A stretch of DNA of 64,000 nt from Methanocella sp. (GTDB lineage: Archaea > Thermoproteota > Bathyarchaeia > Bathyarchaeales > Bathycorpusculaceae): positions 1 to 64,000 of the forward strand of contig JBLNCY010000010.1 of assembly GCA_050261115.1 (NCBI GenBank). The letters are read 5' to 3'. The position numbers and the translations under genes were made by a program. Positions 1 to 64,000 of the stretch are shown in pieces; position 1 is the first letter of the stretch; every line of letters begins with the position of its first letter. A model generated the notes under the pieces. That model saw only the letters and a program-made list of their open reading frames with translations, had not been told where the DNA came from and searched no databases.

Positions 1-77
1 GCGGGCCCGGTGGGATTTGAACCCACGATCTCCGGCTCCGAAGGCCGACACCTTAATCCGTGCTAGGCTACGACCCA
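1..77 (-). tRNA. tRNA-Arg(TCG) with imperfect acceptor stem (possible pseudo-tRNA); 3' end at window edge
   Basis: Reverse complement folds as a cloverleaf: D arm GCCT/AGGT, anticodon arm TCGGC-CTTCGGA-GCCGG, T arm GTGGG-TTCAAAT-CCCAC. Acceptor strands TGGGTCG/CGGGCCC have two mismatches. Confidence 0.85.
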
Positions 78-400
78 CGTCCATGCTTTCCAGATGGAAT
101 ACGTACACTTACCGTTTTCTAACTGATAGCCTGTTTTTGCTTGGAACAATGGTACTAAGGCTTATTGCTACCAATAGGCGTTTTTCTTTATTTTTAATTA
201 ACAAGAAGTGCATTTTTACGTTGGAAAAAAGTCATCCTCTTGACAAGTATCAGGTGATCGCCTTAAATATAAAAAAGTTTAACCTTTTTAATATCATAAC
301 GTTTTAGCATATAATACAAAACAACAACTTAACACCCGGCGACTCTACGCTAAATAACTAATTACTTAAAAAAGAAAGGGAGCACACATTCCGCGTCTCA

Positions 401-2608
401 TCAGGCACCGATTTGGGCTGAAACAATCTCTGTGGATTCAGATAGTTCCTTCGCTAAGTTATTGAAGGCGTCCTGAATCCTTATCATCAACGCTGGATCA
501 TCTACAGTTCTTAATCCAACGTATTTTCTCTTGTTATACTTGCCATCATAGGCTAAAACGTCTCTTACAGAATAGTTCTTCTCGTAGAGATGCTTGATTA
601 TTTGGCATTCTTTATCTTTTTGGTCAATTGATTGAACCGAGTAGAGTATTGCGCATGCAGCGCCGAATTCTAAACCCTTAGTACTTAAGCCATGCTTCTG
701 CACAAGCTGTATCGCACCCATTATCCGTTCGCCGCTTTGAAGCTTCCTAAGAGGGTCTCTTCCCACACGGACACAGTCATCTTTAAAGGAGGCACGGCAG
801 CGAATCAGGAAATCCATTGCAGTAGCGTTTATGTACTGCCTGCATTCAGGGTTCTCTTTGAGCAACGCTGGTTTTATTTCGTTGGCGATTATGCTTTCAG
901 CCAGTTTTAGCACTCTTCGATCACCCATGCCTTGCCCGATGGTTTTGTACCCTAATAGCGCAGAGTACCAGCCGATTATTGCATGCGTACCATTTGAAAG
1001 CTTGTTTTTTATCTCCTGCATAGCTGTTATGTCCTCGACGGTTACCACTTGCCGCAGGTGATCAAGCAGGGGGCTGCCTTTCTCGGCGTACAGAGGCATA
1101 TCCGGTTCACTACTAAACAAAGTAACATTGATTTTCGATATTTCATTAGCAAACTGTGACATGCACAGAATATCGTTGGCCACAGTGATCGCTTGGTCAA
1201 GCGTCTGGTTTACATCGGCTTGTTTTTCGCGGCGTTTGGTGTTTTGAGTTGTGTAGGCTTCGAAAGCTTTGGTGAATTCCCGGAATTTGCCTGAGAAATC
1301 AGAGATTGTTTTGTGCATACTTGACAACTTGATTTGAAGTCTTGAAAGAACTACTTCTTCAGGCAGTCGGGATACCATTCGGTTAACTACTGTGCCGCTG
1401 AAATGGGTGTTTTCAAGTATACGTTGAGCTTTTTCTTCGCCTGCAAGCTGTATAAGAGCCTTTTTAACGTGCTTTTTAACGTAGCCAGCGGCGTTTATCT
1501 TATTCATAACGATCAGTATCGTTAGGCTTTTCCCGGTGCGATCGTAACGTTGCAAAAGACCTTTGGCAATAATGGGCGCCTGCGTTCTTATCGCCTGCTC
1601 GGGAAGAGATAACCCCACAATCTGGGCTCTACTGTACATCTGGATTACCTGCGGTTCATCCTCCATGCTAATCAACTTTATGTTAGCGATCGTCTGGAAA
1701 AACGCAAGCCGCTCATATCCCACCTGATACTTGCCAAGCGTGTTCACTATTAGTCGTATGTGGTTGTTGCTTGTAACTCCGATGATCTGTTTAGGCCTCG
1801 TGTATCCATCCCAGTGAGAGAAAACCTGCGCGAGGTAGCCGCCGCCCATAGCTCCGAAGCCATGTATACCCGCAACCATGTAGCCGATGCTTTGCGGGAA
1901 ATGCTCATTTAAGCGCGGCATGGGCATTTTGGGCATCTGTTGAATCAGTTCCTCAAGAAAATCAGTTAACTTCGCGTACGCGCGGAACGCTAACGCTTTC
2001 ACTTCCGGGTCGGGTTCTTTAAGGTCTTTGATGAAAATAGGTAACCCGCCTGCTGCGCTGGCTGCTAGTAACCCGTTTTGTGAGTCCTCAAAAATGAGGC
2101 ATTTAGCCGGTTCACAGTTCAGCTCGCTTGCGGCTTTCAAAAAGATTTCAGGGTCAGGTTTTCCCTTTTCAACTTCGTCGCCGCATACGATTATGTCGAA
2201 GAATCGAAGTATACGGGCATTTATCATGTACTCCTCTGCTATCTCGCGTCTAGTAGACGTTGCAAGAGCTATTAGTAAACCGTTCTTTTTTAGGCGCTCA
2301 AGCAGATTGTAGATGCCTTCTTTTACGGGGACACCTTTTTCCCGTATGTGCTGCCGTTCAAGCTCGTCTGCGCGGGCCCTGATTTGTTTGTAGGGGTAAT
2401 GGTCGCCGTATCGCTGCTTAGCCAGCTTTTCTGCTGTTACGGCGCTTATTCCAAGTGAATCGTAGAGGGTCTGGTCAGATATGGCTTTGCCGTATATCTC
2501 TTTAGATGCCTGTTTGAGCATTTCAATGCGCAGTTTCTCTGTATCGAAAAGGGTGCCGTCCATATCAAAAATGGCGCCCTCTACGGAAATTTTTTGAAAA
2601 ATCATCAT
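401..2608 (-). CDS. mtlD: Bifunctional HAD phosphatase / mannitol-1-phosphate dehydrogenase (Acinetobacter MtlD type)
   Basis: N-terminal HAD motifs FDMDGT, KPDP and FEDS. Rossmann region GIHGFGAMGGGYLAQVFSHWDGYTRP. C-terminal KNKLSNGTH and RVGRDPLRKL motifs of long-chain M1P dehydrogenases. Confidence 0.85.
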   Translation of the reverse strand: MMIFQKISVEGAIFDMDGTLFDTEKLRIEMLKQASKEIYGKAISDQTLYDSLGISAVTAEKLAKQRYGDHYPYKQIRARADELERQHIREKGVPVKEGIYNLLERLKKNGLLIALATSTRREIAEEYMINARILRFFDIIVCGDEVEKGKPDPEIFLKAASELNCEPAKCLIFEDSQNGLLAASAAGGLPIFIKDLKEPDPEVKALAFRAYAKLTDFLEELIQQMPKMPMPRLNEHFPQSIGYMVAGIHGFGAMGGGYLAQVFSHWDGYTRPKQIIGVTSNNHIRLIVNTLGKYQVGYERLAFFQTIANIKLISMEDEPQVIQMYSRAQIVGLSLPEQAIRTQAPIIAKGLLQRYDRTGKSLTILIVMNKINAAGYVKKHVKKALIQLAGEEKAQRILENTHFSGTVVNRMVSRLPEEVVLSRLQIKLSSMHKTISDFSGKFREFTKAFEAYTTQNTKRREKQADVNQTLDQAITVANDILCMSQFANEISKINVTLFSSEPDMPLYAEKGSPLLDHLRQVVTVEDITAMQEIKNKLSNGTHAIIGWYSALLGYKTIGQGMGDRRVLKLAESIIANEIKPALLKENPECRQYINATAMDFLIRCRASFKDDCVRVGRDPLRKLQSGERIMGAIQLVQKHGLSTKGLEFGAACAILYSVQSIDQKDKECQIIKHLYEKNYSVRDVLAYDGKYNKRKYVGLRTVDDPALMIRIQDAFNNLAKELSESTEIVSAQIGA

Positions 2609-2768
2609 CTCTTTTTCCTCTACTGACTTTTCGGGTACTATGGCTGGATTTTATTTAAGTGTTTTTAAATAGCATAATATACAATGGTTTTTCAGCTTGT
2701 TTCTTAACACAGCTTTTTCCTATAGTAAACAATTATACAGTGTGCAATCGGGCGGGGGAAAGAGGCGC

Positions 2769-3005
2769 CTCAGTAAGAAGCGAATAGCCCTGTTGCCAGA
2801 GTCATAGCCGTATTGTGATTTCCGCCTGTCTGGTGGCGCCAACTACACTGCAAACGATAATAAAACAACAACTTTCTTCTTCGGCGTCGAAGTGGCTTAC
2901 GGCGACTACAACGGCTTAAATTCCATAGTGACTGAAGTCAAAAATTATACCAACTTGGTCGTGTACCCTGCATTTGAATGGTGCCATCTATTCCTCCTGG
3001 GATAG
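2769..3005 (+). pseudogene. Frameshifted 5' fragment of a secreted/membrane-anchored protein gene
   Basis: Signal-like LSKKRIALL/VISACLVA spread over several frames, then FFFGVEVAYGDYNGLNSIVTEVKNYTNLVV ending at an early TAG. Confidence 0.5.
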
Positions 3006-3026
3006 CAGAAAAGTCATAAATGTAGT

Positions 3027-3275
3027 CTATGGTACCTGTATAGATTTGTATTGTGAAGGCCATTTTAAGCCTAAAATGGGATCGTTAAAGACTGGCTTAA
3101 AATATGGCATTTTTTCTTTTCCGGAATAGGTAAAGTCCTCGTTCAGCTTGTATGTTTTATCGCCGACTGTAATTTCATAGGTAAGAAAAACTTTATCCAA
3201 AGTAATTATAAGTTGATTAGCATTTTCTGTCGATGGAATATACGCGTGTGGTGAGTCTATTAAGTTCGGAACCAA
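3027..3275 (-). pseudogene. Gene fragment, unknown product
   Basis: 82-aa protein-like ORF without a convincing start, inverted between two + strand fragments. Confidence 0.3.
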
Positions 3276-3363
3276 TCAGGTAGCTTCCTTGTCTATAGCT
3301 ATCCTCGTTGCGATCATTGTTGCCACCGTAATCATCGTTTTAACTATAAAAAAGCGACTATAA
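3268..3363 (+). pseudogene. Orphan C-terminal membrane anchor of a surface protein
   Basis: Frame reads GTNQVASLSIAILVAIIVATVIIVLTIKKRL*, followed by a T-tract. No start codon. Confidence 0.45.
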
Positions 3364-3546
3364 AACCAGAAACATAGGGATCCTTCCCATACCTTTTTTT
3401 ATTTACTCAAGTCGGCGGCAGCTTCTTACCTTCATAAGCTGGCAACTTTGTACGGGAAAAAAGTGCAAGGTTTCTTTTTCGTGGGCGTAGTGGAACAGTC
3501 ACAAAGGCTTATTCGTAACTGGTCGACCACTTAGCCTTGTGGCTGT

Positions 3547-3720
3547 ATGTCTGAACCCGATTATCCGTACCCAAAAAAGAAGAACGAGCCAACCGAAGCG
3601 CCTGAAAAGAAAGCTCCTGCTGGAACACCGCCACTCATTCCCACAACCCCTGATGTGCCACCAGGGCTTCCGCAGAACCTACCTCCAGCACAAACCAAGC
3701 GTAAAGGTCATAAAACTTAA
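3547..3720 (+). CDS. Small proline-rich protein (57 aa), not in ORF track
   Basis: ATG..TAA: MSEPDYPYPKKKNEPTEAPEKKAPAGTPPLIPTTPDVPPGLPQNLPPAQTKRKGHKT. TATA-like CTTATT upstream. Confidence 0.55.
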   Translation: MSEPDYPYPKKKNEPTEAPEKKAPAGTPPLIPTTPDVPPGLPQNLPPAQTKRKGHKT

Positions 3721-3735
3721 CTGTGTCTTTGTGTG

Positions 3736-4014
3736 TTAGTCCTTTACTGCGTATAGAACTTCAAATGTTTCTGGGCCTGTTTGCTTCACGCTCTTTATGT
3801 CGATTGCAAAGTCGTTGTCGAGTCGTTTGAGTTCATATATGAAATCTTCAAAGTATGCTTCCTGGCCGCAGGTGTAGCAGAAGCTTCCCGAGAACTCCAC
3901 CGTTATCTCATTATTCATAAAAGAGATTAGTCTTGCTTTGGCTTCAGGGCTTCGATAGCGGTTGTATTCTGAAATCGCCTTTTGAACTGTGTCGGGGTTT
4001 TGATTTTTACTCAT
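3736..4014 (-). CDS. Archaeal hypothetical protein with CxxC (FSGSFCYTCG)
   Basis: 92 aa; starts 2 bp after the cupin stop. Confidence 0.75.
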   Translation of the reverse strand: MSKNQNPDTVQKAISEYNRYRSPEAKARLISFMNNEITVEFSGSFCYTCGQEAYFEDFIYELKRLDNDFAIDIKSVKQTGPETFEVLYAVKD

Positions 4015-4016
4015 AA

Positions 4017-4415
4017 CTATTCAGTTGTTTTGCCGTCAAAGTGCTCTTCTTTCTCGAGGGCTTCTTGTTTTGTATGCCTGATTGTTTGGTCTTGGTGTTC
4101 AGGCGGCGAATATATCGTGTAGAGCTTTAACGCAGACTCCCTAGACGTGTTTATTACGTTGTGTTTGGCGCCTGCGGGAACTATGACTGCGCTTCCATCC
4201 CCAACTGTATGCTCGACGCCGTCAATTACTACTTTACCTTCGCCCTCTTCAAACCTAAAGAACTGGTCAACATCATCATGTGTTTCCTCACCGATTTCTT
4301 CTCCCGCTTTCAGTGACATTAGAACTAACTGGCTGTATTTTCCGGTGTAGAGGACTCGCCTGAAATCGGTGTTGTTCACAGTTTCCTTTTCTATATCTGC
4401 TATGAATCCATTCAA
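4017..4415 (-). CDS. Cupin domain protein
   Basis: GEEIGEETHDDVDQFF and VIVPAGAKHNVIN cupin motifs. GGTGG SD, TTG start. Confidence 0.9.
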   Translation of the reverse strand: MNGFIADIEKETVNNTDFRRVLYTGKYSQLVLMSLKAGEEIGEETHDDVDQFFRFEEGEGKVVIDGVEHTVGDGSAVIVPAGAKHNVINTSRESALKLYTIYSPPEHQDQTIRHTKQEALEKEEHFDGKTTE

Positions 4416-4587
4416 AATTAACCACCGATTTTAGGTAAGGAGGTTTGTCTATTTAATTATTCTTATAACGCGAGAAAATGGATAGCGCCATGTAGACTCT
4501 CGATGGAGTCGGCGAACCCTTGCAAATGCCGGCGCCTGACTGCATAAGGTGGCTCACACCGTCTACTGTCAAGTTGTTGCTAACTAT

Positions 4588-4627
4588 GGTTCAACCCAAG
4601 GTGGCTCTATTATAAGGGTAGGGGTCT
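4588..4627 (+). repeat. Dispersed ~40-bp element, copy 1 (degenerate)
   Basis: GGTTCAACCCAAGGTGGCTCTATTATAAGGGTAGGGGTCT; aligns with copies at 20468, 51802 and 62283. Confidence 0.75.
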
Positions 4628-4631
4628 ATCC

Positions 4632-5387
4632 TCAGAGCAACATAGACGACTCAACACTAGCATCAGGCGCCTCTAGCAGTTTCTTAAGAGTCAAACAATT
4701 CCTTGGTGGTGCGTTGGCGTTGTAGTCGTTGTTGAAATAGCATAGGACTTTTTTGGCGTGGGCTGCCTTGATTTGCTTGGCCCATGCGTTTAGTTCGCTG
4801 TCGGGGTAGTTGTGTTTGTACCAGCCGTTTTTCCCATGAAGCCTCAAATAAACTGCTTCGCCCGATTTGATTAGGTCAGCAGGGAGCCCAGACGCCGATA
4901 CACTGCAGAAAACCAACCCGCGCCGCTCAAGGAAACAATAAACTTCGCTGTCCCACCAGCTGCTATGCCTAAACTCCAACACATTCATCACCGACGAGTC
5001 AAGTTGGCTGGCTATGGTTTCCAGCAGCACCATATCCTTGTGCAGCATGGGAGGCAGTTGGAAGAGGACGCTGAGGAGTTTTTCTTTGAGGAGTTTGGCG
5101 AGTTTGTACATGTTGGCGGTGTACTGCTGAGTGTTGTGGAACTTGTGGAGGTGGGTTATGATGCGGTTGGCTTTTAGGGTGAAAGTAAAGTTCTGAGGTG
5201 TCTTGTTATACCAGCCCAAAAGAAGCTCTGGGCGAGGATACCGATAAAACGTGCTATTAACTTCCAAGGAGCTGAAGAACTGAGTGTAATAGTTTAGCCA
5301 CTTACTCTTGGCGAGGTCTTCGGGATAAAATTTACCTCTCCAGTGATTATAGTAGAAGCCTGAGCAACCAAAAAAGTACGCAGTCAA
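4632..5387 (-). CDS. DUF72 family protein
   Basis: GCSGFYYNHWRGKFYP, EVNSTFY, LFQLPP, EFRHSSW, YLRLHG and YFNND motifs. Confidence 0.9.
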   Translation of the reverse strand: MTAYFFGCSGFYYNHWRGKFYPEDLAKSKWLNYYTQFFSSLEVNSTFYRYPRPELLLGWYNKTPQNFTFTLKANRIITHLHKFHNTQQYTANMYKLAKLLKEKLLSVLFQLPPMLHKDMVLLETIASQLDSSVMNVLEFRHSSWWDSEVYCFLERRGLVFCSVSASGLPADLIKSGEAVYLRLHGKNGWYKHNYPDSELNAWAKQIKAAHAKKVLCYFNNDYNANAPPRNCLTLKKLLEAPDASVESSMLL

Positions 5388-6170
5388 CTAGATCAACTGC
5401 AGATGAGCCCTTATACGCATCTCAATCACATCCACCCGCTTAGGTCGCGTGAGGACGTAGTGTATGGCGTCGGCGATGTCTTCGGCCTTAAGCTGCCTAA
5501 GCTGCGCCTGTTTTCGTCGCTGCTGCTCAGGCGATAGCCCATTCATGTCAGTGCCCACCTCGCCCGGTTCAATCAAGGTGACCCTGATGCCTAGCTGGTT
5601 GACTTCTTTTCGGAGCGCCGCAGAGAATCCCTCCACCCCCGACTTAGTAGCCACATACACGGAGCTGCCAGCTTCACGGGTTACGGCGCTCATGGAACCC
5701 ACGATTACAATGTGGCCTTGACCTTTTTGCTTCATGCGTGCAACCGCTTCATGTGCCACTTGCATGTAGCCTAGCAGGTTTGTTTTAACGATGTATTCTT
5801 GCTCCTCAAGCGATGTTTCCGCAACTGCGTCGGCGCCCAATGCAGCGTTGTTGATTAAGATGTCGACGCCGCCTAGTTGTTGGTCTGCGATTTGGAAGAC
5901 CCTCTCGATGTCTTGCTGTTTTGAGGTGTCGGCGGTTAATCCGATGGCGCTGCCCACTTTTCGTATGTCTGCTAATGCGTCGTTTAGTTCGGTTTGACCT
6001 CTGCCAAAGACCAAAAGCCTTGCCCCCTTGGAGGCTAACAGTATTGCTGTGGCACGTCCTATGCCTGTGGTTCCACCCGTTACCATGACGGCTTTGCCCT
6101 CCAGCCGCGTTTCCTCGGTTTCTCGGCTCTGCGGCGTTGTTAGACTGAGTGAACTTGACAAACACTTCAC
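5388..6170 (-). CDS. Short-chain dehydrogenase/reductase
   Basis: TGGTTGIG, NNA and YVATK motifs. True start probably TTG at ~6161 after AGGTGA. Confidence 0.92.
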   Translation of the reverse strand: MKCLSSSLSLTTPQSRETEETRLEGKAVMVTGGTTGIGRATAILLASKGARLLVFGRGQTELNDALADIRKVGSAIGLTADTSKQQDIERVFQIADQQLGGVDILINNAALGADAVAETSLEEQEYIVKTNLLGYMQVAHEAVARMKQKGQGHIVIVGSMSAVTREAGSSVYVATKSGVEGFSAALRKEVNQLGIRVTLIEPGEVGTDMNGLSPEQQRRKQAQLRQLKAEDIADAIHYVLTRPKRVDVIEMRIRAHLQLI

Positions 6171-6332
6171 CTAAACGCTATGGGTTTAGGGCGGGGCTCG
6201 TTTAATATCGATTTGTGGCAACGACGCTACAGCAACATTTCACTTTTACCCACCCCTCCCCGACATGGGCGTGTTGCTTGGGCAGCCGCCTTAAAAGCAA
6301 ACCACACTTAACTTAGCCTCCGATGAACAGGT

Positions 6333-6536
6333 ATGACCCAAACTGAAGCTATAGTTGAAGAAGATTTGCTGGTATCTTTGACGTTCCACAATTTTTCAGC
6401 TGATATGCTAAAAGAATTCGCCCAAAAAATCGTCCGACCCTACTTTAGGGGCAACATGAACAAGGCCATTCGGTGCTTAATGGAGAAAGCCATAGCCGAA
6501 GAAACCCTACTCCAACACGCCACTAAACGCACCTGA
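6333..6536 (+). CDS. Small ribbon-helix-helix-like protein
   Basis: 67 aa with beta-strand/helix/helix pattern (NMNKAIRCLMEKAI). TATA-like CTTAAAA upstream. Confidence 0.6.
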   Translation: MTQTEAIVEEDLLVSLTFHNFSADMLKEFAQKIVRPYFRGNMNKAIRCLMEKAIAEETLLQHATKRT

Positions 6537-6605
6537 CCTGATGTTATCTGCGTTTTGGGTGTAATATCTATATTGTATGTTGATGCCTTATCTTTCTGAT
6601 TTAAC

Positions 6606-7595
6606 TTGGCTGGCCTCCTCGATCCCCTAACAGTCAAAGACATAGCGTTGCGTAATCGGATAGTGATGCCTCCGATGCAGTCGGGCCGCGCCTCTTTCCA
6701 GGGCGAAGTTACCACACGCCTAATCAACTTTTATGTTCGGCGTTCGGCTGCGGTAGGGTTACCCATCGTTGAGCACGCGTATGTTTCGCCTCTGGGTAAG
6801 ATTGGCCCCAAACAACTGGGAATCTTTGATGACTCCCTTGTGTGTGGTTTTGAGAGGCTTGCGTCAGCTATTCACTCGGTCGGTGCACCCGCAATCGTGC
6901 AAATTAGCCATGCGGGAGCTGTGGCGACCAAGAAGGTAATCGGGGAGATGCCTGTTGGTCCTTCGCCGCGTGAGAAGTCCCGGATGCTTGAAAAAGAGGA
7001 GCTCATGCAACTGATTGAGGATTTTGCTGCGGCAACTGAACGGGCTGTGAAGGCTGGCTTTGATGGTGTGGAGCTTCATGGCGCCCATGGCTATTTGCTT
7101 AATCAGTTTTTTACGCCGCTGCTTAACAAGCGTACGGACGAGTTTGGGGGTTCATTGGAGAACCGCATGCGTTTCCCATTGATGGTTACCGAGCGGGTGC
7201 GTCGGTGTCTTGGTGGGGATCGGTTGTTGCTTTATCGGCTGGGTGCGGATGACTTGGCGCCTATGGGTGCTCATGTTGAGGATGCGGTTGTTTTTGCGTT
7301 AAGGCTGCAGGCGGCTGGCGTGGATGTACTTGATGTTTCTGGCGGCATGTGTGGGGCTTACCCTAAGCAGCTTGCAGGGATAAGTGGCTATTTTGTTCCT
7401 CAGGCGTATGCTGTTAAGCAGGCGGTTAGGGTGCCGGTTATCGGTGTCGGTGGAATCAAAGATCCCCAATATGCGGATCGGCTGGTGGCTGAGGGGAAGG
7501 TCGATTTGGTGGCAGTTGGCCGCGCTTTGTTACATAATAATCTCTGGGCTCACAAAGCCATCGAAGCCCTAGCCCCCGGCGGGTGTCGTTGCTGA
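6606..7595 (+). CDS. NADH:flavin oxidoreductase (Old Yellow Enzyme family)
   Basis: RNRIVMPPM, GFDGVELHGAHGYLLNQF and NKRTDEFGGSLENR. Confidence 0.95.
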   Translation: MAGLLDPLTVKDIALRNRIVMPPMQSGRASFQGEVTTRLINFYVRRSAAVGLPIVEHAYVSPLGKIGPKQLGIFDDSLVCGFERLASAIHSVGAPAIVQISHAGAVATKKVIGEMPVGPSPREKSRMLEKEELMQLIEDFAAATERAVKAGFDGVELHGAHGYLLNQFFTPLLNKRTDEFGGSLENRMRFPLMVTERVRRCLGGDRLLLYRLGADDLAPMGAHVEDAVVFALRLQAAGVDVLDVSGGMCGAYPKQLAGISGYFVPQAYAVKQAVRVPVIGVGGIKDPQYADRLVAEGKVDLVAVGRALLHNNLWAHKAIEALAPGGCRC

Positions 7596-7655
7596 AACCT
7601 ACACGCACATCATTATAGGATTTCCCTGCCGTATCTGCTTCTGTCAGGTGAAAAC

Positions 7656-7799
7656 TTGCCTAACCAGAAACTTTCAAAACTAGAGCTCTACATCGAAATC
7701 CTAAGCTCACTAGAGAAGCTAGGCAGACCAGACCTCATAACTATCCAGCGGCAGACAAAAATCGAACAGGCAATCCCTGTAAGGACGGGTTCTCTCTGA
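7656..7799 (+). pseudogene. Truncated winged-helix regulator (47 aa)
   Basis: AGGTGA SD and TTG start. MPNQKLSKLELYIEILSSL resembles the N-terminus of the wHTH at 51142 (RGKLDIVAEIL), but stops before the recognition helix and wing. Confidence 0.5.
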
Positions 7800-7832
7800 A
7801 ATCCAACAATTATCAGTAAAAAGGGAAAAAGC

Positions 7833-8336
7833 CTATACTATGTATCTGTCTGTTTTTTCGAAGTCGCGTACAATCTCCAGGCCACGTTTCTGAGTGGGCA
7901 CTGGCAGTGTGGGCAGGTCTTTTAGCAGCGTCCAGGGGGATTTGCGGGCAAGCACTGTTGCGATGTGTGTCTCGCCGAAACAGCGCTTAGCCACCTCTAC
8001 CACTTCCTGTCGTACGCCGATTTCTGACATTTGGCCTAACGCGTGGAGGTATTCGTGTAGTAGCAAGTTGTAGATTAGGGCGTTAACGGTGGGTCTATCG
8101 GCTACTTTTGCTTCTACAACATCAACAAGCGCCCGATTGAGAACAATGTTGTTGGTGCCAACTGGGTAATATGCGCCTAACCCAAGCGGCAAATCATCCA
8201 GAAACAGCATCATACGGTTACGTCGCTTGCCTAGCGCGTATTCTGCCGTTCGCTGAACAATCACCCAGACCTCGGCATAGCTGCGTGCCTTATCTAATTC
8301 AGCGCCAAATTGGGTGCTACTATAATTGATGCTCAA
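7833..8336 (-). CDS. Zincin-like metallopeptidase domain protein
   Basis: LLHEYLHALG HExxH motif; LGAYY strand. Confidence 0.75.
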   Translation of the reverse strand: MSINYSSTQFGAELDKARSYAEVWVIVQRTAEYALGKRRNRMMLFLDDLPLGLGAYYPVGTNNIVLNRALVDVVEAKVADRPTVNALIYNLLLHEYLHALGQMSEIGVRQEVVEVAKRCFGETHIATVLARKSPWTLLKDLPTLPVPTQKRGLEIVRDFEKTDRYIV

Positions 8337-8467
8337 AATTCTCTCCCTTCCGAATAATCCACAATGCGTAATTTCATACCTTTAAAGATTGCACTCATGG
8401 ATTAACGATTTAATCGTAAAATTGATAAAGCGCTATGTATTCTCAGATAGCGATAAGGTGAAAAAAA

Positions 8468-8884
8468 ATGGCAAACACCACAGTAAAAGACATCATGCAA
8501 AAAGACGTTAAAACAGCAGAAAACAACACAGTCCTAAAAGACGTAATCGGTTTAATGACTAAATACGACAAAGACTCAGTCATCGTTATCCAGAGCGGCA
8601 AACCAACCGGTATCATCACCGTCAAAGACTTGATTGTTCGCGCTATGGAAGCTGAAGTACCAATCAGAACAATCATCGCAAGAATGGTCTACACTAACCC
8701 ATTAGTCACAATCGATGAGAACGCAAGCCTCAAAGAAGCAGCCGAACTCATGAAGCACTGGAATATTAAGCACCTGCCAGTAGTTGACAAGAACGGCGCA
8801 CTCGTCGGTCTGGTCGATGCAGTACAGCTCATCTTTGCTGACCCCAAACTAATGTCAACCTTAGATTATATCTGCCGAAAGTAA
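8468..8884 (+). CDS. CBS domain pair protein
   Basis: VKDIM, GIIT and IKHLPVVD..LVGLV; AGGTGA SD. Confidence 0.92.
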   Translation: MANTTVKDIMQKDVKTAENNTVLKDVIGLMTKYDKDSVIVIQSGKPTGIITVKDLIVRAMEAEVPIRTIIARMVYTNPLVTIDENASLKEAAELMKHWNIKHLPVVDKNGALVGLVDAVQLIFADPKLMSTLDYICRK

Positions 8885-9025
8885 TTTCGGCCAACAACTT
8901 TATTTTTTAAAAATCAACCTCAACCTCTAGCGGACCCATTTTATTGGCAAGATAGCGCCCAACCGAGTCTCTACAATAGAGATATAAACGCCGAAAAAGA
9001 TGGTTTAAACTGCAGTGACACCGTA

Positions 9026-10492
9026 TTGGCGTCCCCATATTTTTCGTCTTTTACCTATAGGATTACCCCCGAGGTTCCACCCAGCTACTATGGAAAACTA
9101 TTCGACTTCATATACACCGAGTACTTGGTTCCCCAAAAGCAGCGCTTCACCGACATAGTCCGGGAAACCAGCACAACAGGTGAAAAATTAACCTACATAG
9201 TTATCGATTCACAGGGCAATCGCCTAATTCAGGTAGAAGTTAAAAGCGGCACTCCTTTTGAACTGAAAATCGACCCCATCAGTTCCGTGGCATCCCACAC
9301 AGCTGTCGAGGAAGCCAAACAAGACATCCTGATCGCGATGCAAATCTTCACCCAAAACAGCCGAAACGCAACCGTATATTTCGCCTGGCGGGTTGGCGAA
9401 GAAGTGGTGCCTGAAGCCTACACTAAACCGGAAAAATCCTTCAACCGCCTGTTTCTGGAAACCCAGATCCTGTTTTTCGTTGTTTTCATAGTGTTTGGTA
9501 TGCTTATTTTTATCACGATTTCTGCTACTATGCCGGATGTATTCTGGGTTGCCCCCCTGATACTTATCGGTATACAGTTCGTCTTTGTTTTCTACTCTAC
9601 CCGCTTCATCGCCCGAACCGCCGACTGGCACATCACCAAAGAAAACCCCATCATACACCTACTTGAGTACTATTTGCCCATAAGCGCAAAAAATAACTTC
9701 AAAAAAAGCTACCCCCGAGAGACACTCCTCGCCATAAAAAAAGAAATCTATGACGAGATCATCGCCAAAAAAGGCGAAGTCGACATCGAATCCGCACAGA
9801 AGGTCTTCCTCAAGCATGGGGTACCCTGCGAACTGCAGAACCTAAAGGCCAAAACAGTCAACGTCTACTCAATAGTCAAAGACGTAGTAGAGCGCTTCCA
9901 TCTCCCGATGCCCACCGTAGTCGTATCCAACACTATGGTGCCCAACGCTGCAGCCTCAGGTCCAAGCCCAAAACGAGGATTAGTCCTCATCACCACAGGC
10001 ATCCTAGTCCAACTCGAAGAGAACGAACTGCGCAGCGTATTGGGGCACGAGTTTGGACACCTACGCGGCCGCGACCCCCTGATCCTTTATGGCTTGGTTT
10101 CTGCAGAATTCCTCTTCCGATTCTACGTCCTCTTTCCACTGTTCCCCCTCATCTTCTCCTCATTCCTATTCTTCGCCTACTTCTGGGCTGTCATGGTAGT
10201 CATCTTTTTCATAGCAAAATTCTTTGAAGCCCGCGCCGACCTGGTGTCAGCGATGGTCATGGGCAACCCCAGAGTGCTGGCTGGATCGCTTGAGAAGATC
10301 GGTTTCCAGCGGCTTCTCTATGAACGCACGCCATCTTTTCGGGTTCAGGAGTGGCTTGGGCTAGATCCGCATCCGCCGATTTATTTCCGCGTAAACCGCT
10401 TGGAGAATCTCTCGCCGGAGTTCATCCGGTACCCACTGCTGCAATCGATTAAGGATGTTACACGCGGCTTCATAGCCACACTAAAAACATAA
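9026..10492 (+). CDS. M48 (HtpX-like) membrane metalloprotease with long N-terminal extension
   Basis: PNAAASG, VLGHEFGH, EARAD and HPP motifs; transmembrane helices. Confidence 0.88.
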   Translation: MASPYFSSFTYRITPEVPPSYYGKLFDFIYTEYLVPQKQRFTDIVRETSTTGEKLTYIVIDSQGNRLIQVEVKSGTPFELKIDPISSVASHTAVEEAKQDILIAMQIFTQNSRNATVYFAWRVGEEVVPEAYTKPEKSFNRLFLETQILFFVVFIVFGMLIFITISATMPDVFWVAPLILIGIQFVFVFYSTRFIARTADWHITKENPIIHLLEYYLPISAKNNFKKSYPRETLLAIKKEIYDEIIAKKGEVDIESAQKVFLKHGVPCELQNLKAKTVNVYSIVKDVVERFHLPMPTVVVSNTMVPNAAASGPSPKRGLVLITTGILVQLEENELRSVLGHEFGHLRGRDPLILYGLVSAEFLFRFYVLFPLFPLIFSSFLFFAYFWAVMVVIFFIAKFFEARADLVSAMVMGNPRVLAGSLEKIGFQRLLYERTPSFRVQEWLGLDPHPPIYFRVNRLENLSPEFIRYPLLQSIKDVTRGFIATLKT

Positions 10493-10582
10493 CCCTCTGA
10501 GGACTCCAACGACCAAGCCTTGGACTTTGCATAATGTTATATACTTGCTGCAATCAACACAGCCTTTCACAGGAGAATACAA

Positions 10583-13198
10583 ATGCAAGAAAAGAAAAGA
10601 GTGATAACTCTGTTTATTGCAGCTCTAATGATTATTTCAATAGCTGCTGCAGTACCTATAGACCTCGTCGCAGCGCATGATCCCGCATGGGAAATCCCGA
10701 CTTTTGCACACATCTATGTAAGCATAGACCCAATTGGCGTTGGCCAAACGACCCACATCTACCTCTTCTTAACCCCCACTTACGCAGACACGTTAATGAC
10801 AAACAACTACCGATTCCACAACTATAAACTCACCATCACAGCCCCCGACGGCAAAGTAACAACAAAAACTTGGGAAACCATCCAGGACACAACCTCAAAC
10901 CAAGGCTACTCATTCACACCCGACCAAGTCGGCGTCTACAACTTAACCTTTAACTTCCCAGGACAATACGTAAACGATTACCCACACCTCCCTAACTCAG
11001 CCTACGAAAACGACTACTACCTACCGAGCAATGCCTCAACAACCCTCACTGTACAGGAAACCCCCGTCCAATATAGAACACTCACTGAGCTTCCAACTGA
11101 ATACTGGAGTCGCCCAGTCTATGGCGAAAACACTCTATGGTACACAATCGCATCCAACTGGCTAGGCAGCGGCGCACCTGGATATGGTGCAATGTTAGGA
11201 CCAAACCAGCGGACATTCGTTGACAGCGCCGTCGGTTCACAAACAAGCCACGTTATGTGGACAAAAGAAGTTCAACCGGGCGGTGTAGTTGGCGACGACA
11301 ACTTTGAGGTTCAAGCAAACACCTACTTCGAAGGAACAGCATACGCGCAGAGATTCACTAACCCCATAATCGTTTACGGACGCATCTACTACAAGGAACC
11401 CTTATCCTTTAACGCAAACGGCGGCGACACAGTCTGTGTAGACTTACGCACGGGCGAAGAAGTCTGGCGTAGAAGTGACGTGCCAGCACTGTCATTTGCA
11501 TTCATCTACGATCTGGGAACCCCCAACTACCGCGGCGTCCACCCAGCTATACTATTCACAAGCAACTTTGCACGCGCCTTTGATGCAGACACAGGAGAAC
11601 CGCTTTTCAACGTAACTGGCGTACCATCGGGACAAACAGTATTCGGCCCACTTGGAGAGCATATCCGCTACACATTCTATAACAAAGGCACACCCTCCAA
11701 CCCTGATTGGTATCTCTGCTCGTGGAATTCAAGCAGAATGTGGGGTGGTTCAAGCACTACATGGGTACCCCAGACAACCACTGTCAACGGCGTAACTGCC
11801 GTCCAAGCCAGCCAAGGCAGATTCTACGACAACCTAACCCAAACCGCCGACCAAAACGTTTCAATACCCTGGCGAAACTCGATGCCCGCATCGGGCTCAA
11901 ATGCTCCGACCATGGTTCAAGCATTCTACAACGACATTCTGCTCTGCAGAAACGGCTCCTACCCAGCGTTAGGTGACAGTGGCGCGCCATACACATACTT
12001 TGCAGTGAACCTCAATGCGTCCAAAGGCCCTATCGGCCAGATACTTTGGATGAAAACTATTGATCGACCAGAAGGCGGAATAACCTCCATATCATACGCA
12101 GGCGCGGATGCTAAGGCAGGCTACTTCTGTGAATCCTACCGGCAGACTCAACAATTCGTTGGCTTCAACCTCCGAACAGGCGAAAAACTCTGGATAAGCG
12201 ACCCACAACCTGACCTTGACTTTTACGGTAGTACAGGTCCAGGAACTCTATCCAACGTTGTCGCCTACGGACGCATATACAGCAGCGCATATGCAGGCGT
12301 ACTCCACTGCTATGATATGGCTACAGGCAAACTGCTCTGGACATACGGCAACGGCGGCCCAGGCAACTCAACGGCCAGCGGATTTGAAGTTCCAGGTCCC
12401 TACCCGACATTCATAGACGCAATCGGCAACGGCATAATCTACACTGTCACCTCAGAACACACCTTCCAAACACCCATCTACAAAGGTGCACTCGCCCGCG
12501 CAATTAACGCCACCGACGGCACCGAACTCTGGACAATTTCAGCAGCAACCGGTCAATTCGCCGCAATAAGCTATGCTATCGCAGACGGCTACTCAGTATT
12601 CTTCAACAGCTATGACCAGCAAATCTACAGTTTAGGCCGAGGACCAAGTAAAACAACAGTCGAAGCTGGACCCAAAACCACAGTCTTTGGAAACACAGTA
12701 GTCATCGAAGGAACCGTTACAGACATTTCAGCCGGTACAAAGCAAAATGAACAAGCGGCGCGCTTCCCACACGGCGTCCCCGTAGCTTCAGATGATGTTA
12801 TGGGCAGTTGGATGGGATATGTATACCAGCAACAGCCAAAACCAATCAACTTTACAGGCGTAGATGTAACCATAAACGTCTTGGACGCTAACGGAAACTA
12901 TCGCACAATTGGCACAGCAACCACCGACGCAAGTAGCTACTATAGCTTCGTATGGACCCCCGATATTCCAGGCAAATACCAAGTCACCGCAATCTTTGAA
13001 GGCACAAAAGGCTACTGGCCGTCACACCAAGAAACCAGCTTCAACATACAAGACCTGCCAGCAACACCATCTCCACAGCCAACAACAGCGCCATCGATGT
13101 CTGAGCTATACTTCATCCCAGCAATCGCAGGTATAATCATTGCAATGGTCATAGGCTTTGTAGTCTTGGCTTTACTGCTGCTAAAAAAACACCCTTAA
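10583..13198 (+). CDS. Secreted PQQ-like beta-propeller surface protein with C-terminal membrane anchor
   Basis: Signal peptide; repeated D/N-x-x-TG-x-x-x-W blades; Ig-like C-terminal domain; P/T-rich linker; TM helix followed by KK. Confidence 0.85.
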   Translation: MQEKKRVITLFIAALMIISIAAAVPIDLVAAHDPAWEIPTFAHIYVSIDPIGVGQTTHIYLFLTPTYADTLMTNNYRFHNYKLTITAPDGKVTTKTWETIQDTTSNQGYSFTPDQVGVYNLTFNFPGQYVNDYPHLPNSAYENDYYLPSNASTTLTVQETPVQYRTLTELPTEYWSRPVYGENTLWYTIASNWLGSGAPGYGAMLGPNQRTFVDSAVGSQTSHVMWTKEVQPGGVVGDDNFEVQANTYFEGTAYAQRFTNPIIVYGRIYYKEPLSFNANGGDTVCVDLRTGEEVWRRSDVPALSFAFIYDLGTPNYRGVHPAILFTSNFARAFDADTGEPLFNVTGVPSGQTVFGPLGEHIRYTFYNKGTPSNPDWYLCSWNSSRMWGGSSTTWVPQTTTVNGVTAVQASQGRFYDNLTQTADQNVSIPWRNSMPASGSNAPTMVQAFYNDILLCRNGSYPALGDSGAPYTYFAVNLNASKGPIGQILWMKTIDRPEGGITSISYAGADAKAGYFCESYRQTQQFVGFNLRTGEKLWISDPQPDLDFYGSTGPGTLSNVVAYGRIYSSAYAGVLHCYDMATGKLLWTYGNGGPGNSTASGFEVPGPYPTFIDAIGNGIIYTVTSEHTFQTPIYKGALARAINATDGTELWTISAATGQFAAISYAIADGYSVFFNSYDQQIYSLGRGPSKTTVEAGPKTTVFGNTVVIEGTVTDISAGTKQNEQAARFPHGVPVASDDVMGSWMGYVYQQQPKPINFTGVDVTINVLDANGNYRTIGTATTDASSYYSFVWTPDIPGKYQVTAIFEGTKGYWPSHQETSFNIQDLPATPSPQPTTAPSMSELYFIPAIAGIIIAMVIGFVVLALLLLKKHP

Positions 13199-13205
13199 GA
13201 TAAAT

Positions 13206-13237
13206 GGGAAACATTCCCTCTTCTTTATCTTTTTTTG
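13206..13237 (+). terminator. Hairpin plus T-tract terminator
   Basis: GGGAA-ACA-TTCCC followed by TCTTCTTTATCTTTTTTT just after the stop. Confidence 0.55.
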
Positions 13238-13443
13238 AAAACTATTCCTCAATGCTGTAACTGCGCTAACGCACAGAAGCGAAGCAATCCTTTTTCTAAA
13301 GATGACAAACAAGGGATACGCTAACCCATTACTACTCTAAAACCAAACCGATCGTTCGCCTTGGCTTAGATAATGCTTTAATCCGTCGAATCAATAACCC
13401 TCTTCACAACACAATAAACTTCGGCGACTATAGAGGCATCTTC

Positions 13444-16248
13444 ATGGTTGAAAAATCGTTCCCAGCAGAAGCTTACCAACTGCCATTCTTTAAGCAGGAA
13501 GGCTTCACGCGCAAGCGTTGCCAGAAATGCGGCGAATACTTTTGGACGCAAAACCAAACGCAGGAAACCTGTAACGAATCCGGCTCCGACGAATGCGGAT
13601 GCTACACTTTCCTTGGCAACCCTCCGACAAAAAAGAAGTATACTTTGCCAGAGATGCGAGAGGCATTCTTGTCCTTCTTTGAACAGAACGGGCATACACG
13701 CATAAAACCCTACCCAGTCGTGGCAAGATGGCGCAAAGACATCTACCTTACCCACGCATCCATCATCGACTTCCAGCCCTACGTTACTGAGGGTATCGCG
13801 CCACCACCCGCCAACCCACTTGTCATAAGCCAACCCTCCATTAGACTAACTGACATAGCCAACACTGGCCCAACTTTTGGGCGTCACCTAACCATATTTG
13901 AGATGGGCGGCGCCCACGCATTCAACTACCCTGATAAGGAAATCTACTGGAAAGACGACACCGTACGGTTCCACCAACGCTTCTGCACCGAAGTGCTGGG
14001 CATCCCTGGAGATGCAGTCACCTATAAGGAAAGCGTTTGGGCTGGCGGAGGAAATGCCGGTCCGGCCGTGGAATGCATCGTCGGTGGCTTAGAGGTGGGC
14101 ACGTTGGTTTTCATGCAGTACAAGGTTGTGGGTGAGGAATTCATAGAGTTGCCCATTCGTACGGTCGACACCGGCTATGGCATCGACCGCTTCACCTGGA
14201 TAAGCCAAGGTGTGCCGAGCCTGTTCCAAGCAATCTACGGAGACTTAATGGATAAAGTCTTGTCTATGGCGGGCCTAACAGACATCGACAACGACTTCCT
14301 TAGCCGAGTAGCCCGATACTCAGGCCTAGTAAGTGTCGATAAACGCGCAAACCGCATGGTAGCCCGCAAACGCGTCTCCCAATTGACGGGCATCGACCTT
14401 GACATCCTCGAAAAGACACTGGTCCCAATAGAGAACGCATGGGCCGTCGCAGACCACACCAAAACCCTAAGCTTTATGCTCTCAGAGGGAGTTGTGCCCT
14501 CCAACATCCAAGAAGGCTACCTCGCAAGACTACTCTTCAGACGCGTCTACCGCCTCATGCGCACACTCAACATGCGACCCGACGATCTCTACACAATCAT
14601 CGACTTACAAGCCAACTACTGGCAAAAAGACTTCCCACACATAAAAGAGATGCAAAACGAAATCATCGAAATGCTCAAAGTCGAAGAAGAAAAATTCAAA
14701 GACACCCTCCAACGCGGCGAAAGCCTGGTAAAACGCATATCCGCTGATCTCAAAGCGAAAGGCTCAGGCAAGCTCTCACAAGACACCCTGGCTGAACTTT
14801 ACGACTCACACGGCTTACCTCCCGAAATCGTTAAGCAAGCCGCAGAAAAGGAAGGCGTCGAGGTCGAGGTACCTGAGAACTTTTACGCTTTAGTTGCGGG
14901 CCGTCATATGGCAGCGCAGAAACCCGTCGAGGAGGAAGAGGTCAAAGTAGAGAAAGCACTCGAAGTTGAAGCTGAGAAGCTTCCCGCAACTGAGCCCCTC
15001 TATTACGCTGATGTGTATAGGCGTGAGTTTGACGCTAAAGTGCAGAAAGTCATAGGCGACTCTTATGTGGTTTTGGATGGAACATGCTTCTACCCTGAAG
15101 GCGGCGGTCAACCCAACGATTTAGGCTGGCTAATAAGCGGCAACGACCGCTATGAGGTGGTGGCGGTGCACAAAATCGGCAAGGTTATCGTACATACACT
15201 CAAAACCCCCGCCAAATTCCAAGAAGGAAGCACTGTTCATGGCGTTATTGACTGGGAGCGACGCTACTCACTCATGAAAGCTCACACCGTAACCCACCTT
15301 ATCAACGGAGCAGCCCGCCGCGTCCTAGGTGAACACGTTTGGCAATCGGGTACACAAAAAGGCCTAGAAACCTCGCGACTCGACATCACACACTACCGCA
15401 GACTAACCCAAGACGAAATTTTCCAAATAGAAACCCTCGCAAACCAAGCCATCCAAGCAGACCTTAAAATCGAAACCACTTGGTACCCACGCAACGAAGC
15501 AGAAAGCCGCTATGGCTTCCGGCTCTATCAGGGCGGTGCCGTTCCCGGCAAAGACATTCGCGTCGTCAAAACTGGCGATTGGGATGTTGAGGCATGTGCA
15601 GGAACCCACCTCGGCAGCACCCGCGAAGTAGGCTTTGTAAAAATCGTCTACACTGAACGCGTGCAAGACGGCGTTGAACGTCTCGGCTACGCTGTAGGCC
15701 CAAAAGCGCTCAAGGCAGTGCAGGACCAAGAGGCGCTACTTAGCAGGGTATCGGGGGTTCTTAATGCGCCAGTTGACAAGTTGGATAAGACCGTTGAGAA
15801 ATTCATGCGGGACTACAAGGAACTGCAATCCGAAAAACGGCGCTTAATTAAGGAACTCGCCGAGAAGGAAAGCGCAGCCATAACCCAAACCGCAGCCGCA
15901 GAAACGCAATTTGAGGGCGTCACCATCGTAAAACGCGACTTCGGCGACAGCATCGATGTTAACCGTATGGTTCAAACAGCCACAGAGGTCATTAAACACA
16001 ACGACACAGCAGTAACCCTCTATTTTGGCGCTGATGGCAAAACCTGCCGACTTATGGTCATGGCAGGCGAAGGAGCCACCAAAAAAGGCGTCAACGCTGG
16101 AGCCATCGTCAAAGAGGTCGCTCCCATTATGGGTGGCGGTGGAGGCGGAAGACCCAACTTTGCTCAAGGCGGCGGAACTAAGTGCGAAAAACTCGCCGAA
16201 ACCGTTGCTGCAGCAGAATCAGCGGTCAAGAAACAGCTTAAACCTTAA
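13444..16248 (+). CDS. alaS: Alanine--tRNA ligase, archaeal type
   Basis: N-terminal CxxC ribbon; VVARWR; ASIIDFQP; VDTGYG; editing HTVTH and CAGTH; GGGGGRPNFAQGGG. Confidence 0.98.
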   Translation: MVEKSFPAEAYQLPFFKQEGFTRKRCQKCGEYFWTQNQTQETCNESGSDECGCYTFLGNPPTKKKYTLPEMREAFLSFFEQNGHTRIKPYPVVARWRKDIYLTHASIIDFQPYVTEGIAPPPANPLVISQPSIRLTDIANTGPTFGRHLTIFEMGGAHAFNYPDKEIYWKDDTVRFHQRFCTEVLGIPGDAVTYKESVWAGGGNAGPAVECIVGGLEVGTLVFMQYKVVGEEFIELPIRTVDTGYGIDRFTWISQGVPSLFQAIYGDLMDKVLSMAGLTDIDNDFLSRVARYSGLVSVDKRANRMVARKRVSQLTGIDLDILEKTLVPIENAWAVADHTKTLSFMLSEGVVPSNIQEGYLARLLFRRVYRLMRTLNMRPDDLYTIIDLQANYWQKDFPHIKEMQNEIIEMLKVEEEKFKDTLQRGESLVKRISADLKAKGSGKLSQDTLAELYDSHGLPPEIVKQAAEKEGVEVEVPENFYALVAGRHMAAQKPVEEEEVKVEKALEVEAEKLPATEPLYYADVYRREFDAKVQKVIGDSYVVLDGTCFYPEGGGQPNDLGWLISGNDRYEVVAVHKIGKVIVHTLKTPAKFQEGSTVHGVIDWERRYSLMKAHTVTHLINGAARRVLGEHVWQSGTQKGLETSRLDITHYRRLTQDEIFQIETLANQAIQADLKIETTWYPRNEAESRYGFRLYQGGAVPGKDIRVVKTGDWDVEACAGTHLGSTREVGFVKIVYTERVQDGVERLGYAVGPKALKAVQDQEALLSRVSGVLNAPVDKLDKTVEKFMRDYKELQSEKRRLIKELAEKESAAITQTAAAETQFEGVTIVKRDFGDSIDVNRMVQTATEVIKHNDTAVTLYFGADGKTCRLMVMAGEGATKKGVNAGAIVKEVAPIMGGGGGGRPNFAQGGGTKCEKLAETVAAAESAVKKQLKP

Positions 16249-16305
16249 TTTTTCTTTTTTGTTTAGGGTTGATTTTTATATCTGCATTAGCTTGGTGTAC
16301 GGGCG

Positions 16306-16635
16306 ATGGCGATGGATCCGTTTAAGAAAGTTTTCTTTGTTGCTTTGGCTGTTTCGCTTGTTGCAATGGGGTTTGTTGCGTATATTGCGGCAGATGCGCT
16401 GGCGTTTGGACGGATTCCGGATTCTGAGTCAGGGGTTGTGGAGGCTAAGGGACCTGTTATGGACAAGCAGGGCGCGAGCTATTTTGTTTCTTTGGATACT
16501 GGTAAGACGCTCTATATTGAGAGTAACAGTACATTGTATGAAGAGTTGGCGGTAGGTTCTTCTTACAGTTTTACGTGTCGTATAGTGTTTTTGGCTGATA
16601 TTATTGTGATTGATAGCGCTGAATTGCAGCCATGA
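16306..16635 (+). CDS. Membrane-anchored hypothetical protein (OB-fold-like)
   Basis: N-terminal TM helix and beta-rich remainder. Confidence 0.6.
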   Translation: MAMDPFKKVFFVALAVSLVAMGFVAYIAADALAFGRIPDSESGVVEAKGPVMDKQGASYFVSLDTGKTLYIESNSTLYEELAVGSSYSFTCRIVFLADIIVIDSAELQP

Positions 16636-16737
16636 TGGGTCGGCGGTTGCTGCTTGCTTTTTAGTGCTGGTTGGTGGGGGTTTATTAGTTTGGGTTTTGT
16701 TGTTTTATGTGTGTTTTCGCGCTGTTTCTGCAAAATC

Positions 16738-16804
16738 CTTATAAGCACCTGAGCACAGGTGTGCTTTAGGTGAAGCGGTGCAGTTTCACCATTTACACTG
16801 GTGA
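16738..16804 (+). promoter_or_regulatory. Promoter and structured leader of the orf-grpE-dnaK operon
   Basis: TATA CTTATAAG 16738-45; dyad CACCTG-N4-CAGGTG 16746-61; SD GGTGA 16800-04 inside a TCACCA/TGGTGA hairpin. Confidence 0.5.
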
Positions 16805-16808
16805 GCAA

Positions 16809-17246
16809 ATGCGTAGAAGTTTAACAGTCACCCCAGAAAACGACAAAAAAATACTCCTAACCAAAGGGCGCTTCCTAAGCGGAGACGAACCCTATGACAT
16901 AGACTACACCACAATGGTCAACATCCTAATCGAACTAGGCCACAAACTAATGTGGCAAGCATGGAACGACAACACCACCAACACAACAGTCACCATAAAC
17001 AAAAGCGACATCGTGGAATCCTTTAAGAAACACTTCTTCAACGCTGAACTAAAAGAAGAAGCAGTCGGGGACCAAGTCGCAGAAATCATCTTCCGAAAAC
17101 TCGTCGAGCAATCCAACCTTGCAATGGCGCCCAACCGCCAACTAGTCAAAAAAGCCCCATCCGATGAGGAGGCAAACGATACAGTGGCGGCTGCAGGTGA
17201 GCCAAGGGCGCCTTCCGACTCAAAACTGAAGACATACGTATCCTAA
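16809..17246 (+). CDS. Hypothetical protein, first gene of the grpE-dnaK operon
   Basis: ATG at 16809 after GGTGA; ends 16 bp before grpE. Confidence 0.7.
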   Translation: MRRSLTVTPENDKKILLTKGRFLSGDEPYDIDYTTMVNILIELGHKLMWQAWNDNTTNTTVTINKSDIVESFKKHFFNAELKEEAVGDQVAEIIFRKLVEQSNLAMAPNRQLVKKAPSDEEANDTVAAAGEPRAPSDSKLKTYVS

Positions 17247-17262
17247 ACAGAGGTTCATAAAA

Positions 17263-17832
17263 ATGGCAACTGAAAATAAAGAACAAAAAAATAAAGAAAC
17301 ATCCCCAGAAACAAAAACTCAACCAGAATGCACGAACCCCGTCAATGAAGACGCCGCCGAGGACTTCCAAAAGCTTCTCGAATCCGAAAAACGGCGCTCC
17401 CAAGACTACCTAACAAGGCTTCAGTATTTACAGGCAGACTACGAGAATATTAAAAAACGCTTTGAGCGAGAAAAAGAGCAAATACGCCTCTTCAGCAGCG
17501 AGCGAATCGTAACAGAGCTTCTTGATGTTGTTGATGAATTAGAGTTAGCCATAAAAGTAGCTAAGGCAGCGGAAAATCCCCAGCAAGCGCTAATCGACGG
17601 CGTTGAAATGACCCTAAAAAAGCTAAGAAAGGTTCTTGAGCAGGAAGGCGTCTGCCTAATAGAAGCTAGTGCAGGAAAACCTTTCGATCCCAGTTGTCAT
17701 GATGCGATCGCCGCTGAATGCCGCGACGACGTGAAAGAATGCACTGTTATTGAAGAAATCCGCAAGGGCTACCTGATGCGGAGAAAAGTATTACGACCAG
17801 CTATTGTTCGGGTAGCTAAACCATCAAAGTAA
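17263..17832 (+). CDS. grpE: Nucleotide exchange factor GrpE
   Basis: [19 protein letters not shown] and [12 protein letters not shown]. Confidence 0.95.
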
Positions 17833-17857
17833 CAAAAAAGTTGGAGGAAAAAGAAAA

Positions 17858-19768
17858 TTGAGTACACCAAAAAACAACCAAAAAGTTTTAGGTATTGACT
17901 TAGGTACAACAAATTCAGCCGCAGCCATCTTTGAGGGAGGACATGCAACTGTTATCCCCAGTGCGGAAGGACCCACAATGGCAGGCAAAATGTTTCCATC
18001 CGTTGTGGCCTTCACCAAAGACGGGCAACTCTTAGTCGGCGAACCTGCAAAACGTCAGGCAACCACCAACCCAGAGGGCACAATCTTTGAAATCAAACGC
18101 AAGATGGGCAGCGACTACAAAGCCAACATTTACGGCAAAGAATACACCCCCCAGCAGATCAGCGCTTTCATCTTGCAGAAGATCAAGAAAGACGCTGAAA
18201 CCTACTTGGGCACAACCATAAACCAAGCCGTCATCACAGTACCAGCCCACTTTAACGACAACCAGCGCCAAGCCACCAAAGACGCAGGCGAAATCGCGGG
18301 CTTCCAGGTTATGCGCATCTTAAACGAACCCACCGCAGCCTGCCTCGCTTACGGCATCGACAAGTTAGACCGCGAGATGAAAATTCTGGTCTTTAGTTTC
18401 GGCGGCGGAACTCATGATGTTACCTTAATGGAGTTCGGCAAAGGAGTCTTCGAGGTACTTTCCACCTCAGGCGATACCCAACTAGGCGGAACCGACGTTG
18501 ACAAAGCAATCATGAACTACCTCATTGATGAGTTTAAGCGTCAAACAGGCGTCGACGTCTCATCCGACCGCATGGCCATGTCTCGCCTAAAGGATGCAGC
18601 TGAGAAAGCTAAAATCGAGCTCTCCACACTGATGAGCACCGACATTGACTTACCCTTCTTAACCGCAGACGCCTCAGGACCTAAACACCTACACATAACC
18701 CTAACACGCACAAAACTCGAAGCCCTAGCACAACCCATCATCGAACGCACAAGACCCACCCTGCTAAAAGCACTCGAAGATGCAAAACTGACTCCTCAAC
18801 AAGTCGACAAAGTCATCCTCATCGGCGGCATGACCCGTATGCCTCTTGTTCAACGCTTTGTTGAGCAACTCATGGGCAAAGCCCCAGAACGCGGCATAGA
18901 TCCGATGGAGTCCGTTGCGATTGGAGCCGCGATTCAAGCAGGTGTCGTCACTGGCGAAGTAAAAGACCTCCTGCTATTAGACGTCACACCTTTAAGCTTA
19001 GGCGTTGAGACGCTTGGCGGCGTCATGACTAAAGTCATCGAAAAGAACACCACCATACCCACCAAACGAAGCCAAATCTTCAGTACCGCTCAGGACTTCC
19101 AGAACGCTGTAACTATCCACATCTTGCAGGGTGAACGCGCAATGGCTAGTGACAACGTATCGCTTGGCCAATTCAACCTGATGGATATTCCGCCGGCGCC
19201 CAGAGGTGTTCCGCAAATTGAGGTCACCTTTGACATTGACGCAAACGGCATTCTAAACGTAACCGCTAAAGACCTTGGCACTGGCAAACAGAGCAAAATC
19301 ACCATCACCGCATCAACCAAGCTGTCAGCTGAAGAGAAAGAACGCCTGATCCGCGAAGCTGAACAGTTTGCTGAGCAAGACCGCAAGAAGAAAGAAGAAG
19401 CCGAAACACGCAACACAGCAGACAGCCTCGTATATACCGCTGAACGCACAAAACAAGACCTCGCAGGCAAAATCTCAGCCGAAGACACCGCCAAGATCGA
19501 TGCCGCAGTTACTGAACTCAAGAACGCCTTGGCAGCAAACGACATGGCAACCGTTAAAGCTAAGACAGAAGTACTGCAGAAGGTACTCCAAGAAGTCGGA
19601 ACCAAAGTCTACCAGCAAGCAGCAGCAGAAGCGGCAAAGCAGCAGGCTCAAAGCCAAGCTGGTCCACAGCCGGGCGCAGCCGGAGCTGGACCCCAAACAG
19701 GGCAAGCGCCTGGCGGAAGCGGCGCTGGACCCGAAGTAGTTGATGAAAGCGACTACAAAGTAAAGTAA
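17858..19768 (+). CDS. dnaK: Chaperone DnaK (Hsp70), variant phosphate-2 motif
   Basis: [26 protein letters not shown] and [20 protein letters not shown]. Confidence 0.98.
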
Positions 19769-19780
19769 CTCCTCAATCTG

Positions 19781-19806
19781 GTGCCCCTTTTGGGCACTTC
19801 TTTTTT
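19781..19806 (+). terminator. Hairpin plus T-tract terminator after dnaK
   Basis: GTGCCC-CTTTT-GGGCAC followed by TTCTTTTTT. Confidence 0.7.
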
Positions 19807-19879
19807 GTAAAACAGACCTTAGCCGATTTTTTCATCAGACGATAGCGGTGTGGCTATTTTGTAGGGCTTGTGGTTGCTG

Positions 19880-20398
19880 CTATTTTTTGCTTGGGACTTT
19901 GGTTATTATGTGTTGGCAATCCACGTGTAGCGGAACTGTCGGGTAAACGGCTGCTCGTAAACCGTAATTCCTGTACATGTTGTTCTGGATATCCGTTATC
20001 TTGTGTCTTTTTCCGACGATGAGTCGTTGGCAATCGGGGTGTTGGTCATAGTTGTTGTATGGTACATAGCACTCTGTTTCACCCAACGAAAGCAGGTAAT
20101 CACCATATCCTAACGTGAAGATTTTGCTGATTTCGCCCTTTAGCATCCGTAGTTGCCACCCTACATTCTGACGGAGGTTGGGAGGCGGGTTGATTTCTGA
20201 GCAGCAGCGGGTGTGAGCAAATTTGAGGTCTATTCGTCCCGTGAAGTAGTCGTGGAGAATTATTCTAAAGTTCTTCTTGCACCAAATCGTCAATTCACCG
20301 ACATAATCAAATCCTTCGTCATCTAAGCGGTTGATTATGAATGGAATGGTTTCTTGGTTTATCATTGAGCCTATGTCGTTGAAACTGGTTGGCTTCAT
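19880..20398 (-). CDS. Hypothetical protein with Cys/His motif resembling the phage MuF/minor head protein C-terminus
   Basis: ECY..HPDCQ..PTVPLHVDCQH; compare the PPxHxNCRC motif. Confidence 0.55.
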   Translation of the reverse strand: MKPTSFNDIGSMINQETIPFIINRLDDEGFDYVGELTIWCKKNFRIILHDYFTGRIDLKFAHTRCCSEINPPPNLRQNVGWQLRMLKGEISKIFTLGYGDYLLSLGETECYVPYNNYDQHPDCQRLIVGKRHKITDIQNNMYRNYGLRAAVYPTVPLHVDCQHIITKVPSKK

Positions 20399-20467
20399 CT
20401 GTGTTCATGTTTAGTTGTTGGTTGCGTCTTTAAAGTTTAGTTCTGTGGTCTGTCTTGCTCTGTGGAG

Positions 20468-20507
20468 GGATCCTCTCCCTTATATAGAGTCAACTTTGGG
20501 TTCAACT
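20468..20507 (-). repeat. Dispersed ~40-bp element, copy 2 (inverted)
   Basis: Reverse complement AGTTGAACCCAAAGTTGACTCTATATAAGGGAGAGGATCC; 25/29 identical to copy 3. Confidence 0.85.
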
Positions 20508-20716
20508 AAGGCTTGCGAGCATACAGAGCGTTTATGAACTTTGTTGCTCTCTGCCTGTTTGTGTGCTGATGCAAGCGCTGGGTTTTAGTTACGGGAATTG
20601 GTGGGGATGTGTGATTAGTTCTATACTATCACAAATGTAATTCTCCCAGTTTGGTCATTCATTACAAGAAACAAGCCTGTGCAACGGTTTGAAAACTGAG
20701 TAGACTGGTTTTAAGG

Positions 20717-22858
20717 TTGAAAGAATTGAATTCACTAATTGAAGAAGCTGAACATAGGGCATTGAGAACAGAGCAGCAAATGACCGATGACGAGCGATTT
20801 GATCTAATTTATAGCTTGATGATTTTTGTGCTGAATAAAGACTTCACTCAAAAACGCGACGCCCGTGTACCACAAAACATTCCTCAAACCGCTGGCTGGG
20901 TGAAGGGCATACCCAGATTGGGAGTACCCGACCTCATCGAGACAGACGCAGGATTAGGCATCACAAACCCCCTCGGTGGCCGCAAGGGCGATCAAGCTAC
21001 CGCACTGCCCTCCGCACAGGCATTAGCCGCAACATTCAACCCTAAATTGGCTTACGACGCTGGTGCGATACTGGGTCGAGAGGCGCGATGCCGCGGGTTT
21101 AATGTCGTGCTAGGCGGCGGAATGAATTTGGCTAGAGACCCTCGGCATGGCCGCAATTTTGAATATCCGTCTGAAGACCCTTGGCTTAGCGCTGTCATGG
21201 CTGCTGAAACAGTCAAAGGGGTGCAGGCGCAAAATGTTATCTGCACGCTCAAGCATGTGTCGCTAAATTCCCAGGAGATCAACAAGTGGTATCTTGATGC
21301 AAAGATTGACCCTGATGCTCATCGGGAGGCTGAGTTGCTGGCTTTTCAGATTGCAATTGAACGGGGTAATCCGGGTGCTCTTATGGGCGCCTATAACAAG
21401 GTTAACGGCGAATACTCCTGCGGTAACGACACGCTTCTCAATAAGCAGATCAAGGGTGCTATTGGCTTTAGGGGGTTTGTGATGTCAGACTGGCGTGCGG
21501 TTTGGCATTGGAACTTTGCGTTGAAGGGTTTGGATCAGCAATCTGGCGCTCAAGTAGACGAGAAAGAATGGTTTATTGGCCCATTACGGGAAGCTTACGC
21601 CAAAGGTGAGTTTCCCAAGGAGCGCCTCTCAGACATGGTGCGACGAATCCTGTATGCAATTTATCTGGTGGGGGTGGATAAATGGAGCGGACCACAGCAA
21701 CCACCTGACCTTGACGCCCATTTGAATTCCGCCATCGAAGTTGCCCGGCAAGGAACTGTTCTGCTTAAAAACAACGGCATCCTACCGATTAGACCCGATG
21801 TCGAGCGAATTGCTGTCATCGGTGCCTTCTCCCATCTGGGTATGGTAAGCGGTGGGGGTGGTTCCAGCCTAACAGAACCCATTGGCGGATTTGCCCTCAA
21901 CATCCCACTGGGCGGAGTAAATTATCTCTCGCCTCTACGGCGGCTAGCTATCACTGGGCCATCGCCCGTAAGTGAAATAGGTAAGCAATTCCCGAATGCA
22001 AAAATTCTAACTGACCCCGGAGAGTCGCCTGTCGATTCAGCCACGGTTGCAAGTCAAGCTGATGTAGCGGTTGTTTTTGTTTGGAAGGCTGAATCTGAGG
22101 GGCATGACCACGCTGATCTCAGTTTACCTTGGGGGCAGAAGCTGATAATTGATGCCGTCATCAAAGCTAATCCTAATACGGTGGTTGTGTTGCAGACGGG
22201 CAACGCGGTAGATATGCCTTGGAAAGACGATGCAGCCGCCATCATAGAATCTTGGTACTCGGGAAGTGTTGGCGGCCGTGTTATTGCTGAGGTTTTATCA
22301 GGGAAAGTAAATCCCTCCGGTCGATTACCCGTAACGTTCTATGCCAGCGTTGAACAGACTCCGCACCCAAAACTCCCCGGCTTCGGCACACCCATTAACA
22401 CCCCAACAGTGATACATTATCATGAAGGAGCTGAGGTAGGTTATCGCTGGTTAGCATTGAATGGCGAAAAGCCAAACTATGCTTTTGGCCATGGACTAAG
22501 CTACACAACCTTTGACTACAAAGACCTCCAGGTCAGCGGCGAATTCCCTGTTAGGGCAAGTTTCACTGTAACCAATACCGGCAACCGCTTGGGTGCAGAT
22601 GTGCCGCAACTGTACCTTATTGGTGTTGAAGATGAGAAACGGATGCGGCTACTTGGTTTTGAACGCGTTGAATTAAAGCCCGGTGAATCCAAGCGGCTAG
22701 AGATTATTTCTGACCCCCGCTTGATAGCCCGGTTCGACGGCAAAGTTGGGCATTGGCGCATTGTGGGCGGAACTTATCGGTTAGCTGTGGGCAGATCTGC
22801 AACCAATTTGGTTTTGACCGCGGATACAAGCTTAGCGGAAAGGACGTTTGGAAGGTAA
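20717..22858 (+). CDS. GH3 beta-glucosidase, cytoplasmic
   Basis: RDPRHGRNFE, LKH, MSDW nucleophile, VLLKN, NPSGRLP, FGHGLSYTTF and an Fn3-like C-terminus. Confidence 0.95.
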   Translation: MKELNSLIEEAEHRALRTEQQMTDDERFDLIYSLMIFVLNKDFTQKRDARVPQNIPQTAGWVKGIPRLGVPDLIETDAGLGITNPLGGRKGDQATALPSAQALAATFNPKLAYDAGAILGREARCRGFNVVLGGGMNLARDPRHGRNFEYPSEDPWLSAVMAAETVKGVQAQNVICTLKHVSLNSQEINKWYLDAKIDPDAHREAELLAFQIAIERGNPGALMGAYNKVNGEYSCGNDTLLNKQIKGAIGFRGFVMSDWRAVWHWNFALKGLDQQSGAQVDEKEWFIGPLREAYAKGEFPKERLSDMVRRILYAIYLVGVDKWSGPQQPPDLDAHLNSAIEVARQGTVLLKNNGILPIRPDVERIAVIGAFSHLGMVSGGGGSSLTEPIGGFALNIPLGGVNYLSPLRRLAITGPSPVSEIGKQFPNAKILTDPGESPVDSATVASQADVAVVFVWKAESEGHDHADLSLPWGQKLIIDAVIKANPNTVVVLQTGNAVDMPWKDDAAAIIESWYSGSVGGRVIAEVLSGKVNPSGRLPVTFYASVEQTPHPKLPGFGTPINTPTVIHYHEGAEVGYRWLALNGEKPNYAFGHGLSYTTFDYKDLQVSGEFPVRASFTVTNTGNRLGADVPQLYLIGVEDEKRMRLLGFERVELKPGESKRLEIISDPRLIARFDGKVGHWRIVGGTYRLAVGRSATNLVLTADTSLAERTFGR

Positions 22859-22958
22859 CAGCCTGCATTTTTGCTCCCCAAATGGGTGTCTAACAATTTA
22901 GCGCTTATTTGCGAACAAAATAGCCTTCAATCGAGCGTTATTTCTTGAAAATGGAGTT

Positions 22959-23045
22959 TGGCGCGGGATGTGGGGTTTGAACCCACGCGGCCTTTCGACC
23001 ACAGACTTAGCAGGCCTGCCCCATACCAGGCTTGGGGAATCCCGC
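22959..23045 (-). tRNA. tRNA-Ser(GCT), CCA encoded
   Basis: Acceptor GCGGGAT/ATCCCGC; anticodon arm CAGGC-CTGCTAA-GTCTG; long variable arm; T loop TTCAAAC; G73. Confidence 0.95.
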
Positions 23046-23333
23046 ACACGCACCTTTTGCTGCTCTAAGCCTGTTTAGCCAATCTTTGCTTAAGGCTTGC
23101 TTGAACACCTACATGACTGGCTTCTGCACATTCATAAAGACATTCGTTAATTAAAGTTTTCCCAGCTTCAAGATTCAATGGTGAAGACAAATTGTCTTGC
23201 TGTTGTTTGGGCCTTTGAATGGCGTTTAGTTAGGCTGGGGTGGCAATCCGCACAGCAGCAAAAAGATGGTTTGGGTGAGTGACGCTTGAAAATTTAAATA
23301 ACTGTAGCGGGTAGCTAAATTCGAGGAATCTGT

Positions 23334-23711
23334 TTGTCTGAGTTGGTTTGGAAAAAACCGGTCATATGCATCTTTAAAGAGCGCACGGGTGACGGGTGGC
23401 AATCTGACCCCTTTGTAGTTGTAAAAGCTAAGCAAGTCACTCTCACGGAAGCGGAGAACCCCAAGTTTTCTGGGAAAATCGAGGATTTCTTTACCCTCAT
23501 GGGCGATGCCGACTACCTACTCACCCCTGAAGGTAAATCGGACCATTATGTGGTATGCTGGTTTGACGACACAGAGCCAGACATGACCAAAGACCTAAGA
23601 CGGCTCCACGGCGTACACTTCAGCGGCGAAGTAACATACACTGAAGATGAAAAAACCCATAAACGAACCTACAACGCAGCCTTCACAGCAACATACGGAA
23701 AAATAAAATAA
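23334..23711 (+). CDS. Hypothetical protein
   Basis: 125 aa; TATA TTTAAATA and GAGG SD; TTG start. Confidence 0.7.
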   Translation: MSELVWKKPVICIFKERTGDGWQSDPFVVVKAKQVTLTEAENPKFSGKIEDFFTLMGDADYLLTPEGKSDHYVVCWFDDTEPDMTKDLRRLHGVHFSGEVTYTEDEKTHKRTYNAAFTATYGKIK

Positions 23712-23872
23712 CCCTCTTTATCTATGCAGGGGCCTTGGGAAGCACTTAGCAAGCGCTCTAGCCATACATAAAAATACTGTTTTTTTGATGGGTTAATTGA
23801 GAATTTTTACTGATTTTTAAACTTACTCTTAAATATATGTGCCTAAATTTCTATTGGGTAAGGTCGTAGAGA

Positions 23873-24283
23873 ATGGTAGAGCAAAAACTACGCGCTACAT
23901 TAATCACCGGCAGGACTATTGAGCAGGGTGTAGGGAAAGAGATGGGGAAGGGATCCGTCGAATACTACGATAGCTGTGCCGTTTGTTTCTTCGATAAGTC
24001 AGACATGATTAAACTCGGCATAAAGAACGGCTCCACAGTCAAAGTCACCTCAAAATATGGATCAGTAATCGTGAAAGCCCAAAAGTATCCATGGGGCACC
24101 CACCCGGGAATGGTCTTCATACCATGCGGTTCATGGGCTAACGTCATTACTGGCGATGAAACCTTTAGCATGGGCATGCCACTGTTCAAGGGGTTCCCCG
24201 TTGAAATCGAAAGTGCACCCGACGAGCGCGTCTTGACCTTAGACGAACTCTTAATGCAACAGTTCGGAAGGAACAGCCTATGA
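23873..24283 (+). CDS. fwdD: Formylmethanofuran dehydrogenase subunit D
   Basis: LITGRTIEQG, GMVFIPCGSWAN and GMPLFKG; ATGA overlap with fwdB. Confidence 0.92.
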   Translation: MVEQKLRATLITGRTIEQGVGKEMGKGSVEYYDSCAVCFFDKSDMIKLGIKNGSTVKVTSKYGSVIVKAQKYPWGTHPGMVFIPCGSWANVITGDETFSMGMPLFKGFPVEIESAPDERVLTLDELLMQQFGRNSL

Positions 24284-25875
24284 GCAAAGTTATAGAAAAT
24301 GTTGTTTGTCCCATCTGCGGTTGTCTCTGTGACGATTTAGAAGTAACCGTAGAAAACAACGAAATCGTCAAAATGAAAAACGGCTGCGCAGTCTGCGAAG
24401 CAAAACTGGTCCACGGATACAAAAGCGAAGAACGTATCCTAAAACCCATGATACGCAAAGACGGCAAACTCGTCGAAGTCTCCCTAGACGAAGCCGTAAA
24501 GAAAGCAGCCCAAATCCTAACCGACGCCAAATACCCACTACTCTTCGGCTGGAGCAGTACAGTCAACGAAGCTCAAAGAATAGGCGTCGAATTAGCCGAA
24601 GAACTCGGCTCGGCACTCGACAACTGCTGCAGCGTCTGCCATGGCCCCTCAGTCATGGCCACCCAAGAAGTCGGCATCCCCGCCGCAACACTTGGCCAAA
24701 TTCGTCACCGAGCAGACCTAATCGTCTACTGGGCCGCAAACCCCTGGACAAGCCACCCCCGCCACGTAGAACGTTACACCGCATTCACTGACGGCCGCTT
24801 TGAGGGCAGCGAATGGAAGAGCTACATGAACAAGATGAAGGCAACTGCAAGCCGCAAAAAGATGGACATAGCCTCCAAACGCATAGACCGCGAAGAAGCA
24901 CCCATCAATCCACAGGTAGAAACTAACGGTCCCCCACCTCAAACCCTGCAAAAACCGGGCCGCAAAATGATTGTGGTAGACGTAAGAAAAACCATGTCTG
25001 CAGAAGCAGCAGATTACTTCTTACAAATCGAGCCCAACCGCGATTATGACGTTATCGAAGCCCTAAGATGCCTCGTACAGGACCAAGAACTCGACGTAGA
25101 TAAAGTCGGCGGCGTCCCCGTTGATTACCTGCGTGAAGTCGCGGATGCCATGATGAGCTGTGAATTTGGCGTCATCTACTTCGGCTTAGGCATGACTCAA
25201 AGTCTGGGTAGATTCCGAAACATCGAGGTTGCAATCGCACTTGCACGCGACCTCAACCGAAAAACCAAATTCATCATCTCACCTATGAGAGGCCACTTCA
25301 ACGTCACCGGCGCAAACCAGGTGTTCGCGTGGCAAACAGGGTACCCCTATGCAATTGACTTCTCGCAGGGTTATCCACAGTTTAACCCCGGCGAAAACAC
25401 AGCCGTTGACCTGCTAAGACGCGGCGACAATGACGCGACAATGGTAATCTCCGCTGACCCAGGGGCTCACTTCCCAAGCGTAGTCATGCGTAACATGCTA
25501 AAGCATCCGCTGATCACAATCAACCCCGACATGAACGCCATCTCAAGACTCGGCGACGTCGTGTTCCCTACCCAGTGGTGCGGCATAGAATACGAAGGCA
25601 CAGCCTACCGCATGGACGCCGTTCCCATAACGCTCAAAAAAGTGGTTGAAGCTCCGCCCGGCGTTCCAACAGACGAAGAACTCTTAACCATGATACTTGC
25701 CGAAGTAAGAGCAATTAAAGCAAAACGTGGCGAACCAGTAGGACAACCTGAAATCAAAATCGGTCACAAGGAACCCATCGAGCCCCCCAGAGTTTGCCCT
25801 ATGCCAGAGGCTAAGACAAAGCCCAAAGCTAAACCTAAGAGAACATCAAAAAAGAAGAAGGAGGAGGCTGCCTAA
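24280..25875 (+). CDS. fwdB: Formylmethanofuran dehydrogenase subunit B (Mo/W-bisPGD, Cys ligand)
   Basis: CPICGCLCDD, SVCHGPS, HPRH, PMRGHFNVTG and GTAYRMD. Confidence 0.96.
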   Translation: MSKVIENVVCPICGCLCDDLEVTVENNEIVKMKNGCAVCEAKLVHGYKSEERILKPMIRKDGKLVEVSLDEAVKKAAQILTDAKYPLLFGWSSTVNEAQRIGVELAEELGSALDNCCSVCHGPSVMATQEVGIPAATLGQIRHRADLIVYWAANPWTSHPRHVERYTAFTDGRFEGSEWKSYMNKMKATASRKKMDIASKRIDREEAPINPQVETNGPPPQTLQKPGRKMIVVDVRKTMSAEAADYFLQIEPNRDYDVIEALRCLVQDQELDVDKVGGVPVDYLREVADAMMSCEFGVIYFGLGMTQSLGRFRNIEVAIALARDLNRKTKFIISPMRGHFNVTGANQVFAWQTGYPYAIDFSQGYPQFNPGENTAVDLLRRGDNDATMVISADPGAHFPSVVMRNMLKHPLITINPDMNAISRLGDVVFPTQWCGIEYEGTAYRMDAVPITLKKVVEAPPGVPTDEELLTMILAEVRAIKAKRGEPVGQPEIKIGHKEPIEPPRVCPMPEAKTKPKAKPKRTSKKKKEEAA

Positions 25876-27576
25876 ATGACTGAAATACTCATAAAAAACG
25901 GTTTTGTAGTCGACCCCTTAAACAAAGTTGACTGCGAAAAGATGGATATAGCTATCAAAGACGGCAAAATCGTTGAGAAAGTCAACGAGAAAAAAGCGCA
26001 GGTAATTGATGCATCCGGCAAAACCGTCATGGCTGGCGGCGTAGATATACACAGCCACGTTGCCGGCGCAGAAGTTAACATGGGCCGGATGATCCGCCCC
26101 GAAGACCACTACAAAGATCCTGTAAAGAAAACAACCATCACCCGCGCAGGCACCGGTTACTCTATTCCCTCGACTTTTGTGACGGGTTACCGCTACTCAG
26201 AGATGGGTTACACTTCAGTCTTCAACGGCTCAATCGCGCCCCTAAAGGCCAAACACTGCCATGAAGAACTAAACGACATCCCCTTACTGGATAAAGCAAC
26301 GTTTGTCTTGACAGGCGACTGGTGGTTTGTTCTTGAGAACCTCGCCAAAGGCGACATCGATGAATGCGCACGCCTAGTAGCTTGGCTGATGCACTCCTCA
26401 AAGGGGTATGCTATCAAGGTTGTTAACCCCGGCGGCTTAGAATCCTGGGGTTTTGGACGAAACGTCCACAGCATAGACGACCAAGTGCCCAACTTTGGCA
26501 TCACTCCCAGAGAAATCATGCGTGGACTAGTCAAGGTTAACAAGAAACTAAACCTACCGCACACCATACACCTACATACAAACAACCTAGGCGTCCCCGG
26601 CAACTACCAAACAACCCTTGACACAATGGCGGCGTTAGAAGACCTTTCAACCGATGGCAAACCAGTCGCGCACATTACACATGTTCAATTCTGCAGTTTC
26701 AAAGGTGAAAGCTGGGCTAAATTCAAATCCGGCGCAGAAGACATCGCCAAATACATGAACAACCACACTCACATAACACTGGACATGGGGCAAGTCACAT
26801 TCCGCGACACAACCACCATGACCGCCGACGGACCCTTCGAATTCAGTCTCTATGAGTTAGGTGGCCATAACAAGTGGGTCAACAGCGACGTCGAAACTGA
26901 GAGTAGCGGCGGCATCATACCCTTCCACTACAAGAAGAACAGCCCCGTCAGCGCACTCCAATGGTCTATCGGCCTAGAAATTGCGCTGCTAATTAAGGAT
27001 CCATGGAAAATCTTCATGACCACCGACCACCCCAACGGCGGGCCATTCTATGATTACCCCCGTGTTTTGGCTTGGCTATACAGCAAGAAAGCCCGCGAAG
27101 CCACGCTGGCAAAGTGTCACAAGAGCGCACGAAAGAAGAGCCTGCTCCCATCCATCGACCGTGAACTCTCACTCTACGAGATAGCCATCATGACACGTGC
27201 AGGCACAGCCAAAGCTTTAGGCTTACCCAACAAGGGTCACCTCGGCGTAGGCGCACAAGGCGACGTTGCAATCTATAACATTAACCCCGAAACCTTAGAT
27301 ATCGCAAAGAAATTCCGCACTGCGCGCAAAGCATTCGCAAAGGCAGCTTACACCATAAAAGACGGTGAAATCGTTGTTAAAGACGGCCAAGTCGTAAACA
27401 GTCAGGTTCCAGGTAGAACAATCTGGGTTGACAGCCACACTAAGGATCCCTGCAGAATAGACGATGACATGAAGCGTAAATTTAAAGAGTACTGGACCAT
27501 CGAATACGAGAATTACCCCGTTACAGACCACTATGTTAAGGTTTCAGAGCGAATAGAAAGAAAGGCAAGTGTATAG
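25876..27576 (+). CDS. fwdA: Formylmethanofuran dehydrogenase subunit A
   Basis: DIHSHVAG, KVVNPGG, HTNNLGVPGN and TTDHPNGGPF. Confidence 0.97.
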   Translation: MTEILIKNGFVVDPLNKVDCEKMDIAIKDGKIVEKVNEKKAQVIDASGKTVMAGGVDIHSHVAGAEVNMGRMIRPEDHYKDPVKKTTITRAGTGYSIPSTFVTGYRYSEMGYTSVFNGSIAPLKAKHCHEELNDIPLLDKATFVLTGDWWFVLENLAKGDIDECARLVAWLMHSSKGYAIKVVNPGGLESWGFGRNVHSIDDQVPNFGITPREIMRGLVKVNKKLNLPHTIHLHTNNLGVPGNYQTTLDTMAALEDLSTDGKPVAHITHVQFCSFKGESWAKFKSGAEDIAKYMNNHTHITLDMGQVTFRDTTTMTADGPFEFSLYELGGHNKWVNSDVETESSGGIIPFHYKKNSPVSALQWSIGLEIALLIKDPWKIFMTTDHPNGGPFYDYPRVLAWLYSKKAREATLAKCHKSARKKSLLPSIDRELSLYEIAIMTRAGTAKALGLPNKGHLGVGAQGDVAIYNINPETLDIAKKFRTARKAFAKAAYTIKDGEIVVKDGQVVNSQVPGRTIWVDSHTKDPCRIDDDMKRKFKEYWTIEYENYPVTDHYVKVSERIERKASV

Positions 27577-27578
27577 AC

Positions 27579-28388
27579 ATGATAACCCTAACACCCCTCA
27601 AAGTATTTGACGTCCCAATCCAAGCGCCAACCATAACACCCGACGAGTTCGCTGGAAAAACCATCCAAGAAATCGCCAAGTTATCCGTCACCGAAGGCAA
27701 CCGTAAGCTCACCTTAGGTGACCTCTTTAAAATCGAGCAGACACCCGAAGAGGCCCCCAGCATAACCATAAACGGCGACTGCGCCAAAGTCAAACGCGTC
27801 GGACAGGGCATGAAAACAGGCGAAATAGTCATCAACGGCAACATCGGCATGCACACAGGCGAAAAAATGGCAGGCGGCAAAATCACCGTTAACGGCAACG
27901 CCGGCGGATGGACAGGCAGTGAAATGAAGAAAGGAACCATAGAAATCCATGGCGATGCAGGCGATTATCTAGCTTCACCTTATAGAGGTAACGACTTGGG
28001 TATGAAAGGCGGATTAATCACCGTTGACGGAAGTGTTGGCACAGACGTCGGCTGCTATCTTCAGGGCGGCATCATCAAGATCAAAGGAAACGCTGGCAGA
28101 TTCCTTGGGTTCCACATGATGGAAGGCACAATCTACGTCGAGAAAGACTGCGATGTTCGCGCTGGCGCATTGATGCACGGCGGCAAAATCGTTATTGGCG
28201 GCAAAATGGAAGTCCTGCCTTCCTTCACTATCGACAGCATCAAGCCCAAAGTAAAAGTTGACAGCGAAACTAACGTCGCGGGTCCATTCTACGTGTTCCT
28301 AGGCGACCTCTCAGAGAAGGGCACAGGCAAAATCTTTGCTAACAAAGCAGCTAACCCACAATTCAAGTTTTATGAGAAATATCTCTAA
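27579..28388 (+). CDS. fwdC: Formylmethanofuran dehydrogenase subunit C
   Basis: GxxMxGGxI beta-helix repeats; YRG..GMKGG. Confidence 0.96.
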   Translation: MITLTPLKVFDVPIQAPTITPDEFAGKTIQEIAKLSVTEGNRKLTLGDLFKIEQTPEEAPSITINGDCAKVKRVGQGMKTGEIVINGNIGMHTGEKMAGGKITVNGNAGGWTGSEMKKGTIEIHGDAGDYLASPYRGNDLGMKGGLITVDGSVGTDVGCYLQGGIIKIKGNAGRFLGFHMMEGTIYVEKDCDVRAGALMHGGKIVIGGKMEVLPSFTIDSIKPKVKVDSETNVAGPFYVFLGDLSEKGTGKIFANKAANPQFKFYEKYL

Positions 28389-28473
28389 GGGCCTCTTTTT
28401 AGCCCTGACTTTGTTTTTATTTAGCCGAATTACTTATCAAGCGCGCAGGGCTTAAACTGAAAGATGAACGTTT

Positions 28474-29259
28474 ATGCGTCAGGTTAAGATGACCCGGCTT
28501 GACTTAGCTACAGGCAAAACAGAAGAAACCCTCGATTACATCGCTGAAGAGGTACCGCTGCAGGTCATCGTTAACGGGGCGTACTCTTTTGTTATTTGGT
28601 CTTCGCCAAGTCAATTTAAAGAGTTGGCCGTGGGCCACTTATACGCCGAAGACATCCTCCATGGCGTGGACGAAATCCAAGCCATAACCGACGACCCGAC
28701 AAAAAACCTCTGTCAAGTTACCCTAAAACCAACCGTTGATCTTGACCTGCGCCTCAAGAACCAGCGACGCGGCACCCGAATCATCCCGCTCATAAAAGCC
28801 AGCACCTCAGCCTACCAGCACGACGATAAACTCTCAACAGTACAATCAAAACTCACCATCAAAGCCCAAACCATCCTTGGCGCCATCGACCAGATGAACA
28901 ATAAAGCAAAAGGCTTCAAAGAAACCGGCGGTCTCCATGACAGTGGCATTTTCAAACCAGACGGCACCATGGTTGCGTTTTCAGAAGACGTCGGACGCCA
29001 CAACACGGTTGACAAAGTCATCGGCGAAGCCCTGATAGGGCACCAAAATTTCGGCGAATGCTTCATGATAATTACGGGTCGTGTTCCCGGCGATATGATT
29101 TACAAAGCAGCAAAAGCTGGGTTACCAATTGTAGCCTCAGTTGCGGCCGTGCTCAATTCAGGTATAACATCCGCAGCGAGGGCAAACATTACGCTGGTTG
29201 GGTTTGTGCGTGGAAAACGCATGAACATCTACACCTGCCCCGAGCGCATCCAACTCTAG
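28474..29259 (+). CDS. fdhD: Formate dehydrogenase accessory sulfurtransferase FdhD
   Basis: AEEVPL, ETGGLH, EDVGRHNTVDK and LVGFVRG. Confidence 0.92.
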   Translation: MRQVKMTRLDLATGKTEETLDYIAEEVPLQVIVNGAYSFVIWSSPSQFKELAVGHLYAEDILHGVDEIQAITDDPTKNLCQVTLKPTVDLDLRLKNQRRGTRIIPLIKASTSAYQHDDKLSTVQSKLTIKAQTILGAIDQMNNKAKGFKETGGLHDSGIFKPDGTMVAFSEDVGRHNTVDKVIGEALIGHQNFGECFMIITGRVPGDMIYKAAKAGLPIVASVAAVLNSGITSAARANITLVGFVRGKRMNIYTCPERIQL

Positions 29260-30278
29260 CTGAGACTTCTGGCTTCGCAGAACTGTTTATCTGTTAATGC
29301 GCGTTCGGCAAGAGTGGTGCAGTTTTCGGTTTGATAGAGTAAGGCTTCCTTCTGGTAATCCTCGGCTGCGGCTCTGTATGTTAGTTTTGCTATAGAATTT
29401 TTTTGGCGTTTAAGCTGTGTTTCGGCAAGTTTTTCTTTGGCCACGGCAGCCCAAAAATAGTGCCCGCTTGCTTCAAACTGGCAGGCGCAGTCCCCAAAGG
29501 CATTCAACGCCTCTCCCTCTTGGCTATCCTTAAGCATGGTTTGTGCCTGCCTTAACCGTCTTAGCTGCTCTAAAGTTGCGTTTCCTCTGTTGAAGTATAC
29601 GTCTTGAGTTATGGGGCCTTGTATTGGGCGGGTTCTTGGCTGGGCGAGGTCTTGTTGGGAATTAATGTTAATGAAACTTTTAAGTGCGGGGTCGAGGTGA
29701 TGGATTTCTTGTAATGGCGAAACTAAGCGTAAGTTGCTTGCGCCTCGTGCGATGCCGTCTGCGTTAGCGCGACCAAGTGCAGCAAGGTTTTCTGTGATTT
29801 CTAAGCAGGATACACGGTGTAATGACATCAAGAGCGTTTCGAGTGTGCCATCTGGCCATATCGGAACCGCCATGTCAAAACCTTTGCAGGCATCCAAAAG
29901 GAATCTGGCGACTTGGGGGTTTAGAAAAGGCATATCCACGGGTACAACCAAAACAAACTCTGCATCAACCGCCCGCAACCCTGATGTTACTGCGAGAAGC
30001 GGCCCTTTGATGGGGCTGTGAGTTTGGTCAAGCACAAACTCGACCTCTTCAACCGAGTACTGGTCTAAAACTTGCTTGTATCGGGTTTGGCGTTGGGGGG
30101 TGTCAACGCACACAGCCACGGCGTCCAGAGTGCCCTTAAGATTTTCAACGATGTTTACCAGAAATGGTTTATCCTCGGTTTTGGCGAGGGCTTTGTCTTG
30201 CCTGGGTTGATTGGGGGTCTGAAACCGTTTAGCTTCTCCACCTGCAAGAACAAGCGCCGCCCAATTCATAATAATCAA
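29256..30278 (-). CDS. mobA: Molybdenum cofactor guanylyltransferase with C-terminal helical extension
   Basis: LAGG..KRF..DKAL, GPL, PVDMPF and FININS. Confidence 0.88.
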   Translation of the reverse strand: MIIMNWAALVLAGGEAKRFQTPNQPRQDKALAKTEDKPFLVNIVENLKGTLDAVAVCVDTPQRQTRYKQVLDQYSVEEVEFVLDQTHSPIKGPLLAVTSGLRAVDAEFVLVVPVDMPFLNPQVARFLLDACKGFDMAVPIWPDGTLETLLMSLHRVSCLEITENLAALGRANADGIARGASNLRLVSPLQEIHHLDPALKSFININSQQDLAQPRTRPIQGPITQDVYFNRGNATLEQLRRLRQAQTMLKDSQEGEALNAFGDCACQFEASGHYFWAAVAKEKLAETQLKRQKNSIAKLTYRAAAEDYQKEALLYQTENCTTLAERALTDKQFCEARSLS

Positions 30279-30883
30279 ACCAGTGATTGGTCTAGTCGGG
30301 CTCTTATGAGTTTAACGAGTTTTTCTCCGTCTTTTGGTATGTTGATGAGGGGAACGTCGGTTGGGTTTTCTGTGTTTGGGGTTTCGGTTACGGGTCCTGT
30401 TATTGCTATAATTGGCTGCTGGGTGCCTTGTAGCGTGCGTTGAAGATCGGCGGAGTCTTTTGCAGTAATAATCTTTGGGATATCTGTCCTTTTAACGATG
30501 AGATTGTGGAAGCCCTCGATGAATACAATATCTAAGTTCTCTTTATCCAGTAGTGCTATGATCTTGTTGAGGTCGTTTAGTTCGCGCCTGGTTTTTCTTA
30601 TGATGTCGATTTCTTGAGGGGCGATAGCCACGACGACTTTACTGCCTGCCGCAGTGTATCGGTAGGTGTTGGTGCCTTCGCGGTCGATGGTGAAGTCTTT
30701 GTGGTGTATATGTTTTATCGCTCCGATGCTGTAGCCCTCTTCTGAGAAGCGACTGATAAGGTACTCTAGCGTCGTTGTTTTTCCTGAACCGCTCGGTCCA
30801 ACGGCGGCAACTACTAAAACCGTTCTTTTTGCACCCGCCCAAATGAATGTAACACGCATATTAGAAATTATGCCCAAGTGCAA
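30275..30883 (-). CDS. mobB: Molybdopterin-guanine dinucleotide biosynthesis protein B
   Basis: GPSGSGKTT, IKHIHH, DREGT and IEGF. Start position uncertain. Confidence 0.9.
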   Translation of the reverse strand: MHLGIISNMRVTFIWAGAKRTVLVVAAVGPSGSGKTTTLEYLISRFSEEGYSIGAIKHIHHKDFTIDREGTNTYRYTAAGSKVVVAIAPQEIDIIRKTRRELNDLNKIIALLDKENLDIVFIEGFHNLIVKRTDIPKIITAKDSADLQRTLQGTQQPIIAITGPVTETPNTENPTDVPLINIPKDGEKLVKLIRARLDQSLV

Positions 30884-30896
30884 GCTTGGGATACTA

Positions 30897-31670
30897 TTAA
30901 TCGTCTGTTTCTGTTTGGTTTTTGCACTTTTCCGCTTCTTCTGGGGTCTGTTTGTTTTCGGTGTAAGGGGTGTTAATTACGTCCTTGACTCGATTAGTTA
31001 TTACTGGGCCAAGTCCATGAACAACTTTTTCCCAGTCATCCACATTGATTAATGCGTTTAGCGGAGTCTGGTATGACTGCAGAATTGCTGTGGCTTTCTC
31101 TCGGCCAATGCTTGGGAGAGACGCAATGAAGTAGACCTGCGCATCGGAGAGTGTGTCACACTTTTTAAATGCATGGACGGTGGCGCTGCGTTTCTCAACG
31201 ATTTGCTCCTGTTTTGCAGCGGTGTAGAGGAAGTCAACAGTTTCCTTCTGGTTGCTGGTGTTGACGATTGCTATGCCGTTTTTTGCAAGGTTAAACATGG
31301 CGCCCCAGATTGCTTGCGGCTGGATGTTGCTGTACTTGTAGATAACTGGCAAGTACCCCTCCAAGAGAATAAGCGACTTGGGGTAAACGTCTTTTAACCT
31401 AAAGAGCTGCTCAAAGAGGAACCGGCGGGTAAGCGTATAGACAAAGTCATTAACGGTTTTCCGTTCAACCGCGCATTGATCTGAAAGTATATAGTCGCCT
31501 TTCTCAAGCATCTGGGTTTTTACGGTTGCGCCCTTTTCTGCTAATCCACTCGCGATCTTTTTTGCGCTGCTGGCTTCTCGGCTATCCATGATAATGGTGG
31601 GTTCTTCGCCCTTCTTCTTTTCGCCAATGAACGATGTGAGCGTTTGGTTTGCGGTCATGGGACGGTGCAC
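30897..31670 (-). CDS. xpf: Short XPF/ERCC4 endonuclease
   Basis: DSRE, GDY and ERKTVND nuclease motifs; HhH LPSIG..GLGP. Confidence 0.92.
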   Translation of the reverse strand: MHRPMTANQTLTSFIGEKKKGEEPTIIMDSREASSAKKIASGLAEKGATVKTQMLEKGDYILSDQCAVERKTVNDFVYTLTRRFLFEQLFRLKDVYPKSLILLEGYLPVIYKYSNIQPQAIWGAMFNLAKNGIAIVNTSNQKETVDFLYTAAKQEQIVEKRSATVHAFKKCDTLSDAQVYFIASLPSIGREKATAILQSYQTPLNALINVDDWEKVVHGLGPVITNRVKDVINTPYTENKQTPEEAEKCKNQTETDD

Positions 31671-31825
31671 TCTTGCTATTGGATACCACTGGTTGGGTTT
31701 ATGTCTTATCGCATTATGTTTTGGGTTTTAAGCTTGTTTGGTTGCCCACGACTACGTCTTATACTTCCGTTTGAGTAGCAGTCGTTCACTCTTTAGACAA
31801 GAAACTGCTCGATGCATAGTTTCTG

Positions 31826-32131
31826 CTATTGACCTTCAATTACTGTAGAGTTTTCAGCCTGCTTTTTCTCGTGTTCCTTTACCATGCGTTTAACTTTTTT
31901 CTCAAGCCGACGTTCATACACATGCTCTGGCACCGGCGGGCCTAGAACCTTCTTCTTATGCAACTCAGAGGGTTGCACAATTCGCTCCTCACCTGCTTTT
32001 ACCTTGACGCGTTCCCCATTGAGGTAGTCGTCAAAATCTTCCATAGCCTGAACAATCCAGTAGCCTTCACTTTCTGTCAGAAGCTTCACTTTGTAGAGTC
32101 CCTTATAGAAAAAGTCCGACATTAAATCCAC
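31826..32131 (-). CDS. Hypothetical protein
   Basis: 101 aa; beta-rich N-terminus and charged helix. Confidence 0.7.
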   Translation of the reverse strand: MDLMSDFFYKGLYKVKLLTESEGYWIVQAMEDFDDYLNGERVKVKAGEERIVQPSELHKKKVLGPPVPEHVYERRLEKKVKRMVKEHEKKQAENSTVIEGQ

Positions 32132-32187
32132 AATAAACTAGTTCGATGTAACTCTAAATAAAGTTTGGATTTTCCTGGCGCACACAC

Positions 32188-33828
32188 TTATTTTTTCCCT
32201 TGTTTCTTACAGGTATTTGAAATTGTTAGTATTATCGTAGGCATGGTGAAGATGCTAAATACTCTTGTGTATTTTGGTGAACCGGCTTTTCGTATGTCTT
32301 CAACGTTTCCGCCGGCCCTGAGGTATCCCTCTATGAAAGCCTCTGCGATGGCTTCTGCCTTAAGGTTGCTTTCGAAGGGTTGTAAATAGTGCCCGCAGTA
32401 ATACAAAAAGACCGCAATATCCCACGCTCTGTCACCACCCTGCTGGGCCTGCTCAAAATCTATTAGGAAAACTGTGCCGTCTGGCTTTACTAATACGTTA
32501 TCTGGTTTGGTATCGCCTAAAACTACATGTTGGTTGTGCACCAGCGCAAGAGTTTGGCCCACCTGCGCCACGATCCCTAAAACTTTGGCGTTTTCGGCTT
32601 CGTCGTTTCCATTTCCGAATTGTTTTATTTGGTTGCTTAAGCTTTCGCCTTCTATATACTCCATGAAAACCAATCGCTCGGCATTACTTGCATAGAGTAT
32701 TTTAGGTACATTGAAGCCGTTGCCATAGAGTAATTCGCTTATGGCGCACTCTTTTGCCAGTCTGGCCTGGCCTGAGACAGAAAAAGACCGCGCTCCAAAA
32801 GACCACAGCGACAATGGGAACCATTTAAAGCCAGACCAATCCTTGAACCGCTTGGCTAACACTTTTCTTTTACCGGCGGTAATCAGGTATACGTCGTTTA
32901 GCATGCCGCCGATTGGTTCCACTTCCACCTCTTGGCTTTGGTCTCTTAACAGGAGTCTTTGTGCATAGCCTTTGATGTCGATTTTGTCGGATAAAGAAAC
33001 CAAGCCCTCGGCGGTTGGGAAAAACACGTATTTTTGGGGGTCAACGAAGCGGCAAGGTTGATCCTGTTGGCGTAACCAATTGATTTTCTGGGTCTTTAGG
33101 AAGGCTCTGGCGTTCTGGCTTACAATACTCATTAATTGAGGAACGACCCCAAACAGCGAGGTAAATAGGGTTCGGGGCATGGTTTTTGCAAGGTTAATTA
33201 TGCGTTTCTTAGGGTTCTGGCAGCTCTCGATGAATTCTTTTGTAATGTAGACATAGCCGTCTTGTTGACGGATTTTATGTTCTGCTTCGAGTTGCTTTAG
33301 CGCTGTAATGTACCCTTGTAGGCTTTTGTCCTCGTTCTGTATTAGGCAACTCGTTAGGTCCGCGACCTCGTAATTTAGTAGTGGAAACACCCTGATGCGA
33401 CTCGAAAAGACTTCATACATGAAGTATTGAGGGAGAATCCGTATGCGTTGAGCAAGTTCTGGAAAGTTTATTACTAGGTTTTCAAGAATTTCAACAATTA
33501 GACGCTGTTTTAGTTCTCTTTCCTTCTCCTGAAGATACTGTCCACCTTCAAAAGCAAAGTACGGAAAAACCAGTTTGCCTGCTATGGCTTCGCCCAGCAA
33601 CCCCCGATCTATATCACGCTCAAAAACCCACTTGTCAACCGCGAAAAAGAAGACAGGTTTGCCCCTGATAAGCTTTAGGTAGCTTAGCAGGCGAGGGGGG
33701 AAGTCATGGAGGATTATCATGACCTCTTTTATCATTCGCTGGTTGGCGGGTCTTTTGGAGTAATCATCCACTTCGGCGATGGCTGCGATTTCTGATTGTC
33801 CAGCAATGTGCCTGGCGAATTCTAGCAT
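32188..33828 (-). CDS. Degenerate nucleotidyltransferase-like domain fused to an APH/RIO-like kinase
   Basis: C-terminal GGMLNDVY, AKRF, MEYIEG, GDTKPDN and IDFEQA. In-frame upstream extension to ATA at 33894. Confidence 0.75.
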   Translation of the reverse strand: MLEFARHIAGQSEIAAIAEVDDYSKRPANQRMIKEVMIILHDFPPRLLSYLKLIRGKPVFFFAVDKWVFERDIDRGLLGEAIAGKLVFPYFAFEGGQYLQEKERELKQRLIVEILENLVINFPELAQRIRILPQYFMYEVFSSRIRVFPLLNYEVADLTSCLIQNEDKSLQGYITALKQLEAEHKIRQQDGYVYITKEFIESCQNPKKRIINLAKTMPRTLFTSLFGVVPQLMSIVSQNARAFLKTQKINWLRQQDQPCRFVDPQKYVFFPTAEGLVSLSDKIDIKGYAQRLLLRDQSQEVEVEPIGGMLNDVYLITAGKRKVLAKRFKDWSGFKWFPLSLWSFGARSFSVSGQARLAKECAISELLYGNGFNVPKILYASNAERLVFMEYIEGESLSNQIKQFGNGNDEAENAKVLGIVAQVGQTLALVHNQHVVLGDTKPDNVLVKPDGTVFLIDFEQAQQGGDRAWDIAVFLYYCGHYLQPFESNLKAEAIAEAFIEGYLRAGGNVEDIRKAGSPKYTRVFSIFTMPTIILTISNTCKKQGKK

Positions 33829-34211
33829 TTCAGCGTAGAGGTCGTCTTTTTTGCTTTTTGCTGGTTTATTTGGCGAAGTTTCCTCTCTCCTTATGGTACT
33901 GATTATATGGGGCGGTATTTAAAACAAGATTGTTGGTGGTCAAAGACCATCGAGGTAAGGTGGGTTATTAAGAATCAGCAAGAGCCTAATCTTGCCTGCT
34001 ACTGGGATATTTCAACTGGAATTTACCTGTATAAAATACATCTTTATTCGGACAATCTCTGAATGCTGACTATTATTACCTAGCTGATAAAGTCTCTGCA
34101 TACCCCAAGCTCAAAACATAACCCCAAAACCGCGCCCCCACAAAAACAACATAAGCTAAATAAACCCAACCATCCCCCCATACACCAAACAACCCCAAAA
34201 AGGAAAAAAGC

Positions 34212-34301
34212 ATGTCCGAAACCTACAAAAAAGAAATTGTACAACACATAATCAAAAACCTACTAGACATCCTGATAGGACAACTCAGCGAAAAAAACTA
34301 A
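34212..34301 (+). CDS. Possible 29-aa amphipathic peptide
   Basis: MSETYKKEIVQHIIKNLLDILIGQLSEKN*, preceded by AGGA. Confidence 0.3.
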   Translation: MSETYKKEIVQHIIKNLLDILIGQLSEKN

Positions 34302-34409
34302 ACATACCATCCAAGCTTGCTCGTTTTAGGCTCGGTCGATTGCCAAGCGGTGGGCTTGTGGGAAAAGCTTTTATCTTCAGCGCCCCTGAGAGAAAACTGA
34401 GGAATTAAA

Positions 34410-35078
34410 GTGACCTTTGAATCAAGCAAAACATTAAGTGGACTCGGCGCGCTTCTTCTCTTTATCTCAGCGATTGTGCTATTTGTATTGCCAACGGCGG
34501 CGCTAGTTGTCGGTATAGCGGGACTTTTAATGCTACTTGTCGGTCTAAACGGCTTAGCTGGTTACTATAAGGAACGCGGGATCTTCAACAACGCTTTATT
34601 CAGCGTAATTATCGCAGTGGTCGGTGCAGTGCTCGTCTTTGTCATAGCCGTATACGTTACTCTATCAAGCATAACGCCAATTATAAACGAGCTATATCCT
34701 GGCTGGAACGGTGACTGGACATCTCTACCAAACATGACACCAAACCCCGACGCTTTTACCTCAGGTGACATCAGCACAATATTACCCTTTTTAACTGGTT
34801 TAGCGGCAATCTGGGTAATAACGTGGGTAGTCGCGATAATCTCAAGCTTCTTTGCTAGACGAGCCTTAAATGCGATAGGTGAAAAATCAGGCACAGGTTT
34901 ATTTGGCACAGCAGGTCTGGTGATTTTGATCGGTGCATTCCTTGGCGTTGTCTTCTTCGGTTATCTTCTACTATGGATAGGTTTGTTGCTCGCTGCGATT
35001 GCATTCTTCCAACTTCGCCCCTCTGCTCCTCTTGAGCCAACATATACTGCAGCGCCCCCAGAGCCAACAACCCTCTAG
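34410..35078 (+). CDS. DUF996 family membrane protein
   Basis: KTLSGLGALL, YYKERGIFNNAL, SGTGLF.TAG and LLAAIAFF. Confidence 0.85.
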   Translation: MTFESSKTLSGLGALLLFISAIVLFVLPTAALVVGIAGLLMLLVGLNGLAGYYKERGIFNNALFSVIIAVVGAVLVFVIAVYVTLSSITPIINELYPGWNGDWTSLPNMTPNPDAFTSGDISTILPFLTGLAAIWVITWVVAIISSFFARRALNAIGEKSGTGLFGTAGLVILIGAFLGVVFFGYLLLWIGLLLAAIAFFQLRPSAPLEPTYTAAPPEPTTL

Positions 35079-35197
35079 CCATTTTTTCTTTCTTTTTTAT
35101 TTTCGCTAACTTCAAAGACTGGTAAGTATGCCGTCGTTCATGATTAGGCACAGCTTATATCCATAGCGACACATCTTAATTCAGGTTCAGACTCGTC

Positions 35198-36382
35198 ATG
35201 GCAAAGTTCCGCTTAGCTGTCTTCAACACTCAACCCCCCCACCGTTACTACGGCGGAGTAGAGCGGCGCATAATAGAGGTTACCGGTCGCCTGCAAAGCG
35301 AAGCGGACATAACCGTCTATAGCGGAAGTAAAGCCGGCTTCAAAACACCCCTCACCCTTAACGGCGTATGCTTTGTTCCCGCCAAATCAACCGACTTAGT
35401 TTTTCCACTAGATAACTGGACATACAACCGAAGCATAAACAAAACCCCCTCGGTGTTTGAAGTCGATGTTTTTGAAGCACACAACAACAGTGCCTACAGC
35501 CTACCCAAAACTCTGTTCAAGCGAGCCGTAAATAAGCCCTTCATACACATTATCCATGGCACCTTAGCCGACGAGTATGAACAGGGAAAAAAAGGACCCC
35601 AATCACTAAGAAGCAGACTAGCCAATGCCTACATGAAGCATCAAGCACAACAAGAAAAAAACATGGCCAAACACGCTACCGTCATAGTTACAATAAGCAA
35701 ATACTCAAAAACAAAAATAATCGAACACTATGGCGTCGATGAAGAGAAAATCCGCATTGTCCCAAACGGTGTGGACACAGAGAAATTCCGACCCACCAAC
35801 CAAGCGGCCGCCAAACAAGAACTCAAACTGGACGCGGCGCCAACGGTTCTTTTTATGGGCAGCTTAGTTCCTCGCAAGGGCTTACTTTATCTGGTTGAAG
35901 CCGCCAAAACGGTAGTCAAGCAGGAGACAGACGCGCGGTTCCTTATCGTTGGTAGCGGTCCGCAGAAGGAACAAATAACGGCAGCGGTAGCTTCAGCAGG
36001 CTTAAGCGGTAACTTTGTTTTTCTTGGCAACCTCCCAGAAAATCAGTTGGTGGCAGCGTATAATGCGGCTGACGTATTTGTTTTGCCTTCGGTGCAGGAG
36101 GGTCAGGGGATTGTATTGCTTGAGGCCCAGGCGTGCGGCAAGCCGGTGGCTGCTTTTGGCATAGGTGGAGTCAACGAGGTTGTCCGCGGCGGTGAAACGG
36201 GTTTCTTGTCAAGCCCCGGCGACATTGCAGGTTTAGCGGAGGCCTTAATGAGGATGTTAGGTGATGGGTCGTTGCGTGGCCGTATGGGGGCTGCAGGTCG
36301 CAGATTTGTGGAGGAAAACTACACTTGGGACCTCTGTGCTCAACGAATGTTAGCCACCTATAAGGCTGCTTTAGCAGAGTGA
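35198..36382 (+). CDS. Glycosyltransferase family 4
   Basis: GGVE, PNGVD, RKG and EGQGIVLLEAQACGKP. Confidence 0.95.
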   Translation: MAKFRLAVFNTQPPHRYYGGVERRIIEVTGRLQSEADITVYSGSKAGFKTPLTLNGVCFVPAKSTDLVFPLDNWTYNRSINKTPSVFEVDVFEAHNNSAYSLPKTLFKRAVNKPFIHIIHGTLADEYEQGKKGPQSLRSRLANAYMKHQAQQEKNMAKHATVIVTISKYSKTKIIEHYGVDEEKIRIVPNGVDTEKFRPTNQAAAKQELKLDAAPTVLFMGSLVPRKGLLYLVEAAKTVVKQETDARFLIVGSGPQKEQITAAVASAGLSGNFVFLGNLPENQLVAAYNAADVFVLPSVQEGQGIVLLEAQACGKPVAAFGIGGVNEVVRGGETGFLSSPGDIAGLAEALMRMLGDGSLRGRMGAAGRRFVEENYTWDLCAQRMLATYKAALAE

Positions 36383-36901
36383 CACATTAACTGATTGGGC
36401 AAGGCGCCTAAACTCTTCCTCACTCATCCATTCAGTTCGGAGGTAGTGGCGTATGCGTTCGTCGCTTAGGCCCAACCGTTTGGCTTCTGCAACACAGTAA
36501 CGGTAGGCTTCGATTTCTGTGGGACGATCGACATATGCGTAGCGGGGATCGAATAGTTCTTTGCCATCCATGAATTGCTTCACATGGTATAACTCGTGGA
36601 TTAAATCAAGGTAAATGTCGACTCTGTTGCCAGTGTTAAGATAGCCTTTGCTCACGACCAAATGTCCGTCAGAGCCGTCCACGTACATGTAACCGTTAAG
36701 CCAGCTTAACTCAACAATTAAGTCGCCAAGCACATCCGTTGTTTTTTCTCCAAAGATGCCCTGAACCGCCGCTACCTTATCAAAGCCCTTGAAGTATTGA
36801 AGAAAAGTCGTTTTCTGGTTGCCGATGCTTAGGGGGTTAATTGGGAACCTGCGGAGCATACGCATTAACCTAAACAGGACAAATTCTATACTACCTGGCA
36901 A
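36371..36901 (-). CDS. HExxH metallopeptidase-like protein
   Basis: LIHELYHVKQ..YVDRPTEIEAY. Confidence 0.75.
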   Translation of the reverse strand: MPGSIEFVLFRLMRMLRRFPINPLSIGNQKTTFLQYFKGFDKVAAVQGIFGEKTTDVLGDLIVELSWLNGYMYVDGSDGHLVVSKGYLNTGNRVDIYLDLIHELYHVKQFMDGKELFDPRYAYVDRPTEIEAYRYCVAEAKRLGLSDERIRHYLRTEWMSEEEFRRLAQSVNVSLC

Positions 36902-36913
36902 CTATACTCCCCC

Positions 36914-38275
36914 CTACTTATATGCGGATAAATATTCAAGCCTCATCCCCCGACGCGCCAAATCAGACAAGTCCTCAACTGAACCTATACTGGCATCAAC
37001 GTTTCGATGGATTGGGTGACTCCAGAGACCCTCAGGCGATAGGTTGAATTGCAAGGGAACCCGTATGTTAAGGTGGTACTTCTCGTTTAAGCCCTTAATT
37101 AAATTGCCCTTACTGCATGCGGCGCGTGCATTAACGTAGCTTTGCAGCAGCTGCGAGGCTCCCCATGCGCCGACGCCATGCCAAATTGCGGCGTCCTCGG
37201 GTGAAGCTAAAGAGTAGAGGAAAAATTGCGGCGATGAGGGTGTATCAGCGAAGTTGTAATCAGACAACCTGTCGCCTGAGACAGTGAATTTATCGTCACA
37301 TACGGCAACCGCTACATCCTCGGGGTCTATTGCGTTGGGGTAGAGCGGGGTAGTTTTGTAGGTTACGGTTGCATCGTGGAATTTGCTGTTCTCAAAGTGC
37401 AGTTTGCCCCGGGCGGCGCGTTTTGAGCCATAGCCCTTCTTAGAGTGGGGTACCGTAAGGAGGGTGGTGCGGTTTTTCATGCTTCTGCCCATGCATTTGT
37501 ATGCTTCTTCGACTGAGTTGTAGTCTTGGTTGCTTTCGCTTATGATGTAGTGAAGTAGGCCTTCTTTGTTTTCGGCTCTTAATGTAGAAAGCGGCATACG
37601 TAACGAGTGCAGCATTAGGTCCATGCTGAAGAACTCTGAGAGATCCTTTAGCTGGATGTACTTTATGGTGTCGCAGAAGTCGAGGTAGTTGCCGTTGCTT
37701 TCTCTAAGCTGTTCTGTGATGAGTTCAGTCTCTTTTTTTGAGATCATCGAGCCATCGTATTTTTTGGCGTATTCCTCATCAACCCTTAAGCTTGCGGTGG
37801 TGACGTTGGCAACGGGGAACGCGCTTTGCCCGCTTTCAACTATGGATCGCTTTAGGGGATTCATGGAGTAGCGGTCTGCTTCCACGTCGTCAGTGTTGAG
37901 AAGAAACGGTACAATGTATCCTTCTGAGGGTTTCTTTAGCAACTCCCACAGTGCCGCTATATCGTCTGGGGTTGGTTCATGTAAGCCGCGTTCAAGGAAA
38001 TAGTTCGCGGCGGTTGCAAACAGTTTGGTTCCGATTATACCTTGAACTTCCTCAACGGTTAACTGCGGATTAGTGTACTCAACGGAGCTACGAAGATAAA
38101 ACCGGTCATCCACAAATGGCACACTCACCTTTTGACCATTAACCAAGCGGAACAGGGTTACTTTGCGGTTGGATGATTGATTCTTCGAATTGGCGGCGCC
38201 TTGGCAGAGAACCTTTACCGCTTGAAAGGAGGTCTTTAAGAAGTCCTCTAACAGTAGCCTGCAGTAATCTTCCAT
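36914..38275 (-). CDS. Unknown 453-aa protein
   Basis: Long ORF in an operon with 3-bp and 12-bp gaps. No family recognised. Confidence 0.8.
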   Translation of the reverse strand: MEDYCRLLLEDFLKTSFQAVKVLCQGAANSKNQSSNRKVTLFRLVNGQKVSVPFVDDRFYLRSSVEYTNPQLTVEEVQGIIGTKLFATAANYFLERGLHEPTPDDIAALWELLKKPSEGYIVPFLLNTDDVEADRYSMNPLKRSIVESGQSAFPVANVTTASLRVDEEYAKKYDGSMISKKETELITEQLRESNGNYLDFCDTIKYIQLKDLSEFFSMDLMLHSLRMPLSTLRAENKEGLLHYIISESNQDYNSVEEAYKCMGRSMKNRTTLLTVPHSKKGYGSKRAARGKLHFENSKFHDATVTYKTTPLYPNAIDPEDVAVAVCDDKFTVSGDRLSDYNFADTPSSPQFFLYSLASPEDAAIWHGVGAWGASQLLQSYVNARAACSKGNLIKGLNEKYHLNIRVPLQFNLSPEGLWSHPIHRNVDASIGSVEDLSDLARRGMRLEYLSAYK

Positions 38276-38278
38276 AAA

Positions 38279-39118
38279 TTATCCTCGCTCTAATGATTCA
38301 GCCAGATATATACAATTTTTTGCCTCAAAATTGCCTAAAAACATGCGAGTAACCGTAAACTCTTCCTTAAAGCCAATGCTTGCGAGCATATCAAGCAGAA
38401 CGCTGTCAGATTTTGAGGCGACCATGTAGACCCTTCTGTCGGTGGCTTTTGCGAGGGCGGAGGCTATCAGTTTACCTGCAACGTCATATCTTGAGGGATG
38501 ACAAATTAGTGGTCCTACCCATGCCATCGAGGCATAAATCGTTGCTGCCACATAACCAGCAACATGCCCCCGCTCAGAAATATAGTACCCTACATTGCCA
38601 TCTTCAAGAACTATTGATTCAAGCAGACGACTGCGATCGCCACCGAAAAAAAAGTTATCAAATTTGGCGATTCTTGGAAGGTTTTCTTTATCTATCCGGT
38701 GTACTCCGGCAAACTCTACTGGAGCAATCCTATCGGCGCATAGCAAAACAAAATCCTGTTCAGCGTTAAAGCCAAGCTTGTTATAGAAACCTCTGAGTTG
38801 GGGATAAGCATACAGCCCAACTGTCTCTATGCCGCTATCACGCAAGTAGTTTACGGCGTGATTTACAAGCATGCTTCCTGCGCCTTTTCTTCGCCATCTG
38901 GGGTCTACGATGAGGTTTCCGAACCAACCCAGTTTGCCGTAGCTTATACAGGTAGCTATACCAATCGGTTTTGTGTCTTCGAGGAGCAGAAAGCTGCCGT
39001 GGGGTTCAAGTGAAGCCATGAATGTGAAGTCTTCGGGCGCCATGTTCCAATCCATGGTGTTAGCAAGCTTTACTGCGAAGTCGAAGTTACTTGGCTTTAA
39101 GGGTTTAATGTGGAACAT
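38279..39118 (-). CDS. Tandem GNAT N-acetyltransferase (YitH-like)
   Basis: VDPRWRRKGAG, FYNKLGF and FGGDRSRLL. Confidence 0.88.
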   Translation of the reverse strand: MFHIKPLKPSNFDFAVKLANTMDWNMAPEDFTFMASLEPHGSFLLLEDTKPIGIATCISYGKLGWFGNLIVDPRWRRKGAGSMLVNHAVNYLRDSGIETVGLYAYPQLRGFYNKLGFNAEQDFVLLCADRIAPVEFAGVHRIDKENLPRIAKFDNFFFGGDRSRLLESIVLEDGNVGYYISERGHVAGYVAATIYASMAWVGPLICHPSRYDVAGKLIASALAKATDRRVYMVASKSDSVLLDMLASIGFKEEFTVTRMFLGNFEAKNCIYLAESLERG

Positions 39119-39257
39119 ACAGAGAATACTTGGGGAACAGAGAATTAAAGTCTGCTAAAGCTGTGATGTTGGCCTGTTACAACAAACGATTTTATTTTCC
39201 GCAACGTATTGAGGCATGATACGTTCTGCAGAATAGAATATAAATGCTCTAATTATT

Positions 39258-40046
39258 TTGGCAGGGAGTAGAATTTTGGTTTTTAGGGTTAGACATCGAG
39301 GTCTTCTTTTAGTAATAGTGTGGGTACTGGTGATGCTAACCGCGTTTTCAGCCTTAACATTCCTTGAGGGCACATTCTATGCGTTGCCAGATAGCCACGT
39401 GATCGTCAGTGTTGGCTGGGCAGGTTACGTTGTTAGTAGCAGCTTCAACCAACGGCAGGATATTACCGCTGTGAGTGCCTCATGGATTGTACCCGAAGTA
39501 GACGCCTCGGCAGGCGAGGGGCATTCATCGACTTGGATAGGTATAGGTGGACAGGAAGATAAGACGCTTATTCAGGTGGGAACCGAGCAGGACGTTGTGG
39601 GGGATAACGTGTATTATCACGCGTGGTATGAGATGCTGCCGGATTATGCAATAAAAATCGAGGGGCTAACAGTAGAGCCAGGGCACCATATTACAGCAAC
39701 CATTAGACTATTCGACTCGGAGTCTAACGAATGGAATATTCAATTAATTAACGATGACAATGGTCAGAGTTTTAACAGGAATTTTGTTTACAACTCTACC
39801 CGGTCCTCTGGAGAATGGGTAATGGAGCGGCCAACAATAGGGGGCCAAATCAGCACCCTTGCAGCGTTTGGGGCGGTTACATTCACTGAGTGCACTGTAA
39901 CGGTGGGTAATCAAACGGGGGGAATTAGCGACTTTTCGTATTCTGTAGTGCATATGACAAATCAACAGTATGGCAGGTTAGCAACCACTCTAGAATTAAA
40001 TGAAGATGGAAGAAGCTTCTCAGTCGTTTATGACAGTAGTAGCTAA
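39258..40046 (+). CDS. Peptidase G1 (glutamic peptidase) family, secreted
   Basis: WAGY, WIGIGG, LIQVGT, WYEMLP and EWVMERP (catalytic Q and E); signal anchor. Confidence 0.88.
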   Translation: MAGSRILVFRVRHRGLLLVIVWVLVMLTAFSALTFLEGTFYALPDSHVIVSVGWAGYVVSSSFNQRQDITAVSASWIVPEVDASAGEGHSSTWIGIGGQEDKTLIQVGTEQDVVGDNVYYHAWYEMLPDYAIKIEGLTVEPGHHITATIRLFDSESNEWNIQLINDDNGQSFNRNFVYNSTRSSGEWVMERPTIGGQISTLAAFGAVTFTECTVTVGNQTGGISDFSYSVVHMTNQQYGRLATTLELNEDGRSFSVVYDSSS

Positions 40047-40047
40047 C

Positions 40048-40352
40048 CTATTTTCCGGTGCCTATTGATAGCGTAGCAGATAATGCTTCGGAGCTTTTTT
40101 GTATCTCTTTTGTGAAGCTTGAGAGTAACTGATTTTCGGCGGTTACTTGGAGAAGCGCGATCTTGTTGATTACTAATTCGTCGACTAAGTTCATGAGTTT
40201 ATCTAGTTGGTCAAATTTGACCCGGACAGTTTTCGTTTGGGTTTTTACGGCGACTTTTGTGATCGATTTGTTTTCTATGTGATGCTGTATACTTTTGCTT
40301 CTTCTATGAACAATTCTCTGTATTGATCGTTCTCAAGCGACACTAATTTCAT
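40048..40352 (-). pseudogene. cheA: cheA remnant (Hpt start plus dimerisation segment, frameshifted and internally deleted)
   Basis: DQYRELFIEEAK, then in a shifted frame KTVRVKFDQLDKLMNLVDELVINKIAL. Confidence 0.75.
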
Positions 40353-40453
40353 CCTCGAATTGACTAGGCGATTAATTAGGGGAAATAGCGGCAGAATATG
40401 TATTTTGCTCGAGTGCGTCATAAGAGATACACCAAAAAAACGACATGTGTGAG

Positions 40454-41062
40454 TTACCATGGGTCTCTTTTGGAGGCGTGTTCTTTGCGGTTTTGCTCAG
40501 CTATTTTTTGATAGAGTTCCTGTTCGTCGGGCAGTATGATTCGGAAGGCGCCATCAATCTTTCTTACCAGCGGTACCTTGACGTAGCGGTCTTCTCTACG
40601 CACAGGTAAATAAGACAATACAACATACTGTGAGGCATGCGTCATCACTTCGCCTGACTGCCACTTCTCGTCTAAATCCACCTTAATCACATGCTCACCT
40701 GGAGAGATACCTGTCATGTCCATGGTAATTGGGAACTCTAACTCGTCGCTTAACAGTCTACTGGGCGGTATCGCGATCAAGTATGAATTCACCTTATTGT
40801 TATCGAAGAATAAGTCTAGTACAAGGTTAGAGAAATGCATTCTTGACGGCATTAGATGGAAGTTTACTTTTAGTTCCAGTTCAGCTTCTTTTAGAATATG
40901 GCTAAGCTGGAGCGATATTGATTTCTGGGGTTTTGGCGCTCTTGGGGTTTCGGTGGTCTTGGGCAGATTATCGAAGGTTGCCTGTTTAGCTCTGTTGATG
41001 TCTACTTTTGTTTTTTCTCTTAACCGCTGCTTATTCAAACCTAAACACCAACGGAAGGGCAC
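40454..41062 (-). CDS. Hypothetical protein, Ig-like core
   Basis: 202 aa; ISPGEHVIKV beta-sandwich pattern. Confidence 0.65.
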   Translation of the reverse strand: MPFRWCLGLNKQRLREKTKVDINRAKQATFDNLPKTTETPRAPKPQKSISLQLSHILKEAELELKVNFHLMPSRMHFSNLVLDLFFDNNKVNSYLIAIPPSRLLSDELEFPITMDMTGISPGEHVIKVDLDEKWQSGEVMTHASQYVVLSYLPVRREDRYVKVPLVRKIDGAFRIILPDEQELYQKIAEQNRKEHASKRDPW

Positions 41063-41342
41063 TCTTCTGGTTGTATAGCAGATACAAACACTAAAAAGCG
41101 TTTATATCAACAGGAAACGGGTAAGCCTAAACTTAGGTGCCTAACGGTTAGCTATGAAAAATTAAATCTATCGGTTCTGGGTCTGCTTGACTGCCCCAAA
41201 AAGATACAGGCAGGGTATAGTGCAAACTCTTTTTAGACTCAGCACATATCTTTGACAAAAGAGAGGGCGCCCCATCACTCAAACAAGCAACACTAACTCA
41301 CTACAGCGACGGCAAAGCTTTGTCCAAAAGCAAAAGTATTAC

Positions 41343-42908
41343 TTGGGGCTGCTAGCTTTTCTGGTAGTCTTCGTAGTGGCGTCTACTTACATGCTTGGAT
41401 ACATGTCTGTGCAGTGGGATGAGATGCCCCACCTGTTTGGCGCCACGCTGCTTAGCCGCGGCCAATTCTGGGACTACATGACTACCTACGCGTATTATCC
41501 GCCTGTTTTTGATGCAGTTACAACCGGTTACTTCCTGCTTTTTGGAGTTAATGAAGTGGCGGGGCGACTGGTTGCGGTTACCTTTGCGTCGCTGGGCATT
41601 TGGCTGATATTCGAATTCACAAAACGCGTCTATGGCACCAAGCATGCGTTGGTGGCGGCGGTTCTGTTGGGTACCATGCCGGGAATTTTTTGGCTTAGTC
41701 GGGTCACTATGCTTGAGACTATGCTGATTTTCTTTTTTACGCTGGTTATTTTTGCGTTCTATATCTGGTTAAGCAACCCCCAAAGCAACCGGGCCTTAGT
41801 CTTTAGTGGTTTAGCACTTGCCATCGGCATATTGGCGAAGTACCAGATCGTCGTGGCGGGTTTAGCTATGCTGCTTAGCATCGTCTTTCTTTCCCGCAAG
41901 CACCTGGGAGCCAACCTTAAACGGTTCCTTATAATTGCCTTGGTAGTGCTTGTTGTCATAGCTCCTTGGTTCTACGCTATTTACCATTACAACGGCATGA
42001 CCAAATTCGAAACCATCCAATACGTCATGAGCGAAGGAGGCCAAGACCGACCCGCATACAGCAACCGTTTCCAACCCCTCCCCGTATTCTACATAACCGA
42101 AATGACTTGGCCCTTCAAAGACATCCCCGTGCATCCAGTGTCGCTACCGATTTTTATCTTAGGGCTAGCTGGGCTAGGTCTGTTTGCATACCGCCGAAGC
42201 CGGCAGGATATTTTTCTCCTAACTTGGTTTTTGGTTGTGTATGTATTCTTTACCCTTATAAGCAATCGACAGTGGCGTTATGTGACTCCGCTGTTTCCGA
42301 TTCTGGCGATTTCAGCCGCTTCGTTTATTATGTTCCTTTATGGTAAAGTCGAGCGTTGGCAGCCGCCTCCCATGCGGTTTAGGGCTGTGACAATTAAGAA
42401 GGTTGCCTCGGCGGCGTTTATTGCAGTTATCGTTGGCGCCATCGCTTACAGCGCATATAACGCCTATGAGATGACAGAACGCGACCAGATCCATATCCCC
42501 ATTAAAGAAGCCACCGTATACCTCTCAAACAATCTAAATACTAATCAGTCAGCTGTGCTTGTGTGCGCCTATAACTTGCTTAGCCAAGACATGTTCCGCT
42601 TCTACCTGCCAGCAAACATGTCAAGTAGCCAAATCTGGCAGTATCCCGCCAACGCCGTAGACGCCTTTACCCCTGACTTTGAAATTGACGAGTTTGTAGA
42701 GTTATGCCGTGAACGCAGCGTAAAATACATCATACTCTACGACTACGGTGTAAACACAGAATTCTTTAACACAACCCTTGACTACACCCAAATCAAAGCC
42801 ATGATAGCTCAATCAGGGCTTTTTGGCGACCCAGACGATCAACCGTTCTTTGGCGAGTACTACGGTTGGTATGGCTACCGCATCTTTCTGGTGCGCTTTT
42901 TAGGTTAG
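41343..42908 (+). CDS. ArnT/PMT-family (GT-C) membrane glycosyltransferase
   Basis: WDE, YPP, AGRL, LAKY and QWRY.TP motifs; many TM helices. May start at ATC 41274. Confidence 0.88.
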   Translation: MGLLAFLVVFVVASTYMLGYMSVQWDEMPHLFGATLLSRGQFWDYMTTYAYYPPVFDAVTTGYFLLFGVNEVAGRLVAVTFASLGIWLIFEFTKRVYGTKHALVAAVLLGTMPGIFWLSRVTMLETMLIFFFTLVIFAFYIWLSNPQSNRALVFSGLALAIGILAKYQIVVAGLAMLLSIVFLSRKHLGANLKRFLIIALVVLVVIAPWFYAIYHYNGMTKFETIQYVMSEGGQDRPAYSNRFQPLPVFYITEMTWPFKDIPVHPVSLPIFILGLAGLGLFAYRRSRQDIFLLTWFLVVYVFFTLISNRQWRYVTPLFPILAISAASFIMFLYGKVERWQPPPMRFRAVTIKKVASAAFIAVIVGAIAYSAYNAYEMTERDQIHIPIKEATVYLSNNLNTNQSAVLVCAYNLLSQDMFRFYLPANMSSSQIWQYPANAVDAFTPDFEIDEFVELCRERSVKYIILYDYGVNTEFFNTTLDYTQIKAMIAQSGLFGDPDDQPFFGEYYGWYGYRIFLVRFLG

Positions 42909-43366
42909 CACTCTAGCATTTCAAACCCAGTTTCTTTGTCTTTTATGCGCTTTGCTGCGGTGCCGATTAATTCGAAGATGACTACTTCGCCTATCTGCCA
43001 GACCTGGACTCCTGCACGCATACATCCGGTGACGGCGTTTGCGACGGCGTCGTTTCTGCCAAAGCTTCCATGCATATGGAGTTTAGGTTGACCTGCCTCG
43101 TTTTCAAAAATTGTGCCGACACCTAGGCCCTCATGGACGCCTTTTAGTGCGGTAAGCATGATCTGGGGTGGCATGGTATTGCCGTCTTGGGGTCCAACGA
43201 CAAGTTTGGATTTGTCGTTTGCTCCGCCGAGGAAGAAGCACATGGCATGTTTGATCTGCTTTTCCTTAGCAAACGTCTCTATGACTTCATGAACTGTTTC
43301 GTTTTGGTGTAGCCTTAGGATAAAAATCCGGTTTAGGGTTGCTTCTGTATATTCCATGCAGGTCAT
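42905..43366 (-). CDS. PPC/DUF296 domain protein
   Basis: RIFILRL, GVGTI and LHMHGSFG. Confidence 0.88.
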   Translation of the reverse strand: MTCMEYTEATLNRIFILRLHQNETVHEVIETFAKEKQIKHAMCFFLGGANDKSKLVVGPQDGNTMPPQIMLTALKGVHEGLGVGTIFENEAGQPKLHMHGSFGRNDAVANAVTGCMRAGVQVWQIGEVVIFELIGTAAKRIKDKETGFEMLEC

Positions 43367-43497
43367 CTCATGCTTAGAGGGATGAGAGCCAGCTATAAAA
43401 GATTAATATCGAGAATAAATGCCTTGAAAGGTCTTCTCTAAAAGACAGGTGCGCCAAAAAAAATATTTTTTTTTGCTAAACAAAAATAGAAAGGGGT

Positions 43498-44811
43498 TTA
43501 TGGACCCTTCTTGGTGACTTCTTTAACTGCGCCTGCTGCAACAGTTGTGCCCATGTCTCGGATTGCGAATCTGCCGAGTTCTGGGAAATCAGTGAATGCT
43601 TCGATAGCGATTGGGTGGAGTGGTTCCATGCGTACCCAAGCTGCGTCTCCAGTCTTTAGGAATCCTGGGTTCTCTTCTGATACTTGGCCTGTGCGTGGGT
43701 CAATCTTTTTGATTAGCTGTGTGAATTTGACTGCGATTTGGCCTGTGTGGTAGTGTAGGACTGGTGTGTAGCCTGCTGCGATTGCGGTTGGGTGGTAGAT
43801 TACGATGATTTGGCCAATGAATTCTTTTGCTACGGTTGGTGGGTTGTCGACTGGGCCTGCAACATCTCCGCGGTGGACATCAGTTTTTGCGATGCCTCTT
43901 ACGTTCATGCCGATGTTGTCGCCTGGTTCTGCTAGTGGGATGCTTGTGTGGTGCATTTCGATTGATTTGACTTCAGCGGTCTTGTTGGATGGCATGAAAA
44001 TTAGGTTTGTTCCTGGTTTGAGGGTGCCTGTTTCGACTCTGCCGACTGGAACCGTGCCGATACCAGTGATTGTGTAGACATCTTGGATTGGTACGCGGAG
44101 TGGTTTGTTTGTTGGTTTTGCTGGAACTTCAAGTAAGTCGAATGCTTCCATTAAAGTTGGGCCATTGTACCATGGCATGTTTTCGCTCTTCTTGAGGAGG
44201 TTGTCTCCTTTGATGCCTGAGACTGGTACGAAGTTGATTTTTTCTAGTTTATAGCCCACCATCTTGAGCATTCTTGAAATTTCGTTCTTCATTTCCTCAT
44301 AGCGTTCTTTGCTCCAGTTAACTGTGCTGTCGTCCATCTTGTTGATTGCAACAACTAACTGGCGGATGCCTAAGGTGAATGCTAAGAATGCGTGTTCGCG
44401 TGTTTGACCGCCTGCGCCAATACCTGCCTCGAACTCGCCTTTCTTGGCTGAGCTGAAGAGGACTGCTGCGTCGGCTTGGCTTGCGCCAGTGATCATGTTT
44501 TTGATAAAGTCTCTGTGGCCTGGCGCGTCGATAACGGTCATGTTGTATTTCTTGGTTGGGAATTGGAGGAATCGTAAGTCGATGGTGACACCGCGTTCAC
44601 GTTCTTCCTTTAGGTTGTCGAGAACCCAAGCGAAGTGGAAAGTGCCTTTGCCCAGTTGCTCTGCCTGCTGCTTGTAAGCATCGATGGTTCTTTGGTCGAT
44701 AACGCCTGCTAGGTACAGTAAGTGGCCGGTAGTGGTGGATTTACCGTTGTCAACGTGCCCCATGATGATGATGTTTAGGTGGGGTTTTCCTTCTTGTTTG
44801 CTCATTTTCAT
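43498..44811 (-). CDS. tuf: Translation elongation factor EF-1 alpha
   Basis: [26 protein letters not shown] and [10 protein letters not shown]. Start may be 44805. Confidence 0.99.
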
Positions 44812-45095
44812 TCCTTCTATTATTTTTACCTAAATATTGAAATTCGTTAACACATCAGTCCTCCAATTATTTTAAGTTTATGATAACGGTGTTCCGTTTA
44901 CTTACCGTTGACGCAAGCAAGAGAACCACCTCTTGATAACCCAAAACACCCCTTACGAAACTAAGAAATACAAAACCGCCCCCCAGAAAACCTAAACTCA
45001 TGTTTGCTCTTTGCTTCCACTCACTGCCTCAAATGTTGGCTGGCTGATATGTATTCGTTTAAAAACCGGTGCGTTGTAGTTGTGGCTAGGTCTGA

Positions 45096-45560
45096 TTACT
45101 GGATCGTTCCCATGCTTCTGTTTTTCTGCAGGCGTGTGAGAGGCAGATGCTTGTAGCCCTCTAAGAGGAGGAACACGGCATCAAACGGGATATAGATTGA
45201 AGCCGCCACCATCCAAGACGTTACTGCTTGGTGGTGAAGCCTAAGTTTAGGGTGAATATGCGTGTGTGCTGTGGGATGAGCCATAGATTGTAGTATTATG
45301 CTAAGTCTATTTGGTTGCCCATGAGGTAGCTTACTAAGCTATAGAAGGCGTCGTTCATTACGGTGTTAGTAGGCCTAAGCCGAGGGTGGGTTTTTAGGCT
45401 TTGGGGTTTACTATTGAGAGGAGGGCATAGGGCATGAATACATGAAGGTTAACCATAGGGTTAGCCGCTTATGGCGCCTCCGTTTGTGATTATGTCAATG
45501 TAGTTGATGAAAATTAAGCCGTAGAATACGGCGAAGAGACAGAGGGCGAGTGTTTTTTTG
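45096..45560 (-). pseudogene. Decayed membrane protein gene
   Basis: Hydrophobic segments (LCLFAVFYGLIFINYIDII, YYNLWLIPQ, VTSWMVAASIY) interrupted by stops and frameshifts. Confidence 0.5.
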
Positions 45561-45824
45561 CTTCTACTTGCGGGTTATGTGGTGTTTGAGGGTTTGGTCT
45601 GTTGCCAACGGAGGGACGCAGTAGCTCTCAAGTGAACAATAATAAGGGTTGTCTATCAGTATACAGACTGCTTGAAGCATATGTTGAAGCGTTTTTAACT
45701 GAAAAGCGATTGTTTAAAACAAATAGGCGCTTAGTTAGTTAATTTATTGATGTTTGTTCGGTTTTTATTTATGTTTTGAGTAACATTATTAATAGCAGAT
45801 TCCGCTGTAACTTGGAGAAGGGAC

Positions 45825-48377
45825 ATGTTAACCGAAATAAAACTCGACGGCCTCTGGAGATTCAAAGGCTATACCGGCCTCAACGGCAAAGAACAAGGAG
45901 CCCACACCGCAGCTTGCCCCCTCGAAGGTTGGCTGCTTGCAGAAGCTCCCCTAACAGCCCATACCAATCTCATGGATCACAAGCTCATACCTGACCCCTT
46001 CAAGGGCTGTAACGAAAGGGAAGTCCAATGGGTAAGCGAAAACGAGTGGTGGTACCGCAAAGAAATCGAACTCACCGAAGAAGTCACAAGCAAAGACGCG
46101 GTGGAACTCTACTTTGGCGGCCTAGACACATTTGCCACTATATGGTTAAACGATGTCCAGATCGGCGAAGCCAACAACATGTTCACGCCTTGGCGCTTTA
46201 ACATAAAAAGCATCGTAAAGCCCGGGAAAAACATCTTGGCAATACGCTTTAGACCTGTCTGCAAAGTTGCCAGTGAACTCGAAGCCCAGCATAGGCACAA
46301 GTATGCCTGTCTAAGCGCCGAAAACTTTAGCGCACGCCCCTACGTTCGCAAGGCGCAGTACTCGTTTGGCTGGGATTGGGGCCCAACTTTACCGACGGCG
46401 GGGATATGGCGGCAGGCAAAAATCTATGCCTACAACAAGGCGCGGCTGGGCTATGTGGCGTCGACGCCGCTTGACGTTTCAGCGGAAAAGGCCACCGTTA
46501 AACTGACTGCAGAACTACACGCAGTAGCTGAAACCGAGCTATGCCTAAATTTCTTACTTAGCGGTTATGGGCAGCGTTTTGAGGATGAGGTTTTAGTGAA
46601 GGTTTCGCCAGGAAGAAACTTTGCCGAATGCACTTTTGAGGTGCCCAAGCCAAGGTTGTGGTGGCCCCGAGGCTACGGCGAGGCTGCACTCTATGACGCA
46701 AAAGTCGAAGTCTACAGCGAGGCCGAACTCTTAGATACTGCCGCTGTCAAGGTGGGGATTCGCTCCGTCAAACTTATCCAGGAGCCTGACGAGGAGGGCA
46801 AATCTTTCATTTTCCAAATCAACGGTCAAAACGTCTTCTGCAAAGGCGCCAACTGGATTCCTGCAGACTCTTTTCTGCCCAAAGTTAACTATCAACAATA
46901 CAACAAACTCCTAACCTACGCGGCAGAAGCTAACTTTAACATGCTGCGCGTCTGGGGCGGCGGAGTCTATGAAGCCGACGAATTCTACGATCTCTGTGAT
47001 GCGTTGGGGATTATGGTTTGGCAGGATTTCATGTATGTCTGCGCAGGGTACCCTGAAGAGGAATGGTTCCTAAGGGAAGCTGAGCGGGAAGCGATGGAAG
47101 CGATTTTGCGGTTACGAGGACACCCATGCATCGTTGTCTGGTGCGGCAATAACGAAAATCAATGGCTACATAACGTGCTCTGGCGGCAACGAGACAAAGT
47201 GGAGCGTCTCTACGGCTCAACCATCTATGAGTCACTACTGTCAAGAATATGCCAAAGCCTCGATCCCACAAGACCTTATCGCCCCAGCTCACCGTTTGGA
47301 GGCGAAGACGCCGCGGGTAGACATGAGGGGGATCGGCATAACTGGGAAGTCTGGAGCCAAGGCGTCGACTACCCAGGCTACTTAGCGGATAACGGCCGCT
47401 TTATCTCAGAGTTCGGTTGGCAAGCGCCCCCCACCATGGAGCTGCTCGAAGCATACCTAGCGCGGGAAGATTTGACGCCCTACTCCTATGCTTTCCGAGC
47501 CCATGAAAAACAAACCGGCGGCTTAGAGCTGATGCGGGCGCTGTTAGCGATTCATTATCCTGTGCCAGATGATCTGCGGCTCTTTGTACTCTACAGTCAA
47601 CTCAATCAAGGCGACGCGCTTAAAATGGCTGTCACCTATTGGCGTAGCCGCATGTTTAGAACCAGTGGATGCCTCATTTGGCAGCTTAACGATTGCTGGC
47701 CCGTGATTAGCTGGTCGCTAATCGACTATGGCTTAAACCCCAAAGCCGCATACTACTACGTCAAAAGAACCTGCCAACCAATAATCGCACCCATAATCGT
47801 CAAAGAAGGCCAAGCCCAAATCCACATAATCAACGAAACAAACACACCGCTAAGCGCAAGGCTAAAACTCCAAGTCATGACCTTCGGCGGTGAGGTCCTG
47901 TTTGATGAGGTGGTGGAGAAGCAGGTTCCAGCTTACACTTCAATGCTTGGCATAGCAAAGATGATGGATGATTTGCCTCTTAATAGCAATTACATACTTG
48001 TATCTACCCTGACGAACAAAGATGAAGTGCTCTATGTTGACTCAAGAACGGTTGCAGAGCCCAAGGCCCTAAAACTGCCCCCGTCCAAGGTTCAATCAAC
48101 GGTCAGTCAAGTTGACGATAAAACCTTTGAAGTAACGCTTACATCGGACATCTATGCCAAAGCCCTAAAACTAGACGCGGCTGACTTGAAAGCCAAGTGG
48201 AGCGACAACTTTTTTGATCTTCTACCCGCCCAGCCAAAAACCATAACCTGCCGCCTAGAGCAGGCTATTAGCCTTCAGCAGTTTGAGACAGCCTTGAAGT
48301 GGCAGTCGTACCCATACAAAGAAACAGAGCAAGCGACCCTAAAGCCCGCTACGGCTTCTTTAGCATCAAAACGTTAG
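45825..48377 (+). CDS. GH2 beta-mannosidase
   Basis: GLDT, RKAQYSFGWDWGP, KGANWIP, RVWGGG, WCGNNE and FISEFG. Confidence 0.93.
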   Translation: MLTEIKLDGLWRFKGYTGLNGKEQGAHTAACPLEGWLLAEAPLTAHTNLMDHKLIPDPFKGCNEREVQWVSENEWWYRKEIELTEEVTSKDAVELYFGGLDTFATIWLNDVQIGEANNMFTPWRFNIKSIVKPGKNILAIRFRPVCKVASELEAQHRHKYACLSAENFSARPYVRKAQYSFGWDWGPTLPTAGIWRQAKIYAYNKARLGYVASTPLDVSAEKATVKLTAELHAVAETELCLNFLLSGYGQRFEDEVLVKVSPGRNFAECTFEVPKPRLWWPRGYGEAALYDAKVEVYSEAELLDTAAVKVGIRSVKLIQEPDEEGKSFIFQINGQNVFCKGANWIPADSFLPKVNYQQYNKLLTYAAEANFNMLRVWGGGVYEADEFYDLCDALGIMVWQDFMYVCAGYPEEEWFLREAEREAMEAILRLRGHPCIVVWCGNNENQWLHNVLWRQRDKVERLYGSTIYESLLSRICQSLDPTRPYRPSSPFGGEDAAGRHEGDRHNWEVWSQGVDYPGYLADNGRFISEFGWQAPPTMELLEAYLAREDLTPYSYAFRAHEKQTGGLELMRALLAIHYPVPDDLRLFVLYSQLNQGDALKMAVTYWRSRMFRTSGCLIWQLNDCWPVISWSLIDYGLNPKAAYYYVKRTCQPIIAPIIVKEGQAQIHIINETNTPLSARLKLQVMTFGGEVLFDEVVEKQVPAYTSMLGIAKMMDDLPLNSNYILVSTLTNKDEVLYVDSRTVAEPKALKLPPSKVQSTVSQVDDKTFEVTLTSDIYAKALKLDAADLKAKWSDNFFDLLPAQPKTITCRLEQAISLQQFETALKWQSYPYKETEQATLKPATASLASKR

Positions 48378-49428
48378 CTATTCCGCTTTTGAGCAGGGAT
48401 TTAGCTCCAATCCAATTTACCAGCGCATAACCCACCAATATTTGAGACCAAAAAGTCAGCAGGCGAACGATGGTTGTGGCTGCGGCGGCTGTAACTATTG
48501 GAACACCATAAACCGCGAAAAGGTTCACCATGGTGACTTCGACGGCGCCCACAGGGATACCGGCTGTGATGGTCTCCACTGTGGTAACTATACAGTATAC
48601 GGTGGCTAAGTTAACCAGCGATATAGCGGTGAAGTCCAGCGAGTAGAAAATCATCAAGTAAACAACCAAGTTAAATATCCAGGAGATTATGGCGTAGATT
48701 GTGGGTTTTATAAGTTGTCGGGGCTGTTTTTTGAAGGTTTTAAAAACGTCGCTAAAGGAATGCAGGCTATTGTGCAGCTTTGCTTCGATGGATTGTTGTT
48801 TCTCGGGGTTTTTTATGATTTTCTTGGCGGCCCACATTGTAGCGGTGACTAACTTGTCTGCTACGCTAGCCTTGAAGGCCACTGCGAACACGCATAGCAG
48901 CATGACGGCGGTGCCAGCAACTACCAGCACTACGGGCGTTACAAGGTAGAGCGGCAACTGGTTAGTAAAGAGCAGCAGCACAAACGCCACCAGCAGTCCC
49001 CCGGAGTACACGAAGGTGCTTATGATGCGGGAGCCAAGGACTGTTGCGGCAGCTATGCCCGTGTCGTTTTTGGTTTCTTTTTGGGCTAAGGCGATGCGGG
49101 CGACTTCTCCGCCGACTGTGGCAGCGGGGATTATGAGTTCTACAAAGTTGCCGATCCAGTTGTAGAGCACCAGCTTTCGAAGCTTTACTTTAACTGAAAG
49201 CGACTTTAGCAGTGAATCCCAGATTAATGAGTCAAAGATGACCGCGGCAAATAATGCTGCAACGGCTAACCCGATAAAGAGTGAGTATTGGTAGATGTTT
49301 ATTTGGCTTAAAAGCATGAATAAGCCGTCAAAGCCGACGAAAAGCCACAAGTAGAGGACAAACGCCACCAACCCTAACGTCATAAACCCAATGGTTTTTC
49401 GTCCAAGCAACCCCAGTCTAACTCTCAC
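48349..49428 (-). CDS. UPF0104 / lysylphosphatidylglycerol synthase TM (flippase-like) protein
   Basis: PAATVGGEVAR, G.VE and RLLTFW. Start trimmed to GTG at 49428. Confidence 0.85.
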   Translation of the reverse strand: MRVRLGLLGRKTIGFMTLGLVAFVLYLWLFVGFDGLFMLLSQINIYQYSLFIGLAVAALFAAVIFDSLIWDSLLKSLSVKVKLRKLVLYNWIGNFVELIIPAATVGGEVARIALAQKETKNDTGIAAATVLGSRIISTFVYSGGLLVAFVLLLFTNQLPLYLVTPVVLVVAGTAVMLLCVFAVAFKASVADKLVTATMWAAKKIIKNPEKQQSIEAKLHNSLHSFSDVFKTFKKQPRQLIKPTIYAIISWIFNLVVYLMIFYSLDFTAISLVNLATVYCIVTTVETITAGIPVGAVEVTMVNLFAVYGVPIVTAAAATTIVRLLTFWSQILVGYALVNWIGAKSLLKSGIANVLMLKKP

Positions 49429-49717
49429 CTTCCCTTGTTTACTGCCGGTTAGCAGAAAAATCGCCGTCGTCGAGGATGGTTCGAGGCGTTTTTCTGGCTT
49501 AACTAAAAGGTACCTGTTCCCTAGTTTTCGATTACAGTTTGCATAGAAATTCATGTTTGAGTATTTATTAATCAAGTGGCAAGCAAAACAGGTTTCATCC
49601 AAGCATTATGTATTATTTAAGGTGGCAAGTTAGCGATAATGCAACATTGTGTGCTGGGATCGGTTTACCAAAAAATATAACTTCCTCACTACGCATTAGC
49701 TAGTTTGGGATTTTGTT

Positions 49718-50152
49718 TTGTCTTCAGATTCTAATATGCTCAAGAACTTATTACTCACTCTAAAAACTAAGTCGTTAACTTCTGAGAATGTTTTCAGGCG
49801 GGAAACAAAAGAAGTTGATGACATGTTTATGGATCTGCTTAGTGTGTTCCAGCGCTACTATGATAAGGCCCCTGACAGCGATAAGCAGCTCTTAAGAAGC
49901 ATGCAAGACCTCATCATTCTACTTTCTGAGCAAGTGCACACTTCCCATCACCAAGCAGAAAACGCATTGGCCGACTATAAAGTCTACATCACCGCATTGG
50001 AGGGCAGCTACAAGAGCATGGATGGCGACTTTGAGAAAACCGTAGCCCGCCCAGCAGAGGAAGAGGCAAAAGAGAAGGATCAAGAGGAAGAGGAACGCGC
50101 CAAAGCCATCGAGGAATACAGCAAACGCGCCAGACCCCGATTCTATGAATAA
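49718..50152 (+). CDS. Helical/coiled-coil hypothetical protein
   Basis: 144 aa with an acidic C-terminal helix. Confidence 0.65.
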   Translation: MSSDSNMLKNLLLTLKTKSLTSENVFRRETKEVDDMFMDLLSVFQRYYDKAPDSDKQLLRSMQDLIILLSEQVHTSHHQAENALADYKVYITALEGSYKSMDGDFEKTVARPAEEEAKEKDQEEEERAKAIEEYSKRARPRFYE

Positions 50153-51001
50153 TCAGCCGCGTTCTACAAGTTCGACCGGGGTGCCGTCGGGGTCCGCGAC
50201 GAAGGCTACAGTCGTGTATTCGTTGAATTTGTAGGGTTCCTCTGTTATTGTTATGCCGTCTTTTTTCATGGCGGCGATGGTTCTGTTTATGTCTGGTACA
50301 TCAAAGCCAATGTGGTCAAAATGGCTTTTCTTGATTGTTGCTTGTTGGGCTTGTGGTTGGTTGCGGTGGTGGGTGAGTTCGAGGGTGCAGCCTTTGCCTT
50401 GCGGGTCCTGAAGGAAAGCAAGCTCGGCTTTGTCTAGGGTGATTCGGCGTTTGACTTGTAAACCGAAATATTTCTGGTAAAAGTCAATTGACCGCTGCAA
50501 ATCGCTTGCTGGGATGCTGACATGCAAAAACAACCCCGCCAAGACACCCTGAGTGGCGTTGTTGGCTGTTTTTGGTTGCCGTGGCTTTCGGGCTTGCTCA
50601 TCTAACGCTTTGTTTACTAGTGCGTCGGCCATGCTGATTTTAGGGTGCTCCCGCGGAACATTAACAAAGCCCACCTTTTTGAAGCCACCTTGTAAATCTT
50701 TGACTTGCACAAAGAGCTTATGGAGTTCCTCATTTCGCACGGCATATTGGCCTTTAAGTTGCCTTGCCACTAACTCGCTGTCAAGGTGACAGATGACTTC
50801 GGGCACCTTTAATTCCAATGCGTACTGGAGCGCCATGAGTAGCGCGTGGTATTCGGCTTGGTTGTTGGTGCGGATGCCTAGGTATTGCGAATCGGTCTTT
50901 AGTGTCACGCCTGCTTCGTTGGTGGCTATGAAGGCCGCGGCTGCGGGTCCGGGGTTTCCTCTTGCGCCGCCATCAGAATAAAGGAGTAGTTTCTGGATCA
51001 T
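50153..51001 (-). CDS. rnhA: Ribonuclease HI fused to a VOC/glyoxalase domain
   Basis: DGGARGNPGP, TNNQAEY, DSELV and ADAL, then HVSI, LELTH, DHIGF and DPDGTPVEL. Confidence 0.88.
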   Translation of the reverse strand: MIQKLLLYSDGGARGNPGPAAAAFIATNEAGVTLKTDSQYLGIRTNNQAEYHALLMALQYALELKVPEVICHLDSELVARQLKGQYAVRNEELHKLFVQVKDLQGGFKKVGFVNVPREHPKISMADALVNKALDEQARKPRQPKTANNATQGVLAGLFLHVSIPASDLQRSIDFYQKYFGLQVKRRITLDKAELAFLQDPQGKGCTLELTHHRNQPQAQQATIKKSHFDHIGFDVPDINRTIAAMKKDGITITEEPYKFNEYTTVAFVADPDGTPVELVERG

Positions 51002-51141
51002 CTTTTGTGGTTCCCATCCACCTTTAGATGGAGCAGCCTATTTAAGCCCTATAGGCAATCGGTTGTTTGTGGTTGCTGGATTACAGTCACATTGTTTTAT
51101 GAGCAAAAACGCCTACCTGTTTTGGTCGAGAGGACTTCAAA

Positions 51142-51483
51142 TTGACAAGTAGCACTCAAGAGAAAGCTAAGCTGAAAGTTCACACACTTCAGCTCACACT
51201 GCTCAAGCACGCACATGAACATAGCAACATTAAGGGTCAACGAAGAGGTAAACTCGATATCGTCGCCGAGATTTTACTCTTCTGTGACCAGCAGAGAACA
51301 AAAACCAGCATAATGTACAACACCAACCTCAACTATAGCCAACTAAAAGGTCACATGAACTCCTTGATTGCACAAGGGTTACTTGCAAAACAAGCAAACA
51401 AGTACGTGACAACCACAAAAGGCTACCGCTTCCTGGAGCTGTTTGCGCAGTTAAACGATTTGATGGATGGCTTTACGCCTTAG
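51142..51483 (+). CDS. Winged-helix transcriptional regulator (archaeal HTH_45 type)
   Basis: RRGKLDIVAEIL, KTSIMYNTNLNY and YVTTTKG. Confidence 0.88.
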   Translation: MTSSTQEKAKLKVHTLQLTLLKHAHEHSNIKGQRRGKLDIVAEILLFCDQQRTKTSIMYNTNLNYSQLKGHMNSLIAQGLLAKQANKYVTTTKGYRFLELFAQLNDLMDGFTP

Positions 51484-51751
51484 ATGTCGCCTTTTGGTAG
51501 GCTGCTTTTAGTTCGCTGACGAAAGTATCCTCATCTTGGACTAGGCGCTGTTTTACTTTTCTCCATACAGCGGGGCAGTCGCTCTCTTCGCCGACGAGGC
51601 TTTGGATTATGCAGCCGATTTGTTTGCGGTTTTCTTTAGTTAGAGTAATGTCGGCTTTGGCTAATACAAGTCCCAAGTGACGCAGATAACAGGTCAAGTT
51701 TTCACCACCCCATCTATGCTTGTTGGGGTTTCTATAATTATCGATTGCCAT
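51473..51751 (-). CDS. Hypothetical protein
   Basis: TCYLRHL..CPAVWRKVK; 92 aa. Confidence 0.65.
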   Translation of the reverse strand: MAIDNYRNPNKHRWGGENLTCYLRHLGLVLAKADITLTKENRKQIGCIIQSLVGEESDCPAVWRKVKQRLVQDEDTFVSELKAAYQKATSKA

Positions 51752-51801
51752 TTATGTTTGGCTTACACTTCTGCAGCAGTCTACCGCCTATTTCAAGCGC
51801 T

Positions 51802-51839
51802 GGTTCAACCCGAGGTTGACTCTATATAAGAGGGGGTCT
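51802..51839 (+). repeat. Dispersed ~40-bp element, copy 3 (closest to consensus)
   Basis: GGTTCAACCCGAGGTTGACTCTATATAAGAGGGGGTCT with dyad TCAACC-CGA-GGTTGA. Confidence 0.88.
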
Positions 51840-51863
51840 CAGTGAGAGCAACATAAGAAAGCC

Positions 51864-53648
51864 TTACAGATAAGCTTCAGTCACATACCTGCGCATCATA
51901 CGGTGACTGTTAAAGTAGTATGCAACTTTGCCAATCGAGTTCTTCATCAGCCTGATCCATTCGTCTTGGTGGTCATAGAATGTTGGCATGATAACGTACT
52001 CGAGTTTATTGTAGAGGTCGTCAAGCTCCTTACGCAACACCGCTGCGTCGTCAAGAACCTCTTTTGGTTGTGGTCCGATTGCCCAGCCAGTGATGCCCTC
52101 AATCCAGCCTTCAATCCACCAGCCATCCAACACACTAAAGTTGATCACACCGTTATGCGCTGCTTTCATACCGCTGGTGCCCGAAGCCTCCAAAGGACGC
52201 ATGGGGTTATTGAGCCACACATCAACGCCGCCCACCATCTTCGAAGCGATGTCCATGTCATAGTTCTCAAGGTACACAACTTCGATGTCGCCTTTGAGTT
52301 GACGTCCGTAGCTGTAGATTTGCTCGATTAGATGTTTGCCGCCTACATCTCGGGGGTGCGCTTTGCCTGCGAATATGGCTTGGAGTTTAGCTTTTTGGCC
52401 GATGCTACGTAAGCGCTCAAGATTTGAGAACAGCAGGGTAGCGCGTTTGTATTCGGTTGTGCGTCTAGCAAACCCTAGCGTGAAAACATTGGGGTCAAGG
52501 TTGGCGTTAGCGGCTTTGTTGGCGTAGTCGATGAGGGTTTGTTTCTGTTGCTGGTGCGCTTGCCAGATTTCTCCGTCGGGGATCAGGTCTACTTTTGCGA
52601 GGATCTCTGGCTCTATGGCCCAGCCCGGCAGGTACTTATCGAATAGTTTCCGGAAGGCCATGCCAGTCCAAGTGTATGAGTGGACACCATTTGTGACGGC
52701 GTGAATTTGGTAACCGGTGAACATTTTAGCCGAGATTTCTTGATGCCGCTTTGCCACTCCGTTAACATAGTTGCTTAAATTAAGCGCCAACCGCGTCATG
52801 TTAAGGACATCTTGGCCGCCATATTTTTTCAGAACATCCACATCTACGGTGTCAAGCGTCTCCCTTACCAGGTCATAGTGGAACTTATCATGCCCCGCCT
52901 CAACGGGAGTGTGGGTGGTAAAGACGCAGAGTTCCCGGACTTTCTCTACGCAGTAATCATACTTCCGTAGTAACTCAACTGCCAAAAAGCTTGAGTGCCC
53001 CTCGTTCATGTGGTATTTACGTACACTAAACCCTAACGCATCAAGCATTCGCACGCCGCCAAATCCCAGAACGGCTTCCTGTTTTATGCGGTAGCGTTCG
53101 TCTCCGCCGTAGAGGTAATAGGAGATTTCTCGGTCCTGAGGCGCATTGACCTCAAAATCAGTGTCTAAAAAGAGAACGGGAACGATTCCGCCGCCTATGC
53201 TTTGGTACTTGTAGAGCCAAGCTTTAACCTTCACTGTCCGGCCTTCAATGTGCACATTAACCTCGTTAGGCAGAAGCGTCAGTTGATTCTCAGGCGACCA
53301 TAGGTTCTGTAGCTCAATCTGGTGACCGTTTTGGTCGAGTTTCTGCTTAAAATAGTTCCGTCTGCTAATTAAGGTGACTGCAACAAGCGGAAGCTTGAGA
53401 TCGGCGCTTGAGCGTATAGCATCCCCAGCTAACGTGCCTAATCCCCCCGCGTATGTTGGGATTGTGTGGGTTAATCCTACCTCCATCGAGAAATACGCGA
53501 TTTTATGCCCTTTCAGTAAACCCTGTAACTCACTCAACCTATATTCCCTCAAAGCCCTGTAGGATTTGTCCATCGCATAGTTTGTGGCTAAGCGTCTTTC
53601 CCTTTGGATTGGGCTGGGTTTAATATCTACCTTTGGGTGACTATCCAA
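51864..53648 (-). CDS. glgP: Alpha-glucan (glycogen/maltodextrin) phosphorylase
   Basis: YFSME, GGLG.LAGD, HMNEGH, FTTHTP and EASGTSGMK (PLP lysine). Confidence 0.96.
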   Translation of the reverse strand: MDSHPKVDIKPSPIQRERRLATNYAMDKSYRALREYRLSELQGLLKGHKIAYFSMEVGLTHTIPTYAGGLGTLAGDAIRSSADLKLPLVAVTLISRRNYFKQKLDQNGHQIELQNLWSPENQLTLLPNEVNVHIEGRTVKVKAWLYKYQSIGGGIVPVLFLDTDFEVNAPQDREISYYLYGGDERYRIKQEAVLGFGGVRMLDALGFSVRKYHMNEGHSSFLAVELLRKYDYCVEKVRELCVFTTHTPVEAGHDKFHYDLVRETLDTVDVDVLKKYGGQDVLNMTRLALNLSNYVNGVAKRHQEISAKMFTGYQIHAVTNGVHSYTWTGMAFRKLFDKYLPGWAIEPEILAKVDLIPDGEIWQAHQQQKQTLIDYANKAANANLDPNVFTLGFARRTTEYKRATLLFSNLERLRSIGQKAKLQAIFAGKAHPRDVGGKHLIEQIYSYGRQLKGDIEVVYLENYDMDIASKMVGGVDVWLNNPMRPLEASGTSGMKAAHNGVINFSVLDGWWIEGWIEGITGWAIGPQPKEVLDDAAVLRKELDDLYNKLEYVIMPTFYDHQDEWIRLMKNSIGKVAYYFNSHRMMRRYVTEAYL

Positions 53649-53655
53649 AAATAGA

Positions 53656-54798
53656 TTAAGTTAGCGGAGGACGTTCACGTAGCGTGACTTCTACATCAAT
53701 CACTTCGCCGCCTCGCACAACCGTAACTCTTATGACATCACCTGGCAACGTATTTGCTTCAAGGTAGCTTGCGAGGTCATCGTTACTCTTTATTGTTTGA
53801 CCATTTAGGGCGATGATTATGTCGCCGACTTGGATTCTGCCTGCACTTGGGCCCCCACGGACCACTGAAGCGATTTTCCAACCATACGTGACGCTATCGC
53901 CGTTTGCCATAGCTATATCATAGTTCATGTCTCTTCCAGTAACCCCCAGGTAGGAGTGTCCCCGGTATGTACCTGTGGTAATTAAGGAACCGATTTCTCG
54001 CAGAATGGTGCTTGAGGGTATGGCAAAGCCTAGACCCTGTGAATTGCTGACTATGGCGGTGGTTATGCCGACGACGTTGCCCATGGCGTTTAAGAGTAAG
54101 CCGCCAGAGTTGCCGGGGTTAATGGCTGTGTTGGTTTGGATGACGTTTGCAATCGAGTACCCGCCGGTGGTTTCCTCAGTTATGCTCCTTCCGACTGCGC
54201 TAACGATGCCTGTTGTCATGGAACCGACAAGGCCATAGGGGTTTCCGATTGCTATTACCGTTTCACCTACCCGCAGGTTTGAAGAGCTAACAATGGTTAT
54301 GGGTACAAATTCTGAGTCCGGCGCTTGGGGAACGGAAAGAACCGCTAGGTCCGCGTATGGATCGGCGCCTAGTATTGTGGCGTAGTAGCCTCTGCCGTTT
54401 GCAAAGGTGACACTTAGGCTTGTGGTGTCGTCGACTACGTGGTTGTTGGTTATTATGACGTTTTGTCCTTGATAGTTATAGACAAACCCTGATCCCTGTA
54501 CGCTTCTCCCATCGTTGCTTTGACCTTTTATCAAGACAACTGAATCTTTCACCATAGCATACAAATCCGCTAATGATGTTCCGTTCTCTGGGATTATGGT
54601 GATGTTTTGGTAGGTGGCATTACTTGTGCCCTCTAAAACTGAAACAGCGGTTTTTAACTCAGATACTTGGGTACCCAGAGTGGTTATCTGCCGATAGTTA
54701 ACATAGAACATCAGCAATCCGCCAACCATTAATCCCGTGACAAACAGCAAAATCAGGATGCTAGCGGATGTCTTCTTAGCAGATTCAGACGCATACAT
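53656..54798 (-). CDS. HtrA/DegP-like serine protease with PDZ domain
   Basis: TNNHVV, DLAVL and NPGNSGG; PDZ domain; N-terminal TM. Confidence 0.95.
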   Translation of the reverse strand: MYASESAKKTSASILILLFVTGLMVGGLLMFYVNYRQITTLGTQVSELKTAVSVLEGTSNATYQNITIIPENGTSLADLYAMVKDSVVLIKGQSNDGRSVQGSGFVYNYQGQNVIITNNHVVDDTTSLSVTFANGRGYYATILGADPYADLAVLSVPQAPDSEFVPITIVSSSNLRVGETVIAIGNPYGLVGSMTTGIVSAVGRSITEETTGGYSIANVIQTNTAINPGNSGGLLLNAMGNVVGITTAIVSNSQGLGFAIPSSTILREIGSLITTGTYRGHSYLGVTGRDMNYDIAMANGDSVTYGWKIASVVRGGPSAGRIQVGDIIIALNGQTIKSNDDLASYLEANTLPGDVIRVTVVRGGEVIDVEVTLRERPPLT

Positions 54799-54848
54799 AG
54801 AGTCATGCCTTAAAAGAGGATAAAAGAAAAAGAAAATAAAAGTTCCTA

Positions 54849-55850
54849 TTATCGGCGATCGATAAGGTCTAACGCTTCAGGACCAGTTCCAATCAAGGTA
54901 ACCGGTACACCGGTTCGTTTTTCAACTTCTTTTATGAAGTCTTTAGCGTCCGTCGTCAAATCATCGAACTTGCGGGCACCCTTTATGCTGGGGAACAACA
55001 CATCAAGCTTTGTAAGCGCCGCTTGTGTTGCACCGTTAATTTTTGCGGTTTTCTTTGCTAAGTCAAAGTCAAAGGGGGCAGAGCGACGGTCGCGACCTGT
55101 GCCTGCGGCGGTCTCAAACCAGCCGCGCTTCTGAGCTTCTTCTTTGCTGATTTCACCAGGCAAGGGGCCTCCGCCTACACGGGTAATGAATGACTTGTAA
55201 ACAATTATGACGTCGTCAACTCTTGTGGGGCCTACACCTGCTTCGGAGGCAATGGCTGATGCGCCTGTGTCGCGGCCGGTAACATAGGGGTAGCCGCCGC
55301 TTAGGAATAGTGAAAGCATGAAGCCTTGGGTGCCTTCCAATATGACGCTTTTTCCCTCATCTAGGCCGTCGTTGACTTCTTGGATGCCGTCACAGAGAAA
55401 CGCTTTAAGTTCCGGCATGTCTTTTGCGAGTTTAGCGGTGCGCCTGACGCGTTCCTCGAGTGCGGGTCCAACGCCCCATCCTGTGGTGCCGATGCCTTTG
55501 TTGACTGCTGAGGCTTTATCTTGGTCACTGTGCTTCTGCTCAATAATGGAAGCGTTTTGGTCTATGCCGACACGTTTAGGGTCGACTTTGGTGAGTTCCA
55601 TTTCTTTTTGGAATTGACCGATGTGAACGTTTGAACCTGCCGCGACCAGTAGCCGGGTCTTTGGGTTTATGAAACCAGCGGGCACCATGTGAAGAGCATA
55701 TTTTTGGCCTTCATACCAAACGGTGTGGGCTGCGTTTACTGATCCAGTTCTTACACAAAAATCAAGGTTATCTTTGAGGGCTAGATATGAGATTATTTTT
55801 CCTTTGCCTTCGTCTCCCCAGAAGGCGCCGACGATTACTGAACAAGGCAT
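54849..55850 (-). CDS. purA: Adenylosuccinate synthetase, short archaeal type
   Basis: GDEGKGK, NAAHT, GIGTT, EGTQG, TRVG.GP and TKLD. Confidence 0.97.
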   Translation of the reverse strand: MPCSVIVGAFWGDEGKGKIISYLALKDNLDFCVRTGSVNAAHTVWYEGQKYALHMVPAGFINPKTRLLVAAGSNVHIGQFQKEMELTKVDPKRVGIDQNASIIEQKHSDQDKASAVNKGIGTTGWGVGPALEERVRRTAKLAKDMPELKAFLCDGIQEVNDGLDEGKSVILEGTQGFMLSLFLSGGYPYVTGRDTGASAIASEAGVGPTRVDDVIIVYKSFITRVGGGPLPGEISKEEAQKRGWFETAAGTGRDRRSAPFDFDLAKKTAKINGATQAALTKLDVLFPSIKGARKFDDLTTDAKDFIKEVEKRTGVPVTLIGTGPEALDLIDRR

Positions 55851-55874
55851 GACTATTACCCTCTACAAGTCATC

Positions 55875-56087
55875 TTAGGGCTTATTTAAAGTTGTAGATT
55901 TAGAAAGGCTGGTCTTTGTGCTGGTATCTTGACTTATCAGTTCAGCTAATCGGTAGGTTATGAAGCCTGAGAAGCTTCGTATGCCCCGTTTTATGGTGTA
56001 CTCCTCTTTTACCCTTAACCATTCATCAAAGAAATATTGGTAAACTTCAGTCTTTACAGTAATTGTTTTGAACCCTTTTTTTGGCGT
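55875..56087 (-). CDS. Small RHH-like DNA-binding protein (70 aa), apparent ACG start
   Basis: (M)PKKGFKTITVKTEVYQYFFDEWLRVKEEYTIKRGIRSFSGFITYRLAELI. GAGGGG SD lies 8 nt before the ACG; in-frame TAG further upstream. Confidence 0.65.
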   Translation of the reverse strand, partial: TPKKGFKTITVKTEVYQYFFDEWLRVKEEYTIKRGIRSFSGFITYRLAELISQDTSTKTSLSKSTTLNKP

Positions 56088-56427
56088 GCAATGTTCCCCT
56101 CTATGGATAGTAACCGAGGGTACGTTTATTTAAGGTTTAACAGGGTTTGCTGTACTTTACGGGAATCTCGATTTACCGTTAATTATATATTCCAATAAGT
56201 ACCGTACTGTACGGAAGAAGATTAAAGCAAACAACGCCCCCTTGGAGTCGAGCAAATGCCGATTCGCATAATTCAAAGTAACGACCGCGCCGCGGAAGTA
56301 CAATACGTATGCGATCACTGCGGCAAACCCATCAAAACTAGTGTAATCTCTAAAAAAGAAGCAGAACAACAAAAAAACCAGCCAGTGTCCTGCTGGCAAT
56401 GCAAACAAGCAAAAACAAAATAATAAC

Positions 56428-56805
56428 TCAACGACGCTGGGCAGCTTCGGTATCGATTACTTCAAGAAGTCGAACCACCCGCTTACCCTTGACAATTTTT
56501 TCCTGCTCAGTGATGGTGTTAGCTGCTTCACAAATTGAATCTATCACCACACCCTTATCTTCATCAACGATAACCGGATAAACACGGCAGCCAGAGGGTC
56601 GAGAAAGGTACACACTACACCTGTTGCTGGCTCGGTCGTAGAAGACGCAGTAGCCTTCGCGGTTTCTCAGAAACGCGTAGCCATACTTGTCATAGCGCAC
56701 GAACTGCTTTTTACGGTATCCCCTGTCCTTTAAGCGCTTGATGTCCTTTTTTGAGAGGAGCATCTCCGTTTCTGTACAGCATACACCGCAATGTGAGCAA
56801 TCCAT
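56428..56805 (-). CDS. YkgJ family cysteine-cluster protein
   Basis: CSHCGVCC, CVFY and CSVY..RPSGCRVYP. Confidence 0.9.
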   Translation of the reverse strand: MDCSHCGVCCTETEMLLSKKDIKRLKDRGYRKKQFVRYDKYGYAFLRNREGYCVFYDRASNRCSVYLSRPSGCRVYPVIVDEDKGVVIDSICEAANTITEQEKIVKGKRVVRLLEVIDTEAAQRR

Positions 56806-56856
56806 AGTCGCTGATAATCAGTGGCGCTATTTCTACATTTATATCCGATCACGCGG

Positions 56857-57093
56857 TTAGACCATGATTTTCATGATGTTAGCGTTTAGCATTTCAGCGT
56901 ATGCTATGCTCTTTAGCGGTATCCGGATTGCCTTTCGGTTGCCTAGGCTGTACTCGATTTGGTTGTTGTTTTTGCCCGCACATTTGCATAGCTTTGTTAG
57001 TTGAACGTTTACGATTACTGCGCCGTCCTTTAGGTGAAGGTTTACTTTTTTTCCGATGTAGGATTTTGCGCTGTTGGCGCTGAAGCTCTCCAT
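56857..57093 (-). CDS. Small Sm/LSm-like fold protein (putative)
   Basis: YIGKKVNLHLKDG..IPLKSIAYAE. Start ATG at 57093 after GGTGA. Confidence 0.6.
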   Translation of the reverse strand: MESFSANSAKSYIGKKVNLHLKDGAVIVNVQLTKLCKCAGKNNNQIEYSLGNRKAIRIPLKSIAYAEMLNANIMKIMV

Positions 57094-57094
57094 T

Positions 57095-57226
57095 TCACCA
57101 GTCCTCATCTGCGATTTTGATCCAGCATTGCTGGCATATCGGTAGGTTTTGGCCTTTCATTTGGATGTATAGTTTTATGTCTTCGCTTTTGCAGCCGTCC
57201 TTCCATGGATTTCTACAATGTTCCAT
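57095..57226 (-). CDS. 43-aa zinc-finger-like protein, not in ORF track
   Basis: MEHCRNPWKDGCKSEDIKLYIQMKGQNLPICQQCWIKIADEDW; GGTGA SD; stop 1 nt before the next start. Confidence 0.7.
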   Translation of the reverse strand: MEHCRNPWKDGCKSEDIKLYIQMKGQNLPICQQCWIKIADEDW

Positions 57227-57342
57227 ATTTTGTCACCAGGTTGAGGTGTAGCGTTTTCTGCTTTTAAGGCGGAGGCTAAAGCTACATTGGGGTGCTGGGG
57301 AGGGGTGACTGAAAGTAAACCTTAAAAGATGTAGGCGCTAAA

Positions 57343-57801
57343 ATGTTAGTAGTGGTTTTTATGGACATTTATACAATAATAGGCACAGCAAGCCTGATTA
57401 TCCAAATCATCGTTTTTGCTATGCTTCTTTTAGGCTACGGCTATAAACGTAGCTTCAAGTTCCGAAAGCACGGTGTCATCATGGCGGGCGCTGTCTTTCT
57501 ACATTTGGTGACCATTCTTGTGATTATGATTCCGTCGTTTGCTTTGGCGGTTCTGCCAGAATTCATAATCCCCGAACCGCTCATGACTATTTCTCTGGTA
57601 GGCTTGATTCATGGAATTACTGGTGTATTGGCGGTTGTGTTGGGACTCTATTTGGTGGCCGCATGGGGCTTCCGCGCTGACGTTAAAGGTTGCTATCGCC
57701 GAAAACAAACTATGCGCTTAACATTAATTGTATGGCTGATCTCTTTGATTCTAGGCGTCGTACTTTATGCTTTGTTCTATGGACCTCTTTTAATTGGCTA
57801 G
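57343..57801 (+). CDS. Four-TM membrane protein (DUF420-like, His-containing)
   Basis: KHG, LH..MIPSF and IHG; four hydrophobic helices. Confidence 0.75.
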   Translation: MLVVVFMDIYTIIGTASLIIQIIVFAMLLLGYGYKRSFKFRKHGVIMAGAVFLHLVTILVIMIPSFALAVLPEFIIPEPLMTISLVGLIHGITGVLAVVLGLYLVAAWGFRADVKGCYRRKQTMRLTLIVWLISLILGVVLYALFYGPLLIG

Positions 57802-58349
57802 ATTTCTATGATTTCTGGCTCAATCGCGGCTCTGGTGATTTTTAGAACACCCACCGAGGTCTTGCCCAAAGGCGACGCAGGAACAGTGGCGCTGCCTGGA
57901 TTAATGTAGAGCGTCTTACCCTCCCATTTAATGTCTGCCACATGCGTGTGGCCATATACGAAAACGTCAAAGCCATGTTCCTTAACCAATTCACGCATCT
58001 TGGTTAAGCCAAATGCGATGTCAGGGTCATGCATTACTCCAATTTTCCAATCAAACACCTTCAGGGTGTTTAACCGTGGTAGCGCGCCTACGATGTCTAT
58101 TCCGTCCATGTTGCCATGAACCGCCAGAACCGGCGCAAGCGTTTCAAGCTCCTCGACCACCGCTAGCTCCACGAGGTCCCCTGCATGAATAATGAAGTTT
58201 ACGCTCATGTCCTTGAATACTTCAAGTACTTTTGGCGGAAGGCTATACACTTTTTTGGGGACATGGGTGTCAGAGATTAAGCCGACCATTTTTGTGGGGT
58301 TGAGGTTGGGTGGCTCTTTTGCTACTAAATTGGTGGTTCCAGCAAACAT
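57798..58349 (-). CDS. Metallophosphoesterase (YfcE/Vps29 family)
   Basis: SDTH, HAGD, GNMD, GHTH and NPGS. Start uncertain. Confidence 0.92.
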   Translation of the reverse strand: MFAGTTNLVAKEPPNLNPTKMVGLISDTHVPKKVYSLPPKVLEVFKDMSVNFIIHAGDLVELAVVEELETLAPVLAVHGNMDGIDIVGALPRLNTLKVFDWKIGVMHDPDIAFGLTKMRELVKEHGFDVFVYGHTHVADIKWEGKTLYINPGSATVPASPLGKTSVGVLKITRAAIEPEIIEI

Positions 58350-58432
58350 TATGTGCATCTCGACGAGCGATTGCCTGAACTCATAGAGAGATGTGTGTGT
58401 ATATAAAAATAGATTGTTCCTAAGCATAGTGC

Positions 58433-59809
58433 TTAGGTTAGAAAGCGTTTTACGGCTTCATAGAGTACGCTTGTGCCCCAAACTAGGTTCTCGATGGTTA
58501 TCCGTTCGTCTATGCCATGCATGCGTTTCTCGAGTAAATGGACGGGTTCGTCAGGGCGCATTGGGTGAAAGCCATAGGCTATGCTTCCCATGTCACGGAA
58601 GAAGTGTGAGTCGGTGCCGCCGGTTATCATGCTGGGGGCGATGCCGCAGTCTGGCTCTAATTCGCGTAGTACGCTGGTGATGGCGCTGTATAGTGGGGTG
58701 TTGGTGGTGGATTCGTTGCCGTCGTGCATCTGGAGGATTTCGAAGCTTAACTTGTCTAAGCCGACCTCTTTGAGTAGGTCTTTGATTGTTGCTAGGGTTT
58801 CTTCTACGCTTTGGCCTGGTAGTACTCGGCAGTCAAATGTGACTTCGCATTCGGAGGGTATGATGTTTTCTTTGCATCCGCCGCTAGCTATAGTGGGAGT
58901 TATAGTTGTTCTTGTTCTCGGTCGGATTTCTTCTGCTAAGGGTTTGTCTTTTTTTGCGATTCTGTCAAGGATTTGGTCGCTTCCTTCGGGGTTATTTAGC
59001 AGGTCCGTGAGGTCTTCGCGGAGGTTGGGGTTTATGCGGGCTACTTCTGCTAGGTATTCTTTTAGTGTTGGTACGTAGACGGTTTGGGGTTTGTAGGCGT
59101 CTAGTTTAGCTATGACTTTGCTTATGCGTAGGATGGCGTTGTCGGCTGTGTTGGGCATAGAGCCGTGTCCAGGGGAGCCTTTTGCTTTGATTTTCAGCCA
59201 CAGAATCCCTTTTTCGGCGGTCTGGATGGGGTAGACGTTTACGTTGTTTTGGGGCATGGCTAAGCCGCCGCCCTCGTTTATGATGTAGGGGCACCAGACT
59301 TTGTCTTTGTGATGCTTTAGTAGCCATTCTGCGCCCTGTGCACCGCCTTTTTCTTCGTCTGCGGTTGCTGCGAGTACTATGTCGCCTTTTATGGGGATGT
59401 TATTTTTCTTGAGAAGTTTTAAGGTGAATACTTCGATTGCGGTCATGCCTTTCATGTCGTAGGCTCCTCGGCCATAGACGTAGCCGTCTTTTACTAAGCC
59501 ATCAAAGGGCGGAACGGACCATTCGGCGGGGTTGGCGGCGACTACGTCTAGGTGGGATAGTAGTAGGAGGTTGGGTTTTTCGCCTGTGCCTTTGAGTCGG
59601 GTTATTATGCTGCCTCGTCCGGGGCTAGATTCTAAGATTTCTGATTCGAAACCGTCTTTTGCTAGGTATTGGGCTAGGTATTTGGCTGCGGCGGTTTCGT
59701 TGCCGGGAGGGTTGGTTGTGTTTATACGTATTAATTCTGATAGGAATGTTGTAATGTCTGATTCAATTTCTTCCAATATTTTAATGGTCAAGATATGTCT
59801 GCTCCACAA
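58433..59809 (-). CDS. M20/M25/M40 metallopeptidase (ArgE/DapE-like)
   Basis: SHLDVV, GRGAYDMKG, DEE, GHGS, GGTD and HGIDERI. Confidence 0.93.
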   Translation of the reverse strand: MWSRHILTIKILEEIESDITTFLSELIRINTTNPPGNETAAAKYLAQYLAKDGFESEILESSPGRGSIITRLKGTGEKPNLLLLSHLDVVAANPAEWSVPPFDGLVKDGYVYGRGAYDMKGMTAIEVFTLKLLKKNNIPIKGDIVLAATADEEKGGAQGAEWLLKHHKDKVWCPYIINEGGGLAMPQNNVNVYPIQTAEKGILWLKIKAKGSPGHGSMPNTADNAILRISKVIAKLDAYKPQTVYVPTLKEYLAEVARINPNLREDLTDLLNNPEGSDQILDRIAKKDKPLAEEIRPRTRTTITPTIASGGCKENIIPSECEVTFDCRVLPGQSVEETLATIKDLLKEVGLDKLSFEILQMHDGNESTTNTPLYSAITSVLRELEPDCGIAPSMITGGTDSHFFRDMGSIAYGFHPMRPDEPVHLLEKRMHGIDERITIENLVWGTSVLYEAVKRFLT

Positions 59810-59940
59810 GTCTTTTATTTTATTTATTATTTCTTATCTTGTTGCTGATGCCTGCTGAATTAGGGTAGTTTTTTGATAATTAAACATGTAGGTTTAAATA
59901 GTATCGCAAAAATTGCTAATGAACAAAAAATATTCATGAG

Positions 59941-60465
59941 TTGAGTACTATGAAAGAGCTAAAACCAATTGACTACAAGATTCTGTTCGAGCTCATGAAA
60001 GACTCTCACAGAAGCGACCGCCAACTAGCTAAAGCCTTAGGAGTCTCTCAGCCAACGGTAACCCGAAGACGTGCCATGCTTGAAGAAAACTTTATCGAAG
60101 GTTACACTGTGATCCCCAAATTTGGCCAAATCGGGTTTGAGATTGCAGCCATCACTTTTCTTAAAAGTAAACTAAAGTATGAAACCGGCGAGGGTAGAGC
60201 AAAGGCATTACAGAAAATGAAAGAATGGTACATGAAGCAAACCAACGTCATTATGGTTATCGATGGCAGAGGTATGGGTTATGATGCATGCTGCATCTCT
60301 CTGCATGAAAACTTTGCTAGCTTCGCCGACTTTATTAGGGCACATGACTCAGAACTATCTGAATTTGTTGTTGAGAGCCAAACCTTTAATGCTGACCTTA
60401 AAGGCGGCATAGTCATAAAGCCCTTCCACCTCAAATACCTCGCCGCTTCTCAGAAACAGCAATAA
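59941..60465 (+). CDS. Lrp/AsnC family regulator
   Basis: DYKILFEL..RSDRQLAKALGVSQPTVTRR. Confidence 0.9.
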   Translation: MSTMKELKPIDYKILFELMKDSHRSDRQLAKALGVSQPTVTRRRAMLEENFIEGYTVIPKFGQIGFEIAAITFLKSKLKYETGEGRAKALQKMKEWYMKQTNVIMVIDGRGMGYDACCISLHENFASFADFIRAHDSELSEFVVESQTFNADLKGGIVIKPFHLKYLAASQKQQ

Positions 60466-60670
60466 GCCGCTTAAATCCCCATTATCCTTTTTTGTATTCT
60501 CATACCCATTGCTAAAGTGGTTTTTTTGGTTTAGGCTTGGTTTGAGCCTTTTTGGGTGTTTCTTGGGTAGCTTGGTTTCTCTACATTGGTCGCATCTACA
60601 GCCATAGCTAGCCAAAAAGTCGCTTTTGATACTATAAAATAAGATTAGATGTTAGAGGTATGTTGGGTGC

Positions 60671-61105
60671 TTATTTCTTTTTCCAGCTTTTGCCCCATTT
60701 AAAGAAGCTAGTAGGAGTTATCTTGATGATTGGGACATCATCCGTGTCTTTCCATCCACCCGCTTCTGTGCGGTACTCTGGGTACTTTTCTTTTAGAAGC
60801 TCATGTGCATAGCTGTATTCTTTGCCGCTGCTAAGTATCTCGGCTTCGCCTTGGATGCGGATGCCTCTAATGTTTGACCAGTTGTTTGGGTCGTAGTCGT
60901 CGATGACTAAGGATACTTGTGGGTTGGATTCGATGTGTTCTAGCTTGGGGGTATCTGGGTCGGATGCAAAGTAGAAGTAGACGCCGTCGAAGACTGGCCA
61001 GACTGGTCGCACTACGGGTTCGCAATCCTCCGTCGCTGTTGCTAGACGTCCTACTGGCAATTCGGAGATGAATGTTTTATCGGATTTGGATAGTTTTATT
61101 CCCAT
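60671..61105 (-). CDS. Pyridoxamine 5'-phosphate oxidase-like (FMN/F420 split-barrel) protein
   Basis: GRLAT, PVW and KLEHIESNPQVSLVID. Confidence 0.88.
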   Translation of the reverse strand: MGIKLSKSDKTFISELPVGRLATATEDCEPVVRPVWPVFDGVYFYFASDPDTPKLEHIESNPQVSLVIDDYDPNNWSNIRGIRIQGEAEILSSGKEYSYAHELLKEKYPEYRTEAGGWKDTDDVPIIKITPTSFFKWGKSWKKK

Positions 61106-61249
61106 TTAACCACACACTGGGTTTTTGAACCTGTCTGAATAGTTTACAGGTCTTCCTTTTAAAACTTAATGCTTCAAAGAAACAGGGTTACGTGGCTGAG
61201 GAGCTGATGAAAAGCCGATGTTTTAGGCAGCAAGAAGAGGAGATAGTCG

Positions 61250-62020
61250 TTATTTCGGGTTAAAGTATTGTATCAGTAGGTCTTCCATGGAGTAGAATCC
61301 TTTTTCTCTACCCATGAGGTTGATTGCTGCGAACAATGCGCCGTTTCCAAAGGCTTCTCGCTGTATTGATTCATGAATTAACCTTACCGTCTGGTATGGG
61401 AAGCCGAAAATGATTTCATGGCGACCTACAATGCCGCCTGCCCTGACCGATTTTATATTTGCCTTAGGCAGATCCAATACTTCGGTTATTTTTATGGCCG
61501 TGCCAGAAGTCTCTTGTTTATTCTTGAAGTGCTCCTCGATGATTTCTATATCCGTGTAGGGTGCGATGTTTTTTAGGGTTTTAGCTGCTAGCATCAAAAA
61601 GTTTATTCCGATTGTTATGTTAGGTGACCATAGTACTCTTGTTTTTTGTGATAGTTCTTTTAAGTATTCGATTGTTTGTGGCGGGTATGCTGATATTGCA
61701 GTGACTATGGCTATGCCTCTTTTAGCTGCTTCTTCCCCGTAATAATATATGGCCTCAGAACAGGAAAAATCTATTATGGCATCAACCGGGTGCTTGTCAA
61801 GTAATTGTTGGGGCGTCCATTCATCTTTTGGGCATATTAATCCTTGACAGCTTCCCGCTTCCTTTTCTCTTATGCCTAGAAACTCGGATACTGAACGGTG
61901 TTCTAAACACTTCGTTTTCCTAATTACCCAACAAAGGTAAACTCGCTCGTTTTGCAGAAGCACAGTTGCGACTGCTTTGCCAGCTCTACCAAATCCAAAA
62001 AGCCCTACTCTCATTTCCAA
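61250..62020 (-). CDS. dapB: 4-hydroxy-tetrahydrodipicolinate reductase-like protein
   Basis: GFGRAG, IDFS, SPNITIG, EEHFKNK..SGTA, RAGGIVGRH and REAFG.GA. Confidence 0.82.
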   Translation of the reverse strand: MEMRVGLFGFGRAGKAVATVLLQNERVYLCWVIRKTKCLEHRSVSEFLGIREKEAGSCQGLICPKDEWTPQQLLDKHPVDAIIDFSCSEAIYYYGEEAAKRGIAIVTAISAYPPQTIEYLKELSQKTRVLWSPNITIGINFLMLAAKTLKNIAPYTDIEIIEEHFKNKQETSGTAIKITEVLDLPKANIKSVRAGGIVGRHEIIFGFPYQTVRLIHESIQREAFGNGALFAAINLMGREKGFYSMEDLLIQYFNPK

Positions 62021-62282
62021 TCGACTGCTTTATACACCTGATATTTTTTAAATCTAGCGGATTCCAGCCATTAGCGCCCAAAGATACCAAGCATAGTATT
62101 CTTGAAGCACGTAAATTGCCTGTTAAACAAAATAAAGCAACGCTACGTCTTTATTACTACAACATTTCCATGCACTGAAGCGCTCTTTCAACTATTCATG
62201 ACGTTATTCTCATAGCACTATAAGCCACCAAAATAGCGGGAAAGAGTACTTTTTCGAGGGTTTATGGGTGCCTTTAAGATAG

Positions 62283-62325
62283 GGTTTAACCCGTGGTTGA
62301 CTCTATATGTAATGGAGGGGTGTCT
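62283..62325 (+). repeat. Dispersed ~40-bp element, copy 4
   Basis: GGTTTAACCCGTGGTTGACTCTATATGTAATGGAGGGGTGTCT; 24/26 identical to copy 3 in the core. Confidence 0.85.
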
Positions 62326-62497
62326 ATAGCATAGCATCAGGTCTGCTCAATCACGCCATCAAATAGGCAAACAAACCCCCTACACATAACAACTAAAAAC
62401 GGGACAAGGCATCTCTTGCCATGACTTACACTGCAACCTCATCCGTTATTCTTATAAACCCTTCATAGTATTTAGTTCAGTCACGCACAAAAAATGG

Positions 62498-62575
62498 GGG
62501 CCGGTAGCTCAGCACGGCTGGAGCGTTCGACTGATAATCGAAAGGTCGGCAGTTCAAATCCGCCTCGGCCCACCA
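62498..62575 (+). tRNA. tRNA-Ile(GAT), CCA encoded
   Basis: GGGCCGG/TCGGCCC acceptor; TTCGA-CTGATAA-TCGAA anticodon arm; TTCAAAT T loop; TATA CTTATAAA upstream. Confidence 0.95.
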
Positions 62576-62623
62576 TCCAACCACCCTGTGCACGCTGCTT
62601 TGCTGTCTTCTAAAATGCCTGTT

Positions 62624-63772
62624 TCAGTCAGTTTTTTCTTCGTCTTTTTTGCGCTTCTTTGGCGCTTTATACCTAATGCTAAACAGGACTTGCCCCTGCT
62701 CTTTACCGGGCTTAGGTTCATGCAGCTCCGCAGGTTCTGTGGGGGGATTTGGCGGCGTCTCTTCTAAGATCGTCTCGCGGTGACCCATCTCTTTAACTAT
62801 CTCCTTATCCGGTTGCCCCCTAGCCTCATCTAACCTAACCACATCCTCCTTAACTGTCCCTTCCAACCGTTCGCCTGCCCTCTGTAGCGGCGCGATAATC
62901 CGTTGTACCGTCTGTGGCAACTGCGGTCTAGAATGAGTGCAAACTGTCTAGGCGTAAACTCTGGAAACCTCAGCGCCATAGAGCACAATCTGATTTAGCA
63001 CAAAAATCCACAAAAGAATAATTAACAAAGCTCCCGCTGCGCCGCCGACCGTCGTCACTACGAACGTTTGGATGTAGAATCCAAAGATATAGTTTGTAAC
63101 GGTGAATGCGATGGCTGTAATGACCGCGGCTAAGGCTACGTCTTGCCAGTGGACTTTGGCTTCGGGGATTAACTTGTAAATTATCGCTAACAGCATCAGC
63201 GCCAAACCAAAAGACGCTATGATCTGCGCCGTCTCCAACGCTAAAAACGTTAGGAACTCGTTTACTGCAAAGCCGGCGATTGCGTTCAGTACGCTGCCTG
63301 TGGCGCTAGACCAAGCAATGACGATTAGCCCCGTGGCCGAAACCAAAAAGAAGGGCACGATCTTTTGGCGGGCCCTCTTCCATAAGGGTTGGCCCTTGGG
63401 TAGTTTAACTTCCCAGATGCAATCCATCGTGTCCCGCAACACCGCAAAGACCCCGATTGTTCCCCCGACTGAGAATCCAATGACAACAATCGCAGTCCAG
63501 AGATCCGTTAAGGGGGAGGAAGAGCTTGCCAGAATCTCCCCAAACAAATCCGCCACCGATGGCCCCGCAACAGCTGCTATATGCTGTACCAGTATTTGGA
63601 GTGCTTGGGCTTCGCCCAAAGAAGCGCTAAAAACTGCCAAGACAATAAGCAGCAGCGTTGGCAGAGGGATAATGATGAAGAAGGTTAAGGCGGCGGCTCG
63701 CAGGACGGCGTTGTCTTCTAGAAAGTCTTTGAATGCAGTTTTGAATATGCCGTATAGTTGGGTGCGGTTCAT
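62624..63772 (-). CDS. YihY/BrkB family membrane protein with in-frame TAG at 62948-62950 before a 107-codon hydrophilic tail
   Basis: AAALTFF..PLP, IYKLIP and LYGAE motifs. ORFs 62948..63772 and 62624..62920 share one frame with 9 open codons between them. Confidence 0.8.
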
Positions 63773-63939
63773 AATCTAGCCCTGGCTTAGGGTTTGTATG
63801 GTTGGAGCACATTTTCTGACTCTCGATGCCTCCTACCTCCTAATATGGGTTTGTTGTCGCACCCCAACAGTTACAGCGGTTAGCGACAATAGTTTTTTAA
63901 ACCGATGGCGTCTGCTTTACTAGTTAGAAGTTGAATGTT

Positions 63940-64000
63940 TTGACTAAAGAAGATGAAATGTTAGCGGAACTTAAAAAAATTCGTGAAGCAGTCGAAAAGG
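63940..64000 (+). CDS. 5' end of a gene cut by the window edge (possibly MscL family)
   Basis: TTG start MTKEDEMLAELKKIREAVEK after TATA TTTTAAA. Family guess rests on the recalled N-terminus only. Confidence 0.4.
   Translation, partial: MTKEDEMLAELKKIREAVEK

Follow-up and report, generated by a model that had tools for sequence, protein, structure and literature searches.

Four copies of a short repeat are dispersed over the window, by which we mean the whole 64,000-nucleotide stretch of archaeal DNA analysed here, and their recurrence raises the question of what kind of element they represent. The preliminary description of this DNA considered a chromosome replication or organisation site, an operator-plus-TATA module of a global regulon, and a recombination site or mobile-element scar. 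It also predicted that many further copies would be found across the genome.

Copies in the window

All four copies were confirmed on the window sequence at the positions, on the strands and with the consensus originally assigned to them, and the identities claimed for copies 2 and 3 (25/29) and for copies 3 and 4 (24/26) hold on alignment. Two window copies match a gap-free 28-nt consensus with three or fewer mismatches, a search that misses the indel-bearing copies 1 and 4, versus no match in each of 100 dinucleotide-preserving shuffles, and the four copies are far above chance expectation. The proposed unit of dyad, TATATAA and G-string is real, but the conserved unit is longer, spanning ~70 nt from TTTCAAG to CAGAGCAACAGA, and the 9-bp palindrome GGTTSAACC is a better-supported symmetric unit than the AAC-N5-GTT dyad first suggested. 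All four copies carry this palindromic upstream module, hereafter called type A.

Copy 1 (4579..4642, plus strand; previously 4588-4627) comprises the palindrome GGTTCAACC (4588-4596), GGTGGCTC (4600-4607), a TATA box (TATTATAA, 4608-4615), the G-run GGGTAGGGG (4616-4624) and the start-site block CAGAGCAACA (4633-4642). The last of these overlaps a minus-strand DUF72 gene (4632..5387) at its stop codon (4632-4634), and the 3′ end of this gene meets the copy head-on in a convergent arrangement; the earlier statement that all copies are intergenic therefore needs amendment for the conserved 3′ part of copy 1. Copy 2 (20453..20518, minus strand; previously 20468-20507) runs from a TCGCAAG box (20512-20518) through AGTTGAACC (20499-20507), AGTTGACTC (20487-20495), TATATAA (20480-20486) and the G-run GGGAGAGGA (20471-20479) to CAGAGCAAGA (20453-20462). 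It aims at a 172-aa ORF without a Pfam match (19880-20398, minus strand), the start of which lies 54 nt beyond.

Copy 3 (51791..51853, plus strand; previously 51802-51839) begins with TTTCAAG (51791-51797), followed by the palindrome GGTTCAACC (51802-51810), GGTTGACTC (51814-51822), TATATAA (51823-51829), the G-run (51830-51836) and GAGAGCAACA (51844-51853), and it stands head-on to the 3′ end of a 594-aa phosphorylase-like gene (PF00343; 51864..53648, minus strand; stop codon 51864-51866). Copy 4 (62273..62337, plus strand; previously 62283-62325), the most diverged of the four, consists of TTTAAG (62273-62278), GGTTTAACC (62283-62291), GGTTGACTC (62295-62303), TATATGTAA (62304-62312), TGGAGGGG (62313-62320) and TAGCATAGCA (62327-62336). 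A co-oriented tRNA-Ile(GAT) gene (62498..62575, plus strand) lies 159 nt downstream, preceded by its own promoter region (..CCGTTATTCTTATAAACCC..), which is near-identical in the related genome G115. Three copies had been placed in or beside accessory patches near tRNA genes, but only copy 4 is near a tRNA gene and accessory patches are not evident; the genes adjoining the copies (DUF72, cupin, GH3 glycosidase, phosphorylase-like and DapB) are ordinary conserved genes.

A modular family and its distribution

A profile built from the four copies found 58 sites in the 2.15-Mb genome at E<=1e-3, and iteration with nhmmer raised the number to 114 copies at the same threshold (96 at E<=1e-6), of which 58 are on the plus strand and 56 on the minus strand, with strands alternating along contig C10. 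Together with pattern searches that recovered copies in relatives, these results bear out the prediction of many more sites. They support the view that the repeat family is dispersed and undescribed, and our literature search found no paper on Bathyarchaeia repeats.

Each cassette is ordered as an optional upstream module, a TATA box (TATATATAA in this genome, CTTTATATAA in the sister species), a G-run (GGGAGGGGG) and a block that we call D1 (CAGAGCAACAGA). Type A modules, present in 67 copies, combine the palindrome GGTTSAACC with GGTTGAC, and GTTNAAC occurs in 55 of these 67 (centre G in 28, C in 24, A in two and T in one). The type B module of the other 47 copies is an A/C-rich stretch of ~150 nt that has neither dyad nor palindrome. 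Simple regular expressions recover the G-run in 88/114 copies and the D1 motif in 85/114, and, of the 60 copies in which the distance from the end of the TATA box to D1 is measurable, 48 have 19 or 20 nt. The D side alone has a conserved block at start-site distance, and alternative start-site blocks, D2 and D3, are present in other species. Conservation ends directly after D1, and the sequences farther downstream are dissimilar (two weak blastn pairs among 114). The modules are interchangeable, with upstream and downstream types combined in various ways, and tandem units are also found.

The family is old, since type B copies share no more than 60% pairwise identity in the upstream module outside the core (flanks, 25-33%). 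Core positions in these copies are nearly invariant and, at orthologous sites elsewhere, the core is kept while the surrounding spacer is unalignable, a pattern that suggests a core under constraint. The repeats had no Rfam match at E<=1, and RNAalifold gave no consensus fold on either strand (0 pairs or ~0 kcal/mol), so a family of structured small RNA genes was excluded.

Among 120 genomes of the genus, eight carry 77, 144, 107, 55, 45, 35, 15 and 8 pattern matches, versus 0-4 in the other 112. G046 and G115 both have 88% aRF1 identity to G000, yet they hold 3 and 144 matches, respectively. The 3′ flank of the aRF1 gene carries clear cassettes in G000, G115, G061 and G050 and, read by eye, possible degenerate G-run relics in G007, G046, G133 and G132; no cassette was seen at this flank in G069. 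The site of copy 1 is likewise occupied in G115 and G061, and that of copy 3 holds a cassette with another start-block type in G050. A separate observation concerns one IMG/VR 'provirus' contig, not evidently viral, in which three tandem related units lie beside PKD-domain and ABC-ATPase-like genes.

Orientation and conservation at gene 3′ ends

The flank orientation classes of 58 copies are near-random (17/13/12/11), and a co-oriented downstream feature is faced by 25 of the 55 copies that have one. Judged from sequence, the cassettes are not ordinary promoters of neighbouring protein genes, because their orientation to those genes is close to random. Where cassettes do precede the tRNA-Ile gene or the adenylate kinase gene (the latter in G000, G050 and G115), a conserved promoter of the gene's own lies between cassette and gene.

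Conservation of arrangement was evaluated with the flank genes of 114 loci in G115, G069, G133 and G067, chosen by exact 13-mer (25-30 per genome), by requiring the same arrangement at the G000 orthologue. Under crude codon-usage ORF calls, and among species that are kin and so not independent samples, the head-on arrangement at a 3′ end was conserved in 17/53 cases against a base rate of 68/1890 (3.6%; binomial p 2.6e-12). The corresponding values are 6/31 for an upstream module facing a 3′ end (p 1.4e-4), 3/33 for an upstream module facing a 5′ end (p 0.048) and 2/34 for the promoter position (p 0.23). Cassettes therefore recur at orthologous gene 3′ ends, mostly pointing into the gene. What is new here is that their conservation lies at these 3′ ends and not at the promoter position. 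In G000 itself, the excess of head-on cassettes over the opposite orientation at 3′ ends is only mild (68 vs 50). As a side observation, T5 tracts in the 60 nt past the stop codon are nominally a little rarer in genes with a head-on cassette (8/30) than in controls (43% of 611).

The element is best explained as a self-contained cassette in the shape of an archaeal promoter that belongs to an old, modular, genus-wide repeat family. TBP and TFB would assemble on the TATA box plus G-run, and polymerase would initiate in the D1 block and then run outward. The type A palindrome with GGTTGAC could serve as the site of a dimeric regulator. Copies would have spread and been reshuffled by recombination among themselves, and they seem to be kept preferentially a few tens of bases past stop codons, mostly aimed back at the gene. 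Because of this placement and direction, the 3′ boundary of the gene would most likely be marked and insulated by what the cassette produces, either a short transcript (non-coding or antisense) or an initiation complex that faces the gene head-on. We tentatively prefer this reading, in which non-coding or antisense transcripts would start from a TBP/TFB-type cassette that marks gene 3′ boundaries; it is plausible from the sequence, if short of probable.

The TATA box is nearly symmetric, and the direction of the cassette consequently has to be read from indirect arguments. One of its flanks reads GGTTGACTC or TGAGTC, and the other is a C-run. One argument for direction is the conserved block at start-site distance, confined to the D side, and another is a D′-TATA-D chimera on contig C22, which is located between divergent adenylate kinase and PadR regulator genes. 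The public RNA data are assembled contigs, one of which, from an independent sample, spans this chimera with 0 differences. Contigs X8 (15517-16459) and X1 (15439-16256) on L001 cross its TATA core and have no boundary at the predicted starts, which could reflect read-through or DNA in the library.

Tolerance of insertions past stop codons might by itself explain why copies persist at 3′ ends. In a rival explanation the family is a selfish, non-autonomous repeat, MITE-like or BOX-like in its modularity, whose promoter is a look-alike and whose copies survive past gene 3′ ends where harm is small. We consider this unlikely, though much of the distribution fits it: occurrence in the genus is patchy (8-144 matches in eight of 120 genomes, 0-4 in 112), G046 and G115 have very unequal counts at equal aRF1 distance, orientation is near-random, modules are interchangeable with tandem units, and one chimeric pair fits recombination between copies. 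However, no target-site duplication is visible at the edges of 54 aligned type A copies, and no terminal inverted repeats were seen beyond a weak 10/16 match in the type B consensus noted by eye; the family was accordingly not assigned to the MITEs. The Y1 (IS200/RAYT) transposase PF01797 has no match in G000, G115, G069, G133, G067 or G061. Moreover, copies old enough to be 60% identical have a near-invariant core, and their presence at orthologous sites in several species speaks for constraint, or at a minimum for residence over a long time.

It is also possible, if doubtful, that TBP/TFB, or some other abundant DNA-binding protein, binds the TATA box and G-run with high affinity, and that the occupied site acts in either orientation, without productive transcription, as a roadblock, insulator or terminator to polymerases coming out of the upstream gene. 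Such a site would account for conservation at 3′ ends in both orientations (17/53 and 6/31), for the lack of a recognisable BRE beside a G+C-rich melting region, for RNA-library contigs that run over the TATA core, and for the nominally slightly lower frequency of T5 tracts after genes with head-on cassettes. Mere binding, however, leaves the fixed 19-20-nt spacing of D1 and the alternative blocks D2 and D3 unexplained, and we know of no such terminator mechanism described for archaea.

The three readings offered originally fare less well. An operator-plus-TATA module of a global regulon driving adjacent protein genes has the right anatomy, with an upstream palindrome whose centre flips between G (28) and C (24) as expected of a dimer site, a TATA box and a start-site block, and some copies do precede genes, such as copy 2 and the adenylate kinase cassettes. 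This reading is nonetheless very unlikely given the near-random orientation, with a co-oriented downstream feature in only 25/55, and a promoter arrangement conserved in only 2/34; neighbouring genes are functionally unrelated, each of the two downstream genes examined, tRNA-Ile and adenylate kinase, retains a promoter of its own, and the palindrome is missing from 47 copies. The idea of a target for site-specific recombination, comparable to dif, att or an integron core, draws its appeal from the mixed module combinations and from contig C22, where two chimeras 16.2 kb apart, U-TATA-U′ and D′-TATA-D, are the products expected of crossover between two directly oriented copies in the palindromic TATATATA core. 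The pair suggests inversion through the palindromic TATA core, but it is a single event among 114 copies, and the core flanks of normal copies are unlike each other, whereas recombinase-binding arms would be inverted repeats. Gene order upstream of adenylate kinase, compared for traces of this inversion, is different in every one of the five relatives examined and so bears on it in neither direction. No recombinase is linked to the family, Y1 transposase being the sole type searched, and with target duplications and convincing terminal repeats lacking and tRNA proximity confined to copy 4, a site-specific recombination site is highly improbable and a mobile-element scar is not supported. An Orc1/Cdc6 origin recognition box or chromosome-organisation site, suggested by the superficially ORB-like dyad beside a G-run, is scarcely conceivable, since ORBs are few and clustered around an AT-rich unwinding element beside orc1/cdc6 whereas the 114 copies are dispersed over both strands (58 and 56, alternating along C10), the dyad is absent from 47 of them, and only one lies within ~2.5 kb of either orc1/cdc6 gene (on C6 and C47), with no cluster.

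Relation to known elements

The promoter-shaped cassette resembles several known systems in part. Bacterial REP, BIME and REPIN elements are likewise short extragenic repeats that number in the hundreds, take either orientation, usually lie past gene 3′ ends and persist for a long time within a lineage. However, a REP is an imperfect palindrome that folds into a hairpin, and RAYT (Y1) transposases mobilise it, whereas the cassette has no consensus hairpin and the six element-rich genomes searched have no PF01797 match; the cassette was not placed among the REPs. Neisseria Correia and pneumococcal BOX elements are modular dispersed repeats containing promoter-like sequences, and they share with the cassettes interchangeable modules, tandem units and an internal promoter-like sequence. 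Neither the terminal inverted repeats nor the TA target duplication of Correia elements was seen in the cassettes.

In archaeal core promoters, transcription starts ~24-27 nt downstream of the TATA centre, and a purine- or A-rich BRE lies directly upstream. The cassette is similar in its sequence spacing, a conserved purine-rich block lying at a constant 19-20 nt, the usual start distance, from the TATA box. Unlike a core promoter of BRE, TATA and initiator, it has a G-run directly after the TATA box, and an A-rich BRE such as that of the native tRNA and adenylate kinase promoters (aaaGC/aaaCC plus TTTAWWTA) is absent from both TATA flanks. Its G+C-rich stretch from TATA to the predicted start would be unusual in a strong archaeal promoter.

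Class I and II intergenic repeats of halovirus HF2 (58 and 29 bp), as described by Russ, Pfeiffer and Dyall-Smith (2021; PMC8707807), carry AT-rich promoter motifs and have positions conserved among related genomes, and reporter-gene expression was obtained with each of the nine that were tested. Both they and the cassettes are short repeated intergenic units with promoter motifs at positions shared by relatives. The viral repeats as there described precede transcription units and have measured activity, whereas the cassettes are chromosomal, number 114, take any orientation, lie mostly past 3′ ends and are known from sequence. The putative mobile promoters described by Nijveen, Matus-Garcia and van Passel (2012; PMC3575422) are highly similar promoter-like sequences beside unrelated genes in one genome and its relatives, and similar promoter-like sequences adjoin unrelated genes here as well. 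As defined in that account they lie upstream of genes, whereas the cassette's promoter position is not conserved (2/34) and its 3′-end position is (17/53).

More speculatively, and with low probability in our estimation, the cassettes may define a class of gene boundary in some Bathyarchaeia. A head-on promoter cassette of TATA box, G-run, fixed start block and exchangeable regulator module, set a few tens of bases past the stop codon, would bring transcription to an end or insulate it, either through colliding polymerases or through a stable initiation complex, and would make 3′-antisense RNAs. Retention or loss of the system across whole lineages would go hand in hand with that of a trans-acting factor. 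If true, this would be a previously unrecognised class of gene-boundary element.

Anatomy and abundance of the cassette in the source genome

The four intergenic copies in the window (copies 1 to 4, at 4588-4627(+), 20468-20507(-), 51802-51839(+) and 62283-62325(+)) are present as described in the preliminary description, and their alignment reveals more shared sequence than was noted there. From 5ʹ to 3ʹ, the conserved unit comprises TTTCAAG, 3-5 nt, GGTTSAACC, 3 nt, GGTTGACTC, TATATATAA, GGGAGGGGG, a short variable spacer and CAGAGCAACAGA. A 28-nt gap-free consensus with no more than three mismatches recovers two copies in the window, whereas 100 shuffles yielded no match. When the entire source genome (G000; 2.15 Mb in 66 contigs, with the window corresponding to the initial 64 kb of contig C10) was searched with a profile of the four copies, 58 sites were obtained (E<=1e-3). 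Iteration of the profile increased this number to 114 sites, 96 of them at E<=1e-6, which are divided between the strands (58 + and 56 -). The expectation that many copies would exist genome-wide is thus borne out.

Two classes with a common core can be distinguished among these 114 copies. Type A (67 copies, among them all four from the window) carries a palindrome in its upstream module. The sequence GTTNAAC is present in 55 of the 67, and its central nucleotide is G in 28 copies, C in 24, A in two and T in one, a C/G flip that is as expected of a symmetric dimer site. In type B (47 copies), the palindrome is replaced by an A/C-rich upstream module of ~150 nt that closes with CTGCGGTTGYTGAGTC. 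The common core consists of a TATA box, a G-run and the block CAGAGCAACAGA, which we call D1.

The anatomy of the core is promoter-like and its spacing is fixed, with 19 or 20 nt separating the TATA box from the start of D1 in 48 of the 60 copies measurable by simple patterns. Judged from sequence, D1 occupies the position where an archaeal polymerase would start, and the D (downstream) side alone bears a conserved block at start-site distance. Conservation stops directly after D1, and an all-versus-all blastn comparison of the 400 nt located 3ʹ of the 114 copies yielded one or two weak pairs and no common downstream product. Sequence 3ʹ of the cassette is A/C-rich until ~+75 nt, but this was rejected as a cassette feature because it equals the general T-rich composition that follows stop codons, read on the other strand. 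The occurrence of CTTTATATAA in sister species was also dropped as a proof of direction, given that the reverse reading fits the TATA consensus equally well.

Type-B upstream modules exhibit 60% pairwise identity and their flanks 25-33%, whereas core positions are nearly invariant, which indicates an old family with a constrained core. Neighbouring spacer DNA has likewise diverged past alignment while the cassette core has remained nearly invariant. Either selection or homogenisation between copies could account for this constraint.

Patchy abundance and modular variation within the genus

All 120 genomes of the genus were surveyed with the 18-mer CTATATATAAGGGAGGGG, allowing up to two mismatches. 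As anticipated in the preliminary description, relatives carry copies: eight of the 120 genomes have 8-144 matches, namely G115 (144), G069 (107), the source genome (77), G133 (55), G067 (45), G061 (35), G050 (15) and G132 (8). The remaining 112 genomes have 0-4 matches each, and 90 have none. A reversed-pattern control gave 0-1 matches, and no 18-mer match was found in 16 genomes from other genera of the order.

As measured by the identity of release factor aRF1 to that of the source genome, the closest of these species is G050 (92%), followed by G115, G069 and G046 (88%), G007 (87%), G061 and G132 (81%) and G133 (79%). Despite their closeness, G046 and G007 have just three and four 18-mer matches, respectively, and therefore cassette load is not tied to distance from the source genome. 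Scarcity was confirmed in five poor genomes by a pattern combining the G-run and D1, which produced 4, 0, 1, 0 and 0 matches.

Other species also employ additional start blocks, D2 (TAGGTGCTCTGAGGTAGGTAG) and D3 (GAGACGTCGCGTGG), as well as tandem units located 54-90 nt apart, and the order of modules varies among species. Seven G115 loci (L064, L071, L076, L077, L082, L085 and L087, near position 1500) carry tandem pairs 54 nt apart in which a D1 unit precedes a D2 unit. In many cases, an A/C-rich module of ~110 nt comes after the pair and terminates in CAACCAGC...GCTGGTTGTTG; this module is similar to the type-B upstream module of the source genome. At the G067 and G069 loci L094-L123 and L154-L178, a TATA box and G-run precede GAGACGTCGCGTGG, which is often followed by a hairpin-like GCGGATACGG-NNN-CGTATGCGC and then by a second TATA/G-run unit. 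RNAalifold predicts no consensus fold for these hairpin-like units over 41 copies. At one of these loci (L094; G069:C3:930-3942), a co-oriented cassette resides ~1.2 kb ahead of the 23S rRNA gene, measured from its 5ʹ end.

Positional conservation favours gene 3ʹ ends

Based on our own crude codon-usage ORF calls, the four possible orientations of flanking genes are represented by 17, 13, 12 and 11 cases among 58 copies. Placement is therefore independent of neighbour orientation, which argues that the cassettes are not promoters of their neighbours. Copies 1 and 3 are aimed head-on, with the D side pointing back into the stop codon, at a DUF72 gene and a phosphorylase-like gene, respectively.

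Conservation of position was evaluated at 114 loci identified by an exact 13-mer in G115, G069, G133 and G067. For each locus, we took the nearest flanking ORF with an orthologue in the source genome (tblastn, at least 50% identity over at least 50 amino acids), leaving out ORFs that lack one, and scored whether a cassette resides within 600 nt of that orthologue in the same arrangement. The head-on arrangement at a gene 3ʹ end is retained in 17 of 53 cases (base rate 68/1890, binomial p 2.6e-12), compared with 6 of 31 for an upstream module facing a 3ʹ end (50/1890, p 1.4e-4), 3 of 33 for an upstream module facing a 5ʹ end (47/1890, p 0.048) and 2 of 34 for the promoter position, in which the D side faces a 5ʹ end (51/1890, p 0.23), although these p-values overstate the evidence because the compared species are kin. 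Cassettes are thus preferentially conserved at gene 3ʹ ends, mostly head-on. The earlier proposal of an operator-plus-TATA module of a global regulon is apt in anatomy alone, as the promoter position that it implies is conserved in just those 2 of 34 cases.

Inspection of single sites agrees with this result. The 3ʹ flank of the aRF1 gene holds an unambiguous cassette, oriented alike, in G000, G115, G061 and G050. By eye, possible degenerate G-run relics are discernible at this site in G007, G046, G133 and G132, and no cassette was seen in G069. The copy 1 site is occupied in G115 and G061 and unoccupied in G007, G069 and G050. At the copy 3 site, G050 likewise has a cassette, here of the D2 type and abutting the stop codon, and eight other species have none. 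The promoter-like copy 2 site is unoccupied in G069, the sole orthologue-bearing genome among five searched. The position of copy 4, 5ʹ of a tRNA-Ile gene, is common to G000 and G115, and this tRNA gene retains its own promoter region downstream of the cassette, nearly identical in G115.

Partner genes are unrelated housekeeping genes, including those for aRF1, PurE, ribosomal protein L38e, the ammonium transporter AmtB, an aquaporin and a MobA-like transferase, along with the DUF72 and phosphorylase-like genes. A T5 tract occurs within 60 nt of the stop codon in 8 of 30 genes with a head-on cassette versus 43% of 611 controls, a weak trend that gives a slight hint that a terminator may be replaced by the cassette at such sites.

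Several observations concern the neighbouring genes themselves. The DUF72 orthologue by the copy 1 site aligns as two abutting pieces in G115 (C17:14235-14976) and G050 (C116:1676-2396), and may be frameshifted or split in these genomes. One in-frame TAA is present in the G061 DUF72 orthologue, and another in the G069 orthologue of a 172-amino-acid ORF that resides 3ʹ of copy 2 (19880-20398, -). Neither this ORF nor a 92-amino-acid ORF by copy 3 (51473-51751, -) has a Pfam match, and the 172-amino-acid protein has an orthologue (72% identity) in G069 alone among five genomes searched.

Possible recombination, alternative readings and putative function

Two unusual cassettes are found 16.2 kb apart on contig C22 of the source genome, at 17451-17505 and 33660-33720 (15-70 and 16200-16275 of the extracted piece L001). 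The first, U-TATATATA-Uʹ, joins two upstream (U) modules back to back, whereas the second, Dʹ-TTATATATAA-D, joins two D modules. Crossover between two copies in direct orientation, within their palindromic TATA core, would be expected to yield such a pair by inversion. The Dʹ-TATA-D copy separates the divergently oriented genes for adenylate kinase and PadR, and its junction is covered without differences by a contig from the RNA library of an independent sample, so this structure is not an assembly artefact. In a synteny check of the inversion, the genes 5ʹ of adenylate kinase differed in all five relatives examined. The adenylate kinase gene has a separate promoter that is conserved across six species, and co-oriented cassettes are present further 5ʹ in G000, G050 and G115.

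The proposal of a recombination site or mobile-element scar is opposed by an alignment of 54 type-A copies, whose edges exhibit no target duplication. This finding also speaks against a classical MITE, and in type B the termini match in inverted orientation at no more than 10/16 positions, by eye. A REP/RAYT-like or IS200 partner was rejected after a search for the Y1 transposase family gave no matches in the six richest genomes, G000 among them. A dedicated TFB was discounted because TFIIB-domain counts (4-10 in rich versus 2-14 in poor genomes) do not track cassette load. A virus origin was also rejected: a strict composite pattern matched no IMG/VR contigs, and the 18-mer matched seven, five of which have one common unrelated terminator-like sequence. 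Another of the seven, a 30.6-kb contig labelled as a provirus (L042), carries three related units repeated in tandem every 80 nt at 1905-2115; they occupy the gap between convergent PKD-domain and ABC-ATPase-like genes, neighbours that are not evidently viral.

A structured or previously described RNA finds no support: Rfam searches of the window at the gathering threshold, and of 20 type-B loci and 20 loci of other species at E<=1, produced no match on the repeats, and RNAalifold gave no consensus fold on either strand for types B and D3. An apparent small ORF, a 22-codon frame in G067 and G069 units, was rejected because it lacks a conserved start codon, as judged by eye. The suggested replication site fails because just one of the 114 cassettes lies within ~2.5 kb of either orc1/cdc6 gene (on contigs C6 and C47) and every type-B copy lacks the dyad.

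We favour the reading that the cassettes belong among dispersed repeats that bear promoters and that they have a conserved, unexpected connection to the 3ʹ ends of genes, although their function is putative. The TATA box and G-run would recruit TBP and TFB, polymerase would start in D1, and the gene 3ʹ end could be delimited by the resulting short or antisense transcripts or by the bound complex. Three observations argue against such a promoter mechanism. Assembled contigs from four metatranscriptome runs covering C22:17440-37439, a stretch that carries no head-on 3ʹ-end cassette, yielded no starts, strands or joints, and RNA-library contigs among them run across the TATA core at the one informative site. 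In addition, neither side of the cassette TATA box resembles the A-rich BRE of the source genome, and the region that must melt is G+C-rich. Native tRNA promoters of this genome, examined in the 90 nt upstream of 41 tRNA genes, consist of aaaGC or aaaGG plus TTTAWWTA ~30-35 nt before the mature 5ʹ end, a motif usable as a reference promoter for the lineage. Metatranscriptome runs also place the organism in digester samples, where it is apparently active.

In genomic behaviour, the cassettes are similar to bacterial REP/BIME or BOX repeats, but they fail the defining tests of these elements. The nearest documented analogue is provided by the intergenic repeats of halovirus HF2, which bear promoters (PMC8707807). 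The concept of reused or mobile promoters is also close (PMC3575422). In the literature searched on promoter-like dispersed intergenic repeats of Bathyarchaeia and other archaea, we found no description of this family.

The manner in which archaea end transcription and insulate tightly packed genes is poorly understood, and no experimental work is known to address it in uncultured Bathyarchaeia. If selfish, the cassettes would still represent a new type of archaeal repeat, one for which no mobilising enzyme is known. They supply a concrete candidate, open to testing, for a system of gene boundaries or antisense transcription, and they provide a ready set of candidate promoters and a putative regulator site (GGTTSAACC) in a lineage lacking genetic tools.
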